Assembly (NCBI GenBank): GCA_965235115.1
Contig: OZ249441.1
Location: 1,612,001-1,676,000, forward strand
Direction of reading: 5' to 3'
Source of the DNA: Laetmonice hystrix
Taxonomy: Eukaryota
DNA: 64,000 bases
Made by a program: the position numbers and the translations under genes
In this document: piece after piece, positions 1 through 64,000 of the stretch
Layout of the letters: every line of letters starts with the position of its first letter
Numbering within the stretch: the first letter of the stretch is position 1
Notes under the pieces: generated by a model
Seen by the model: only the letters and a program-made list of their open reading frames with translations
The model's database searches: none
What the model was told of the DNA's origin: nothing

Positions 1-790
1 CTTAGATCACTGCCGCTCCCGCCATGAAACCAGGTTTATATTTGTCTGAGACTCAATCCTTCGCTAACCCTAACTTTCACTCAGCTAACCCTAACAGGGA
101 ACCTTAGATCAATGCCACTCCCGCCATGAAACCAGGTTTATATTTGTCTGAGACTTAATCCTTCGCTAACCCTAACAGGGAACCTTAGATTACTGCCGCT
201 CCCGCCATGAAACCAGGTTTATATTTGTCTGAGATTCAATCCTTTGCTAACCCTAACAGGGAACCTTAGATCACTGCCACTCCCGCCATGAAACCAGGTT
301 TATATTTGTCTGAGACTTAATCCTTCGCTAACCCTAACTTTCACTCAGCTAACCCTAACAGGGAACCTTAGATCACTGCTGCCACATGAAACCAGGTTTA
401 TATTTGTCTGAGACTCAATCCTTTGCTAACCCTAACTTTCACTCAGCTAACCCTAACAGGGAACCTTAGATCACTGCCGCTCCCGCCATGAAACCAGGTT
501 TATATTTGTCTGAGACTCAATCCTTCGCTAACCCTAACAGGGAACCTTAGATCACTGCCGCCACATGAAACCAGGTTTATATTTGTCTGAGACTCAATCC
601 TTCGCTAACCCTAACTTTCACTCAGCTAACCCTAACAGGGAACCTTAGATCACTGCCGCCACCACTCCCGCCATGAAACCAGGTTTATATTTGTCTGAGA
701 CTCAATCCTTCGCTAACCCTAACTTTCAATCAGCTAACCCTAACAGGGAACCTTAGATCACTGCCGCCACATGAAACCAGGTTTATATTT
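1..790. repeat. Minisatellite of 81-108 bp units containing telomere-like CTAACCCTAA motifs (starts before the window)
   Basis: Unit cttagatcactgcc...aaaccaggtttatatttgtctgaga...gctaaccctaac(tttcactcagctaaccctaac)agggaac recurs at about 1, 103, 184, 265, 367, 465, 546, 644, 752. Confidence 0.95.
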
Positions 791-1915
791 CCTAAAGGCA
801 TTCTATAACACATTCAATCATTTTAACACCTAGGTACCGTATGCCTTTAACACACCAAGTTAACTGGCATAGGTAACTTATGGCATTCCGCTCCGTCTGA
901 GACTCCATCCCTCGCTACACTCGTCTGGGAACTACTGACATTAATAAATGTCAGCCTCAACAAGTTATGGACTGTTGACAGATGACATAATGGAAGACAT
1001 GGTCCATGACTTTTAGTAACCTTCCTTGCTAACCGGCATGCCACACGACGAGCGGCCTCTAAACACACCAAATTAATTCCTTAAATCCCCAACATTGATT
1101 GATGGAAGTATCTGTGTATTATTGACAATGTTAGTGGAGATGCTAGGCTAAGATTGAACTAGTTTAATATGATATGATATTCCAACATGTCAGCGGGATG
1201 TAATGATTCCTCACACCTTTGTATGAAGGATTCAATGTTCAATGTCACACATTGCCACAGTTCCCGAGTTCTGTCTTCTAGAGGTACAAAGTGAACAATG
1301 CTTCACATGTTGATATTTTCTTCATCCTACTTAAGTACACATATTGTCAGACAATAGTAACCAGAGAAGTGGATGTCTCTGAATGACTCAATCCAATTGG
1401 CGTTACACTCAACATTTAACTGACTAGTAATTTGTTTAATGTCGAAAAAACCTTCACTAACTTAACCATGAACCTTTTAATTCTAGCCTAACGGTACTTA
1501 ATGAAAGACTGCCCATTGCTCATGGAAATATGAAAATCCAAGTCAGTATTTAGCATTTGTTTATTCTCAGCAAGTTTTTTTTTTCATTTTTCTTACCTGC
1601 CATATCAGACGATTTTAACATGTACTACAAATGCAAATAATTTCTAAGTTAACAAACTTGCAATTTTGAGATAATGTGCCCTTAAAACTAATGACTGACA
1701 CAGTCAGTTATATTTTGAAATTTAATTTTCTCAAAGTCATAGTAGACGCAAATATCCAGGTTTACAGTTAAGTATTGTAAAAAGTATAAATTCAGGTGTC
1801 TGAAATGGCCCTAGTGACAACTATTATCAAACATCCTCCTTTAATGGCCTTGGGCGAGTGCATTAATCACGGAGCTTGTTCTGGAGCCAACGTGAAAACA
1901 ATCTCTGTGATCGAC

Positions 1916-2264
1916 GACTGTGACACTGTCCTGATACTGGGAGATAGATTTATCTTCTGGCCCAGCGTCAACCGGCCTCCAAAACTCTCAACTTTGTCAA
2001 GTTCATCGACGGTAACCCTGTGACACTGTCCTGATACTGGGAGATACACGACTGTGACACTGTCCTGATACTGGGAGATAGACTGTGACACTGTCCTGAT
2101 ACTGGGAGATACACGACTGTGACACTGTCCTGATACTGGGAGATAGACTGTGACACTGTCCTGATACTGGGAGATACACGACTGTGACACTGTCCTGATA
2201 CTGGGAGATAGATTTATCTTCTGGCCCAGCGTCAACCGGCCTCCAAAACTCTCAACTTTGTCAA
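1916..2264. repeat. Nested tandem repeat: about 7 copies of a 31-35 bp unit plus a duplicated 54 bp segment
   Basis: gactgtgacactgtcctgatactgggagata repeated; gatttatctt...tttgtcaa at 1947-2000 and 2211-2264. Confidence 0.92.
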
Positions 2265-3251
2265 CTTCTAACCGATGGCGTTTTCAGTCAATAGGTCATT
2301 ATTTTCCTCACAGTATATTAATGCATCAATACCCAGAGTCGTATTATTACACAGATATATACTTCAGAGCGGTTTATCAAACCTACCGGATTTTGTTGGA
2401 TTTAATAGGAGATTGGAGAAAGTATTACCGGCTTTAGCTGTAACATTGATAGCGTTACTTATTGTTTTTAGTGGATTTATCGTACGGCGGTTATCCTACG
2501 ACAATCCAGAAGCCTAAGTGTACAGCAGAAGGAAGAAGTTGACCTGGTCAACTATATGAAGTTTATTCCAGTTCACTTCCAAGTGTAGTACAAAGTTATA
2601 ACATGAGTATATATAGAGAAGACCAAGGTCAAACTAACCAATGATATACAACATAAAAATGCTAGCTCCCGATTGGCTAAACGGTTCCAACCATCACAGG
2701 GCAGGCCACTTTGGGGATTGTATATTGTTGTTAAAGACACAGTCAAATAAGCTGACACCGGCAGACAGTCTAATGAGCAGTGATTGCTGAGGCAGACATC
2801 CTAGCACTTGAGAGCTGTTTCACAGAGGTGGGAAACAATAGGTGAGAAAACACCTGTATTGAGGGTTCGCTGTGATGAGCGACTCTGCCCCTATGACTGT
2901 ACTACCTTCACTGACAAAACAACTTTCCAAAGGAAAGCTGGGGAACACCATCCAGGGAGAACATATGTCACCCAAGAGATTATATTGTTTGTTAACTTAA
3001 GATGCTGGTAGCAAACAATGAATACAAACTGAACATCTGAGAACGGTGGGTAAATCCTTAATACACCACAACATGGTTGGTAAATGTCTATAATGAACAT
3101 ATAATCTTTCTAGATGTAAATCAGAGGTACATACAACAGAAATAACATAGAAATTGTTTCTTGTTTCTGACATAAGGTGTTTGGCCATCACTTTAGCATA
3201 CATTAATCAGGTACTGTATTATCACGTGAGATTGTAAGAAATTACACCTAC

Positions 3252-3341
3252 TTTGGGTGGCCATTGGGGACTGTATTCGATTCGGACCATCAACTTGTGC
3301 AGAGGGTGGCCTTGGTGGCATTGGGCTACCCGCCTGGTTAC
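3252..3341 (-). CDS. ARID1: ARID1 coding exon 5 (GNQAGSPMPPRPPSAQVDGPNRIQSPMATQ)
   Basis: Acceptor tttatctttgatag, donor gtaggt, 90 nt phase 1-1; resembles vertebrate ARID1A GNQMPPRPPSG. Too short for the ORF track. Confidence 0.85.
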
Positions 3342-3357
3342 CTATCAAAGATAAAAT

Positions 3358-3506
3358 GGTTCACATGAATTCATAATACACATCTACGCTATTCTTCATC
3401 TGAAGACGGTTCACATGAATTCATAATACACATCTACGCTATTCTTCATCTGAAAACGGTTCACATGAATTCATAATACACATCTACGCTATTCTTCATC
3501 TGAAGA
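3358..3506. repeat. Three tandem copies of a 50 bp unit
   Basis: ggttcacatgaattcataatacacatctacgctattcttcatctgaa(g/a)ac at 3358, 3408, 3458. Confidence 0.95.
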
Positions 3507-3887
3507 TCAAAGCTCTTCCTGGTGTAAACTTTATGACTGCCACAGGCGAAATATATCCTCCCAAAATATCAACACGAAAATAAACAGGTTGAAGATTTGT
3601 GACAACCCAGGGATCGCAATACTAAAACTTCTGACTTCAATCAAACAGGCAAGTTTATTTAATTCGACTAGTACATTTTGAATATTTCAGGGAGCGGTAG
3701 TGGTGAGAAGATGGGACTGTTTGTCTTGGTTCATTAAACACGTCTGTCTGGCCGGTCGGCAGTCAGACTCTCGAGCTGGTGTTACCCCTCGACCCCTGGG
3801 ACCACCGGCTCACGGCTCACTCAGACAGTGGAAGTCACCTGTCTGGCCATGTGCCAGCCTCCCTCACTCCTGCCACATGTAGCCATC

Positions 3888-4001
3888 AGCTGGCCAGACG
3901 TGTTGGGGGAGGGGTCTGAGGCCATGAGTCCTCCTGTCCCCAGGCAGCTGGCCAGACGTGTGGGGGGAGGGGTCTGAGGCCATGGCTCCTCCTGTCCCCA
4001 G
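3888..4001. repeat. Tandem duplication of about 59 bp
   Basis: agctggccagacgtg..ggggaggggtctgaggccatg..tcctcctgtcccca at 3888 and 3947. Confidence 0.85.
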
Positions 4002-4012
4002 ACCCTGACAGT

Positions 4013-5045
4013 TACAGATATCTACACCATGACTCTGAATCTTGATATCAACTCGGGCCCTCGGCTCACCTTCTACCGTATCCCACTATACTACTTCACA
4101 CTCACACTGGACAAAGGTCAATATATGTATCATTTCCTGGGGCCTCAGGTCCGGACAGCTACAGATATCTACATCATCTCCATGTCTCTGAATCTTAATA
4201 TCAACTCGGGCCCTCGGCTCACCTTCTGTCGTATCCCACTCCCATATACTACTTCACACTCACACTGGACAAAGGTCAATATGTGTCATTCACACTCACA
4301 CTGGACAAAGGTCAATATGTGTCATTCACACTCACACTGGACAAAGGTCAATATATGTGTGTCATTCACACTCAGACTGGACAAAGGTCAATATGTGTCA
4401 TGCACACTCACACTGGACAAAGGTCAATATGTGTCATTCACACTCAGACTGGACAAAGGTCAATATGTGTCATTCACACTCACACTGGACAAAGGTCAAT
4501 ATATGTGTGTCATTCACACTCAGACTGGACAAAGGTCAATATGTGTCATGCACACTCACACTGGACAAAGGTCAATATGTGTCATTCACACTCACACTGG
4601 ACAAAGGTCAATATGTGTCATTCACACTCACACTGGACAAAGGTCAATATATGTGTCATTCACACTCACACTGGACAAAGGTCAATATATGTGTGTCATT
4701 CACACTCAGACTGGACAAAGGTCAATATGTGTCATTCACACTCACACTGGACAAAGGTCAATATATGTGTCATTCACACTCACACTGGACAAAGGTCAAT
4801 ATATGTGTGTCATTCACACTCAGACTGGACAAAGGTCAATATGTGTCATTCACACTCACACTGGACAAAGGTCAATATATGTGTCATTCACACTCACACT
4901 GGACAAAGGTCAATATATGTGTGTCATTCACACTCAGACTGGACAAAGGTCAATATGTGTCATTCACACTCACACTGGACAAAGGTCAATATATGTGTCA
5001 TTCACACTCACACTGGACAAACGTCAATATATCATTTCCTGGGGC
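4013..5045. repeat. About 153 bp duplication whose second copy carries an expanded 33-37 bp minisatellite
   Basis: acagatatctac...gggccctcggctcaccttct...tcatttcctggggcc twice; cacactcacactggacaaaggtcaatat(at)gtgtcatt repeated about 4250-5030; produces the three overlapping repeat ORFs. Confidence 0.95.
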
Positions 5046-5335
5046 CGTAGTAAAGAATGGGTTCTATAATAATGTCTGGGTCACTTACTTAGAAATTACA
5101 CTATTACATTATATTCTAATAGCAGAATGGCTTGTTACCCAGCACTTCACTTCCTTCTTTGTATCAACATTTTAAATTTAACAGCTGTATACAAAAATCC
5201 TTCTTTTCAGCAATTCCTTTCTGGTTCAGATCTTAGCAAGACTCTTCTCCACATGAAAGCTCAGACTGAAGATATTAATGATCTGTCTTCTAAAGCTAGT
5301 ATCATTCAATGCTACCATCTTCATTAGCAACAAAC

Positions 5336-5505
5336 CCAGGAATCATTTCCCCTAAACCCTCTCGTAAACTGACATGATGAACTGTGTGAGGAAGTACCTG
5401 TGTACCGGTGGTGACTTACCTGTGACCCAGGAATCATTTCCCCCTAAACCCTCTCGTAAACTGACATGATGAAGAAACTGTGTGAGGAAGTGACCTACCT
5501 GTGAC
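5336..5505 (-). repeat. Tandem duplication containing the ARID1 exon 4 donor site
   Basis: cccaggaatcatttccc..taaaccctctcgtaaactgacatgatgaa at 5336 and 5426; gtgac(t/c)tacctgtgac at 5411 and 5490. Confidence 0.9.
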
Positions 5506-5676
5506 TGAGGCGGGTGTATTAGAACGAGATCCTGCCGAACCGACGGGTGATGGTGTTGGGCGGAGGGCTGACACCGCTGGGTGTTGAGGGCCCTGAGACG
5601 TGGGCGTGGTGCGCGAGTTACCACTACTCCCTACGTCACCACCATTTTCATCTGTACTATTGTTGGAAACAGAATC
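5499..5676 (-). CDS. ARID1: ARID1 coding exon 4 (DSVSNN...RPTPSPVGSAGSRSNTPASVT)
   Basis: Acceptor tgttttgcag, donor ACAG|gtaggt, 178 nt phase 0-1; conserved PSPVGS motif. Confidence 0.88.
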
Positions 5677-8600
5677 CTGCAAAACATAAAGATAAATCTA
5701 ATTAAATTTACTTTTCAATATGAAATCTTGCTTCATATCATATCATTGTATATCTATCTTTTCTATGCAGTGGTTTCATATGTCCTTACATAATTACATA
5801 ATTACATAATTAAAGTTAACTGATCAATTACAACCTTGGGATCTTTTCACTTCAGAAACCAAACTTGTTATGTACAATGTAACACGTGAAAATTTCTGAC
5901 CTGGCATTTCTAACTATTTCAAACCGATATAATAGAGCCAGGCAGTATGTAGGAGACATGAGCATATGGTACACAAACGGATGCCAGACCACTGCGAGTT
6001 TACCTCGTCAGTGCCGGACTGCCTTCAATATTTGATGATCCACTTCTGTATCAACTACAGAACCCCCTTCTGGTGACCCAGCATAATCTAGTGACCATCA
6101 CCCAGCTTAGTGTCTGGGCTCAAAGACGACAACCATTCCCTGGGGCCGGCCAGGCTGGCCAGGGTACGGAGGCTGTGAGACTGGAGCCCTAATTGGCTCT
6201 GGGTGATCAAACAGGTCGTGGGATGAGCACAATGGTAGATCGATAGGTGTCACAATGGTTGCCCTGGGCCCCTGCCCCCTCACAGTGCCACTCACAGACT
6301 GCCCCGGTTCTACCCCCACTTGACTCGGCAGCGCCATGCAGTGCGCACCCACAATTACCTCTCAATCCATCATGTGGCTGTCAATAAACAGAACATCTTA
6401 CACCAGACCAGACAGGCTGCACTCTCCGACAAAAGGTTCGATCAATGATCACTACTACCTGTTGCTCACACCATGACGCCCATAATGTGATGGAATGTCA
6501 AGATGATAGCGATCATCCGGGATCATCCAGGTCTCCGCCTTATCTAATCCCCCCTCCCCCTGCCGTACTGCCACCCACATACCTCAATAACATGACTAGA
6601 GAATACCAAGAGAACTACAGTATCTGGATTGCCTTTAAGAACGTGATATCAATACAGTATATTAATATTGAACATACATTTCAGATGGATCGAGATTTAA
6701 ATGACCCCAGAAACCTTGACAACATGGAGTTTATCTGACAAAATGTCCTTGAAGACATCGTCAAGGAGGGTCATTCCTTTACGACTAATAAAATATCGAG
6801 TGAGAGAATTCACTTGTTCACGACAACCCAATGGATCGTAACCTTACGGTAATAAATCATTATTCTCCTCAGGCAATAATTAAAGCAAACATCAGGCAGA
6901 ACAATCCGTGCACAAGTTTTTGTTCACAATACCAGATTGATAGTGAATACCGTGCTGAGGATAAGACTAACAGATAAAGTAACTAAGAATTATACTCCCA
7001 TTATCATTGGCCAACTATTGCTATACCCAGTATGAAAACAAAGTTCTCATTGAAGATATACCTGTATACATGTATATATAATATCACACCGAATCAGGTA
7101 ATCCATTGTCAAATTCCAATGTCATCATTGCGATTACACTTGTTAATCAGTCGGCTAATTTATGGCCACTAAATACAGGCAATTATCCCATAAATACCCT
7201 TCAAACCGAAAGCACAGCCACTGTATGCAAATCAAATATTTTATAATAGCTAGGCCTACATTAGAACCATCCACTGGGGGAAAACAAATATTCAAATCTT
7301 TACACTCCCTCGGGCATCAAACAGATAAATCTTCTAGGTTATCAATTTATCGTTTTCACTTCTTAGGTGAACGCATTCATTACAAAAGGTTTCAATCGCT
7401 GATCGGTACACACAGTATCTGCTAACAATGAACCACTACTACCAGTCAGTATTTGCTCAGATCTTGGCCAGGCATTCTACACGATCACAAACATGATCTG
7501 TGATGACCATTACTATAATATCGTTTGGCAGGTAGATATGTAACTTTAATACATACAGGAGGTTCACTTCTCAAACTTCCTTCCCGATGGTAAATAATAT
7601 CCACAATGAGACAATGGTATGAGACAATGGTACAATACAAGAATGATTGTACCCGGCCCTCAATTACACAAACACTGCATGTCTCCCATGAACAGCAAAA
7701 TCATCAGTGTCTAACTCATCAGAATCAGATCGTTTGGGGTATTTTCTTAAAGGTAAAAAAGACTGATTCAGTGCTTTATAAATCAAAGCGATATCATGCT
7801 TTCAGACTGTTCTATTCAAGTACAATATTTTGCACTGCAATCGTAAATAAATTGTATTCTACATCCAAATCATATTAAGTGACAGTGTTATTTGTTTTTC
7901 CCCCGAATGGTCTAATAATATCCAAACTGAAACAGTTTAATGGAAAGACCCAACACGAGCCACTTGGCATTCAGCTCTGGCAGCAGCCCACACAATGCTG
8001 GGTTGTCATGGAAACAAGAGACCAAGCTGCCCTACCAATCCTTTTCTTGAAGTCAACAAAATGGACCCATCAAAACGCGGCCCTGATGGATACGTTTAAA
8101 AGGCGACATAACAAGTATCTGTCCATCTACTACAGGTATAGTCCTTGACGACCGACTGCCTTGTACCCTGACGACGGGTAGCCCAGCCCTTGTACACTGA
8201 GGACGCCAAGCCAAGCCAAGCCAGAGACTGGCATACTTCACTTCTACTGCTGTCAGCAAAACATTGATTACCAAGCGTACGCTATGACTAGACTACCGAT
8301 CTGTGTGACATCAACAGCAGTATATATCAACGTGACAATCTACAACTTTTCACGCCCCTACAAGGGCGTGAAATGGTGAAAAACTTGTGTTACTCTACCT
8401 CTGTTAACCGGCTTCCCTCCACAAACCTCCATGTCTAAGCCTGTCTGCCGGGCGGCATACATATGCAAATGTCTGAATATTTAATATCCAGCAATCATAA
8501 ACTCAACTATTCCCAGTTAAACCCGCTTTCCAAATTCGATGATGACATTGTCTTTACCCAATGAGCATCTCAGTCTAGCTGTGTCCCTTCAGCCTGCTGA

Positions 8601-11600
8601 GGAGCACCGAGTCCCCAAAGCTGCTGGACTATCTAAACAAAGGCCAGTCTGAATGAGTGAGCCCGTGCCAGTCAACAATGCTGGCACCCCACTTCATACA
8701 AAGGCCCCTATTTATTTTCTGCTTCGCATGCTTCCCACTAGGTCCTAAAAGGAAATAGATAAAACTTGAGCGTTCTTTACCCGTCAACTGCCTGCATCTT
8801 TTCCTCTCCATCCTCCTGTCAAAAAGGCTGCAATGCTACAACTTTGATCTAGTCGGCCTGGCTGAGTCATGTGTGTACTGGGTGCTGCCGAGCGCTGGGC
8901 TTGGCTCTCGCATGGCCCAGCACTGCCACACAGCCCAGCCCAGCGCACCACAGCCAGTGCTGGCTATAAAACCCGGCCAGCACACTTTCTAAATATAACC
9001 TACTTGCAAGCTACCACCACAAGTGCATAAACTAGTGGGGAAACCCTAGCGGAGCCCCATGTAGGTCAGGCGGGAATGATGCTCTCACGCTGGCCAGTCT
9101 TACCTTAGTGGCTGCAGGACTGGGGCCTCATCACTGTTATCATTGGGCCGTGTTGACTTGAAAGTTTAAGTTCTGCACCTGGGGGACGGAGCACATGGCC
9201 CGGTCCATACATAATGGCTCCCCCAGTCTACTGTTTCACAGGTCAATTGAAATGGGATATCTGAGTGGCTGTCGCCCCTAGCTACATGTGGAGCCTCTCT
9301 GGGCCGTATGAATGTTCGGCTACAAAATATACTTTGAACGAACTTATGAAATTCATTTATCTGGGGCGTGTTTCTTTCTGCTGGTTCAGGGCCCGTTTCT
9401 GATATAATGGCTCCACGTACTGGCACATGAAAAACTGGCTGGCATAATTTACATATGCCATTCTTGAATGAATAAGCAATAAGGGACAATACAATCGGTC
9501 CCATTTATCAAACACATGTCAACTATGGGTCGCAGGCTCCCAGCCTGGCCAAAGTGGATAGAATACATACGACATATGTCAGCAGAAATATGCTTTTCGG
9601 CCATGTATTTTCTCCTACAAAAATACTTTCATAATTCAAGCATGTTTTTCTTGTTACTTGAAAACTTCTTTTAAGGTTGCTTCGCTAATTAAATTCGGTT
9701 CTTACACACGCTATTATTGTTCACCCTTTCCTTGAGCCGGCACACATAATGGTTTATTTATAAGAGGCCGAGGTTTGCATTTGCATAAAGTAGTTCCGGC
9801 TGTCAGGCTAATGGCAGGCTACAAAGGCCACTGGCTCAGGCAGTTCAAGTGAGTGCCCAGGTCGCTTTGAGACTGACAGTCGTGTATTCTGGAACTTGCC
9901 GCTCCACCGGCCTGCTTATACATAGACACAAAGAATAGAGTCCGTTCTATGTGCCATACACCTACTCCAGCCGACAGCAGAAAAAAACTCATTCCACAGT
10001 GGTACCATTTCTACTTTACACTGTGGGAGATAGCTCCTGGACTATTTTCTAGCAGCCCTATCACGCCTGGCACATCTCGTGTAATATAAGGCTTTTGCCT
10101 CAGCAAAATCAAGTCCGCCTGCCAGCTTTTGCATAGCAGTAATGCGGCAGAAATAAAATCAATACACAGCACGCACCAGTGCTGCATAGAGTATACCTTG
10201 GCCCGCGGAGCCGGGGGCCCTGATGGGAGATTCACAACGGCTCTTTTTGTACAAATTCATGTTGTTTTTCACGAGATCTAATGATGAAGGCAATTTTTCA
10301 TTGCTGCTTTGAAGTGCCCAATGCATCCGTTATTTAGGTCCCTTTCATGTTGGAAAAAATTAAAGTTCTCCATTACCTGTCAACTTCCCGAGAGCCAAAT
10401 ATTACGCAGAAAATGGGGAGCGTGTTCAGTGACAGCAGCGCCCCCAAGAGCAATCTAGGTGATATGCAGCAGGCGGTGGCGGACGGACGCCCGGCTTGGC
10501 CGGCTGTCTGTCTGCTGGATAACTGGCAGGCTGAAAACTTTGCCATTCAGTGGGGGTGCTCCAGCGACAGATAAGCTTTATTACAAAGCCAGCTGAACCA
10601 AAACTTTACAAGTATACAGTTCACAAGGACCGGAGACTGCTAGGAAATATCTGACCGTGCATTTACACTGGAAAAACAATTTCATGACCCCTTTTTAAAA
10701 ATTTGCAGAGTAAATTTGGGAGCACTTTGCAATATTGCCTGCTGCTGACATGGCAGTACAAACGAAAATTAATGTCACTATAAATTAGGGTTTAACTGAT
10801 ATTATTAGCTGCAGTAACCGAGGTAATCGTTGCCCAGCAGTGAATATTTCATACTCTCATACTTTCACATATTTTTATTTCCACTGTACTACATAACAAA
10901 GTGACTAAGTGTGCAATAAGTTAAATTCAATGGACTGTTTGTATCAATGAAAGGACGATGATTGTGGATGCAGAAAAAAAACGGGCCTTCTCTTGTAACA
11001 TCATATCATCTCCAACATGTGAATATATTACAGCTCTCTACAAACCAATCAGCAAAAAAAATATTGTCATTGCCTCTCAGTTATAACTCAGAAATTTAAT
11101 TTCATACCAGACCCCCCCCCCCCCTCCTGCCCCCGCCCCTTCCAGGAAAAAAAACCTCAAACTATAGCCATAATTTCACAGTGTTACAGAAATTTCACGA
11201 TTTTAGCTGTTTTACCAGGCCCTATTTTTTTTATCATTGTGTCCTCTATTAAACCTTCCCTTATGCCCCATGCAGGGCACATATAAAATTCATCATACAT
11301 GGCTACTAAAATTCCCCTTAAATATTTTCTCAGTGGCTTTGCACTGATAATATTGACCGTAGCTCTCTCCATGGTTTCATGCCATTATTTTATTCCACTT
11401 ATCCGAACACATAAGATTCTATAGCAAAATTACCTTTCCGCCCCTCAACAAATTCACAAAAAAATTATCTATATGCAACTTGCCAATGTTGATGGGCATA
11501 AATTACCGGGCAGTGCCTAATTGATTTTGAGAAAATGGAAACGTGGAGATGATTGATCACCAGTTACTTTGACTCAATATCTGCGGCGGTGGTGGCGGTA

Positions 11601-12678
11601 GTGGCAACGACTCACAGTGGCTGCAGTCGTCGGCTGCCTGCCTGCCTGCCTGCCTGCCGAGCCGGACCACAGCTGCGCGCGGTATCTCGGCAGCCTTGCA
11701 CACCGCCCACCCGCCCGCTCCACTTTGTGCCGCCTTGCCAGAGGAGACCGGCGCACAGCCGCCTGAGTTAGCGACAGCAGTGCAGACCCATACAACTCGG
11801 ATATCGGCCATGCATCATGCTTTGGTTCAAGGTACAAGTCCTTTGAGGAATGGCCCAATCGTAGGATGCATCAAAACTGAGGGGCACTAGGTGCACCCTA
11901 CTGCTGTCACAACCTCCTAAACTCAACCTATAGACCCCAAAAAATACCCCCCACTTCTCACCACGATATATTATCATACATTAAAACAGCCGCCTGCCTA
12001 GCAACCTGAGAGTGAAGCCAGGCTGTCTACGGTCCACGAACAACTGGTTCGGTACACCAACTATCTAAAACACACCATACTATAATACATATCACAACTT
12101 AGCTTGTACCAACAGAATTCATTATTATACGAAAAATTCGATTGATCACTATGCCATTATAAAAACAAATGCATTTAATCCAGTCTCCTAAATTCCTGAT
12201 GTTATTAGTGAAATTTGCCAATCAAAGGCACCCCTCCCTCTTTTTATTCCGGATACATTTTTTAATCTGGATTGTAACTTTCCGTTTGAGTGTTTTCTAA
12301 GGGAATCTAGAATGACCAGTCACTGTGTGCTGAGGTTGTGGAACACACAAACGTAATTACAGCAAGATTCTGTCACAGTGGACACCTTGCTTCCATTCAG
12401 CACCAGCCCCCTTTTACGTTTCTCCTGGGCCCTTTTAGATGTCAATCCCCTAAAGGTTCTCTTGGCCTCTCTGGCCAGCCCGTCCGAGATGGCATGACAA
12501 AAACAGGCGGTCGGAGATTGTTCCAAAATGCACCAATCAAGAGTAATGCCAACGAGGGACAATACACTAAATGCTTGCGAGTAAAGTAAGTGTGGCTGGA
12601 TGGTTGACTGGCCGCGAGTGGAAGCCAACATGTGGGACTGTCACGGTGCCCGACCGCCCCCAGCCCCCTCCCGACCCA

Positions 12679-12793
12679 ACCGTCCTCCACCTCCCGCCCT
12701 CCCGGCCTCCCGCCCCGCCGGCCCCCGGCACACCCGACCGTCCTCCACCTCCCGCCCTCCCGGCCTCCCGCCCCGCCGGCCCCCGGCACACCC
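12679..12793. repeat. GC-rich tandem duplication of about 57 bp
   Basis: ccgtcctccacctcccgccctcccggcctcccgccccgccggcccccggcacaccc twice. Confidence 0.9.
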
Positions 12794-13400
12794 GGTCCCA
12801 ACTCCCCGCTCCCACGCTCAGTGAACGCAGCAGACCATGTAGGCAGTCTGACCCCGTAATGGTTCGACCTGAAACACAGCATCTGTCCTTACTGAAATCT
12901 CATTCTCAAAGCCACCTCCTCATCACTACCAACATTCATACTTTGTCTTCCCAATATCAGAGCATCTCTTTGGCAACACTGTCTTTTTGGAACCAGAATA
13001 TGGGCGTTCTGTGCCTTGTCTGTGCCACGTTGTTAAAGTCAAATACAAGTCAACCATGGCCGGCATGCTCCACATAGTACCTGAGAGCCGGCTTTTTTAA
13101 ACCAACCAAACCAGCACCGACAGCCCGACACAACACACTGCAAACACGTTTCCTTTAAATGGCTCGGTTCTGACAGGTACAAAATGTGCCCACACATTGA
13201 TTTAATCCGTAATTAAGTTTAATATTTGATTACAGGTTATCAAGAAAATAGTCAGCTGGCCAATCTAGCTTCACGTAGGATTTCCAGTATAAATTCTTAC
13301 CCCAAAAAACTAGTCGCGTTGGGTAAATGGTATTTTAAAAAAACTAATCGCGTTAGGTAAATGGTATTCTAAAAATTGAGTGAAATAAATGCCGACCGTG

Positions 13401-14628
13401 CTATTGATACTGATTCATTAACCCATAGACCGACAGATACAACAAACCTATTGATACTGATTCATTAACCCATAGACCGACAGATACAACAAACCTATTG
13501 ATACTGATTCATTAACCCATAGACCGACAGATACAACAAACCTATTGATACTGATTCATTAACCCATAGACTGACAGATACAACAAACCTATTGATACTG
13601 ATTCATTAACCCATAGACCGACAGATACAACAAACCATAACGTGCTATTGATACTGATTCATTAACCCATAGACCGACAGATACAACAAACCATAACGTG
13701 CTATTGATACCGATTCATTAACCCATAGACCGACAGATACAACAAACCTATTGATACTGATTCATTAACCCATAGACCGACAGATACAACAAACCTATTG
13801 ATACTGATTCATTAACCCATAGACCGACAGATACAAACCATAACGTGCTATTGATACTGATTCATTAACCCATAGACCGACAGATACAACAAACCTATTG
13901 ATACTGATTCATTAACCCATAGACCGACAGATACAACAAACCTATTGATACTGATTCATTAACCCATAGACCGACAGATACAACAAACCTATTGATACTG
14001 ATTCATTAACCCATAGACCGACAGATACAACAAACCTATTGATACTGATTCATTAACCCATAGACCGACAGATACAACAAACCTATTGATACTGATTCAT
14101 TAACCCATAGACCGACAGATACAACAAACCTATTGATACTGATTCATTAACCCATAGACCGACAGATACAACAAACCTATTGATACTGATTCATTAACCC
14201 ATAGACCGACAGATACAACAAACCTATTGATACTGATTCATTAACCCATAGACCGACAGATACAACAAACCTATTGATACTGATTCATTAACCCATAGAC
14301 CGACAGATACAACAAACCTATTGATACTGATTCATTAACCCATAGATCGACAGATACAACAAACCATAACGTGCTATTGATACTGATTCATTAACCCATA
14401 GACCGACAGATACAACAAACCTATTGATACTGATTCATTAACCCATAGACCGACAGATACAAACCATAACGTTCTATTGATACTGATTCATTAACCCATA
14501 GATCGACAGATACAACAAACCTATTGATACTGATTCATTAACCCATAGACCGACAGATACAACAAACCTATTGATACTGATTCATTAACCCATAGACCGA
14601 CAGATACAACAAACCATAACGTGCTATT
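13401..14628. repeat. 47 bp minisatellite, about 25 copies with 54-57 bp variants
   Basis: ctattgatactgattcattaacccatagaccgacagatacaacaaac repeated; some units add cataacgtg. Confidence 0.97.
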
Positions 14629-17600
14629 CATGACTTTGGTATCCCATGTCACGTTGACTCAACAATTCCATCAACACTGTTCGCGTCATACTATTCCGTG
14701 TATGGTACAAACATCACTAACGTCGGAGAAAACAACCACATGATTCTTAAAATTCTCAATCTTCACAAAGCTTAATTACATATCTCAAACTATATACAGA
14801 ATTTATGTTTCTTATGCAGCCCACGGAACTCCCAATGCTGCAGTTGTACAGAGTATGTTAATTTTCACAAATCATCAAGAGTTGTGCATGTTCTTCACAC
14901 TAGGAGGCACTGCACTCCATGAGTTGTTCTTTGTCTTACTATTTTTAAACTGCTGTGGCATTACCCTTCAATACGTAAGGCTATGGTTCCTTACTTAGCT
15001 CTCTCTCTCCCGGTCAATACGAACCCATTGCCAGAGGCTCCGCTGCTGTCGTAGTGTGCTGGAAGGCCACTTAACAAAGATAATTGCCTTCATATATCAC
15101 TGAGCCATCCTCTTATCTATTTACTTTCTTAATGACCCATTTTTACTGAGGCGTTATCTTTCACAGCCTCCTTGAGGTCTTTCTTGCACGCATGGGTTTG
15201 GTATATATGTACAACAATGCACAGATGTCATTATGTGTGCAGACAAAAAAAAAACATCACAATCTAAGGGTAACGTATAAAGATTGGAAAATATATCTCT
15301 ATTATCATGTGCCAACTTCCAATAAGTAGGACCGACTACCTCCATTATAAGCTGCGGTTGACTTTTTGCCTTGGTTGGTTTATAAGTACTTTACTGAGGA
15401 CCAATTCCCCTTGGACTGAAAAAAAACTCCCTTCTGATACTAGTGAGTAAACAAGGCACCAGATGGCAGGACTGTGCAGCCTGAAGCCAGTGCACGCTTT
15501 TGTGTGCTGTCATGTTGCCCTACATCCAACATGCCTGACCTATTTAGCGATACAAGGTCCATTTCCTTTCAGGTCGAAAGTAATATTCGACAATACTCTT
15601 GTCCTTTAAAATAAACAAACGTCTTCTTAACCAAAGAGTTTTTGGTTTATTTCTAGCACATTATGGAGAAGTTCAGTGACCTGGGTACGACACCGCCTGT
15701 CAACTGCCCTCCAGGTCATGAACATATAGTTAGCCTTGTGGTGTACTAAACTGATGACTGCCAAGCTTTCACAACCAGTAGTCTAGGTCAAGCAAGCGTC
15801 AGCTCTAGGCTCCCACCAACAGGGCCCCCTTCTTCTACACTACCAGTCCTAAATATGTCAAAATTTTACGTTAACTGAATAATTAATTCATGCAGACACA
15901 AACACAAATTTATTACCGTATACTTTTCAATATAAATAAAATAAATATTAGAGATAACGTCTAAGGTCTTGAACATAGTCCATACTTGACCAGGCAGTAC
16001 CCCTCCCCATAATATAAGGGTGCAAAGTTAACCAGCTTCCAGAACCTTAGACATTTCGCTTTCACGCAGTTAATATTAGAGTTGCATTTTTGTTGTTGAA
16101 ATCAAACTACTTCCCATGCATGTTAATTCTGTGGAGTCCGACTCTCAGGAATTTGATGCATTTAGGTCAAAGTTATATAAAAGAATACATTACTGAAGAC
16201 AGATTGTCTCCAAGTGAAAAAACAATATATTTTCTGTAGGTGGATCTGACTGGCAGATACTCCTTACTGGTGACAGCAAATATACTCAAAATCATCCTTC
16301 AACTCAGAAACATTTCCAATTTGAAGGAGATAAGAAAGCTCAATGAGATTCCCATTACCACTCTCCAGTATTCCGTTTTAAATCTAGCCACCTCTTTTCA
16401 AATAACAGTCCAGTATTCAGTTTTAAATATGGCCACCTCCTTTCAAATAAACAGTCACCTACATCGAAAAGCTTTGAACCTCAAGTGGGGGTTTTGCCCT
16501 CACCAGAAATTATAGGACTTTAAATAGATTTACCTTTTACCAAAGATTTTCAGCAACTTTACTTTTTTTTTTTTTTTTTAAATTTCCAAATTCACAGACT
16601 GTCAAGGAGTGTGGTGATCCTGAACCACTCAGGGTCAGACAGCTACTTCTCTGACTCGGTATCAGCAAGGCGGGAAACACTAGTCTCTTTGGTACCTGAA
16701 AAACTGACTCGGACCTCGAGTGACAATTACCAGGGGCAAGCCAGGCTACAAGCCATGCTGTCTTATTGCTGGCTGAAATCTTTCTGAAGTTTCCACACGA
16801 CAGACCTTAGGTGCCTTATCTTTCTTTATCAATCTCCCGATGGAAAGTCAGTTCTACCTACTGAGGTATGCTTGGCCAATAGAATCTAGTGATCTCTTTT
16901 TTTTAACCAACATGAGGTCAATCATATGTTTACAGGTGGAAGCCGGTGTGCTCAAGTCAACAAAACAAAGTTCATCTCCAGGCTATCCCACTCAAGGAGG
17001 AAATATTACACGTAGAGGCAATATTCCCGGGAACTTACTACAATCTGGCACGGATCTGACCCCAACTTTACAAACGTCAGAGGGGTTGGGGGTTAGGTGA
17101 ATATTAGCACATCTCATTCCTGTTCCTCCATCCCATTGTGAAAAGTTCAATGTTTAGACCGGAAAGCAAGCTCCCCTGCTTTACTTCTCTCTATCATCAA
17201 TTCAGGTTTGATATATTTCAATGTGATTTTCTGTGAGAAATATTTAACTCTTCACGTGCCTGGTTACAACACTAAACCCAGAATGTATTCAGGAGACTCC
17301 GGACTCTTGAGGTGTTTCAGGACAACCTGGGGCTCAAAGACGTGACAATTATTGATTAAATGTGAAATTCTGTGCTACCACGTGTCAGACTGTGCCATGC
17401 TGAGAATCCGTAATAATTCGGTTATTTTTGGTGATCCAACAAAAGTGACATTAAAAGCAGATGATATATTGTAAGGAAAGCTTCTGCTCACGCCACTGGT
17501 CAATGCATACACAAGAGCTTTTACTAAATGCAGGCTTGCTCCACATATAACTCTCAGCTTCTCGACAACCATGGAATATGGAAGCTACAAGGGACTTATT

Positions 17601-18367
17601 CCATCTAAATTTATAGAGGTCCCAATCTCACTGACCATTCCACCCCGCCATCTACTGGAGCTTTGTAACTAGAGACCCTCAGAGAAACTGAATATATATG
17701 TACCGTACATTCTGCAATGTGGATTCCCAGGGATTCCATATTCACTTTTACTTTAACCTCAAAGAGATCAGTTCACCATACCCATTGCTATTTGTGTTCT
17801 ACATTTATGTGTTTGCTGTTAACAGACACAACAGGATTCTCGTAGTTACTGGTAATTGTGGACTAAACCTGGAGACAGGAAGGCACTCAACATTAAACAG
17901 CCTTCTCAGACGGTTTGGACCTATTCCTGTCGTAAAGTTAAAACTTCAATAACGCGCATCCTAAAAACATATGTCTGCATTTAAAAGGTCACTGTAGTTA
18001 TCTCTCAAACTTTCTAGTTATATGACAACTAAATAATGACAACAAGTTACTCTGTGAAACTATTAGGCTAATTTATCAGCAGCAGGCTTGCGAAAATCTC
18101 CTTTCATGATAACATCAATATCAATACTCAATTTCAGGTCATTCAACTGTTTGCATGAAAACCCTAACTGATTGTGAAAGATGAAGCCGAGGCTGTTATC
18201 TGCGCAGCACCATGCTTACCCACGTGCCGCACGACTAACGGACGTCTTGCTCAAACTGAGACAACTCAATTTGCAAAGCTGAGTGAAACAGAACTTTGCA
18301 CTTCATGCACTCTGAAAAAAAGTAGCCGGCCCTGTGAGGCTGTCCCCCATCCCGACCAGTAACCAGG

Positions 18368-19008
18368 CTGAGGGTAGGTCTGGTCCAGCATAAACTGACT
18401 GTGGATATAGCCGTTAGCTTACCACATAATGTCTGTACTGATTATCTAACACTAATTATCTCAGAACATGAAACTACTAGAACTTATGTAACTTGAGCAA
18501 CAACACAGCCTCGATATTGTCTCTGTCTGAGGGTAGGTCTGGTCCAGCATAAACTGACTGTGGATATAGCAGTTTACCTACCACATAATGTCTGTACTGA
18601 TTATCTAACACTAATTATCTCAGAACATGAAACTACTAGAACTTATGTAACCTGAGCAACAACAGCGCCTCGATATTGTCTCTGTCTGAGGGTAGGTCTG
18701 GTCCAGCATAAACTGACTGTGGATATATGTAGCAGTTAGCCTACCACATAATGTCTGTACTGATTATCTAACACTAATTATCTCAGAACATAAACCTACT
18801 AGAACTTATGTAACCTGAGCAACAGCAGAGCCTCGATATTGTCTCTGTCTGAGGGTAGGTCTGGTCCAGCATAAACTGACTGTGGATATAGCAGTTTACC
18901 TACCAAATAATGTCTGTACTGATTATCTAACACTAATTATCTCAGAACATGAAACTACTAGAACTTATGTAACCTGAGCAACAAGAGAGGCTCGATATTG
19001 TCTCTGTC
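18368..19008. repeat. Four tandem copies of a unit of about 160 bp
   Basis: ctgagggtaggtctggtccagcataaactgactgtggatat... starts at 18368, 18527, 18686, 18849. Confidence 0.95.
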
Positions 19009-20192
19009 TATCCATCCGAATTTGTCAAATCCCTTGGTTTTACATCCGTTATAATTATATTTCATTAGAAGTTCTCAATGACTTTTCAGTTTCCTTGGAG
19101 GAATCGTTCCAAAAGAGGCAGATTAAAATTGTTTCATCGACCATTCCTTCCATAAAGTATCACCCTTGACAATATCATGTATATTCATAGCGCGCCCTGG
19201 GTATCTCGTCAAGCATGATCAAATAGCTCGGGAAAGTGACACTGACAACCCTCTCATGAATGGATTCATGGATCGTACTGACGGACGGCTACATAATACT
19301 TGGGTATCTTTTTATTCTCTAAATTCCTGACAAAATAAACACCAATTAATAGATCACCTGCAAGGATAACTTGAACGACACTTATTGAAGCTGTTAACCT
19401 ATGAAATTACCTTCATTGGTGAAACATCAGAATTATTTTCCCGTCTCTGTCTTAACAGTGGCTTTGCATGGCTCTAACTGCAATTTACATGAACTTCTGC
19501 TGGATGATTTTAAAGTTTCACCATTGAATAATTTCTCGGTTCATACTTTATTCCTGGGTATTCTAATCCCAATGAACTATTTTATATGGCACGATCTCTA
19601 CACACCTTCAATTTTCCAACGAAAATAAACGAAATAAAAAAAAAAAAAAAAAATAAAAAAAAAACGATGGTTGAAAAAATCCACTGACCACAGTGAAAGC
19701 TAAGACAAAATTTATTTTAGCAGAATTCCACGTTTTTCACAGAAATGTAACCTGGATCTTTGATGTGTCCCCTGACTGTTGTTACTAAGTGTATTGGCAT
19801 TCTAGTAAATCGTAAACATGACCCTCTACTCAGCCTTTAAAAAAACCCCTTCCCTGCTGCCTAAGATAACGACCATTACAACCGCTATTTCAGATCCTTG
19901 TTGCCGCGTGATAAGAACTGATGATGTTTGAAATGGGATACCAAATATCAGCACCTGGGTCCCAGGGATGTAACGTAGTCAGCATGGTTGCTCACTACAT
20001 TCATGTTTGTGGTGAAAAAATCGCGGGGCTCCGGCTGCAGGTTGTACTCCCGGCACGGCCCCTTTCATAGACGCCAGCTGTTGGCAGCATGCCAACACAT
20101 GAAACTCATTGTAATTTACTATCACGGTTTACACACTGAGGACAACATCAATATATCACCCACCTCTGAATCAGTCATCACCTTCACGTATT

Positions 20193-23100
20193 CACAACCC
20201 CTATCACTGTACTACGATACTCTCACACCCAACACAGCACAACCCCGATCACTGTACTACGATACTCTCACACCCGACACAGCACAACCCCTATCACTGT
20301 ACTACGATACTCTCACACCCGACACAGCACAACCCCTATCACTGTACTACGATACTCTCACACCCAACACAGCACAACCCCTATCACTGTACGATACTCT
20401 CACACCCGACACAGCACAACCCCTATCACTGTACTACGATACTCTCACACCCGACACAGCACACTGTACTACGATACTCTCACACCCAACACAGCACAAC
20501 CCCTATCACTGTACTACGATACTCTCACACCCGACACAGCACAACCCCATCACTGTACTACGATACTCTCACACTCGACACAGCACAACCCCTATCACTG
20601 TACTACGATACTCTCACACCCGACACAGCACAACCCTATCACTGTACTACGATACTCTCACACCCGACACAGCACAACCCCTATCACTGTACTACGATAC
20701 TCTCACACCCGACACAGCACAACCCCTATCACTGTACTACGATACTCTCACACCCGACACAGCACAACCCCTATCACTGTACTACGATACTCTCACACCC
20801 AACACAGCACAACCCCCATCACTGTACTACGATACTCTCACACCCAACACAGCACAACCCCTATCACTGTACTACGATACTCTCACACCCGACACAGCAC
20901 AACCCCTATCACTGTACTACGATACTCTCACACCCGACACAGCACAACCCCTATCACTGTACTACGATACTCTCACACCCGACACAGCACAACCCCTATC
21001 ACTGTACTACGATACTCTCACACCCGACACAGCACAACCCCTATCACTGTACTACGATACTCTCACAGCACAACCCCTATCACTGTACTACGATACTCTC
21101 ACACCCAACACAGCACAACCCCTATCACTGTACTACGATACTCTCACACCCGACACAGCACAACCCCTATCACTGTACTACGATACTCTCACACCCGACA
21201 CAGCACAACCCCCATCAGTGTACTACGATACTCTCACACCCGACACAGCACAACCCCATCACTGTACTACGATACTCTCACACCCGACACAGCACAACCC
21301 CTATCACTGTACTACGATACTCTCACACTCGACACAGCACAACCCCTATCACTGTACTACGATACTCTCACACCCAACACAGCACAACCCCTATCACTGT
21401 ACTACGATACTCTCACACACAACACAGCACAACCCCTATCACTGTACTACGATACTCTCACACCCAACACAGCACAACCCCTATCACTGTACTACAATAC
21501 TCTCACACCCGACACAGCACAACCCCTATCACTGTACTACGATACTCTCACACCCGACACAGCACAACCCCGATCACTGTACTACGATACTCTCACACCC
21601 GACACAGCACAACCCCTATCACTGTACTACGATACTCTCACACCCAACACAGCACAACCCCTATCACTGTACTACGATACTCTCACACCCGACACAGCTC
21701 AACCCCTATCACTGTATTACGATACTCTCACACCCGACACAGCACAACCCCTATCACTGTACTACGATACTCTCACACCCGACACAGCACAACCCCTATC
21801 ACTGTACTACGATACTCTCACACCCAACACAGCACAACCCCTATCACTGTACTACGATACTCTCACACCCGACACAGCACAACCCCTATCACTGTACTAC
21901 GATACTCTCACACCCGACACAGCACAACCCCTATCACTGTACTACGATACTCTCACACCCGACACAGCACAACCCCTATCACTGTACTACGATACTCTCA
22001 CACCCAACACAGCACAACCCCTATCACTGTACTACGATACTCTCACACCCGACACAGCACAACCCCCATCACTGTACTACGATACTCTCACACCCAACAC
22101 AGCACAACCCCCATCACTGTACTACGATACTCTCACACCCAACACAGCACAACCCCTATCACTGTACTACGATACTCTCACACCCAACACAGCACAACCC
22201 CTATCACTGTACTACGATACTCTCACACCCAACACAGCACACTGTACTACGATACTCTCACACCCGACACAGCACAACCCCTATCACTGTACTACGATAC
22301 TCTCACACCCGACACAGCACAACCCCTATCACTGTACTACGATACTCTCACACCCGACACAGCACAACCCCTATCACTGTACTACGATACTCTCACACCC
22401 GACACAGCACAACCCCTATCACTGTACTACGATACTCTCACACCCAACACAGCACAACCCCTATCACTGTACTACGATACTCTCACACCCGACACAGCAC
22501 AACCCCCATCACTGTACTACGATACTCTCACACCCAACACAGCACAACCCCTATCACTGTACTACGATACTCTCACACCCAACACAGCACAACCCCTATC
22601 ACTGTACTACGATACTCTCACACCCAACACAGCACACTGTACTACGATACTCTCACACCCGACACAGCACAACCCCTATCACTGTACTACGATACTCTCA
22701 CACCCGACACAGCACAACCCCTATCACTGTACTACGATACTCTCACACCCGACACAGCACAACCCCTATCACTGTACTACGATACTCTCACACCCGACAC
22801 AGCACAACCCTATCACTGTACTACGATACTCTCACACCCGACACAGCACAACCCCTATCACTGTACTACGATACTCTCACACCCAACACAGCACAACCCC
22901 TATCACTGTACTACGATACTCTCACACCCGACACAGCACACTGTACTACGATACTCTCACACCCGACACAGCACAACCCCTATCACTGTACTACGATACT
23001 CTCACACCCGACACAGCACAACCCCTATCACTGTACTACGATACTCTCACACCCGACACAGCACAACCCCTATCACTGTACTACGATACTCTCACACCCA

Positions 23101-23290
23101 ACACAGCACAACCCCTATCACTGTACTACGATACTCTCACACCCGACACAGCACACTGTACTACGATACTCTCACACCCGACACAGCACAACCCCTATCA
23201 CTGTACTACGATACTCTCACACCCGACACAGCACAACCCCTATCACTGTACTACGATACTCTCACACCCGACACAGCACAACCCCCATCA
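20193..23290. repeat. 45 bp minisatellite of about 3.1 kb (about 70 copies)
   Basis: cactgtactacgatactctcacacccgacacagcacaacccctat; explains the 1123 aa ORF. Confidence 0.98.
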
Positions 23291-23721
23291 ATAAAGCTAC
23301 TATCTGTGGTTATAAGAGAGTCATCAAATTTTCACTATAGCTATTTCTCAACAGGATGATGTTGAGCCTCTTGGTGACTGGCGCCGACTTAGAGGCCAGT
23401 CTACCGACTCTCCCAGCACACCCAACAATGACTATAGTACCCCAGAAGATAAAACCAAGATACAAGTTGGTGGCACTAAATATAAATGCTGGTTAAATAA
23501 TAAATGCAGCTGTCTTACTAGGATATCCTTCCCATTGATACACCCCTAATAATTCTTGCTGTAAAAACGATTTGGACGATTTGGGAGGATTTAGGGAGCG
23601 ACCTACGCGACGTGCTCATGGATGTCACACAGAGTTACAGCTCAAAACAACATTTTGCAGAGAAACTTACCTCCGATTTCTAATTATTTGGCAAATCACT
23701 GGAAAAAAGGAAATTACAAAC

Positions 23722-24132
23722 CTGTGAACTGCTCTGTTGCTGGCTTTGCTGCTGTTGTGTCGGATGTTGCTGGGGCTGCTGCTGTGTTGACTGCTGGTGT
23801 TGATTTTGATGCTGCATCTGGCTTGACTGTTGAGGTAGCTGTTGCTGCTGTGGTGGCCCTGATGACTGTGATGTTGGTTGGGGTGGTTGTTGTGTCTGGC
23901 CAGAATTCTGGGATGACTGCTGAGAGGCCTGTTGTTGCTGTTGTTGTTGTTGTTGCTGTTGTTGTTGCTGTTGTTGTTGTGGGCTCTGCCCCATCATGTT
24001 GGCCACTTGGCCCTGAGGCCCTTGCTGGCCTGGCTGACTTTGTTGATTCAGTTGGTTTTGCTGGCCAATGAAGTGCTGGCCTTGTGGCCCGTAAGACCCC
24101 TGGCCTTCCTGTTGCCCATATTGTGGAGGCAT
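23722..24132 (-). CDS. ARID1: ARID1 coding exon 3 (Q-rich, contains Q17 tract)
   Basis: Acceptor tatag|ATGCCT, donor CAG|gtttgt, 411 nt phase 0-0. Confidence 0.85.
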
Positions 24133-24588
24133 CTATAAGTAATTGGCATGAACATATAATTATTCATCTTAGAAAATTTACAAGAATAAGGCTAAATGTG
24201 CAGTAATATACCACAGCTCTCAGTTCACTTAACAATTTGAGAATTATTTCAATTAGCATTTTCTAATTTCAAAAAGAAACACTTCACATGCAGTATCCAC
24301 TACATATTCATTAACCTTTTACAAAAACTTGAAACTTGTTTATATCTTCCTTCTCTTTATTCTTTTTAGACAAATGTCATAATTATGTGCTTGAAATTAC
24401 ATCAAAAGTTACAAAAATAAAATTAATTATTCTACTGGTGTTTCCTTCTGGGAAAAAAAATAGTAAAATTAAAATAAAGAACACCAGGCTAAATATCTTT
24501 TTCACCAACATATTCGAACGGCGCTGCATGATCTACAAATGACGTAACAGCCCATTTATACATTCTTAACAAAAAATCTTTCTTTTAC

Positions 24589-24789
24589 CTGTTGACCAAA
24601 GGGCATGCCAGGCCTTCCTTGCTGACCCTGCATCTGAGGATAACCTCTTGGCGAGGAGGAGTTGGGCGAGAACTGTTGTTGCTGAGCTCCATACTGCTGA
24701 CCTGGATGCCCTGGTCCGGGACCTTGGCCCTGCTGTTGATATCCTGGTGCCATGCCCGGCCGGCGCTGACTGGGATCATACATGCCAAC
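24589..24789 (-). CDS. ARID1: ARID1 coding exon 2 (VGMYDPSQRRPGMAPGY...PFGQQ)
   Basis: Acceptor ttggtttcag, donor CAG|gtaaaa, 201 nt phase 0-0. Confidence 0.85.
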
Positions 24790-25904
24790 CTGAAACCAAT
24801 CATCAAAGTATTCCATTAAAAACAACATTTTTAGTCAGAGCAATTTCTTTAATGCGAGTAGTTGAAAGCTGAAACACATCTTTATTCCCATTAAAAGGGA
24901 CAAATCATATCAGCTGAGAACTGCGATGGCAAGGAAAAGTGGATTATTTTAAAAGGACCAGTCAAATTTAAGACGAAAAGACTCAAAGAACAGAAGATAT
25001 CAAGGGTGCACCATCTCATCTTAGCGGAAAAGTTATTGCACATGTATGTCTTTTGAAAACAAATAGAACATAACTTGCAGGGGTTTCGCCAGCTTTTTCT
25101 CAGCATAAAATACACTATAGACTTACAGGCTGCTACGCGGTCACTGAAACAGCGCTGTGCCATTAAAAATAGTCTAAATTTATCAGAACCCTCCAGAAAT
25201 TCGCAAAACTATTCATTGTATAAGGTGCAATTTAGCACTTATCAGGTGTTCTCATATTTTTATGCCACTTACATCATTTTGACCATGGACGATAAAGATT
25301 CGATTATTTCTGATATTCTGATATGTATGGTGATCACTGTTATAACTATCAAACATTCTGGCACGAATACTGACTTGAAGTGTGTAAACGGTAACATAAA
25401 AGGTTTAATTTTCAACATCTTAATATATTAAGTTACCTCAATGCCTATGTGACACGCAGGAGATTCTGAAAATTTGAGTACAAAGTTCATGCAAGCTTGG
25501 GTTATTTTAAAGGTGTACTTCATCATCAAACTGAGCAAAGTGATTACCGGTACCCCAAGGCCTCACGAGTCAAAATTAAGTGTGGTGATAAAAAGGCTTG
25601 TATTCATTCATTTCAATTTCAATGTCGTCCTGGGGAAAAAATTGTGTAAAAGAAAATTCGTTAGGAATTTAGCAGAGCAATAAAAAAATTACCGATTTTT
25701 GAAATTGATCTACCAACTCCAAACTTGGTAAATGTCCAGACTAACAAATAATACGAAGTCTTCTGCTCTACGGATCGAGGACATTTTTTAATGTAACTAT
25801 TCTGTCACTACTGTGATGAATGTCGGCGGGCAGAGGGAATCAGTGTAGTAGAGGAGGATATATCGATCTCTGTGGATCATCAACTGGGCAGCCCTGCTGA
25901 GACC

Positions 25905-25954
25905 GGCGGCGGGCGGCGGGCGGCGGGCGGCGGGCGGCGGGCGGCGGGCGGCGG
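25905..25954 (+). repeat. (GGCGGCG)n heptamer repeat, about 7 copies, G-quadruplex motif
   Basis: Successive GGG runs separated by 4 nt. Confidence 0.9.
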
Positions 25955-27467
25955 CCGGGGGCCCGGGAGCTGCCAGCCCACACCTTAACCCTCCCCCTGC
26001 ACCAGCAGCGCAGGGGCGCAACAAAAAAAACTATTTCAGAATCAAATTAAAAAGAAAAATGTATTTGAACCTTGACCTTTACGCCGATCCTTCCTACCAT
26101 CACCTACTACGTTGAGCATGGCGAGAATAACGACCCTTCAGCTGCTGTGTTATTATCTAAACTCTTCTTGCCATGAATGAACGGATATACACAAATAAAT
26201 CGGAGGGATTGCGGGCGACTGGTGGGTGGGTGGGTGTGACTCAAGTACCGTTATTTGTACTGCTCGGTCCAGGGCCAGGAGACTGAATGAACCTGATCGA
26301 CTCACTGTCATCATACCGGGGCCGACTGGTGGCCACATGGCTAATCAACATAATGGCAGTGTGTAAATGCCATATATGCCATGATCTACTATCAATTACA
26401 GTGAGGCCACTTTGAGCCTCTTGTTGACTGGCGCAGACTGAGACGCCGGCCTGCCGACTTTAGCTCATCCACAACTTATCATAAATAGACATCCGAGAGA
26501 AACAGGCCATTAGCAAACAGGTGGTCTCATTTAGAGCTTAATGTCTCCATGTGGGGGGTCAGTCAGCTCTCCTGACGTCACATTCACCCTCCCCTACCCT
26601 CCACCACTGTAGTTTTTCACTGTTTCTAATTATAAACATTATGTCCAACTAAAGGGGCTGCTAAGGTCATTGGTTTCAACACAGAAATTGTGAACCACGA
26701 TAAAATTGGATTATGACGCCAACTCTAAATTTCTCTAACCTGGTACAATCTCATGCTCATTTGTCTATTTTGGAATCTTCAATCACAAATTGACTTTTAT
26801 TGAATGAAATAGACTACACAAGGCCGACGCACGTCATCATGCAGTAAACAATAATCACCTAAAGACCTACATTCAATCTGTTGCCTGTCATTCTGACAGT
26901 AATAGCTGATTCCAAATTTGTACCAGCTCCCTTCACACATCCCATGGTAGGGCCGACCATGTTGATGTGTTAATGGAGGCAGTACAAGTATGATGCTGTT
27001 CACGCAGCATGGGCGCCCATACTGTGTCTACAGCATCATATTCTGTCCATTAAAGTCCATCTCCCAAGGAACTTTACCTACTCTACAAAAGCATCAGGGA
27101 GTAACTATTTGAGACGCATGGGTCCAGTCTATAAGGACCAAGGCCAGGTGGGCAGGAATAATTCATTATCTCTCCTCTGAAATCTCCTTGTTCCAGAGAC
27201 AGTTTTCATTTTTCCTTGCATTCTGTCGCATGTATCAAATAATCAAGGCTTGCCACTCATCATGTTCTATTGATTATTTTTAGCACAAATTTTGTTAATT
27301 TAAAAGCTATGCCCTGTTGGTGCACTTAAAGGCTTTATCATTGTTCATAATTTGCTGTTGCACTTGACCCGATGATTAAAGGAAGCCAGCCAACTACAAT
27401 GTCTGTGTAACGGTTTTTAAGGGTTTCCATACATTGTTTATTATAACAGGTGTTCAGACTCCTCTTG

Positions 27468-28618
27468 ACGTTTATGGGAATACTTAACTCATATCTGTTC
27501 TCTATAACATAACGTTTAGGGGAATACTTAACTCATATCTGTTCTCTATTACATAACGTTTAGGGGAATGCTTAACTCATATCTGTTCTCTATAACATAA
27601 CGTTTAGGGGAATACTTAACTCATATCTGTTCTCTACCGTATAACATAACGTTTATGGGAATACTTAACTCATATCTGTTCTCTATTACATAACGTTTAG
27701 GGGAATACTTAACTCATATCTGTTCTCTATAACATAACGTTTATGGGAATACTTAACTCATATCTGTTCTCTATTACATAACGTTTAGGGGAATACTTAA
27801 CTCATATCTGTTCTCTATAACATAACGTTTATGGGAATACTTAACTCATATCTGTTCTCTATAACATAACGTTTAGGGGAATACTTAACTCATATCTGTT
27901 CTCTATAACATAACGTTTAGGGGAATACATAACTCATATCTGTTCTCTATAACATAACGTTTATGGGAATACTTAACTCATATCTGTTCTCTATAACATA
28001 ACGTTTAGGGGAATACTTAACTCATATCTGTTCTCTATAACATAACGTTTTTGGGAATACTTAACTCATATCTCTTCTTTATAACATAACGTTTAGGGGA
28101 ATACTTAACTCATATCTGTTCTCTATAACATAACGTTTAGGGGAATACTTAACTCATATCTGTTCTCTATAACATAACGTTTATGGGAATACTTAACTCA
28201 TATCTGTTCTCTATAACATAACGTTTAGGGGAATACTTAACTCATATCTGTTCTCTTTAACATAACGTTTAGGGGAATACTTAACTCATATCTGTTCTCT
28301 ATAACATAACGTTTAGGGGAATACTTAACTCATATCTGTTCTCTATAACATAACGTTTTTGGGAATACTTAACTCATATCTGTTCTCTACCGTATAACAT
28401 AACGTTTATGGGAATACTTAACTCATATCTGTTCTCTATTACATAACGTTTAGAGGAATACTTAACTCATATCTGTTCTCTATAACATAACGTTTAGGGG
28501 AATACTTAACTCATATCTGTTCTCTATAACATAACGTTTAGGGGAATACTTAACTCATATCTGTTCTCTATAACATAACGTTTAGGGGAATACTTAACTC
28601 ATATCTCTTCTCTAAAAC
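27468..28618. repeat. 44 bp minisatellite, about 26 copies
   Basis: aacgttta(g/t)gggaatacttaactcatatctgttctctataacat. Confidence 0.97.
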
Positions 28619-28829
28619 ATCACTCCAAAGTCAAGGTGATCTATATAACGTCACTCCAAAGTCAAGGTGGATCACTATAACATCACTCCAAAGTCAAGGT
28701 GGATCTCTATAACATCACTCCAAAGTCAAGGTGATCTATATAACATCACTCCAAAGTCAAGGTGGATCTCTATAACATCACTCCAAAGTCAAGGTGGATC
28801 TCTATAACATCACTCCAAAGTCAAGGTGG
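28615..28829. repeat. Minisatellite of about 32 bp abutting the 44 bp array
   Basis: cactccaaagtcaaggtggatctctataacat, about 7 copies. Confidence 0.93.
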
Positions 28830-30037
28830 ATACTGGCATGTGACACCACGTTAGGAGCATAGAGAGTGTTTTCCCCAAGGTTTGTTTGAATGAAACCTGC
28901 CCTGGTTATCTATTTCACGAGTTATAAACCTTGGTATATTACCCAAGTAGTCTGGGGTCGGCAAAGTATTGCACGTCGAGTGGGGGATAATCCTTTGGGT
29001 TCATGTACAGCAGATCTCACTCTTTCTGCCCCATCTAACCAAAAATTATTGCTGTCACTAAAAATCTTTAAAATTTCTACTGTAAGGTGAAATACTGCAT
29101 TATTTCCCATAGAAATATCTTTTTAATAAAAGGTTGCTACTCAGTGTATCTTTCCATTTGGCAAATCTACTTGGTATATCAAATACAAAGCTTGATGGGC
29201 AGTGAGATTATACCAAGTGAAACATGTACTAAGGGATCCATTGACCCATCACGTCATCCTTTCTCTTCTATCTAGGCCAAAGGTCTTGCATCCCCCGCCA
29301 AGTTAACCTTAAATGATTTCTTCTCTTTCCGTCATTATCATTGGGGAATCCCTTGATGCCCTGGGGGCAACCACGCCGCGTGTTGGCCCCAGACCCATTC
29401 ATCACACGACTCCCATTGTCCCCCATAGAATATACAAACAGACTCCATCATCCAAACATTTTACACCAATCTCTGCCAGGTAGATATTAGATAACTGAAG
29501 ATTAAAGCAATGCCAAGGCCAATGTGGCGATAAAAATCACGGTGCTGAACGTGAAGCCTGCTTGTCAAGGAGGCTGAGCAGTGACGGCGGCGGCGGCGGC
29601 TCGCCAGTCACACAATCTCCACATGTTCATTATCACATGGCACCGGGGCCGGCCGAGCCGGAACTACTTTCTTGGGAGGGAATTCCCTCCCAGTCAGTCA
29701 GCTGGTGGTGTGTGTTGGTGTCATTCCCTGAGTGTATTGATTGCCATGTGCCGAGCTACACATTAGTAAGGGTGTGGGAGGGGGCGCTTCCCGGGTGTAA
29801 ACACAGCCCGCCTGCCAGTCACTCTACTCGGCCATCCCCCGCCAGCGGCCCACACAATGCTTACATCTGCCTGCCACTGCTACCTGCACCAATCACAGGT
29901 GGGCACCAGCCACTTTGTACAGGCTTCCCCAGCCCAGCCAACACCTGGTCACTGACCAGACAATAGGGCTACAGAAAAATTAGGCTGACAATAGGGTGTC
30001 ATCAGTGGTATCTCATCTGACGGCTTTCCTCTCCAAC

Positions 30038-32087
30038 ATCCTTACACCTGGCCATACCAGGCCACGGAAACCCTCACAGCATCTCCCCGACTAACCTGGC
30101 CAACCTCCACAGCATCCTTACACCTGGCCATACCAGGCCACGGAAACCCTCACAGCATCTCCCCGACTAACCTGGCCAACTTCCACAACATCCTTACACC
30201 TGGCTATACCAGGCCACGGAAACCCTCACAGCATCTCCCCGACTAACCTGGCCAACTTCCACAGCATCCTTACACCTGGCTATACCAGGCTGTAGACGGA
30301 AACCCTCACAGCATCTCCCCGACTAACCTGGCCAACTTCCACAGCATCCTTACACCTGGCTATACCAGGCCGGAGTACGGAAACCCTCACAGCATCTCCC
30401 CGACTAACCTGGCCAACTTCCACAGCATCCTTACACCTGGCCATACCAGGCCGTAGTACGGAAACCCTCACAGCATCTCCCCGACTAACCTGGCCAACTT
30501 CCACAGCATCCTTACACCTGGCTATACCAGGCCGTAGTACGGGAAACCCTCACAGCATCTCCCCGACAAACCTGGCCAACTTCCACAGCATCCTTACACC
30601 TGGCTATACCAGGCCGTAGTACGGGAAACCCTCACAGCATCTCCCCGACAAACCTGGCCAACTTCCACAGCATCCTTACACCTGGCTATACCAGGCCGTA
30701 GACGGAAACCCTCACAGCATCTCCCCGACTAACCTGGCCAACTTCCACAGCATCCTTACACCTGGCTATACCAGGCCGTAGACAGAAACCCTCACAGCAT
30801 CTCCCCGACTAACCTGGCCAACTTCCCCAACATCCTTACACCTGGCTATACCAGGCCGTAGACGGAAACCCTCACAGCATCTCCCCGACTAACCTGGCCA
30901 ACTTCCACAGCATCCTTACACCTGGCCATACCAGGCCGTAGACAGAAACCCTCACAGCATCTCCCCGACTAACCTGGCCAACTTCCACAGCATCCTTACA
31001 CCTGGCTATACCAGGCCGTAGTACGGAAACCCTCACAGCATCTCCCCGACTAACCTGGCCAACTTCCCCAACATCCTTACACCTGGCCATACCAGGCCGT
31101 AGACAGAAACCCTCACAGCATCTCCCCGACTAACCTGGCCAACTTCCCCAACATCCTTACACCTGGCCATACCAGGCTGTAGACGGAAACCCTCACAGCA
31201 TCTCCCCGACTAACCTGGCCAACTTCCACAACATCCTTACACCTGGCTATACCAGGCCGTAGACGGAAACCCTCACAGCATCTCCCCGACTAATCTGGCC
31301 AACTTCCACAGCATCCTTACACCTGGCTATACCAGGCCGTAGACGGAAACCCTCACAGCATCTCCCCGACTAACCTCGCCAACTTCCACAGCATCCTTAC
31401 ACCTGGCTATACCAGGCCGTAGACAGAAACCCTCACAGCATCTCCCCGACTAACCTGGCCAACTTCCACAGCATCCTTACACCTGGCTATACCAGGCCGT
31501 AGTACGGAAACCCTCACAGCATCTCCCCGACTAACCTCGCCAACTTCCACAGCATCCTTACAGGGGTGGAAATTAGGGAAAATTACCTACTAGCCAGCAG
31601 GGCTAGTTAAGTAGAAATTTAACTAGCCCTGCTGTAAATGAACTAGCCAGCAGGACGAGTTCAGGTGAAGGGTTACTCGCCCTCCACGTGACCACTGCCC
31701 AGCCATTCAACCCACAGAAATCTGTAAAGTTGAAGGTGCTACCTTGTGGCTTTAGAAGATCTGGAATTGGGCAACTGGGGAACTTAGAACCTACTGAACA
31801 TTATAAATTCTCTGCCCGGTAGTATCATGACGACTGCCATTGTAGGGGCAGGCGATTACAGGAAAAAATCACTCGCCCATTAATTTTAGACAAATCGCCA
31901 GCAGGGCGACCTGAATGGTCAGACAAGGTCGCCCAACAGAGGTTTAACTCGCCACGGGCGAGCGGGCGAGCGTTAATTTCCACCCCTGTCCTTACATCTG
32001 GCCATACCAGGCCGTAGACGGAAACCCTCACAGCATCTCCCCAGTTCGGAAACCCTCACAGCATCTCACCGACTAACCTGGCCAACT
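30038..32087. repeat. 76-83 bp minisatellite (about 20 copies) interrupted by a MITE
   Basis: atccttacacctggctataccaggccgtagacggaaaccctcacagcatctccccgactaacctggccaacttccacagc. Confidence 0.96.
31561..31988. mobile_element. Non-autonomous DNA transposon (MITE), 428 bp, 6 bp TSD
   Basis: TIR CAGGGGTGGAAATTA / TAATTTCCACCCCTG; TCCTTA on both flanks (31555-60, 31989-94). Confidence 0.9.
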
Positions 32088-34611
32088 GATAATGCCAGGC
32101 TTCAAAGTGTCATGTAGTAGCCATGTACAACATGTACTATTACAGTCATTTCTTAATCATTTCACATTTATCTCAACACTAAGCTGACAAGTAAAAAATT
32201 CCAAATCAAAAATCAGTATGGCATTTAAGTCATGGCAGCAAGCTCATGGCAAGTTTCAAGATTTACCTGCTAACAGAAAAAACAGATTAGAGGAAAGTTC
32301 TATGGATGCAAAAATCAATGTAAGGAAAACATGCTGTATGTTCTGTGTAAGTATCGTTAGGTCCCTTGACGTTTCCTCACCTTTAGAGAGATGAAATAGA
32401 CAAGGGCTGCGTGAGTATTGATCAGCAATACAGCAACAAAAATTGTAGAAAAACCAAGCTACTTCTGAAGAGATCCCGTATAAAACATAAATCCGTTAAA
32501 TGGGATACAAATCAAACAATCAAATCAACTGGGTCTAGTTCTTTTAGACTGAGGATTAATGAAGACCCTAACACTTTATCAATCCTGCTACTTGGTGCAT
32601 GATGATGTTTTGTACCTGCGTGATTATTTTTTGTACCAAGGTAATTATGTTTTGTATCGACATAATATTCGGGTACTCTGATGCAAGAAAAAGCCGTCAT
32701 CACCTTGTATTTGTACCTTCCTTTGATGCAATTTCCCTCGTGACACATTGTTGCTCTCCCTCGTAAACCTACAACGGTGACCCGGTCATCGTCAACCCAT
32801 CTATTCTCCTACTTTACATCTCTGTCGGTCCTGATAAAATACCCATTTACCTTTTTTTTTATCAGTGTTGTTTACAATGTGACAATTCTCATGGTGCCGG
32901 GACAAAGCCTGGTCACCATATCATACCTATATTATTTTTGGCACCTGTGGTAATTTTTGTTCCTTTTTTAAGGGACTTTTTTAAATACAGGCACTGATAG
33001 CCTATGTTGAAATATTGTCCTATTCATTTTAGTTGAAACCCCTTTCAAACACAGAAGAAACCAATGTCTAGTTTAACTATACATAGGTTTTAAATTAAAT
33101 ATAAAATTCTAGGTACCTCCCCAACACAATATCATCACCACATTTCAAGCACCATCTTTTCCCGCATTTTAACAATTGCTGTAGAAAGAGGAGAAAGTTA
33201 GTGAAAGTTCAAGGTATGCATTTTATACAGGTCTGCTAATTACAACTTATAAAATACGTATACATCCGATTTATGGCATAATGTTCATAAATCATATTTT
33301 GTTGTCTGCGCAGACCCAGTAGGGGGCACGTTAAGACAAGTATAAAACGGTGGGAGAGAGAGGTTCTCCATTATAACACTAGGTGGCACCAGTGTGCACC
33401 ACCTGCTATTGGTTCTACCACGTGAACTCGTCCAACAAGGCTGGCTGATCTCATGTATGGCTGCCACTGGCTGCCTGCGCTCAGCCCTGCCGCACGTCCA
33501 CCGCACACAGGGTACTTCTCAACATGAAACCCTGCCCACACACTTCCTATCTCCTCACTTCTCATACAAACAACCTATATGTGAATTAATTGTTAACCTC
33601 ATGTCACTAGGATTCACATTTCTGATTGTAACACAAGTTGGGTTTGTCTCACAGCACCAACTGGTCACATGTTATTTCTAGCCCAACTGTCGGCGCCGAC
33701 ACAGCCAGCCATTTTGGATGACAGAACTGGCTGGTAGTGGCGGTAGCATGCTGTCCAGAACCAGTCGGTGTTCGAATCACAACCTTTCTGAACGCAACCC
33801 ACAGCGACAATACTACCTTAACCAAGTGTAATATAGGTAATTAACCTCTGCTGTGACACTGGGTTAACGTTAAGAATATGGTAGATATATATTCACACCA
33901 GCACCATATTCATGAATTATGATAAATTTTAAGAAGTGCTGCCATGGTAAATAAATCAAACCTGAATCTTGGTTGCTTTAATATTTTTCATATATTTGAA
34001 AGGATAATTTGGGAATTTGATAGGTTAGACAATCACGGAGCAATCTTCTCTGACACATACCAAATGACGCCACCCTTCAACATGGAGCCAATCTTCACGG
34101 AACACCACTGACTCATATGGTTGTCCATATTTCAACATTTCACCGAGGTAATGTTCCACAGAGAATCCCCATTCCACACAATCTAAAAACACACTTAAAA
34201 TTCTTTTAAAATGTCTTTAAAAATACTGATTCTTCTTATCTATATTGCCACTGACGCTGTGTGGCAGTGTCTGCTGTCTTATGCTAGGCCAGAATCTTCA
34301 GTTGAATTGGCTGAGAAACTGATGCAGCTGACTGCCAGTTCAACGGCAAATTCTGAAGAAACAGCTGTGAAGCACTATGTCATAATTTTAATCAATGAAA
34401 GCCGTTTTCCCTCTTACCGATTTCTTTCAATGACCAGTGATTATCTACAATATATTACCGTAAATCTACTCTATACCCTCCAGCTTAATGAGAACTAGTA
34501 GTGTACTGTGAGCTATATTCCTCTCAGTTTACCTGCAATCATACAACGAACCTCCTGGCTTTAGGGCTCTCCCCAACTCCAATACATTTGATGTAACGTG
34601 AGTGCTGATCT

Positions 34612-34941
34612 CAGGGTTCCTATGACTTTAGACTACTAAAATTCCAGGACATTTGACACATTTTCCAGGACATTATTTTAATAAGTAAATTTCTTCAGTT
34701 GCTGTTAAAATATCATTTTATTAGATTCTGACAGATACCAGCATGTCTAATTAATAAATGTTTAATCTCATGTTTTGAGAGGAGCCAGAAACACTTTTCC
34801 TGGGCATTCGGGAGGAGGGGGGGGGGGCATTATTATTCCAGGACAACTAACTAGAGTTTTTTCCAGGAAATTCCAGGCCTGGAAAATGAAAACTGGGAAT
34901 TCCAGGAATTTCCAGGATTTCCAGCACCCGTGTGAACCCTG
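34612..34941. mobile_element. MITE, 330 bp, degenerate 6 bp TSD
   Basis: Ends CAGGGTTC / GAACCCTG; flanks TGATCT and TGATTT; internal ttccagga subterminal repeats. Confidence 0.75.
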
Positions 34942-37900
34942 TGATTTGTTTTTTGGAGTTTGCTGATTATTTTACAATCCAAGAAAGACACTTCATTTTC
35001 AATGATTTTCCAATGACTTTTTCAGAAATTCTGCCAAGATAACAACTTACTATAAGATAGCCCTGAATTCTAACATCTTCAGTTCTGGTATGTGAAGGTC
35101 ATATGAAAATCAAGCCCAATTTAAAGGTCTATGAGTGAAATGCGGTCACTCTATATCCACGCAGCTTCCAAAACCTATTTGACCTGCACAATTCCCATTA
35201 TAAAAAGAAATACATCTGACCACGGCCCGTACCTTGGTTCTATGTTCCTGACTTATAAAGTTAAAACTTCATCAATACACAACATTTGAATTATTTTAAA
35301 TGACAACTGACTTTCACAGACATTCTTCATCAAATACACTCTAATTACCATAGAACCTACTTATTACACCGACTGAGCCAGCTGGGCACTTTGAGTTTGA
35401 CCTAAATCCTAGTGTCTGGCTGATAGTTGGATATCTAGCCTCAGGCTTCTCTAAAATTCCCACCCTGGGTAAAAGAACATGCCATGAGATGGAGCGACCA
35501 CCTTGGCATTCCCTGGCTGAGGACTAAGACAGTGAATGTCTAAGTTGTACTCGATATTGCTTAAAGTTGCATGACCTTGAGTCAAACTTTCATGGTCAAA
35601 TAAGGTCAGGTTTATGAAACGAGCTCACGAATTGAAACCATGTCAGACCTTTTACATAGCTAACTGTGTTTGAAATTATGCTCTGCCTACATACTGTTCT
35701 CAGCACAGGAAGACTAAAGTACAAGACGCCACAAAGCAACTGGCATCTGTACTTTATGATCAAATGATTCCAAATTCCTTGGAGGAAGTCGGTTTCACAA
35801 GCTGAACTCGAACATCAATTATCTTAAATTGAATCAAAATTCTAATATTGACGTGAAGGACCTACTCCTGAAGAACAGCGTCCGTGATTTGTGATGTGGG
35901 TTTATTTCGGGCAAAAGCTCATCAAGACCCATTACGACATGGAAACTAAAGCAAGCTAACCTAGATTTATTACAGACGTAATCATCATTGCAGGCATATA
36001 ACCATTCTTTGTAAAGCTACTGGGTTAAGATGTTTTCACCTAACCAGTAACTTGGTACCTCCTGACCAAAGTTGGGCCAATACCAAATTCACGTAAGTCC
36101 CAATGAAACCGAATCCAAAGTCTATGTCCGAGGAGCTAGCCAACTAACCTACTAAGGCTGACCTAATTTCACCCATGGATTGTCAACCTCATCAGAGACC
36201 TGTGTTTGAGCACTGCCACGAATTCGGGCCGAATACATCCAGCTCAGGAAAGTCGAATGAGAGAACTTTTTGAATTGTCTTTGTTGCTTAGGATGGTTCT
36301 TGGTGACAATGGTTCTTCTCAAACTAAGCTTTTGCTTCAACAGAGCATTGGAAAAAAATAAAGCAAGAAATGTTCTTTTTGGGGGGTCCCCTCCAAACAG
36401 GCCTGCAGGAAACCCTGCATACATGTCTAAATGATACGTCAACGATACTTAAAACCACATTATGAGCAATAATACGGCGTCCTGCGACTGTCAAGCCTTG
36501 GTGAAGCCAAATTTGTTCAAGTTATCCTCCATAAACCAAACCTTAAGATCAATGAAGGGCCAGCTGACCTCGGCCGAGCTTAAAAAATTATTTACTCCGG
36601 ATGAAGAATCTGGCCATGTATGATTTAAAACCTTGTGGTTGGAAAACTTTTTTTAACATCTTGCATTTTCAATTTTTTTCAGACACGATTTCACACACTC
36701 ACGGACACATGATAGATGGCTGCCATTTCGATTTTTCAATTCTTCCAGTGCAGGAGAAAATTCCCACCCCGCCCCAAAAAATTTCCTCCCCGCCTCATCA
36801 GATTTTTCTTGAAGAAAATTCTTTGGAACAAACCATTTTTTAAGGCCGGCCCTACTTGTCCCAGGATTTGGCCAAATATAAAGCCAATGTCTGAGACAAC
36901 CCCTAGGGTTCGTAGTCCTACATGTGAGTTCCCCGCCCCCCCCCCCCCACGCCCCCCCAAGACTTTTCAAGGTCTTTTCTAGGTCTAAATCCTAAACACA
37001 AGGAATTCCAAAAGAATCGAGCTAAATCAGTCCATGGAATCTACAGTTAAAAATCCGCGCATATATATGGTGAATTGTGGACAAGCTTGTGAAGCTTAAC
37101 AGAATCAAAATTAACCTGAAATTTAGTGCCAGATCTTGATGATACATGCAATTTGTTGTTGTTTAACTTAAAGGAGCGGTTATTGTACAAGAACATGAAC
37201 TGTGTGTAAGCTGTTTTAAAGACAAATTCCCCTGATGACGTCATCAGGGGCAATGGTAAAGAATAGGCAGGAGTGAGACTGTATCAACATCAATGTGGCA
37301 CGCGATTCGAATTTTCAATATTTTTCTAAATTGAGAGGACTTCTCAGAAAACATAACAGGGACACTTCTACAACTCAAAGTGATCTATCTAGATCAGTAA
37401 AGTTACCTATGTGATGTCAGTTGCACTTTAACATACATGACTTTTGCTATGTAGTGGAAGGTGACTCAAGATTGAAGAAATAATCCCAAATAGAACTACA
37501 ATACATCTGGCTTTCTATCCATCACAAAGTGTAGTTAGTTATAGAGTTATAGCTTTGAAGGTGTAAGCCACTGAAAAGATGCACTAAATAGAGTGAATGG
37601 CCACCCCCCCCCCCCCCCCAGACAACAGGACAGCGCCTACAAACCATCTTTTGCTGGTGAATATGTACTTTGAACTGGAAATTTAACGTCCATTGAAGGT
37701 GAATATATATACTTTTATTGTAAATTGCACGATTCCGTAATATTTTGAGAAAAATGCGGAGTGCAGAATACATCACTCAAATGCAGAATGCAGAAGGGTT
37801 GGCAGGTATGTTATAGTAGGCCTACCGGATATAGTAGAGATGACTATTGGCAGTACCGGTGTTGCAAAGTTCGCGGATTGTTGATCCTGACACTGCAAAT

Positions 37901-40900
37901 TATGCAATTAGACCGCTCGCTCACATTTAATCCAGGCTATCTGATCACCATCTTGGTGGCCACAAAGTCGAGTGAACTGACTAGTTATAAGCCGACTGAA
38001 ACTTTTTGATCTTTTTATTTAAATATAAACAGTTCCAAGACAACCCTGTTTCGTTGGATATTGCCGCAACCAGTTTTGAGGTTCTCGTTTGCTCATCTAA
38101 TTGGGCAACCAAATTTCTGGGAGATTTGGCAGACCCTGTCAAGTCAAGACGAAGAAGATCTATCGATGACATGACCATTTTACGTAATGCTACAACATCA
38201 AGAACAATGGTGTCAAACGAAGGCATACTTCATATTTGTCAACAATAGTAATTACTACGTTATCTTACACCATTCTCAAGATATGAGCCAAAATAGTGTT
38301 ATCATGGGGGGGGGGGGGGGAAGAAATATGGCCGGCATGTCGCCATATTGGATCTAAACGTATGTTACACTGCCACTCACATGCTTCTTCTTTGACCCTA
38401 ATCTACAAGAAATCGTTTTGTCCGAGGTCTTGTTCCAAAGGTGTAAACCAAGATGACCATCAAGCGGCCACTTTGAAGGTTATCAGAAATCTGTTTGACC
38501 ATCATCTTTAGACCATCCCTGATCATTGTGTAATGTTTCACACTGTAAGATTATGTGGTTATCTTCAAATGTTTTGGTGACACAGGCCATTGAAAATACA
38601 TATGACCTTGATTGAACTTTCAAGGTCACTCAAGTTCGTGGAACATGGTGTCAAATGATGGTTCTGATATGCTTTCCTATCTCTTAATAACAGTAGCATT
38701 CATGTCACACCATTTGCACCAAATTTGAATGGAAGCAGAATGGTAAATGTCGAAATTATTTCTTGAAATATCTTTGACAGTTCCCCCAGTTGATGAAAGT
38801 TCCTAAAAGTCGCCACAGCAGGCTTTCATTTGTTAAAATTGGGCGCGATCGCGCTCGCACTCCATTGCGCTGGTAAAATGTGATCTAGGGGCGTGACTAA
38901 TCGTGCTCCGTAGAATTTATTTAAAATTTTTTTAGCTGAGGACTGAATAGCATTAGCAGTGATAGGCAAAACGTGACATTATGTATCTTTAGGTTGAAGT
39001 TAGGGAGCAAACTGATTCATATGAATGCTAGACAGTACAAAACCTTAGGTATCACTCATTATTACTCAGGTATCCTGTCAATGCCTCACTACAACTAAAT
39101 CACTCCCAAAGACATTTATTGGGGAGCTAATTTTTCGGGTGTGAAAAGCTCCCGATACCAATGCTTCAAGAGTAATTTATAGCTCTTGCGGATTTTTCAA
39201 AAAGAAAAGCCTGCCACAGTGTCGCCACGGTGCACAAAGGACTGTGCAGCGTTCTCGCCAGTCTTTTTCAGGTAGCGGGCCGCTACGCTGTGTATTTAGG
39301 CCACTACACTGTCTTTGAGGCCGCTACATTGTCTCTTGACCAGCGTAGCGGCAAAAACTTGTCTAAATTCAACAGAACCCACAGGAATACCGGTAAAATG
39401 TCACTTGTTTACTGTCCAGTTTTACAAACCTTTCTTATCTGACTATCTAGACCGCAAGATAAGGCTCTAAAATAGCCTAAATTACCTGAGCTTGCGAGCT
39501 TTGCCCCTCCTGTACCCCTAACCAGGGCTCTGCCCTTAGTTTGACCACTATGCTGTCGAAAATTTCTGGTGAGTAGTTAAAAATTTGCGTGCCTAGCCGA
39601 CTTCTTCCAGAGCGACGTCATTCTCTCCAGCCCTGTTCGATTTTCTCACAGACTTAGGCTAGGTCCCCCTACCGGCTAGTTCTTGGCCTACGTGTGTCTC
39701 GTTGTATAACTTGGAACTAATTACCGAGTAAGGAGACACATGTCCAAGTCAAAACCCTGCTGGCTGACAACAATTAACCTCACCTTATTGCTTGATTTTT
39801 GGCAAGTAGGCCTATTAAAACTGGTCACAGGTCTTCAGAAAAAATGCTTGCCTGGAGGTTTAAATTGAATTTTCGTTGAGTAATTACTTGCTCGCCTGGA
39901 CTTTTCAAAAGACAAGGCCTGCCCTGTCTTAAAAACCTTGTTTACAAAATATAAATTTCTGCAAGTGCAAGTACTGAACATACCTGACATCATTCACAAA
40001 AAGCCCAAATCATTTAAGTAAATTTAACTGCAAGTTCCTTGTTCTGTTCCGTGCATAATGAATTTTTTCCCAAATGAACTTCAAAAGGCAGAGTCTAAGG
40101 TAATTCTGCAATATGTATACAAAGATTAGCCCTACATGCTTGACAATGACATGGAATGGTTTAAATGCTCTAGAAATTAGGAAAAATTAACATCAGTTTG
40201 GTTAAAATGAGATTTTCAATTAAGATAATTTTAAAGTGAAAAACTTCTTTCCTTAAGACAAAGAGGATCACAAAGGCTACAGGACAAGAGGCCACTTGGC
40301 TTTCTTCTAATCTAAATACTTTCTTTGGTTGCCTGGGACAGGGTTGGACAATGTGCACAAGTTTGCCTTTGACTTTGAGGTCAAGGTTCCGTGGTCTAAT
40401 GAACTTGCCCATCCAGGTAATGGATAATTTAGTTTTACTTATTAAGCCTACCCATCATCAGGCTCATTTGCACTAACCTTAAGCCGGCCTAACATCAACC
40501 AATTTTTAAAAGTTGGCCGATTATAGGATCAGCCGACAAAGTCGTCAAGATCTGACATGGTCAGACCCTTGGCGACCCAGATTTTCTTTGTCAACACCGA
40601 TTAAATCGGGTCACCGGGGGTCTCACACTGACCGATTTTACCCTAAAATCAGCCAATTTTTAGATTTTATCATGCAGGAACACCCCCCTCCACCGAAATT
40701 CCTGCTGATTTCTACAGTATAACCCTACTTTAAATTAAATACTTGCAAGTGACCACAAACACCTCACAATTTGCCATTTCCTCAATCCATAATTTACCCG
40801 TTTAAAACATCAGCTGATTCGATTCTACTCACACAAACAATGTCATGTCATGGAAGCAGTTTCCATGCAAGCGGTATCCATGGAAGCAGCTTTCTCCAAA

Positions 40901-43336
40901 CGGCTGTACACCTGGCACAGAATATCACACTCAAGTTTCTAGGAACCTTTCTTTCTCCCGGATGGCCATTCCATTATTTTTTGGTGTCCTTGAAAAATCT
41001 ATAAGGATTCCATGGTCGATTTCCAACCTCTGTTAGCTACTTCTTACTTTATTCATTGTTTGACTTTCAATACTACATTGTATCCTTTTCAGGCAGGCAT
41101 GACTCTCTAGTCTCAGACCTGTTACTCTCAGGTACAATTTCAGCAGCGTTTACGTGGTTCTGAGACAGCCAAGGACAAACAGCAGAGCTCTCTGGAAAGA
41201 ATATTTTCAGATATGTGGCCTGGAAAATAATGGAGTACGTGCCTCATGATATGAGAAGGACAGCAATTTTAGCTGGGGACTGCGGTGCTGCATCTTGGAA
41301 TTTTAAAAAAGGTCAGGAATTTTTGGAAAAGGGCAAGACCCTTACTGACTTTAAAAAAGTCCTGTACCATGTTAACCCCAGCCATACACAATTTCCTAAG
41401 ACCCCAGTGGTCGTTAAATAAGTAAATTTGTAGCCACTAACCCAGGAGCCCGGGACTACCAAAAAACAATACGGAAAACTATGTTCTTCGGTTGTCCATG
41501 CACGTGGTCAGAATAATTGGGCCACATGAGGCATATAGTAAAAGGAGAATTGTCATTTAATAGTTGATGATTATTGCATTGGGTTAGTCGTTGATTGTTG
41601 GGAAAATGTTCATAATCCCTCATTATATGGGAACCTTGCAGAGATCACACGATTCAATGAGGAATGGAGATCTCTGCAATAAGAGTCGTCTTTTTCCGTC
41701 ATGAATAATAAAAATGGATTACAACATGGGCAAGTGTTGTTTTTAGGATTATACCAGATAAAAATACCGACAACCACTTAGATTTAACGAACAACCACTA
41801 CTTTAGAAAGTGGTTGTCTATGAGCAAAGTTCTGTTTTAAAATGTGATTAGTCGATCACTGGCCCCAATAGTTATGTGATGCCCTGTTCGTTTAATAGTT
41901 TAATCACCCTGCGCATCTTGACCATTTTATTATGACAAACCCCACGGTTAGTGCCTCGGCTCCACATACCACTGCGATAGTCATCAAGGGGCCTTCAGGG
42001 AGCAATACTCAAATTTAATACACGCCCAGAGCAGATGCCATCTTGGAAGGGCTACAGCCTGGGAGGATCCAGGAATTTGGAATGGGGTGGGGGGGGGGGG
42101 GGAGAGAAACTGATGCGAAAGGGATCCCCCCCAATCCTTTACGGGGCTACTGAAACCAGTTGAAACAAGTGAAGTGATTCTGAACTCTATATTCAAGCAG
42201 CGATTATTTATTATTAAAAAAACATAAATCCTTTCCACATGTGTTTTTTTTCCTTGTTATAAAATATAGTTTTTTGTTGTTTTCCCATTTGGTCAGACTA
42301 GCAACTTTTTCAAGGTACAAACCCAACTGGCTTGTGGGTAAACGTTCCAGTGCTGGGGAGGTGAAAGGGCGTGCTGCTTAAAACCATGCGGTGGTTACTC
42401 CCTTGACTCAACTTTGAGATAGGACTTAATCAAACCTTAGGACGTTGAGCCTCTAGCGCTCGCATAGTTTACCCATCTACGTGTAACACGAACAAGAAGA
42501 AACCCAGCATGGAGCATGGAGACACTGATCAATATACAGACAGCATGGCTTATAGTTTTTGCTACAAACAACTGTCAAATTGAAAGTAGGTCAAGTGGTT
42601 CATAAAAAACATGTAAATTTTCTTGCCCTCAACTTCATAAATAAAGAAACAAATGAAGGATTACATTCATAATGGAAGGCAACAAAATTGAACCGGGGGT
42701 GGGGGTGAGGGGGGGGTGGCAGGGGTTATTAAGGGCAATTTATATGTGCAAAGTATTATCAATATATTCCTGCATGCACCACAATCTATTTCCCCCTCAT
42801 AAATAAATCAACAAAAATATGTTAACTTGCACCTAATCCCGGTTGAATCCTGAGTGGGGTAAGGAGTTCTTTAAAAACTGGGTCAGAAAAAGCACTGACT
42901 GAGGATGGGAACAATGACACAGATGATGGACTGAGTGTTTGACAAAGGGCAGCAGCCAATCACCACAGGGCATTCATGCAACCCCACAGCTGTCTATTGA
43001 CGCTCAGGTTTTGCCTCCAAATTTAAAATTCTTACATGTCACTATGCAAGTTACTGGGGCAGTGAAGGCTAACATAAACATTCTGGTGTTCAATATATAC
43101 CTTACTGCCTTCTTTAAACCTTAGTGCCTTCTATTCACCCCATAGACCCGAGTGAACCCACAAGTCTGTCTGTACCCTGTACATCATGTATTTGCTCAGT
43201 TTGATGACATCACTAGATATCAACATACCGTGACCTCAGCCACGTGCATATAACAACCTTTACAAGTTTTAAAAGGGTGTAGAAATGAGTGGTTCAGTGT
43301 TCTACTTGTGGCTATGCAATCAAGGCGATACGTTAC

Positions 43337-44128
43337 CTGGTTTCTGAAGGCTTGGTTGCCGGTCATGTGCTGCTGTTGGTATGGATTCATGGAAGAACCC
43401 CCTCTCTGTCCTGGCCATCCTTGAGGGTTGTTGAAGGAGGGGTTGTTGGCCATGTCAGGTGTACCTGCTTTCTGCTGACCTATTACATACTCTCCATATC
43501 CGCCTCCTGTGTATCTCTGGTTAGAGTTGGCGTTTTGTAGCAGTTGATTTAACGTTGGCGTTGGTCCCCCTTGTTGTTGAATACCAGGTCCCCCACCTCC
43601 TGGGTGTCTTTGTTGACCAGAGTTATAGTTTGAAGGCATCATACCCATATTACTGCCTACATTGCCTGGCCTACCAGGTAATGGCCCAGACCTAGAGGTC
43701 TGGGGGAATGCTTGTCGCATATTCTGTTGTGCAAACTGAGAAAACTGGTTGTTTTCCTGTGGAAAATCACCACCTTCACTGCTAGGCAGTCCGCCATGTT
43801 GCTCTGCCATAGTGTAGTTTCCTCGGTTGAAATTGCTGTTATAACTAGGTGCCTGCGACCTAGACATTGTATCATTCATTTTACCAAAACTGTCATTACT
43901 CAAACCTTGATCCCCTGTACCTTGGGAAAAGTTATTCATATCCGAATTCATGTGGTGGCCGTCTAAATTTGGAAGGAAGTCGTTTCGACTTCGATCCAAG
44001 TTCATGTTTTGTTGTCCTCCATCTTGAAACGAGTCCATTGTGTTAGACTCTGCACCATGGTTCGGCGACTTGAGCTTCGAATTCATCATAATGCCGTCGG
44101 ATTCTAAGTCCGAACTAACGTTTGCCAT
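43337..44128 (-). CDS. ARID1: ARID1 coding exon 1 (264 codons, MANVSSDLESDG...GPTPTLNQLL...AFRNQ)
   Basis: First in-frame ATG after an upstream TAG; donor CAG|gtaacg; contains the PTPTLNQLL (LxxLL) motif typical of ARID1A/B. Confidence 0.9.
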
Positions 44129-44939
44129 ACTAGAGTGCTTACCGGCGATGTTGTTGCGGTTCTACGATGTCAGATCCGCGTCGTCACCCCGTCCCTTTTT
44201 GTTCACAATGACATCGACTGTATGCAGAACTGACATAATGCAAAGCATACACCCAGCGGGAAAAGGCGCTCAATCCCTGTGGAAACGTCTCCTCAAGTCT
44301 CCCGACCTCATCCTGGAAGTCCCCGATCAGTCTGTCAACTTTGTACACACGTGTTTTGAGATGGGTTACACCAGACTAAGGGGAAACTTAGGCTGATGGC
44401 AGCATGGTCTTATCATACACTAAGCTATTATATGGAACACTTCAATAGCGGGAATATCGGTGGATTACGACCCCGAATCATTGCGCACTTCAAATACATT
44501 CACACAGCCATTGGATTGAGTTCTTTCACACCAAGGACGGCCACGAATTTCTAACCCAATGTTTATGACATTCCTTTAGATCTACTACCATGTGGCAACA
44601 CTTAGTGATGACTTGAATACATTTCGGGATTCTTTTTGCAATATGTCCACTTGGCGGAGGGACAAACATTGACGGCTGTGATGCGTCCGAGGCATTCTTT
44701 TCAATTCGGCCTTTTCAATTAGCCGATACAGTATCCTCCCGTACTCTCCGAAGCTGCGTAGAATTAGTTATGAGCTGAGGAATTAACATGACAAGCATAA
44801 AGTTTACTTCGACGGAGATTTTGATGTCTTTTGGGTCCAATAAATATAGAAGGGACTATTTGCCAATGATTTTCATGCTGGAAAGTACGTTGACAATTAT
44901 GTGTGGGAGGTGAATGGAACAGCCTGCCAATTGCCAAAG

Positions 44940-46300
44940 GCCTCACGCGCTGACGTCACAGCGCGGACAGTTTTATATTATTGAGCACGCGATGGATGTG
45001 CCTCTTATTTTTTGCCTGTCTCACTCGCTATCTAGTTCATGAATTAGACGACACATTAATTCGTTATAATGCTGTACAGTTATATAAGTTTGTCAAAACT
45101 TGTAGTATTATTGAGTATTTTTCTTTTATGTGGGTGTTTTGGGCTTTGGAACTGGAATTTGATATTTTCGAGCTCTTCCCGTTATAAAACGTCCCCCCTC
45201 GTAGGGTAACCTCGGTCTGTCTGTTTGGCTTGAGCGGTGAGCTGTGGGTGCGCTCTAAATATTGATATCCGGTAGGTGGCAGCACATACCACTCAGGCAT
45301 TCCCTCCTAGCCAATATCATTGCCTAGTTACTGACTCATTTGTATGAAATTCCTTATGTTAGGCACTGTAGATACGTAATTGTTAAGACTCAGACGCATA
45401 TACAATTAATTACTATTGAAGACAAAATATTAACTGCACCGGTTGGGCCTGATAATATTACCGATATACCTTATAGGCTATAATATTCAACACTCTCCCC
45501 CTCGGCTATAGGGCCTACCTATATAGGCCTAGACCAATAGCATCTGCAGATGTATTCTTTTAGATTAAATTAATAATAAACGTGCATCATTTTATTTCCC
45601 TCGATTATCACTATTTGCGGCAGAAAATGACATTAAAAAGAAAACCAGACGGCGCCAGACGCTGTTCGTACGAATGTAGATCTATTCTATTATATATTGT
45701 AGGATACTGTTCACTTTGCATTTCATTATGAAAAGATACAGCATCGATTTGGATTGCAAAAGCTTTATAGAGATAGTGTTGGCGTTTTTCAAAGGCGGCG
45801 CGCGATCACCAGGGAACTAATCAGGGGCCGTATTATTAGTGTGTCGGGCCTGCAAACGGCGGGCTGCAATATTGGTCGACAGATCGTCTGCTACAACTGC
45901 ATCTGTGACAGGGCAACGGGGCAGCTGACGCCAAAACCATGTGGTTCCGAAGGACTGCGTGTAGTGCCGAGAGACGCCACGGGCTTCGCCGGGGCGGGTG
46001 CTTGTGGGGCCGCTGGGTCACTTTATTTTCGCTCGCTGAGCCCGCCCTCCCCCTTCCGCTGCCTGCGTGGTCGTGGGAGCCGAGTGTGAGTGGCGATGGC
46101 AAGGCGTATTGAACGTTCTCGGCACACGGACGCAGCGGCAGCGGAGAGACGCGCTGCTGCTGCCGCTGATGAAGCGAGCGGCAAACCAGCATCATGCATA
46201 GTGAATAAGGCTGAACGGTGTCTGTTATCGGCTCCTGAGGCAGGCTTCCTCAACAAGACTGGTAGAGCAGCATCGCGATAACTTGGAACCTAAACCACGG
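44940..46300. promoter_or_regulatory. CpG/GC-rich promoter-like region between divergent ARID1 and SLC22 genes
   Basis: CRE TGACGTCA at 44951-58; GC-box cccgccctccccc near 46041; CpG-dense stretch about 45780-46280; CTCF-like motifs. TSS not determinable. Confidence 0.5.
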
Positions 46301-47179
46301 TGGCAATTCAACAATGGGGCCTATAGCACCGTTGAGCAGTGAAACTTGAAAATCTTATAACGAGGCCAAGGCCTTAACATAAAACATAGGAGGCTTAATT
46401 AGGCCTAACATAGATCTATAGGCCTGCAAAAATAAGAGCTTATTATGAGGTAACACATAGGTTCTACAAGCGAAGAGGTGATCCGGTGATGTAGATTTAC
46501 ATACAGGATTCCCACCCTTTTTAAACCGTAATTTTTGTTGAATGAGAAAATTAATATAAATATTCACGGTATAATAATTAAAGTTTAAAGATGAGAAAAA
46601 TCAGATCAGAAAAAATATACAGGGATAGTCCTTACTAAAAATGAAGCAAGTAATTTCCGGGTCTTAGTTTTAAAAACTACGAGGAATTTTTATTACTTTG
46701 TTTATTCAAAATTTCTTCAATTACTTTCTCTAAAAAGTGACAGATAAAATAAGTACGTCAAGTACGTCAACAAGTTTTATATTGTCTGAATTTGTTCTTG
46801 AAAATTCAATAAAACCCTCGTGTTAATTCTCCATACTTCAATCTATGCCAGCTCATACTCAATTCCTATACCCATGGAGTCTGGGCCCTAGGCCTCTAGC
46901 TAATAGTAGATCTAGGACTTATAGGTCCAAGCCAAAAACAAATTATAGAAGAAACTTCATAATCTTATTATAAATGTATCATAAAGGATTTGTTCGAACT
47001 GACCTAAAAAAAAAAGTATTAGATAAACATAAAGCGGCGATAAATTTCAATCTATTTAATATGCCGACGTGTTTCCAAAATTATTACTGCTGCTTCTCCC
47101 TGGTGGCAAAACAAGGAACTACGTATGACGAATTTAACACCAGATGGCGGATAGGGATGAGGGCCTGCGGCTGGTGAAG

Positions 47180-47257
47180 TAGACTGGTACCCCGACCTTA
47201 TCCCGACCAGGTATTGTCTAATGTACGTGGTCACTTAGAGCTGGGTGCTAGTCTATA
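47180..47257. mobile_element. 78 bp micro-MITE with 9 bp TSD (Mutator-like by TSD length)
   Basis: TIR TAGACTGGTACCC / GGGTGCTAGTCTA; CTGGTGAAG at 47171-79 and 47258-66. Confidence 0.75.
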
Positions 47258-48332
47258 CTGGTGAAGATCTGAGGACAAACGATGTGGCACCGCCTACCGA
47301 CGGTTAGGCTTCTTGCCTGAATACACCAGACTCTTTTTCCCGCTAGATGTCGCTCGTTGCAAATGAAGTATAGAGTTGCCGATAGGAGGAGTGGTGGTCG
47401 AGTCTCGCTCGGATCAGGCTCTTGACGAGTACACGTGGGTCATATAACACTGGTCGATATTATAAAGACCTTCACGTAAGGCAAGAAAAAAAGAGTTTTT
47501 CTCGTCGTTTTGTCGGGAATTAGCTACGTGTCGTCTATAGTTCCATAGAAACTAATTAGGCACGTCGAATCTTACTACTTGAGGATTTTGAGGTGTTTCA
47601 ATGAACACCTTCCCTGCTTAGATAATAAAATTAAGATAGGCATTGACAGGTCTAGTCGCTTTCAAAATTTGTGCCATTATTTCTTGCAATCTGCGCCTTG
47701 GCCACTAGACTAATTTTATATCTGCCTGGCACGGACATTTTCTGATGTTGTAGGCCTATGTTAATTATTGGCACTATGCACGGGCCACGGAGCCACGGCT
47801 CAACTCGCACCCTTCCCACGTCGGTATGTGTAAAAAAACATATGTTATAGGAAAGAAATTGTATACTAACCCATCACTTGAGGACCAGGGACCTAGGCCT
47901 ACCCGGATTCTGTGAGATCTATCTCTCTCTGACAGATAACATGCAGCTATTTCGGTTTTGCCTGGACGGACTGAGCTGAGAGGTCTATGCTGCGTATAAA
48001 CATTTGGGGCTACTTACAGGAGGTATGCCAGTAACCAGGCATCAACGTCACACATTGGCTGATGTGGTCACATGCTCTGGATGAACTCTTACTGCAAACA
48101 CGTCGCAAGTATCACGTCGAACCTTACGTCCAATTTCACACTTGTATTGTGTTTTCCGTACAACTTCACTGTCTGAATCTGCACAACGTCACAAACCAGA
48201 TTATATGTGTTAAAAAGTATTTCTTACATGTGCAAAAAATTACCTATGCATGAATAGGCCTAGTTTGAGGACAGGTTGAGTGGAGGATCCCCATGCAGGA
48301 GGACCGTGTAGATCATCACTCAGTCGGACAAG

Positions 48333-48767
48333 ATGGAGTACGAACAACTTGTACGGGATTATATCGGTGTATCAGGGAGATTCCAATGGATGATATTCAC
48401 GATTGCTTCACTCGATGCGTTTTCTTACGCCTTCTATACGATCATGCCGGTTTTTATCGCCCATGCCCCGCCACATTGGTGCAGTACGGAGGCGGAGACG
48501 TTATCTCAGTTATCCAACTGCTCCCAGGACGAAAGGATGACGTTTGCTATCCCCCAGACATGTGACGGGAAAGTTTGTGAGTACAGCTCATGTAAGATGT
48601 TCGTGAGAAATTATTCAGCTCTATATGATATGGACGCCATGGGCCAGCCTGAGAACACGTCATGCCCGCTACCTCTGATGACGAATTCAACGTGGAACTT
48701 AACGGAAGTCACCTGTACAGAATGGTCGTACGGTGACTCCTTTTACCAGGACACCGCTGCAAAAGAG
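48333..48767 (+). CDS. SLC22 exon 1 (TM1 and large extracellular loop)
   Basis: MEYEQLVRDYIGVSGRFQW...TAAKE; donor is weak (gttcct) but gives the conserved E|WGLVC junction. Confidence 0.85.
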
Positions 48768-49249
48768 GTTCCTAAAATACACCTAACCTATGCATGATAT
48801 CTTTGACCAGAAAATATGGTTCTATCATTATAGAGCCAGGGTCTGTCGCTGTAGGCCTACAAAGATTATCTGAACGCTGAAATAGGCGCGTGAAAAATCT
48901 AATGTCATTATATAGTGTACCAAGAAAGAGACTATTTCTTACGGATTCTTCCAGTAACTTCCTGGAGATGCATCCATTTCAATCACTATCAACTATAGGA
49001 CCTACAATAAGTAGGCCTACTATACCCCTTTTCTATATCCTCAAACTTTTTAAATAGGCCTACACAATGTAGAGTACGCACTAATAACTCGGGTCTACAA
49101 TATAGGGCCTATATGAGAGTCCTCTCGATGGGGCATTCGACCAATTCAGCGCACAGTAAGGACAAATAAATTTGGTCTCAGAGAAATGTCTAAGTACATA
49201 TAGTTTCTGTAAAAAGTTATACCCTGTGCCTATATGTTCACGTATACAG

Positions 49250-49353
49250 TGGGGCCTGGTGTGTGACCGAGAGGCTGAAGCCATGACTATTGGTGGTATC
49301 TACATGCTGGGCCGACTGTTTGGTTCGTCGTTACTAGGACCACTTCCTGACAC
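49250..49353 (+). CDS. SLC22 exon 2 (WGLVCDR...GPLPD)
   Basis: tatacag / gtacgt, 104 nt, phase 0-2. Confidence 0.9.
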
Positions 49354-49813
49354 GTACGTTACAACACCCCCCAGCACCTTCACCACCTTCCACCCTAACC
49401 CGCAACACATGCTAAATGGGTTCGACCTTTACTAAAGTTACAGAAGGGTCCATTTATCAAGGTATCGGGCAGTCTATATATATCTTTGTTGGCCTAGACA
49501 AAATTGCATCTTTGATCTTTGTAACCCAGTTAAGAAATATCTTGTGGGGAACAGAAATATAGGCTTTATATGAATGTAGTTCCTCGAGCGTTGGCTCCTG
49601 AGAAAACCATCAGATCTAAAAGATCGCACTTCCTATTGTAACAATTTTTTTACATGCACCTAAAAATCTATGGGACAGCTTGGACTCTATAGGGTGGAGT
49701 TGCGCAGGGTATAGGCCTATACTTCAGCGAGTTTTTGCAATTTTTTGAATTTATAGGGGGAGCTTAGGCTGTAATCTGCACAACCAATGAAGGACACACC
49801 TTTTCTCTTGCAG

Positions 49814-49968
49814 CTTTGGTCGTCGGCCTGTCATGATCGGTACCACAGCCGTTGTCTTTGCCTGTGTAGTCTCCTGTGCCTTTATGACGAATTTTTACGC
49901 CTTTCTGGCTCTACGTTTCCTTCTAGCCCTGGCTGACATGTCCCGTTCGAGCACAGGATTTATAATTG
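49814..49968 (+). CDS. SLC22 exon 3 (FGRRP...RFLLAL...GFII)
   Basis: ctcttgcag / gtattt, 155 nt, phase 2-1. Confidence 0.9.
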
Positions 49969-50036
49969 GTATTTAAACATTCTGGATAATTTTGATAAGA
50001 TGAATGTATTCTTTAACAGCCACCTTATCGGCATAG

Positions 50037-50037
<1 letters not shown>

Positions 50038-50067
<30 letters not shown>

Positions 50068-50079
50068 CTTCTTCTTCTT
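50038..50079. repeat. (CTT)n microsatellite
   Basis: About 14 copies. Confidence 0.95.
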
Positions 50080-50173
50080 TTTTATAGCTTTTATATAAAA
50101 GCGTCATTTAATAATGTATTGTTGCAAAATATATAATAAATAACGTAAAATGACAACGTGCATACTTCCACAG

Positions 50174-50345
50174 GGATCGAGTTTTGTGGACAATTCAAGC
50201 GGGTCAAGTTCACGGCCTACTGGAACCTGTTCTGGGCGAGCGGATACTGCAGTTTCGCCGCAGTGGCCTATCTACTCCGACGTTGGCGTTACCTGCACCT
50301 TGTGTCCGTATTGCCCGAGATACCCTTCTTCCTGGCCTATCTCAT
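50174..50345 (+). CDS. SLC22 exon 4 (IEFCG...FFLAYL)
   Basis: ttccacag / gtgagt, 172 nt, phase 1-2. Confidence 0.9.
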
Positions 50346-50383
50346 GTGAGTCGCTCTTCATGAGTCGCTCTTCATATATAAGA

Positions 50384-50716
50384 TACGGAGCCCCTAAGGA
50401 GACACGAGTGTAAACAAAGTTATACATTATATCGTTTCGTCGAAATGATTTCGTGGGAACGAAATAACATATTTCGTTCCGTCGAAATCATTTTGAGGGA
50501 ACCAAATAATATATTTCGTTCCGTCGAAATCATTTTGAGGAAACGAAATAACATATTTCTTTGCCTCGAAATCATTTTGAGGGAACGAATTATGTTATTT
50601 CGTTCCCACGAAATCATTTCGAGTGAACGAAATATGTTATTTTCTTTCCTCAAATAATTTCGAGGCAACTAAATAACATAATTTTGCCCCACCTATGTCC
50701 CCTTAGGGGCTCCGTA
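50384..50716. mobile_element. MITE with 16 bp TIR (including TA) and internal degenerate palindromic repeats of about 42 bp
   Basis: TACGGAGCCCCTAAGG / CCTTAGGGGCTCCGTA; TA ends suggest a Tc1/mariner-type TSD (inference). Confidence 0.85.
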
Positions 50717-50718
50717 AT

Positions 50719-50935
50719 AGGCAGCGTGGATCCATTATTAAAATGCAATGCTGCATGCAGGACCATCAAGTTGTCAAGGTTCAAACCACGAGCACTGGAG
50801 GGTAAACAGGACCGACGGGACTCTATAGGCCTAGGGTCTCTATATCGTTTAGAGTTGACGAAATATATGAGGGTGATCATTCCAACAATAAGCCTACTGC
50901 ATGTCAAACTTGTGATGTATGCTGCACTATACATC
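50719..50935 (+). mobile_element. Possible decayed tRNA-derived SINE
   Basis: B-box-like GGTTCAAACC near 50778 with a GC-rich head; no full cloverleaf. Confidence 0.3.
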
Positions 50936-50978
50936 GTCCAAAAAAAGCCAGCTTACGAACGTCTCGTGTTTCTTCTAG

Positions 50979-51108
50979 TTTTCTCCCAGAATCACCACGT
51001 TGGTTACTTCTTAAAAATCGCGACAAGGAGGTTCATAAGGTCATCGAAAGTATGGCACGGTGTAACGGATCGAAACTTCCCGACGGCTGGAGTGTTGTTG
51101 ACACCCAG
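50979..51108 (+). CDS. SLC22 exon 5 (FLPESPRWLLLK...WSVVDTQ)
   Basis: tttcttctag / gtaagt, 130 nt, phase 2-0; PESPRW motif. Confidence 0.92.
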
Positions 51109-53075
51109 GTAAGTATGATCGTTACTGACTTCAGACTGAAAGTATGGCAAGGTGTAACGGATCGAAACTTCCCGACGGCTGGAGTGTTGTTGACACCCAG
51201 GTAAGTATGATCGTTACTGACTTCATACTGAAAGTATGGCAAGGTGTAACGGATCGAAACTTCCGGACTGCTGGAGTGTTGTTGACACCCAGGTAAGTAT
51301 GATCGTTACTGACTTCATACTGAAAGTATGGCAAGGTGTAACGGATCGAAACTTCCCGACGGCTGGAGTGTTGTTGACACCCAGGTAAGTATGATCGTTA
51401 CTGACTTCATACTGAAAGTATGGCAAGGTGTAACGGATCGAAACTTCCGGACTGCTGGAGTGTTGTTGACACCCAGGTAAGTATGATCGTTACTGACTTC
51501 ATACTGAAAGTATGGCACGATGTAACGGGTCGAAACTTCCCGACGGCTGGAGTGTTGTTGACACCCAGGTAAGTATGATCGTTACTGACTTCATACTGAA
51601 AGGATCGAAACTTCCGGACGACTGGAGTGTTGTTGACACCCAGGTAAGTATGATCGTTACTGACTTCATACTGAAAGTATGGCAAGGTGTAACGGGTCGA
51701 AACTTCCGGACTGCTGGAGTGTTGTTGACACTCAGGTAAGTATGATCGTTACTGACTTCATACTGAAAGTATGGCAAGGTGTAACGGATCGAAACTTCCG
51801 GACTGCTGGAGTGTTGTTGACACTCAGGTAAGTATGATCGTTACTGACTTCATACTGAAAGTATGGCAAGGTGTAACGGATCGAAACTTCCGGACTGCTG
51901 GAGTGTTGTTGACACCCAGGTAAGTATGATCGTTACTGACTTCATACTGAAAGTATGGCAAGGTGTAACGGATCGAAACTTCCGGACAGCTGGAGTGTTG
52001 TTGACACTCAGGTAAGTATGATCGTTACTGACTTCATACTGAAAGTATGGCAAGGTGTAACGGATCGAAACTTCCGGACTGCTGGAGTGTTGTTGACACT
52101 CAGGTAAGTATGATCGTTACTGACTTCATACTGAAAGTATGGCAAGGTGTAACGGATCGAAACTTCCGGACTGCTGGAGTGTTGTTGACACTCAGGTAAG
52201 TATGATCGTTACTGACTTCATACTGAAAGTATGGCAAGGTGTAACGGATCGAAACTTCCCGACGGCTGGAGTGTTGTTGACACCCAGGTAAGTATGATCG
52301 TTACTGACTTCATACTGAAAGGATCGAAACTTCCGGACGGCTGGAGTGTTGTTGACACTCAGGTAAGTATGATCGTTACTGACTTCATACTGAAAGGATC
52401 GAAACTTCCGGACGGCTGGAGTGTTGTTGACACTCAGGTAAGTATGATCGTTACTGACTTCATACTGAAAGGATCGAAACTTCCGGACGGCTGGAGTGTT
52501 GTTGACACTCAGGTAAGTATGATCGTTACTGACTTCATACTGAAAGTATGGCAAGGTGTAACGGATCGAAACTTCCCGACGGCTGGAGTGTTGTTGACAC
52601 CCAGGTAAGTATGATCGTTACTGACTTCATACTGAAAGGATCGAAACTTCCGGACGGCTGGAGTGTTGTTGACACTCAGGTAAGTATGATCGTTACTGAC
52701 TTCATACTGAAAGTATGGCAAGGTGTAACGGGTCGAAACTTCCCGACGGCTGGAGTGTTGTTGACACCCAGGTAAGTATGATCGTTACTGACTTCATACT
52801 GAAAGTATGGCAAGGTGTAACGGATCGAAACTTCCGGACAGCTGGAGTGTTGTTGACACCCAGGTAAGTATGATCGTTACTCACTTAATACTGAAAGTAT
52901 GGCAAGGTGTAACGGATCGAAACTTCCGGACAGCTGGAGTGTTGTTGACACCCAGGTAAGTATGATCGTTACTGACTTCATACTGAAAGTATGGCAAGGT
53001 GTAACGGATCGAAACTTCCGGACAGCTGGAGTGTTGTTGACACCCAGGTAGGTATCGTTGCTGCCTTCATACTTG
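51046..53075 (+). repeat. Tandem array (92 and 75 bp units) of the exon 5 3' end plus donor site, 23 donor copies
   Basis: gaaagtatggc..gtgttgttgacac(c/t)CAG|GTAAGTATgatcgttactgacttcatact; GT at 51109, 51201 ... 52956, 53048. Confidence 0.97.
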
Positions 53076-53193
53076 TTCGATTACCTCGATAAAAGAACTT
53101 TATGGCTTGAAAGGTGTCTCTTACCAAACCTTTACCATAACGCTTGTATAGAAAATTATCAAAATTATATCCTGACACCGTCTCTTTCAACAG

Positions 53194-53276
53194 AGTAACG
53201 AAAAGAGGGGGAGCTGCTTGGACCTTTTCAAGACACCACGTTTACGTTTGATAACCATCGTTCTTGCCTATATATT
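53194..53276 (+). CDS. SLC22 exon 6 (SNEKRGSCLDLFKTPRLRLITIVLAYI)
   Basis: ctttcaacag / gtaagt, 83 nt, phase 0-2; DLFxTPxLR motif. Confidence 0.9.
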
Positions 53277-53682
53277 GTAAGTACAGCCACATACCGCTAC
53301 TGAATCCCAATATACAATGTGTCTGCTTTCATTTTTGTTATTTCATATATGTAACGTAGTTGATAACATACTATGTAATAATCTTGACTGTGAACATATT
53401 ATTTTGAATGGCCAAAATAGTATTGGCTACTGTTGTGTACTGTTATTGTACTGTTGTGCCCATAGGCCTGCTATAGGCCTATGCTACCACACTTTCAGGC
53501 CCGAGTAGCTGTGCTATAGGTTATTTCCCCCATGGTAACTTCCCCACAACCTTTTTGGGCAGGGAGTTATGGGTTAAGGTCAGTGATAGGGATAGGATAA
53601 TGATATGTTTTTGAGAGGTGTATACCTGACTTCAAACCCCACGTGCGCTTATTATTCTATGTATGCAACAAACTTTTTCCAG

Positions 53683-53897
53683 CTTCGCCAACTCGTTTGT
53701 GTATTACGGATTTTCAATGAACACTTCTAACCTGGCTGGCGACCCGTTCCTCAACTGTTTCCTCAGTGGCCTGGTCGACATACCTGTCGCTGCTTTCCTC
53801 TATTTCTGCTACGACCGCTTCCCCCGGGTCCCACTCTTCGCCACACTGATGTTGGCGGCAGGAGTCGCCCAAATGTTATCGCTCACCGTCTCGACAG
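53683..53897 (+). CDS. SLC22 exon 7 (FANSFVYYG...LTVST)
   Basis: tttttccag / gtaggc, 215 nt, phase 2-1. Confidence 0.92.
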
Positions 53898-54124
53898 GTA
53901 GGCATTACAAGTACATGTACATGTAATCACTGTAGGGCATCGTCAGTGGTACATCGCCCGTGATAACTTAAACCCCGCGAAATTTGGTCGAAACTAAAGA
54001 ACCATAGCCTGACTTTATCTCTAACCCCGGTCCCTACACCTCCCAAAAACATGTCCCTATTCCATCCCTATCCATGACCTTAAGCCGAACCCCTGGCAAA
54101 ACGTTTTGTTGGGAAGTTACGTGC

Positions 54125-54225
54125 AAGTGGTTCTGGCTGGAGGGGGATTCGAACCCAGACGTGACAGACCCTGTTGGTCAAGGAACCAGAGCTTTAGACC
54201 ACAGCACTGAGCTTTGCCCACCACA
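54125..54225 (-). mobile_element. tRNA-derived SINE head
   Basis: Minus strand A-box-like TGGTCTAAAGC (54201-54191) and B-box GGTTCGAATCCC (54155-54144). Confidence 0.6.
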
Positions 54226-54234
54226 AGCCATCGT

Positions 54235-54570
54235 CAGGGCCGTGCCCAGAGATTGGTGCAGGGGGGGGGGGGGGGGGGGTTACTGCCAATACTGGTGCAG
54301 GGGAGGGGGGTTATTCAATTCAATTCAATTCAATGGACTTTATTGCGGACACATCTACATAGTATGATAATACATAGAGGTCCATAGAAACTGGGAACTA
54401 AAGACTAAAGACTAAAGACTAGAACATCAGCTAACCAGAGCCAATGTGTAGCAAGTTACAGTGGACAGACCCAAGTGTTAGGACCTAAAAAAAACTAAAA
54501 ATAAAAAAATCTTTGGCACCCAGGGGGGGTTACAGACATCCACCCCCCCCCCCCCCTTGGCACGGCCCTG
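54235..54570. mobile_element. MITE, 336 bp, 5 bp TSD, carrying a retroposon 3' end with (ATTCA)n tail
   Basis: CAGGGCCGTGCC / GGCACGGCCCTG; ATCGT on both flanks; (ATTCA)4 at 54313-32 next to TTTATT. Confidence 0.85.
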
Positions 54571-54804
54571 ATCGTGGATTGCAGTATTTATGGCAAACAC
54601 CGTCCAACGACAGACCGACCAGCCTCACCATATACCTCTCAAGTACTGCACAGTGTATCGAAACCAGGTGTGAAAGGAATGGAGATCTGTCGGATCTAGA
54701 TTCCCTGGTTATGCAGGTCCTGGGTAATCACCTTTGTGGTATGAGATATTATGATAGAATTCTGCAGTTCGTCGTCACATATACTCAGTAGGCCTATAGG
54801 GTCT

Positions 54805-55850
54805 GACGACAGGTAATCACTGTAGGGCGTCACGACAGGTATAATCACTGTAGGGCGTCACGACAGGTACTCACTGTAGGGCGTCACGACAGGTACTCAC
54901 TGTAGGGCGTCACGACAGGTACTCACTGTAGGGCGTCACGACAGGTACTCACTGTAGGGCGTCACGACAGGTAATCACTGTAGGGCGTCACCACAGGTAC
55001 TCACTGTAGGGCGTCACCACAGGTAATCACTGTAGGGCGTCACCACAGGTAATCACTGTAGGGTGTCACCACAGGTACTCACTGTAGGGCGTCACCACAG
55101 GTACTCACTGTAGGGCGTCACCACAGGTACTCACTGTAGGGCGTCGCGACAGGTAATCACTGTAGGGCGTCACCACAGGTACTCACTGTAGGGCGTCACG
55201 ACAGGTACTCACTGTAGGGCGTCACCACAGGTAATCACTGTAGGGCGTCACGACAGGTATAATCACTGTAGGGCGTCACGACAGGTACTCACTGTAGGGC
55301 GTCATCACAGGTACTCACTGTAGGGCGTCACGACAGGTAATCACTGTAGGGCGTCACGACAGGTACTCACTGTAGGGCGTCACCACAGGTAATCACTGTA
55401 GGGCGTCACGACAGGTATAATCACTGTAGGGCGTCACCACAGGTACTCACTGTAGGGCGTCACCACAGGTAATCACTGTAGGGCGTCACCACAGGTAATC
55501 ACTGTAGGGCGTCACCACAGGTAATCACTGTAGGGCGTCACCACAGGAACTCACTGTAGGGCGTCACCACAGGTAATCACTGTAGGGCGTCATCACAGGT
55601 AATCACTGTAGGGCGTCATCACAGGTAATCACTGTAGGGCGTCATCACAGGTAATCACTGTAGGGCGTCATCACAGGTAATCACTGTAGGGCGTCACCAC
55701 AGGTACTCACTGTTGGGCGTCACCACATGTAGGCCTACTCACTGTAGGGCATCACCACAGGTAATCACTGTAGGGCGTCATCACAGGTAATCACTGTAGG
55801 GCGTCACCACAGGTAATCACTGTAGGGCGTCACGACAGGTAATCACTGTA
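54805..55850 (+). repeat. 26 bp minisatellite, about 40 copies, related to the exon 7 donor junction
   Basis: cgtca(c/t)(g/c)aCAG|GTA(a/c)tcactgtaggg. Confidence 0.96.
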
Positions 55851-56415
55851 CGGCCTATGTCGGAGATCAAACATCCCATCCCATACGGACACGTTTCGGA
55901 GACAGAATTTAAAAAAAAAAGCTCCATGTTTGTGTCCGTGACAGGCCCATCACTAGCCTGGTGCCCTGTGCCTACCATACGCATCCCCTATGTTAGGCCG
56001 GGTGATGGCTAACAGAAAGCTGCGAAACGGAAGTGATTAATCTTCAAGCACTTCCGCTTCCGTTCTGTTGGTCAGCGTTAACAGAGTGACCGACTTCTGC
56101 TTGGAGCGTGGCCGGGAGTGGCCAACATGCCACTGCGTATGCAGACCGTAGCAGGTGTGGGGACTGATGACGCTATGTTTAGGCCTACATCCAGAAAAGC
56201 GAGGACATTTAACACTTGTATTTTAAAGGGATTGATGAAAATATCTGTATCTTGTTGGAGAAATACGGAGGGTACGGAACCACCTCGTTTGCGTCCATGT
56301 TTTCGATGGGCCAATCACAACGCTCGCTTCGATTGGCCTTCACCAGGCTCAATATAGGCCTACGTAGTCAATATAGAGCTGGGGACCAGGCCAGCCCATC
56401 ACCGGAATATATGTC

Positions 56416-56539
56416 CAGGGCCGTAGCCTGGCCCAAATGCGTGGGGGGGGGGGGGGGGTTAAAAAAACACAAAAAAAACTGGAAATCCCAGGGGGCAGCT
56501 GCCCCCCTGCCCCCCCCCCCCCCGCAGGCTACGGCCCTG
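56416..56539. mobile_element. Short MITE (124 bp)
   Basis: 15 bp perfect TIR CAGGGCCGTAGCCTG / CAGGCTACGGCCCTG with internal poly-G/poly-C; TSD not clean. Confidence 0.8.
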
Positions 56540-56650
56540 TGTACTAATATATATATAGTCCTAAACTCAATAAACAGCAATAAACATCAATGTCAGACCT
56601 TGTGTCGGCCTATTTATGTTGTTTTTTGATAAAAGACAACTTGTTTGCAG

Positions 56651-56835
56651 ACGAGCTGTGGTGGCTAACGGTGTCAATGTCCATGGTAGGCAAACTGTTC
56701 ATCGCGGCCACATTCCTCATCACGTGGCTCGTGGTAACGGAAGTCTTTCCCACGGCTGTGCGGGGGGTCGGGTTAGGCCTGACAAACAGTGCCGCCCGAC
56801 TGGCTGCCTTTGTGGCTGCCTATGTGGGCATGTTG
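56651..56835 (+). CDS. SLC22 exon 8 (DELWW...GKLF...EVFPTAVRG...AARLAAF...GML)
   Basis: ttgtttgcag / gtaagc, 185 nt, phase 1-0. Confidence 0.93.
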
Positions 56836-57075
56836 GTAAGCTCGTGAACTCGTTCACCGGTCATTCTGCAATAGGTTAATTTGTTAAATTATTCTTACTT
56901 TTGAATTATGATTGCATGAATTTGTATTCAAGAAGGTTGCCTTAATATAAACGGCGTTATTTTTACATAAATAGCCGAAAGTAATTTGGGTTGCCATATG
57001 AGCTGGCCATGTGTAGGCAGACCATCAGAAACCATACAAGGCAAACGCTCTAACCTATTACGTTGTTCTTTACAG

Positions 57076-57233
57076 GGACGTATCCACCCGTCACTGCCCG
57101 TGATAGTGTTTGCCAGTTCAGCCCTCCTGGCTGGTTCTTTGGTTCTCATTCTTCCCGAAACTCGCGGAGTTGTCCTGCCTCAGACTGTCGACGAAGGCGA
57201 ACGATTTCTGGCCGCACATATGTTCGATATCTG
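57076..57233 (+). CDS. SLC22 exon 9 (GRIHPSLP...LPETRG...MFDI); alternatively reads on to a stop at 57246
   Basis: ttctttacag acceptor; LPET motif; weak donor gtgcgc. Confidence 0.85.
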
Positions 57234-57486
57234 GTGCGCTAAATGATTTCTCTCGTCTACATTTGTGTATATATGGTTATTTGGAGAAACGCAGGAACCC
57301 AATAACAACCTAAAAGGCAAATCGTTACCAGTGTTTTCTTTGTTTTAACGATTTATGATAGAATACCGACATATTGATTATTTATTATCATATTATATTT
57401 TGTAGAATCTTTTTATCACTTACGGCATTTTTCTCTGAGGTATTTTACCAATATCTACATATATATCGGCTCTCTTTACATTGCAG

Positions 57487-57559
57487 TCGTTCGAAGCGTA
57501 TCAAACACGGTCAGCATCCAGAGGCTAACGAGCAGCACCATCCAACGAGCAATATCTAA
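57487..57559 (+). CDS. SLC22 probable last exon (RSKRIKHGQHPEANEQHHPTSNI*)
   Basis: Pyrimidine-rich acceptor ctctctttacattgcag; in phase with exon 9 (158+73 nt = 77 codons). Confidence 0.55.
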
Positions 57560-57791
57560 ATTTAATATCGAAATATTTTTATATCGCCTAGCTTTTGTCA
57601 TCAGTAGATCACTAGGCCAAAGTAACGGCACATACCTCTCATCAGGGCCAATCGTAAAGTTGCATTGTCTCGAGAAAAACGGAGTCATACTTTAACAAAA
57701 GTACTGCTAGTAATACTGTAGTAAGTGAGGCATTATTCCCTGCTAAATCGGATGGTTTCATCGCCGTATTGGATCATACCTGATCATACTA

Positions 57792-57995
57792 CAGTGGGGG
57801 ATCAAGGATTTTGATAAGGGGGGGTGGGGGGAACCAGGATTTTAATAAGGGTAAGCCCATCAGGACTTTGATAAGGGGGGGCTACCTAAATTTTTTGCCT
57901 CGTTATGCTCGGCTTTTGATTTTGACTGTACTAATGCATCTTCATCGAACCAAAAAAAAAAAGGGAAAATCTAAGGGGGCCCTAGATCCCCACTG
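57792..57995. mobile_element. MITE, 204 bp, 5 bp TSD
   Basis: CAGTGGGGGATC / GATCCCCACTG; TACTA on both flanks. Confidence 0.85.
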
Positions 57996-58587
57996 TACTA
58001 TGCAATATTCGGCGGCATGTAGAAAAGCCGCTACATCGACACAGGTATGACACTAAGAGTTTGTAGGTACGGTCGCACCACACGCCTTTGTATCTTGTTG
58101 TATATAGACCTAGAGATGTACATTGTATACAAATTTCCGTAATCTAGCCTTTTTCGTAAAGACCTAAAATCAAATAAACATATTACTCGTTTCCAGATTA
58201 CAAACCCTGTCTTTCCGTCAACCCATTTATTATACCTTTGTTTTGTACCATTGATGGAAGGACGACCAATGAATGCGTTGTGATAATCTTTCACGAATGT
58301 AGCCGACAAGTTACACTAGTGTCACAATAGTGTGGATGGTATCCGAGTTGTGTAGCAGAAGATTGAACAAAGTTAGGTCAGCAAGGAAGCATCATCTTTA
58401 TTCCTGACAGCTTGATTCTATGTACAAATTCCAAACGTTATACTGAGACATACAACAGACAGCGGAGGTGTCGCAGTTTATGAAAGAGACTTGAAATCAT
58501 TGTTAACACAGTTCCACCACCCCGGAACTGTTTCAAAAGTTCCCGATTGTATGCAATACAATGTATGTATTAACGGCATCTTCCTAA

Positions 58588-58673
58588 TGTGTTCTTCTCC
58601 CTTGTAAACACCTTTCCCACCACTCTACTGTGTGTTCTTCTCCCTTGTAAACACCTTTCCCACCACTCTACTG
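58588..58673. repeat. Perfect 43 bp tandem duplication
   Basis: tgtgttcttctcccttgtaaacacctttcccaccactctactg twice. Confidence 0.93.
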
Positions 58674-59494
58674 TCGTGGTCGTCCATAACGGAATGATTT
58701 TACAGTCAAAATAGCAGCAACTCATTTTAAAGTACACAATGTATTTACAATTTATATATTTCGACGACATTCCTTTAATAAACAGTCCGTTAAATTTTAA
58801 AATGACACAAAATCAGAAAAAGATCTCCCTAGAGCTAGTAATGACGTGATTTATAACCTCAACCAAGGAACGAGTCCCCACTCCCTCCTTAAAAACAGAA
58901 TTTTCACATCTCAACTGCAATATAGCGATGAGATTCCAGTCTTGATCAAAACAGATCATGATTATTTCTGATTGTGAAAATAGATTTCCCGCTAAAATAA
59001 TGCTAGCCACTGTGTTGTCAAAATTGTCTCTTCAAAATTGTCTCGATACTTTTACATAATTATGACTGTATGCAATGGATATTGTATTTTCATAGAAAAC
59101 GAATCCAGTTTAAAATCTGACTGGAAACCATTATACATTTTAATATGGCAACTAGTGCTGCAAGTGGATGACTTCTTTTAATGAAAACGTATACTATGGC
59201 AAACACATCCCATCCCACGCCGTCTCCGTACCAAACCTTATCACTGTGTAGTCTGTGGACTACACATGTATTTGAAATAAGACCAATGCGTTGTTTGTCC
59301 CCATTTTTATGACATTATATAACATTGCTCCATTGGAGAGAAGAAAACCTCACAATTCCTGCATCTTTTGTTGTAATGGTACATTAAACATCACTTTCAC
59401 TCTTAACTTGATTGGCCATTACCCTCACACACCTGTCACCTTTAACAGCTCCAACCCCTGATGTACAAGTCTTCGGTGCGTTTGTTTACGACTC

Positions 59495-59602
59495 TCATGA
59501 GAATGTAGCCAAGTGAGCAGGCATTGGTTTCCCATCGTGCCGCAGTACGATAGGTCCTTTATAATAACGCCAGAACATACTGGAACCACGCTTGATGTTA
59601 CC
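59495..59602 (-). CDS. MTCH2: MTCH2 last exon (GNIKRGSSMFWR...ATFS*)
   Basis: gtttgcctgcag acceptor; TGA at 59497-95. Confidence 0.9.
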   Translation of the reverse strand, partial: GNIKRGSSMFWRYYKGPIVLRHDGKPMPAHLATFS

Positions 59603-59726
59603 CTGCAGGCAAACAAAGCATTCAAATTAAAAAAATATCTGCAACCTGCAATGCAATGTCTTGCTGGATTTGTATTGTTTAGACATGAAAACCATGAAGA
59701 CAGTACTAATATTATTATATACCAAC

Positions 59727-59802
59727 CTCTTTAAGAAGTGATGAAAAGCACTTCGTCCAGCTAGCATAATTTGGCATATGAGGTGGAGATCCAGCAGCTA
59801 AC
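59727..59802 (-). CDS. MTCH2: MTCH2 exon (LAAGSPPHMPNYASWTKCFSSLLKE)
   Basis: gatttgtag / gttggt, 76 nt, phase 2-0. Confidence 0.9.
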
Positions 59803-60001
59803 CTACAAATCCAATGTATAAGTTATACATAAGGTAAACAATAATCTCTGTTGCCTTTAACACAGGTATTATAACTTCATGACTTTTCCATAGTAAACCT
59901 CCCAAATTTCATGACCAATTCCGAATAAAATTAATCGAATACATTAAAATCCCAGAATTATCCCCTAGTACATCGTGAAGCTTTATAATTTAGGCCCAAC
60001 A

Positions 60002-60435
60002 CAGGGTGTATCCACTAGGTTTCAATATTTTTTCCATGACTTTTTCATGACTTTTCCATGCCCAAAGCTATAAAATCAAGGACCTTTTTACATGCTTCGT
60101 GGTATGAAAGAGACATGTGCTGAGGCAAGGAGGAAGGGTCAGACAGGCCATGATTTGGAGTCAATTGGAATAGAATGTGATGAAAGATTAAATCACAGTG
60201 ACTTTAATTATATGTCATAATACAACCAACTCTGATTGACACTTAAAACCTAACAAAATCACAATGGCATATCAAGAAAGTAACAACGCCGTTTTGCGAA
60301 AGCATGCCTTTTAATTTCCATGACTTTTCAATGACCTCAGCCCAAAATAAGTCAATTTCCATGACTTTTACAGGCCTGGAAAAAAAAAAGGAATTCCATG
60401 ACTTTTCCAGGTTTTCCATGACTGGATACACCCTG
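60002..60435. mobile_element. MITE, 434 bp, 6 bp TSD, within remains of a related element (to about 60579)
   Basis: CAGGGTGTATCCA / TGGATACACCCTG; CCAACA on both flanks; tttccatgac subterminal repeats inside and outside. Confidence 0.88.
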
Positions 60436-60666
60436 CCAACACTAACAGAAACAAAAATGTGGTTCAGGAGAAATGTCAAATTCCATGCCTTTTTCATGAC
60501 TTTCCCTAGTTTTTCTATTTTCCATGACTTTGAAAACCAAATTTTATTTCCATGACTTTTCATGACAGTTGGAACCCCGCAATATCTTTTGTATCAAACT
60601 TTCCCCATTACAGCTACACTGCTTACACAAATAATGTCTATCGTGGCTGTCAGAGAAGGTAACACC

Positions 60667-61570
60667 TCCTTACCCACAGCCTACATTGGAAACCTACTTA
60701 CCCACAGCCACTGACTGCCATGACATTGGAGACCTACTTACCCACAGCCACTGACTGCCATGACATTGGAGACCTACTTACCCACAGCCACTGACTGCCA
60801 TGACATTGGAGACCTACTTACCCACAGCCACTGACTGCCATTACATTGGAGACCTACTTACCCACAGCCTACATTGGAAACCTACTTACCCACAGCCACT
60901 GACTGCCATGACATTGGAGACCTACTTACCCATAGCCACTGACTGCCATGACATTGGAGACCTACTTACCCACAGCCACTGACTGCCATGACATTGGAGA
61001 CCTACTTACCCACATTGGAGACCTACTTACCCACAGCCACTGACTGCCATGACATTGGAGACCTACTTACCCACAGCCACTGACTGCCATGACATTGGAG
61101 ACCTACTTACCCACAGCCACTGACTGCCATAACATTTGAGACCTACTTACCCACAGCCTACATTGGAGACCTACTTACCCACAGCCACTGACTGCCATGA
61201 CATTGGAGACCTACTTACCCACAGCCACTGACTGCCATGACATTGGAGACCTACTTACCCACAGCCACTGACTGCCATGACATTGGAGACCTACTTACCC
61301 GCAGCCACTGACTGCCATGACATTGGAGACCTACTTACCTGCAGCCACTGACTGCCATGACATTGGAGACCTACTTACCCACAGCCACTGACTGCCATGA
61401 CATTGGAGACCTACTTACCCACAGCCACTGACTGCCACGACATTGGAGACCTACTTACCCACAGCCACTGACTGCCACGACATTGGAGACCTACTTACCC
61501 GCAGCCACTGACTGCCATGACATTGGAGACCTACTTACCCACAGCCACTGACTGCCATGACATTGGAGAC
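60667..61570 (-). repeat. 40 bp tandem array of the MTCH2 exon 3' end plus donor site, 24 donor copies
   Basis: Minus strand gtctccaatgtcatggcagtcagtggctgTGG|GTAAGTAG; 28 and 21 bp variants. Confidence 0.97.
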
Positions 61571-61742
61571 CAGAGAGAAGGGATATGTAATCTGGGTGAC
61601 CATCATTGTACACAGCGCGTTGGTGTAGGATTTAATCCCCTTCGGTTCTGTCTTGGGCAGCACATACTGGTTTAGGGCATGGACCACAAGGTTAACCAAC
61701 CAAATGGTCAGAGCCTCTCCAACTAGCCGTGGGACTATGCCA
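61539..61742 (-). CDS. MTCH2: MTCH2 exon (GIVPRLVGE...YPFSLVSNVMAVSGC)
   Basis: ttccatgatag / gtaagt, 204 nt, phase 2-2. Confidence 0.92.
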
Positions 61743-62062
61743 CTATCATGGAAAAACATGTACATGCATGAAAGTGTATGTTTTATTGCATGGAAGGGCA
61801 TTACCACTAATCCTCAGGACGAGACTGAATACTCCTGATTCATATACATTAATTATATCTTTACACTTACAGCTGTACAAGGCTACGTTAGGCTCCACCG
61901 AGATTACTGTGTAAAGTCTTATCACTTTTCTCAACTGATAATAGGTAACAATATAAAAAAGATAAAATACTCAATACATGTACACATGTATGTTTGATTG
62001 ATCTGTGGCAGAATATCATAGGATCAACACTAACAAAAGTACATTTTGCCCCAAACACTTAC

Positions 62063-62122
62063 GCAAAAAATCCAAGGATGCCTTCATCATTATAAATCTT
62101 AACAACAGCTGACAGTATGTTG
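62063..62122 (-). CDS. MTCH2: MTCH2 exon (NILSAVVKIYNDEGILGFF)
   Basis: gtgtttcag / gtaagt, 60 nt, phase 2-2. Confidence 0.9.
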
Positions 62123-62290
62123 CTGAAACACAAACGTTAGTCATCGTAGTTTCCATATAAACATAACATTCAATAAATCTACATACTTTGACATTACATT
62201 CCAAGAAAATTAAAAAAAAATGTTCTTATTTGTAGCAAATAACAAACTGTCAGTATTAAAGCAAGTCTGTATATGTATTTAATTACTCAC

Positions 62291-62342
62291 TTGTACTCTG
62301 TCTCTCCCCCTACAAACTGTGCCATTGTTCGAAGCATGATAA
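62291..62342 (-). CDS. MTCH2: MTCH2 exon (IMLRTMAQFVGGETEY)
   Basis: ttgtgtag / gtgagt, 52 nt, phase 1-2. Confidence 0.9.
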
Positions 62343-62521
62343 CTACACAACAAAAATTTCAATTTGTTACAAATCAAAGATAGAGAGATATCTGTTCAAG
62401 TGTAGACACCACTGGAAGAACTCAAAAACATCTCATAAATAATCATTTCAAGGAGACAATTCTTTCTACCCGTAAACTTAGCCGATACATTTGATAGAGA
62501 AACCCATGGTTTGAGACATAC

Positions 62522-62579
62522 CATGACAAGGCTGACTGGCAATAACACCTGCACATCTTGATATCATCTCATGAGATGT
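62522..62579 (-). CDS. MTCH2: MTCH2 exon (TSHEMISRCAGVIASQPCH)
   Basis: ttccatgacag / gtatgt, 58 nt, phase 0-1. Confidence 0.9.
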
Positions 62580-62964
62580 CTGTCATGGAAAAACAAACAT
62601 CTTCAATTATTCACGCAAGGTAGTACATATGGAATTTGACAAAACTTTGGTAAACTTTGTATGATTTTCTCGAGCTAGTGCCAATGTGCCCATTTCAATA
62701 TTCCGCTAGATTTCAACTTGCTATATCACTCTGCGAGGCCAGTTTTCCAATTTTTTCCCACTATCCTAAAACATGTCAATACTGGCAGGGAACAATACTT
62801 TATCCCAAATGCATTTCATAAATTTCTAGTCACAAGAAAAGCAAAAATTCATAGAGCTAAGTATAAATTCAAAACAGTTTGATAATGACTAGCTTTTAAT
62901 CTGTAATAACCTGTTGACAATCTAAGGACCACAACCTGTCTGAATATCGCTAGAAGAATCTTAC

Positions 62965-63051
62965 CTCATGGCACACCCGCTTGAAGGTTTCAAATGCTTC
63001 TTCATCCTCATCAATCTCAGTCTCTGGGATAGCATGTGCTGTCTTCAAATG
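62965..63051 (-). CDS. MTCH2: MTCH2 exon (HLKTAHAIPETEIDEDEEAFETFKRVCHE)
   Basis: ggccgcag / gtaaga, 87 nt, phase 0-0. Confidence 0.85.
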
Positions 63052-63384
63052 CTGCGGCCATAGGGCAATAAGCAGTTAAAATTTAAAAAATAGATGAAGA
63101 TTTTTGAAGGGTACCGGTATATTACATCTGGTGTCAAAAATTGGCAATGCCTCCTGACTCAGAGCATGTTCTTGCCAATAATTGGATAAGCAAAAAAAAA
63201 ATGGTACCAACATGGACAGAGGGGAGGGTGGTGAGCATATTTAGCACTTGTTTGTAAATGCCAGAACTGTGCCACATGATATTTTTCCGTTGATAGCTAC
63301 CTCAATGGAAAATACTGCACCGCCAGTGTTTGTTGCAAAGATTATGACCTAATACAGATAGAAGACTTCTTTTGTTTCACTTAC

Positions 63385-63491
63385 AAACGCAACAGAACTG
63401 GTAACACTGCTGCCGATTACACCCCCGAGTAACCTTGCACTCAATCCACGATACATGCCCAGGAATCCATCAGTTTTCCTTATGTGACCCA
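63385..63491 (-). CDS. MTCH2: MTCH2 exon (GHIRKTDGFLGMYRGLSARL...VAF)
   Basis: ttctttcag / gtaagt, 107 nt, phase 1-0. Confidence 0.92.
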
Positions 63492-63586
63492 CTGAAAGAA
63501 TAAGTTATTTTTTTATCTCACAAATTTCAATGGATCTATGAGTCCTGACATAAGAAATACAAATAAATAGGAACTCCTATACTTAC

Positions 63587-63671
63587 AATATCCAAATACA
63601 TTTGGATATGAAAGGACTTGCCGCCCAAAAATACTTCTCGTAGGCACTGGTGAGAGAGGTTCGTAGCCAAG
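63587..63671 (-). CDS. MTCH2: MTCH2 exon (LGYEPLSPVPTRSIFGRQVLSYPNVFGY)
   Basis: ttttttcag / gtaagt, 85 nt, phase 0-1. Confidence 0.92.
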
Positions 63672-64000
63672 CTGAAAAAATAGTGACGGGAAATAAAAAC
63701 TGGCTCAATTTCAATGCTCATAATGTTATTACCTACTGAACAGCATGCAATTGATTGTTAGTTCTCAATTTTTGAGATCGTTTAAAGATTAGATTGAGAA
63801 GCATTTTTTAAAGGCATCGTCAGGTGGATGGTCCCACCCTGTAAATTGAATACCCCAGGCAATACTCCAAAAGCCAGAGTCTGATATCTGATATGTAGTC
63901 TGTATCAGACTCTGGCAGTTGAATCGAAAAAGCGCGTGGCAACCGCATTGCACGTTCGAGTGACCGGGGTTCGCGTCATTCGGCGACTGATAACTTCCTT

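What the first reader, a model, noticed from the sequence alone, without database searches (positions are those of the whole stretch)
5336..61570. Recurrent tandem amplification of exon-end plus 5' splice site junctions in all three genes (splice-donor arrays)
Seen: four independent repeats are built from the last exon bases and the donor GT. They are ARID1 exon 4 (2 copies), SLC22 exon 5 (23), SLC22 exon 7 (about 40, displaced) and an MTCH2 exon (24); a 14 bp duplication also sits at the SLC22 exon 4 donor. None is seeded on an acceptor junction. In each case the most upstream junction keeps the frame and any distal copy introduces a premature stop or frameshift. Established: U1 snRNP binds 5' splice sites and suppresses premature polyadenylation (telescripting), and PTC isoforms go to NMD. 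Inference: either donor junctions are hot spots for repeat birth (pausing or R-loop-linked slippage) in this lineage, or the arrays act as tunable U1 landing pads or poison-donor rheostats whose copy number sets gene output. I do not know of this being described as a system.
Basis: partly seen in the sequence, partly recalled or inferred. Interest (0 to 1): 0.85.

Follow-up and report, generated by a model that had tools for sequence, protein, structure and literature searches.

The report
Minisatellites that copy exon-end splice donors
Several introns here begin with tandem arrays that repeat the last bases of the exon plus its splice donor. This is real, but it is a known kind of boundary-spanning minisatellite ("mirage"), found here in a very repeat-rich mollusc-like genome, and the one case with RNA data still splices from the first donor.

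Summary
Two arrays begin inside an exon and repeat its end plus the GT donor: an SLC22-like exon 5 (92 nt, 23 donors) and an MTCH2-like exon (40 nt, about 22). A 26-nt, 40-copy array derives from the SLC22 exon 7 junction but sits 0.9 kb away, behind an inserted dispersed repeat. ARID1-like exon 4 has a two-copy duplication starting 5 nt before its donor. The 14-nt duplication at exon 4 carries no second GT.

The interpretation as an undescribed system does not hold. Boundary-spanning minisatellites are published as amphioxus "mirages" and in human F7, IFI6, CBS, LMNB2 and PDGF. This genome is not amphioxus; a netrin exon matches molluscs best.

Tandem arrays cover 16-22% of the DNA I sampled. 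A random locus holds an acceptor-junction array on the same exon as a donor array, so the pattern is not donor-specific. Whole-genome counts of donor motifs in arrays equal a reversed-motif control, while counts of distinct arrays suggest 1.3-4x.

One spliced RNA contig joins the first MTCH2 donor to the next exon.

Other first-stage readers noted similar donor and acceptor arrays elsewhere in this genome.

Best reading: near-random minisatellite births, tolerated where the authentic site still wins.

The parts
50979..51108 (+). SLC22-like exon 5 (…FLPESPRWLL…VVDTQ), authentic donor at 51108|51109
   Evidence: tblastn of full-length MFS/SLC22 homologues hits 50980-51084. Pfam Sugar_tr E=6e-4. 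Sequence read.
51046..53073 (+). Junction minisatellite. The 92-nt unit is the last 58 nt of exon 5 plus GTAAGT and 28 more intron nt. About 23 units, some 75 nt long.
   Evidence: TRF, sequence, 22 CAGGTAAGT + 1 CAGGTAGGT.
53194..53276 (+). SLC22-like exon 6 (SNEKRGSCLDLFKTPRLRLITIVLAYI), in frame only with the first exon 5 donor
   Evidence: Sequence and frames. Splice sites inferred.
53683..53897 (+). SLC22-like exon 7, donor ACAG|GTAGGC
   Evidence: tblastn hits 53630-53896, sequence.
53915..53946 (+). Solo copy of the 26-nt unit, 20 nt behind the exon 7 donor. It marks where the array was seeded.
   Evidence: Only match in the window outside the array: 2 mismatches in 22 nt, exact 16-mer E=5e-4.
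54121..54235 (.). Dispersed short repeat inserted between the exon 7 junction and the array
   Evidence: 40 scored copies of 152 candidates on many contigs, 79-94% identity. ARAGORN finds no tRNA.
54809..55854 (+). 26-nt x 39.8 array (GTCACGACAG|GTAATCACTGTAGGGC) derived from the exon 7 junction
   Evidence: TRF, sequence, 38 ACAGGT.
61539..61742 (-). MTCH2-like exon (…TYPFSLVSNVMAVSGCG), authentic donor at 61539|61538
   Evidence: Spliced RNA contig, record 26 of run X4. Mito_carr-type lead only.
60683..61571 (-). Junction minisatellite. The 40-nt unit is the last 32 nt of the exon plus GTAAGTAG. About 22 units.
   Evidence: TRF, sequence. Collapsed unit contigs in DNA runs have 14-36x the depth of the flanking contigs (table 8).
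59727..59802 (-). Next MTCH2-like exon (GLAAGSPPHMPNYASWTKCFSSLLKE), joined in RNA to the first donor
   Evidence: The loose end of the RNA contig at 61537 equals 59771-59800. The 3' end of this exon is inferred.
5499..5676 (-). ARID1-like exon 4, donor ACAG|GTAGGT
   Evidence: ORF and splice motifs. An ARID domain hit lies 25 kb further on the same strand. No RNA or homology support for this exon itself.
5336..5503 (-). Two-copy duplication of about 85 nt, each copy starting CACAG|GTA. The second donor reads CAG|GTAAGT.
   Evidence: Sequence. Not reported by TRF.
50347..50375 (+). 14-nt duplication starting at +2 of intron 4. The second copy has no GT.
   Evidence: TRF, sequence.

Best explanation
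These are boundary-spanning minisatellites of the 'mirage' / F7-IVS7 type in a lophotrochozoan (mollusc-like) genome where tandem arrays of 15-180-nt units make up about a sixth to a fifth of the DNA.

A short segment that happens to straddle an exon's 3' end and its GT donor is duplicated in tandem and then expands by slippage or unequal exchange (inferred). The first unit remains the true exon end. All further units lie downstream and are removed with the intron, so the array is tolerated.

Arrays seeded wholly inside coding sequence would be purged (inferred). Junction-spanning arrays are therefore the exon-derived arrays that remain visible.

Shown: the anatomy, first-donor use in the MTCH2-like gene, and the presence of both donor and acceptor cases in the genome.

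Inferred: neutrality, and the birth mechanism.
For: - Anatomy.
- Array load: 15.7% of 200 kb of random loci and 22% of the window.
- The GT sits at no fixed place in the unit. Exon share is 58, 32, 10 and 5 nt in the window and 13 and 49 nt in L001 and L003. This argues for seeds that merely overlap the junction, not breakpoints set by it.
- Random loci hold the same structures. L001 has a C-type-lectin exon (Pfam E=1.4e-5) with a 32-nt x47 donor array and a 64-nt x17 acceptor array on its other side. L003 has a 55-nt x4 donor array behind an exon that I read as TMC-like by eye only (no Pfam hit).
- Whole-genome triple-motif counts, donor versus reversed control: 1006/805, 628/1212 and 5269/5099, about parity in total.
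- The RNA contig joins 61539 to 59802, which is the first donor.
- Published precedent that reiterated donors stay silent: PMC1557585, PMC3087553, PMC3902484.
Against: - Small-sample tests hint at more donor-bearing arrays than chance. PWM score of 9 bits or more: 8 units against about 2.5-3 expected.
- Distinct AGGTAAGT arrays number 9 in 31 Mb against 5 control arrays in 74 Mb.
- 3-4 donor-junction arrays were found in 200 kb, against roughly 0.75 expected under an assumed exon density.
- All distal donors are intact consensus sites, so they could bind U1.
- RNA evidence covers one gene and comes from one assembled contig, which cannot show rare or NMD-degraded isoforms.
Confidence: 0.68

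Rival explanations
1. Splice junctions are mutational hot spots for minisatellite birth in this lineage, for example through transcription- or splicing-coupled pausing or R-loops, or through a recombination-prone CAGGTGGG-like core that resembles a donor. The arrays themselves would have no function.
For: Donor PWM excess in array units. Distinct-array counts are 1.3-4x over reversed-motif controls. There are 3 of about 22 donors affected in this window and 3-4 cases in 200 kb of random DNA. Several units carry GGCAGGTGGG-like cores.
Against: Copy-weighted whole-genome counts are at parity. The 7-mer distinct-array ratio of about 1.3-1.7x is what uniform seeding plus real donors would give. 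The junction position within the unit varies from 5 to 58 nt of exon. The window was chosen for this feature.
Confidence: 0.2
2. The arrays are selected regulatory devices: stacks of U1-binding sites (telescripting or retention pads) or poison donors whose copy number tunes output through NMD.
For: 22-38 intact consensus donors per array. Every distal donor leads to a stop or frameshift. The SLC22 exon 5 unit also reads CCCAG|GTAAGT, a recursive-splice-like motif.
Against: Acceptor-junction arrays occur as well (unchecked notes), so there is no donor-specific logic. The host genes are unrelated. The RNA contig uses the first donor at depth 116, against 2.6-5.7 for array sequence collapsed over about 22 copies. 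Copies are 92-98% alike, as in young or homogenised neutral arrays. Human and amphioxus precedents show silent pseudo-sites.
Confidence: 0.07
3. The arrays are assembly artefacts from over-expansion of a short duplication.
For: None specific. Tandem arrays are a known weak point of assemblies.
Against: In three DNA runs the collapsed 70-nt unit contigs have depth 794-1024, against 27-56 for flanking single-copy contigs. That is 14-36 copies (table 8). The runs come from the same sample, so this shows presence in the reads, not independence.
Confidence: 0.03

Closest known systems
Amphioxus 'mirages' (Adh3, globins BflGb6/BflGb9, TnC, PGBD5)
   Same: [quoted passage not shown] Units are 10-160 nt. 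Both 5' and 3' boundaries can be involved (PMC3087553, PMC3902484).
   Different: Different phylum: the netrin exon matches molluscs at 80-82% and amphioxus at 65-72%. Copy numbers here are higher (22-47). Three unrelated neighbouring genes are affected. Allelic or somatic instability was not examined.
Human F7 IVS7 37-bp VNTR, and the IFI6, CBS, LMNB2 and PDGF boundary minisatellites
   Same: The first monomer spans the exon-intron boundary, so identical 5' pseudo-sites follow the authentic donor. For F7, LMNB2 and PDGF only the most upstream site is used (PMC1557585). The MTCH2-like RNA contig here shows the same.
   Different: The human cases are isolated loci. Here arrays make up 16-22% of the DNA sampled and junction arrays recur. 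No mutational or minigene data exist for this organism.
Intron gain by tandem duplication of an AGGT proto-splice site (Rogers model)
   Same: Tandem duplication creates extra donor/acceptor pairs. The L001 acceptor array forms AG|19 nt|GT mini-units.
   Different: No new intron is shown here. The arrays lie inside existing introns.

Membership tests
Boundary-spanning minisatellite ('mirage' / F7-IVS7 type) | Tandem array whose first unit spans a real exon-intron boundary, so the splice-site sequence is reiterated in the intron | tested here: met
   SLC22 exon 5 and the MTCH2-like exon. ARID1-like exon 4 has two copies. The exon 7 array is displaced but traceable to the junction.
Boundary-spanning minisatellite ('mirage' / F7-IVS7 type) | The exon and its splice site are genuine (RNA or homology) | tested here: met
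   MTCH2-like: spliced RNA contig. SLC22-like: tblastn and Pfam. ARID1-like exon 4 rests only on ORF, motifs and a downstream ARID hit.
Boundary-spanning minisatellite ('mirage' / F7-IVS7 type) | The mature mRNA uses the authentic site and the reiterated sites stay silent | tested here: inconclusive
   Met for the MTCH2-like gene by one assembled contig joining 61539 to 59802. No RNA data for the SLC22-like or ARID1-like genes. Contigs cannot show rare isoforms.
Boundary-spanning minisatellite ('mirage' / F7-IVS7 type) | Copy-number polymorphism or instability between alleles | not tested
Boundary-spanning minisatellite ('mirage' / F7-IVS7 type) | Either boundary (5' or 3') can be amplified | tested here: met
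   L001 3206-4289: the unit ends ...ttgcttag|ACTGCCCACCTGGCTGGGC, the start of a Lectin_C exon. None in the window itself.
U1 telescripting or decoy-5'ss regulatory element | U1 occupancy and an effect on premature polyadenylation, retention or output that depends on site number | not testable with these tools
   Only the motif count is known.
Recursive splice site | Pyrimidine tract + AG|GTAAGT used as a 3' and then a 5' site | tested here: inconclusive
   The motif CCCAG|GTAAGT is present in each SLC22 exon 5 unit. Its use is not testable.

The most novel reading that the evidence does not exclude
In this genome, exon-intron junctions of both kinds are several-fold over-represented as seeds of minisatellites. 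The resulting stacks of intact splice sites would then measurably shape splicing (recursive or decoy use, NMD leak) or feed intron birth. That would make the genome a natural library of hundreds of splice-site competition experiments.
Probability: 0.15. Interest if true: 0.65.

Novelty: new member of a known kind. Interest (0 to 1): 0.35.

Why it matters
If junction-spanning arrays are as frequent here as the samples suggest, the genome offers many natural tests of how a spliceosome chooses among identical donors or acceptors, and of the 'mirage' route to new introns. So far such cases are reported only from a few amphioxus and human genes. As it stands, the finding mainly extends a known curiosity to a lophotrochozoan and shows that the first donor is the one used in the one gene with RNA data. 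It also warns annotators that these arrays create long runs of perfect decoy splice sites.

Tried and rejected
- **Amphioxus origin:** rejected. The netrin exon's best named hits are molluscs at 80-82%, against 65-72% for Branchiostoma. Chromosomes are 55-74 Mb. The species was not identified.
- **Donor-only rule:** rejected by the L001 acceptor array.
- **Assembly artefact:** rejected by depth ratios.
- **Acceptor PWM enrichment:** none, but the PWM also missed the real L001 acceptor array, so the test is weak.
- **ORF-across-boundary screen of all arrays:** too noisy to use.
- **Laying reads across the whole MTCH2 array:** Only the upstream part was laid, so distal-donor use could not be read directly.
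- **RNA for the SLC22-like and ARID1-like genes:** not obtained.
- **Canestro et al. 2002 (PMC117041):** not held. It is cited only through PMC3087553.
- **tRNA origin of the inserted repeat:** not supported by ARAGORN.
- **Pfam:** no hit for the MTCH2-like, ARID1-like, SLC22 exon 7 or the L003 (TMC-like by eye) exon pieces.
Full report
**What is in the sequence**

TRF finds 16 arrays with period of at least 12 nt and about 3 or more copies in the 64-kb window. Together they cover 22% of it. Four repeats involve an exon end.

1. **SLC22-like exon 5.** The gene lies on the + strand. Its exons were placed by tblastn with full-length MFS/SLC22 homologues and by reading. Exon 5 (50979-51108) encodes ...FLPESPRWLL...DGWSVVDTQ and ends CCCAG|GTAAGT.
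   - The array 51046-53073 starts 63 nt before the donor.
   - Its 92-nt unit holds 58 nt of exon and 34 nt of intron. Some units carry a 17-nt deletion.
   - It contains 22 CAGGTAAGT and one CAGGTAGGT.
   - Exon 6 (53194-53276) is in frame only with the first donor. A second-donor product adds 92 nt and meets TGA in exon 6.

2. **MTCH2-like exon.** On the - strand, the exon 61539-61742 ends GGCTGTGG|GTAAGTAG. The 40-nt unit (32 nt exon plus 8 nt intron) is repeated about 22 times down to 60683. Read-through gives GGG TAA at once.

3. **SLC22-like exon 7.** The 26-nt, 39.8-copy array at 54809-55854 lies 0.9 kb behind exon 7 (53683-53897).
   - Its only other match in the whole window is 53915-53946, which is 20 nt behind that donor (2 mismatches in 22 nt; exact 16-mer, E=5e-4).
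   - The exon end CGTCTCGACAG|GTA matches the unit's CGTCACGACAG|GTA.
   - The DNA between them holds a dispersed repeat (54121-54235) with at least 40 copies elsewhere in the genome.
   - An insertion that split the array from its seed is therefore plausible.

4. **ARID1-like exon 4.** This exon (5499-5676, - strand) is followed by two copies of about 85 nt, each beginning CACAG|GTA. An ARID domain hit lies 25 kb further on the same strand. The exon itself has no RNA or homology support.

The 14-nt duplication at 50347-50375 begins at +2 of intron 4, and its second copy has no GT. No array in the window spans an acceptor. The 50-nt x3 array at 3358-3506 stops 15 nt short of one.

**Are the arrays real, and which donor is used?**

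Four public runs from one sample hold the locus.

- In three DNA runs the collapsed 70-nt unit contigs have depth 794-1024. Flanking single-copy contigs have depth 27-56. That corresponds to 14-36 copies, so the array is present in the reads.
- Run X4 is RNA. One 793-nt contig (depth 116) is spliced through seven exons with GT..AG joints on the - strand.
- That contig ends at 61537 with a loose end identical to 59771-59800, which is the next exon.
- Allowing for the 2-nt GT ambiguity, the join is 61539 to 59802. This is the first donor, and it gives ...VSGCG|LAAGSPP in frame.
- Array sequence appears in RNA only at depth 2.6-5.7, summed over about 22 collapsed copies. That is what intronic pre-mRNA would give.
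- This is one gene and one assembled contig. Rare or NMD-degraded isoforms would not be seen.

**What organism is this?**

- The genome is 627 Mb in 35 contigs, and the two largest are 74 and 55 Mb.
- A 364-aa netrin exon from a random locus has its best named matches in molluscs (Sinanodonta 82%, Lottia 81%, Gigantopelta, Solemya and Littorina 80%).
- The same exon matches brachiopods and a nemertean at 70-75% and Branchiostoma at 65-72%.
- It is therefore a lophotrochozoan, probably a mollusc, and not an amphioxus. The species was not identified.

**The genome at large**

I could fetch only 20 random 10-kb loci. Arrays cover 15.7% of them, with 55 arrays of period at least 12 nt and at least 3 copies. 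They contain the same structures.

- **L001:** an exon with a Pfam Lectin_C match (E=1.4e-5) ends DFYIG|GTGAGT and is followed by a 32-nt x47 array (13 nt exon plus donor).
- **L001, other side of the same exon:** it is preceded by a 64-nt x17 array whose unit ends ttgcttag|ACTGCCCACCTGGCTGGGC. That is the acceptor plus the first 19 nt of the exon.
- **L001, second case:** a 20-nt x16 array follows ...HVCELRILG with GGGCAG|GTACGT.
- **L003:** an exon that I read as TMC-like by eye (no Pfam hit) ends ...LLVIVPQ|GTGAGC and carries a 55-nt x4 donor array. Its two other donors have arrays 65 and 105 nt away that do not span the junction.

Junction arrays therefore recur, and they are not limited to donors. 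Other first-stage readers noted at least seven acceptor arrays and several donor arrays elsewhere in this genome. These notes are unchecked.

**Is the junction favoured beyond chance?**

- **In the window:** 0.31 donor-spanning arrays are expected and 3 are seen (P about 0.004). The window was selected from more than 170, so about one such window is expected by chance.
- **PWM test:** in 69 distinct arrays, units scoring at least 9 bits on a generic donor PWM number 8. Shuffles give 2.5 and reversed units give 3.
- **Whole-genome match counts.** These are matches to three spaced copies of a donor word, compared with the same word read backwards:

| Donor word | Period | Donor matches | Reversed control |
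|---|---|---|---|
| AGGTAAGT | 18-48 nt | 1006 | 805 |
| AGGTGAGT | 18-48 nt | 628 | 1212 |
| GGTAAGT | 48-78 nt | 5269 | 5099 |

  The totals are 6903 against 7116, which is parity. These counts are weighted by copy number.
- **Distinct arrays on contig 1:** 9 in 31 Mb against 5 in 74 Mb for the 8-mer, and about 8 in 2.7 Mb against 10 in 5.9 Mb for the 7-mer. That is 1.3-4x.
- A ratio near 1.5 is what uniform seeding would give. About 1.4% of arrays would then span a donor, and a quarter of donors read GGTAAGT.
- The junction lies anywhere in the unit (5 to 58 nt of exon). This speaks against breakpoints set by the splice site.

I conclude that any enrichment is modest and unproven.

**Comparison with what is known**

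[quoted passage not shown] It shows for F7 that only the most upstream of identical donors is selected.
- PMC3087553 and PMC3902484 describe amphioxus 'mirages' at Adh3, globin, TnC and PGBD5 genes. These occur at both boundary types, without aberrant mRNA, and were proposed as a source of new introns.
- The present arrays meet the defining anatomy and, for one gene, the splicing behaviour.
- New here are the lineage, the high copy numbers, and a background in which arrays make up a sixth to a fifth of the DNA.

**Verdict**

The claim that this is an undescribed system is not.

The best explanation (about 0.68) is near-random minisatellite birth in a hyper-repetitive genome, with arrays tolerated where the authentic splice site still wins. 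A junction hot spot (about 0.2) and a regulatory role (about 0.07) remain possible. Both need an annotated, genome-wide permutation test and isoform data.

Noticed in passing
L001:2962-4289 (G000:C1:1002962-1004289): One C-type-lectin exon is flanked on both sides by junction arrays: a 64-nt x17 acceptor array upstream and a 32-nt x47 donor array downstream. In the acceptor array each unit forms AG|19 nt|GTATAC, a potential mini-exon.
   Followed up: partly
window:3358-3506: A 50-nt x3 array ends 15 nt before the ARID1-like exon 5 acceptor. Each unit carries a (T/C)TTCAG|A acceptor-like motif, but no exon sequence is included.
   Followed up: partly
window:52231-52608: The 75-nt variant units of the exon 5 array are a multiple of three and free of stops. 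Four in a row form a 125-codon open frame (GSKLPDGWSVVDTQVSMIVTDFILK repeated).
   Followed up: no
window:50428-50680 and L008:7037-7338: A 42-nt unit with internal inverted symmetry (TATTTCGTTCC..GGAACGAAATA) occurs in SLC22 intron 4 and again on another chromosome. It is probably a dispersed MITE-like element.
   Followed up: no
window:54121-54235: A short interspersed repeat with at least 40 copies at 79-94% identity across many contigs. It contains a GGTTCGAATCC box-B-like motif on the - strand and is flanked by long G runs. ARAGORN finds no tRNA.
   Followed up: partly
window:61542-63863: DNA contigs of the same sample differ from the assembly at about 1% of sites and between runs, so the individual is highly heterozygous.
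   Followed up: no
window:23-770: A compound 77-179-nt array whose units contain GCTAACCCTAAC, a fragment like the telomere repeat (TTAGGG-type), lies far from a contig end (1.6 Mb into C6).
   Followed up: no
L017:1924-5664, L012:6025-7785, L007:5224-6315: The random loci also hold a 1247-aa LINE-like ORF (endonuclease/RT), a 587-aa open frame read by eye as an MFS-type transporter (not checked against any library), and the first netrin exon that I used for taxonomic placement.
   Followed up: partly

What the first reader, a model, noticed from the sequence alone, without database searches (positions are those of the whole stretch)
51046..53075. Array of 23 SLC22 exon 5 donor junctions, 22 with the perfect U1 complement CAG|GTAAGTAT
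The 11 nt site is fully complementary to the U1 snRNA 5' end. Using donor 2 adds 92 nt (frameshift), and later donors include TAA. The last copy (53048, GTAGGT) is diverged and runs into unique intron. Units of 92 and 75 bp alternate and carry point variants, which argues against a simple assembly artefact.
Basis: partly seen in the sequence, partly recalled or inferred. Interest (0 to 1): 0.8.

Follow-up and report, generated by a model that had tools for sequence, protein, structure and literature searches.

The report
Repeated splice-donor minisatellite in SLC22 gene
A 2-kb tandem repeat has copied the end of exon 5 plus its splice donor 23 times into the following intron of an organic-ion transporter gene; the array is real, but it belongs to a kind already described (amphioxus "mirages", the human F7 intron-7 repeat) and is most likely a tolerated by-product of a genome full of minisatellites.

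Summary
Window 51046-53073 is a tandem array of 23 units. Each unit is the last 63 nt (46 nt in five units) of SLC22-like exon 5 plus the first 29 nt of intron 5. Twenty-two units carry CAG|GTAAGTAT, the exact 11-nt complement of this genome's own U1 5' end. The last unit has GTAGGT.

Only donor 1 gives the intact 549-aa reading frame. That exon boundary is shared with single-donor paralogues, so the array is a derived addition. The repeat occurs nowhere else in the 627-Mb genome. Read k-mer depth from the same sample supports the copy number.

Which donor is used could not be shown. The one RNA-like run has spliced contigs for exons 4/5 and 7/8, but none across the exon 5/6 junction.

The kind is known: minisatellites whose first unit spans an exon-intron boundary occur in human F7, IFI6, CBS, LMNB2 and PDGF, and as "mirages" in amphioxus. 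They are usually spliced at the first donor.

This genome is minisatellite-rich. A second donor array (MTCH2-like gene) lies 8 kb away. Seven or eight of 18 sampled AGGTAAGT arrays elsewhere start at coding exon ends. First readers of this scan noted many more in this genome. Donor motifs are not clearly enriched over a reversed control. Verdict: new member of a known kind.

The parts
48333..57246 (+). SLC22-like transporter gene, 9 coding exons, 549 aa. Exons: 48333-48767, 49250-49353, 49814-49968, 50174-50345, 50979-51108, 53194-53276, 53683-53897, 56651-56835, 57076-57246.
   Evidence: Intact ORF with AG/GT borders at every junction. The exon-7 peptide matches OCTN2, OCT3 and OCT1 structures colinearly, E 1e-7 to 2e-3. 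Weak MFS_1 and Sugar_tr Pfam hits on exons 3, 5 and 8. GxxxDxxGRR-like and ESPRW motifs are visible in the translation.
50979..51108 (+). Exon 5 (130 nt, ends in phase 0), encoding ..FLPESPRWLLLKNRDKEVHKVIESMARCNGSKLPDGWSVVDTQ.
   Evidence: Paralogues end this exon at the same codon, 31 aa after ESPRWLLLK, each with a single donor. An RNA-like contig of run X4 begins exactly at 50979.
51106..51116 (+). Donor 1, CAG|GTAAGTAT. The only donor that gives the full-length ORF.
   Evidence: Perfect 11-nt complement of the genome's U1 5' end ATACTTACCTG.
51046..53073 (+). Junction-spanning minisatellite of 23 units. Each unit is the last 63 nt (or 46 nt) of exon 5 plus the first 29 nt of intron 5.
   Evidence: TRF score 3167. 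Unit table and unit-type string ABCBCDEFGCHGGBIIIBIJKLM. Internal 92-nt units are on average 97.3% identical. Unique in the genome. k-mer depth supports the copy number.
51198..52963 (+). 21 intronic pseudo-donors, all CAG|GTAAGTAT (CAG starts at 51198, 51290, 51382, 51474, 51566, 51641, 51733, 51825, 51917, 52009, 52101, 52193, 52285, 52360, 52435, 52510, 52602, 52677, 52769, 52861, 52953).
   Evidence: Each use would give a premature stop. Predicted RNA accessibility does not differ from donor 1.
51202..51204 (+). TAA. First in-frame stop for intron read-through and for any donor from the third onward.
51598..51672 (+). First 75-nt unit (17-nt deletion of TATGGCAAGGTGTAACG). The other 75-nt units lie at 52317-52541 (three units) and 52634-52708.
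53045..53073 (+). Last donor, CAG|GTAGGTAT, with a diverged intron part (GTAGGTAT-CGTTGCTGCCTTCATACT). This is the array edge and possibly the ancestral intron start.
   Evidence: The exon part of unit 23 is identical to units 21 and 22, while its intron part differs by 3 substitutions and a 3-nt gap.
53074..53193 (+). Unique tail of intron 5, ending in the acceptor ..tctctttcaacag.
53194..53276 (+). Exon 6, the acceptor shared by all 23 donors.

Best explanation
This is a locus-specific minisatellite of the 'mirage' type.

Origin (inferred). A 92-bp segment straddling the exon 5 / intron 5 boundary of an SLC22-like gene was duplicated in tandem. The duplication probably arose by slippage at a short homology: exon ..GTCATC|GAAAG versus intron ..TTCATACT|. 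Unequal exchange then expanded it to 23 units. The interior has been homogenised, a 75-bp deletion variant has spread locally, and the 3' edge unit was left diverged.

Effect on splicing (inferred from frame and precedent, not shown by junction reads). The duplicated part lies downstream of the authentic donor. The splicing machinery takes the first donor, either by exon definition or by 5'-to-3' choice among identical sites, as shown for human F7 intron 7. The whole array is then removed as part of a 2.1-kb intron, so the other 22 perfect donors are silent or nearly silent pseudo-sites. Any leak to donor 2 or later gives a premature stop and presumably decay of the transcript.

Context. The array is a tolerated by-product of this genome's very high rate of minisatellite formation, not a device.
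For: Shown:
- Array anatomy and its exon/intron composition.
- It is unique in the genome.
- Only donor 1 keeps the 549-aa frame.
- Paralogous SLC22 genes end the exon at the same codon with one donor, so the array is derived.
- The gene is intact. In the RNA-like run X4, contigs break exactly at the exon-5 acceptor (50979) and span the exon 7/8 junction.
- Read k-mer depth of repeat contigs is 11.0x and 10.4x single-copy depth, against 12.4 and 10.8 expected from the assembly.
- The window holds at least 11 minisatellites in 64 kb. One is a second donor-junction array in the neighbouring MTCH2-like gene.
- Seven or eight of 18 AGGTAAGT-periodic arrays sampled on other chromosomes start at the 3' end of a recognisable coding exon: CUB, NYN, TRP_2, PKS_DH_N, Ras, Peptidase_M17, IMD.
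- Periodic donor motifs are not clearly commoner than the reversed control: 1126 vs 1122, 1579 vs 955, 277 vs 280.

Precedent:
- F7, LMNB2 and PDGF use only the first donor; IFI6 and CBS also use the next two (PMC1557585).
- Amphioxus mirages do not disturb splicing and show edge units excluded from homogenisation (PMC3087553, PMC3902484).
Against: - No read or contig crosses the exon 5/exon 6 junction, so donor usage is not shown. X4 has no contig on the last 67 nt of exon 5, on exon 6 or on exon 7. The tool itself warns that such holes prove nothing.
- In the F7 experiments, pseudo-sites that match the consensus perfectly did shift splicing toward themselves (PMC1557585). All 22 sites here are perfect.
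- In-vitro work on duplicated strong donors has sometimes favoured the intron-proximal site (my own knowledge, not checked here).
- All DNA and RNA runs come from one sample, probably the assembled individual.
- The pattern counts are weighted by copy number and are noisy, so a 1.5-2-fold preference for junctions cannot be excluded.
Confidence: 0.75

Rival explanations
1. Donor competition matters. A substantial share of transcripts uses donor 2 or later, or is stalled by 22 extra perfect U1 sites, and is lost to nonsense-mediated decay. Array length would then set the gene's output, as an expression VNTR or a partly disabled gene.
For: All pseudo-sites are consensus-perfect and as accessible as donor 1. 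Perfect pseudo-sites shifted splicing in F7 constructs, and IFI6 and CBS use the first two pseudo-sites (PMC1557585). Every alternative donor gives a premature stop. X4 coverage of the gene is low, about 10x, and patchy.
Against: The ORF and all 16 splice sites are intact. Spliced contigs exist for other junctions. No X4 contig lies on the array, although its k-mers would be amplified about 11-fold if the array were kept in RNA; this is weak evidence because holes occur. The same structure recurs in conserved genes such as FASN-like, Rab and LAP-like genes, and mirages are reported harmless (PMC3087553, PMC3902484).
Confidence: 0.12
2. Splice junctions are preferred seeding sites for minisatellites in this genome, through a junction-directed mutational process. 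On this reading the array reflects a mechanism, not random seeding followed by tolerance.
For: Two clear and one probable donor-derived arrays lie in one 64-kb window. Seven or eight of 18 sampled arrays are exon-anchored. The period 68-98 pattern is 1.65-fold over control. Many first-reader notes in this genome describe donor and acceptor arrays; these are leads only.
Against: Two of three motif counts equal the reversed control. My back-of-envelope estimate is an inference: with about one array per 6 kb, units of about 50 bp and about one donor per 3 kb, random seeding alone predicts that roughly 1-2% of arrays span a donor, and that about 35-50% of AGGTAAGT-bearing arrays are junction-derived. 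That matches the sample. Most arrays in the window are not junction-derived. The window was picked because of these arrays.
Confidence: 0.1
3. Recursive-splicing ladder. Each internal ..ACACCCAG|GTAAGT serves as a zero-length ratchet site (acceptor immediately followed by a regenerated donor), so the array is removed stepwise and always yields the correct mRNA.
For: Every unit junction has YAG immediately followed by GTAAGT. The 20 nt upstream are 55% pyrimidine, within the range of this gene's true acceptors, 45-75%. A CTGAC branch-point-like motif lies in each unit.
Against: No RNA evidence. Known ratchet sites serve very long introns (own knowledge), whereas this intron is 2.1 kb. The motif follows automatically from an exon that ends in CAG. 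The MTCH2-like array (TGG|GTAAGT) and most sampled arrays have the same architecture without needing it.
Confidence: 0.03
4. Assembly artefact: a short duplication inflated by the assembler.
For: Tandem arrays are error-prone in assemblies. All reads available come from one sample.
Against: Repeat contigs in two raw-data runs have 10.4-11.0 times single-copy k-mer depth, against 10.8-12.4 expected from the assembled array. There are 13 distinct unit variants in an ordered pattern.
Confidence: 0.02

Closest known systems
'Mirage' minisatellites of amphioxus (Adh3, globins BflGb6/9, troponin C, PGBD5; PMC3087553, PMC3902484, citing Canestro et al. 2002)
   Same: Tandem duplications whose units span an exon-intron boundary and so reiterate a real splice site. 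Units are 10-160 bp. The interior is homogenised and the edge unit diverged. They occur at several genes in one genome and are reported not to disturb mRNA splicing.
   Different: This one has more copies (23) than the globin examples (3-6), and every copy is an 11-nt perfect U1 complement. The organism here is coded and I could not place it. It has at least 30 large contigs, the largest 73.8 Mb, which does not look like a 19-chromosome Branchiostoma (own knowledge). Length polymorphism and correct splicing were not shown here.
Human F7 intron 7 37-bp VNTR, with IFI6 (6-16), CBS intron 13, LMNB2 and PDGF intron 4 minisatellites (PMC1557585)
   Same: The first monomer spans the exon-intron boundary, and the authentic donor is followed by identical pseudo-donors: 4-8 in F7, 25 in IFI6, 15-20 repeats in CBS, 10-15 x 100 bp in LMNB2, 16-18 x 81 bp in PDGF. 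Only the most upstream donor, or the first few, is used.
   Different: The F7 donor is weak (UGG/gugggu) and only 4 nt of exon are repeated. Here 63 nt of coding exon are repeated and the donor has the maximal consensus. That is the one condition under which F7 pseudo-sites began to compete.
Recursive (ratchet) splice sites, AG|GTAAGT
   Same: Juxtaposed acceptor-like YAG and consensus donor at every unit junction.
   Different: Ratchet sites are single conserved sites in very long introns. Here the motif is a by-product of copying an exon that ends in CAG, and there is no evidence of use.
Intron gain by tandem duplication of an AGGT-containing exon segment (Rogers model; PMC3265369, PMC3087553)
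   Same: A tandem duplication that carries splice signals inside a gene.
   Different: No new intron or exon is created here. The copies lie inside an existing intron.

Membership tests
Junction-spanning ('mirage') minisatellite | Head-to-tail tandem array of a 10-200 bp unit | tested here: met
   23 units of 92 or 75 bp, TRF score 3167.
Junction-spanning ('mirage') minisatellite | The first unit contains an authentic exon-intron boundary of the host gene | tested here: met
   Unit 1 is the last 63 nt of coding exon 5 plus the donor. The frame is continuous into exon 6. The same exon end is found in paralogues. SLC22 homology is supported.
Junction-spanning ('mirage') minisatellite | The splice-site sequence is reiterated in the adjoining intron | tested here: met
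   22 identical CAG|GTAAGTAT plus one CAG|GTAGGTAT.
Junction-spanning ('mirage') minisatellite | Locus-specific origin, not a dispersed repeat or transposon | tested here: met
   A 184-nt query matches only C6:1663046-1665073 in the own genome.
Junction-spanning ('mirage') minisatellite | Normal mRNA is made from the authentic (outermost) site | tested here: inconclusive
   X4 contigs show exon 4/5 and 7/8 splicing but none crosses the exon 5/6 junction. Only donor 1 keeps the ORF.
Junction-spanning ('mirage') minisatellite | Length polymorphism or instability (VNTR behaviour) | not testable with these tools
   Only one sample is available. k-mer depth is 0.73-0.96 of the diploid expectation, depending on the baseline used. 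This is compatible with similar or somewhat different allele lengths.
Junction-spanning ('mirage') minisatellite | Concerted evolution inside the array, with the edge unit excluded | tested here: met
   Internal 92-nt units average 97.3% identity, with runs of identical neighbours. The intron part of unit 23 is diverged.
SLC22 organic ion transporter family (host gene) | MFS transporter with a long first extracellular loop and sequence homology to OCT/OCTN/OAT proteins | tested here: met
   The exon-7 peptide hits OCTN2 (1.1e-7), OCT3 and OCT1 at colinear positions. MFS_1 and Sugar_tr hits on exons 3, 5 and 8. The model is 549 aa and exon 1 encodes a Cys-rich loop. The whole protein was not searched as one piece.
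Perfect U1 snRNA complement | The site pairs with all 11 nt of the species' own U1 5' end | tested here: met
   42 U1 genes are over the Rfam cut-off. The four read begin ATACTTACCTG, the reverse complement of CAGGTAAGTAT.
Recursive splice site | Acceptor and regenerated donor used in successive steps; typically in a long intron | tested here: inconclusive
   The motif and pyrimidine content are compatible. The intron is only 2.1 kb, and no RNA intermediates could be examined.

The most novel reading that the evidence does not exclude
In this genome, splice junctions may be preferred birthplaces of minisatellites. The resulting ladders of consensus-perfect donors (here 22) may also not be silent: they could bind U1 and tune the host gene's output through unproductive splicing, stalled spliceosomes or protection from premature polyadenylation. 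Array length would then be a heritable expression dial acting at hundreds of genes.
Probability: 0.08. Interest if true: 0.65.

Novelty: new member of a known kind. Interest (0 to 1): 0.3.

Why it matters
As a single locus it is ordinary: one more minisatellite whose first unit spans an exon-intron boundary.

Its value is as material. It offers 22 downstream donors that are identical, maximally strong and equally accessible, competing with the authentic donor for one acceptor. That is the extreme case of the question asked with F7 constructs, namely how the spliceosome picks one among identical 5' splice sites.

This genome appears to hold many such natural constructs, at donors and, by other readers' notes, at acceptors. 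RNA-seq or long-read cDNA from this species, crossed with a genome-wide list of junction-spanning arrays, would test the 'first donor wins' rule on very many natural cases at once. It would also show whether perfect U1 complementarity changes the rule.

A practical point: such arrays will mislead gene predictors and short-read splice mappers, because junction reads fit 22 places.

Tried and rejected
- RNA evidence for donor choice. Two run searches (one search was busy) found only four runs of one sample, none on record as RNA. The single read-laying run showed that X4 behaves like RNA but has no contig on the last 67 nt of exon 5, on the array, or on exons 6-7. Donor usage is therefore unresolved. 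The X4 contig stops at 51041 with one unmatched terminal letter; this is unexplained and probably a coverage or variant break.
- RNA structure hiding the pseudo-donors. Mean unpaired probability is 0.26 for donor 1 and 0.23-0.46 for the others, so there is no distinction.
- Selection on the donor within copies. Seven of 63 exon-part columns vary, against 2 of 29 intron-part columns. This is not informative.
- Genome-wide enrichment of periodic donor motifs. Ratios to the reversed control are 1.00, 1.65 and 0.99. They are noisy, being weighted by copy number, and one dispersed 20-bp CAGGTAAGTGGGG.. satellite inflates the counts.
- Other arrays in the upstream minus-strand gene (4253, 13401, 18368, 20193, 27468, 28609, 30037). 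No exon junction sits at their edges.
- Taxon and orthologue. Atlas look-alikes were uninformative. The best library relatives of exon 1 are unnamed ENA proteins at 62% and 51% identity, and the named ones are myriapod MFS proteins at 36-41%. Their contigs could not be fetched because the sample file is too large. No cross-species comparison of the array was possible.
- Canestro et al. 2002 (PMC117041) is not held in the library. It is cited only through PMC3087553.
- Pfam on single exons gives only sub-threshold MFS hits. The whole spliced protein was not submitted because it has no reference and should not be typed.

Full report
**1. What is in the sequence**

Window 51046-53073 is a tandem array (Tandem Repeats Finder score 3167). 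The string CAGGTA[AG]GTAT occurs 23 times in the window, all inside the array. Twenty-two copies are CAGGTAAGTAT; the last, at 53045, is CAGGTAGGTAT. Spacings are 92 nt seventeen times and 75 nt five times. Laid out unit by unit, each unit has two parts:
- an exon part, GAAAGTATGGCA..GACACCCAG (63 nt, or 46 nt after a 17-nt deletion in units 7, 15-17 and 19);
- the first 29 nt of the intron, GTAAGTATGATCGTTACTGACTTCATACT.

Everything else in the description is right.

There are 13 distinct unit variants, in the order ABCBCDEFGCHGGBIIIBIJKLM. Internal 92-nt units average 97.3% identity.

**2. The host gene**

On the + strand, nine coding exons with AG/GT borders give an uninterrupted 549-aa frame. 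The exons are 48333-48767, 49250-49353, 49814-49968, 50174-50345, 50979-51108, 53194-53276, 53683-53897, 56651-56835 and 57076-57246.

The exon-7 peptide matches solved OCTN2, OCT3 and OCT1 structures at colinear positions, with E from 1e-7 to 2e-3. Exons 3, 5 and 8 give sub-threshold MFS_1 and Sugar_tr hits. The translation shows the GxxxDxxGRR-like and ESPRW motifs. "SLC22 exon 5" is therefore a fair label.

Only donor 1 (51108|51109) keeps the frame. Donor 2 adds 92 nt and stops 55 nt into exon 6. All later donors read into the TAA at 51202.

The genome has some 35 paralogous exon-5 matches, the nearest 59% identical. In the four paralogues inspected, the exon ends at the same codon, 31 residues after ESPRWLLLK, and is followed by a single donor and unrelated intron. 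Donor 1 is therefore the ancestral boundary and the array is a derived addition.

**3. Is it real, and is the U1 claim right?**

A two-unit query matches only this locus in the 627-Mb, 35-contig genome. It is not a dispersed repeat.

Four public runs of one sample hold the region. In the one read-laying run, repeat contigs have a k-mer depth of 675 in X1 and 737 in X3. Single-copy depth is about 60 and 71, giving ratios of 11.0 and 10.4. The assembled array predicts mean 31-mer multiplicities of 12.4 and 10.8 for those contigs. The raw data therefore carry roughly the assembled copy number, averaged over both haplotypes. This is the same sample, so it excludes assembler inflation but gives no independent individual.

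Rfam U1 finds 42 genes over the cut-off. The four I read start ATACTTACCTG. CAGGTAAGTAT is thus a perfect 11-nt complement in this species.

**4. Which donor is used?**

This is not resolved. Run X4 (58 Mb of contigs) behaves as RNA:
- A 222-nt contig matches 50979-51041 and leaves the genome exactly at the exon-5 acceptor.
- A 200-nt contig covers exon 8 and continues 17 nt beyond its acceptor, as expected for the end of exon 7.

The gene is therefore transcribed and spliced. However, X4 has nothing on the last 67 nt of exon 5, on the array, or on exons 6 and 7. The tool warns that holes prove nothing.

Predicted accessibility of the 11-mer is the same for donor 1 (0.26) as for the others (0.23-0.46). 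The case for donor 1 rests on three things: the frame, the conserved boundary, and precedent.

**5. How it probably arose**

The unit border reads ..CTTCATACT|GAAAG.. inside the array. The left flank is ..GGTCATC|GAAAG.. (exon) and the right flank is ..CTTCATACT|TGTTCG.. (intron). The short similarity TCAT(A)C(T) before both breakpoints fits slippage or template switching for the first duplication; this is an inference.

Three features are the usual marks of unequal exchange with homogenisation of the interior:
- runs of identical neighbours (units 12-13, 15-17);
- local spread of the 75-nt variant;
- a last unit whose exon part equals units 21-22 while its intron part is diverged (3 substitutions and a 3-nt gap).

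**6. Context in this genome**

The window holds at least 11 minisatellites.
- One, on the minus strand at 60674-61571, repeats the last 32 nt of an exon of an MTCH2-like carrier gene (..TYPFSLVSNVMAVSGCG|) plus GTAAGTAG. It gives 24 donors, mostly 40 nt apart.
- The 26-bp array at 54809-55854 has the unit GCGTCACGACAG|GTAATCACTGTAGG. This resembles the exon-7 junction CCGTCTCGACAG|GTAGG plus 53925-53947. A tRNA-like SINE now separates the array from that junction.
- The remaining arrays show no junction at their edges.

Elsewhere, I sampled 18 arrays found with a periodic AGGTAAGT pattern. Seven start at the 3' end of an ORF with a Pfam match: CUB 1.4e-6, NYN 7e-4, TRP_2 4e-4, PKS_DH_N 7e-8, Ras 1e-3, Peptidase_M17 3e-4 and IMD 1.7e-7. 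One more starts at a signal-peptide-like first exon.

First-stage notes of this scan describe many donor and acceptor arrays in this genome. I treat these as leads.

Against a special mechanism, periodic AGGTAAGT or CAGGTAAGT is no commoner than the reversed motif in two of three counts: 1126 vs 1122, 1579 vs 955, 277 vs 280. A rough estimate, which is my inference, assumes about one array per 6 kb, units of about 50 bp and one donor per about 3 kb. Random seeding then predicts that 1-2% of arrays span a donor, and that about 35-50% of AGGTAAGT-bearing arrays are junction-derived. That is what the sample shows.

**7. Comparison with what is known**

Borensztajn et al. (PMC1557585) list human genes with minisatellites whose first monomer spans an exon-intron boundary:
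- F7 intron 7: 37 bp, 5-9 repeats.
- IFI6: 25 pseudo-sites.
- CBS intron 13: 15-20 repeats.
- LMNB2: 100 bp x 10-15.
- PDGF intron 4: 81 bp x 16-18.

For F7 they show that the pseudo-sites are functional, yet only the most upstream site is chosen. Only pseudo-sites raised to a perfect consensus began to compete.

In amphioxus the same structures were named "mirages" (Adh3, globins, troponin C, PGBD5). They occur at both 5' and 3' boundaries, have homogenised interiors and diverged edges, and have no reported effect on mRNA (PMC3087553, PMC3902484). The authors suspected a general phenomenon in that lineage and called the mechanism unclear.

The present array meets every structural criterion of this kind. 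Splicing outcome and length polymorphism could not be tested.

I could not identify the organism. Names are coded. The best exon-1 relatives are unnamed at 62% and 51% identity, and the named ones are myriapod proteins at 36-41%.

**8. Verdict**

The array is real and accurately described. Mechanistically it is best read as a tolerated junction-spanning minisatellite whose 22 extra donors lie in the intron (confidence 0.75).

It is a new member of a known kind. Two things make it notable: the donors are consensus-perfect, and such arrays are frequent in this genome. The species would therefore be a good natural system for studying 5' splice-site choice.

Noticed in passing
window 60674-61571 (minus strand): A second donor-junction minisatellite. 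The last 32 nt of an exon of an MTCH2-like mitochondrial-carrier gene (..TYPFSLVSNVMAVSGCG|) plus GTAAGTAG are repeated, giving 24 donors mostly 40 nt apart (with 28- and 21-nt variants). The first donor's last exon base is at 61539.
   Followed up: partly
window 54809-55854 and 53885-53947: A 26-bp array of about 40 copies in intron 7. Its unit, GCGTCACGACAG|GTAATCACTGTAGG, resembles the exon-7 donor junction plus the sequence 30-50 nt into the intron. It is separated from that junction by about 850 bp that include a tRNA-like SINE with G-runs (about 53950-54800).
   Followed up: partly
window 51046-53047 (exon parts of the units): Among the copies, 5 of 8 distinct base changes are synonymous in the exon-5 reading frame (binomial P about 0.013 against 21% synonymous sites). 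The three non-synonymous changes all hit one Gly codon (GGC to TGC, AGC or GAC). This could mean the variants passed through the functional first copy by unequal exchange, or it could be chance.
   Followed up: partly
window 1-64000: Very high minisatellite load: at least 11 arrays with periods of 26-159 bp and up to 70 copies. Examples are 20193-23290 (45 bp x 70), 13401-14615, 27468-28620, 30037-31562 and 4253-5032. Most lie in introns of a Q-rich minus-strand gene and show no junction origin at their edges.
   Followed up: partly
G000 C1:250437-250782, C1:43974881-43975207, C1:46703657-46704005, C5:3567258-3567446 and others: A dispersed 20-bp satellite, CAGGTAAGTGGGGGATAGGA, occurs at many loci. 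It carries a consensus donor but is not exon-anchored in the two related copies inspected (L030, L031).
   Followed up: no
L021, L022, L017, L029, L033, L035, L036 (own genome, C1-C7): Further exon-end-plus-donor arrays in CUB-, NYN-, TRP-, FASN-like (PKS_DH_N), Rab-like (Ras), leucyl-aminopeptidase-like (Peptidase_M17) and IMD-domain genes, with units of 32-88 bp.
   Followed up: partly
window 51041-51042, run X4: The RNA-like contig that starts at the exon-5 acceptor ends at 51041 with one extra letter that does not match the genome, 67 nt before donor 1 and 4 nt before the repeat begins. The cause is unknown: a variant, a coverage break or a graph tip.
   Followed up: no
window 56706, 56718, 56733 (exon 8) and 50975: Contigs of the DNA runs and of X4 share three base differences within 28 nt of exon 8 relative to the assembly. 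This suggests a second, fairly divergent haplotype that is expressed.
   Followed up: no
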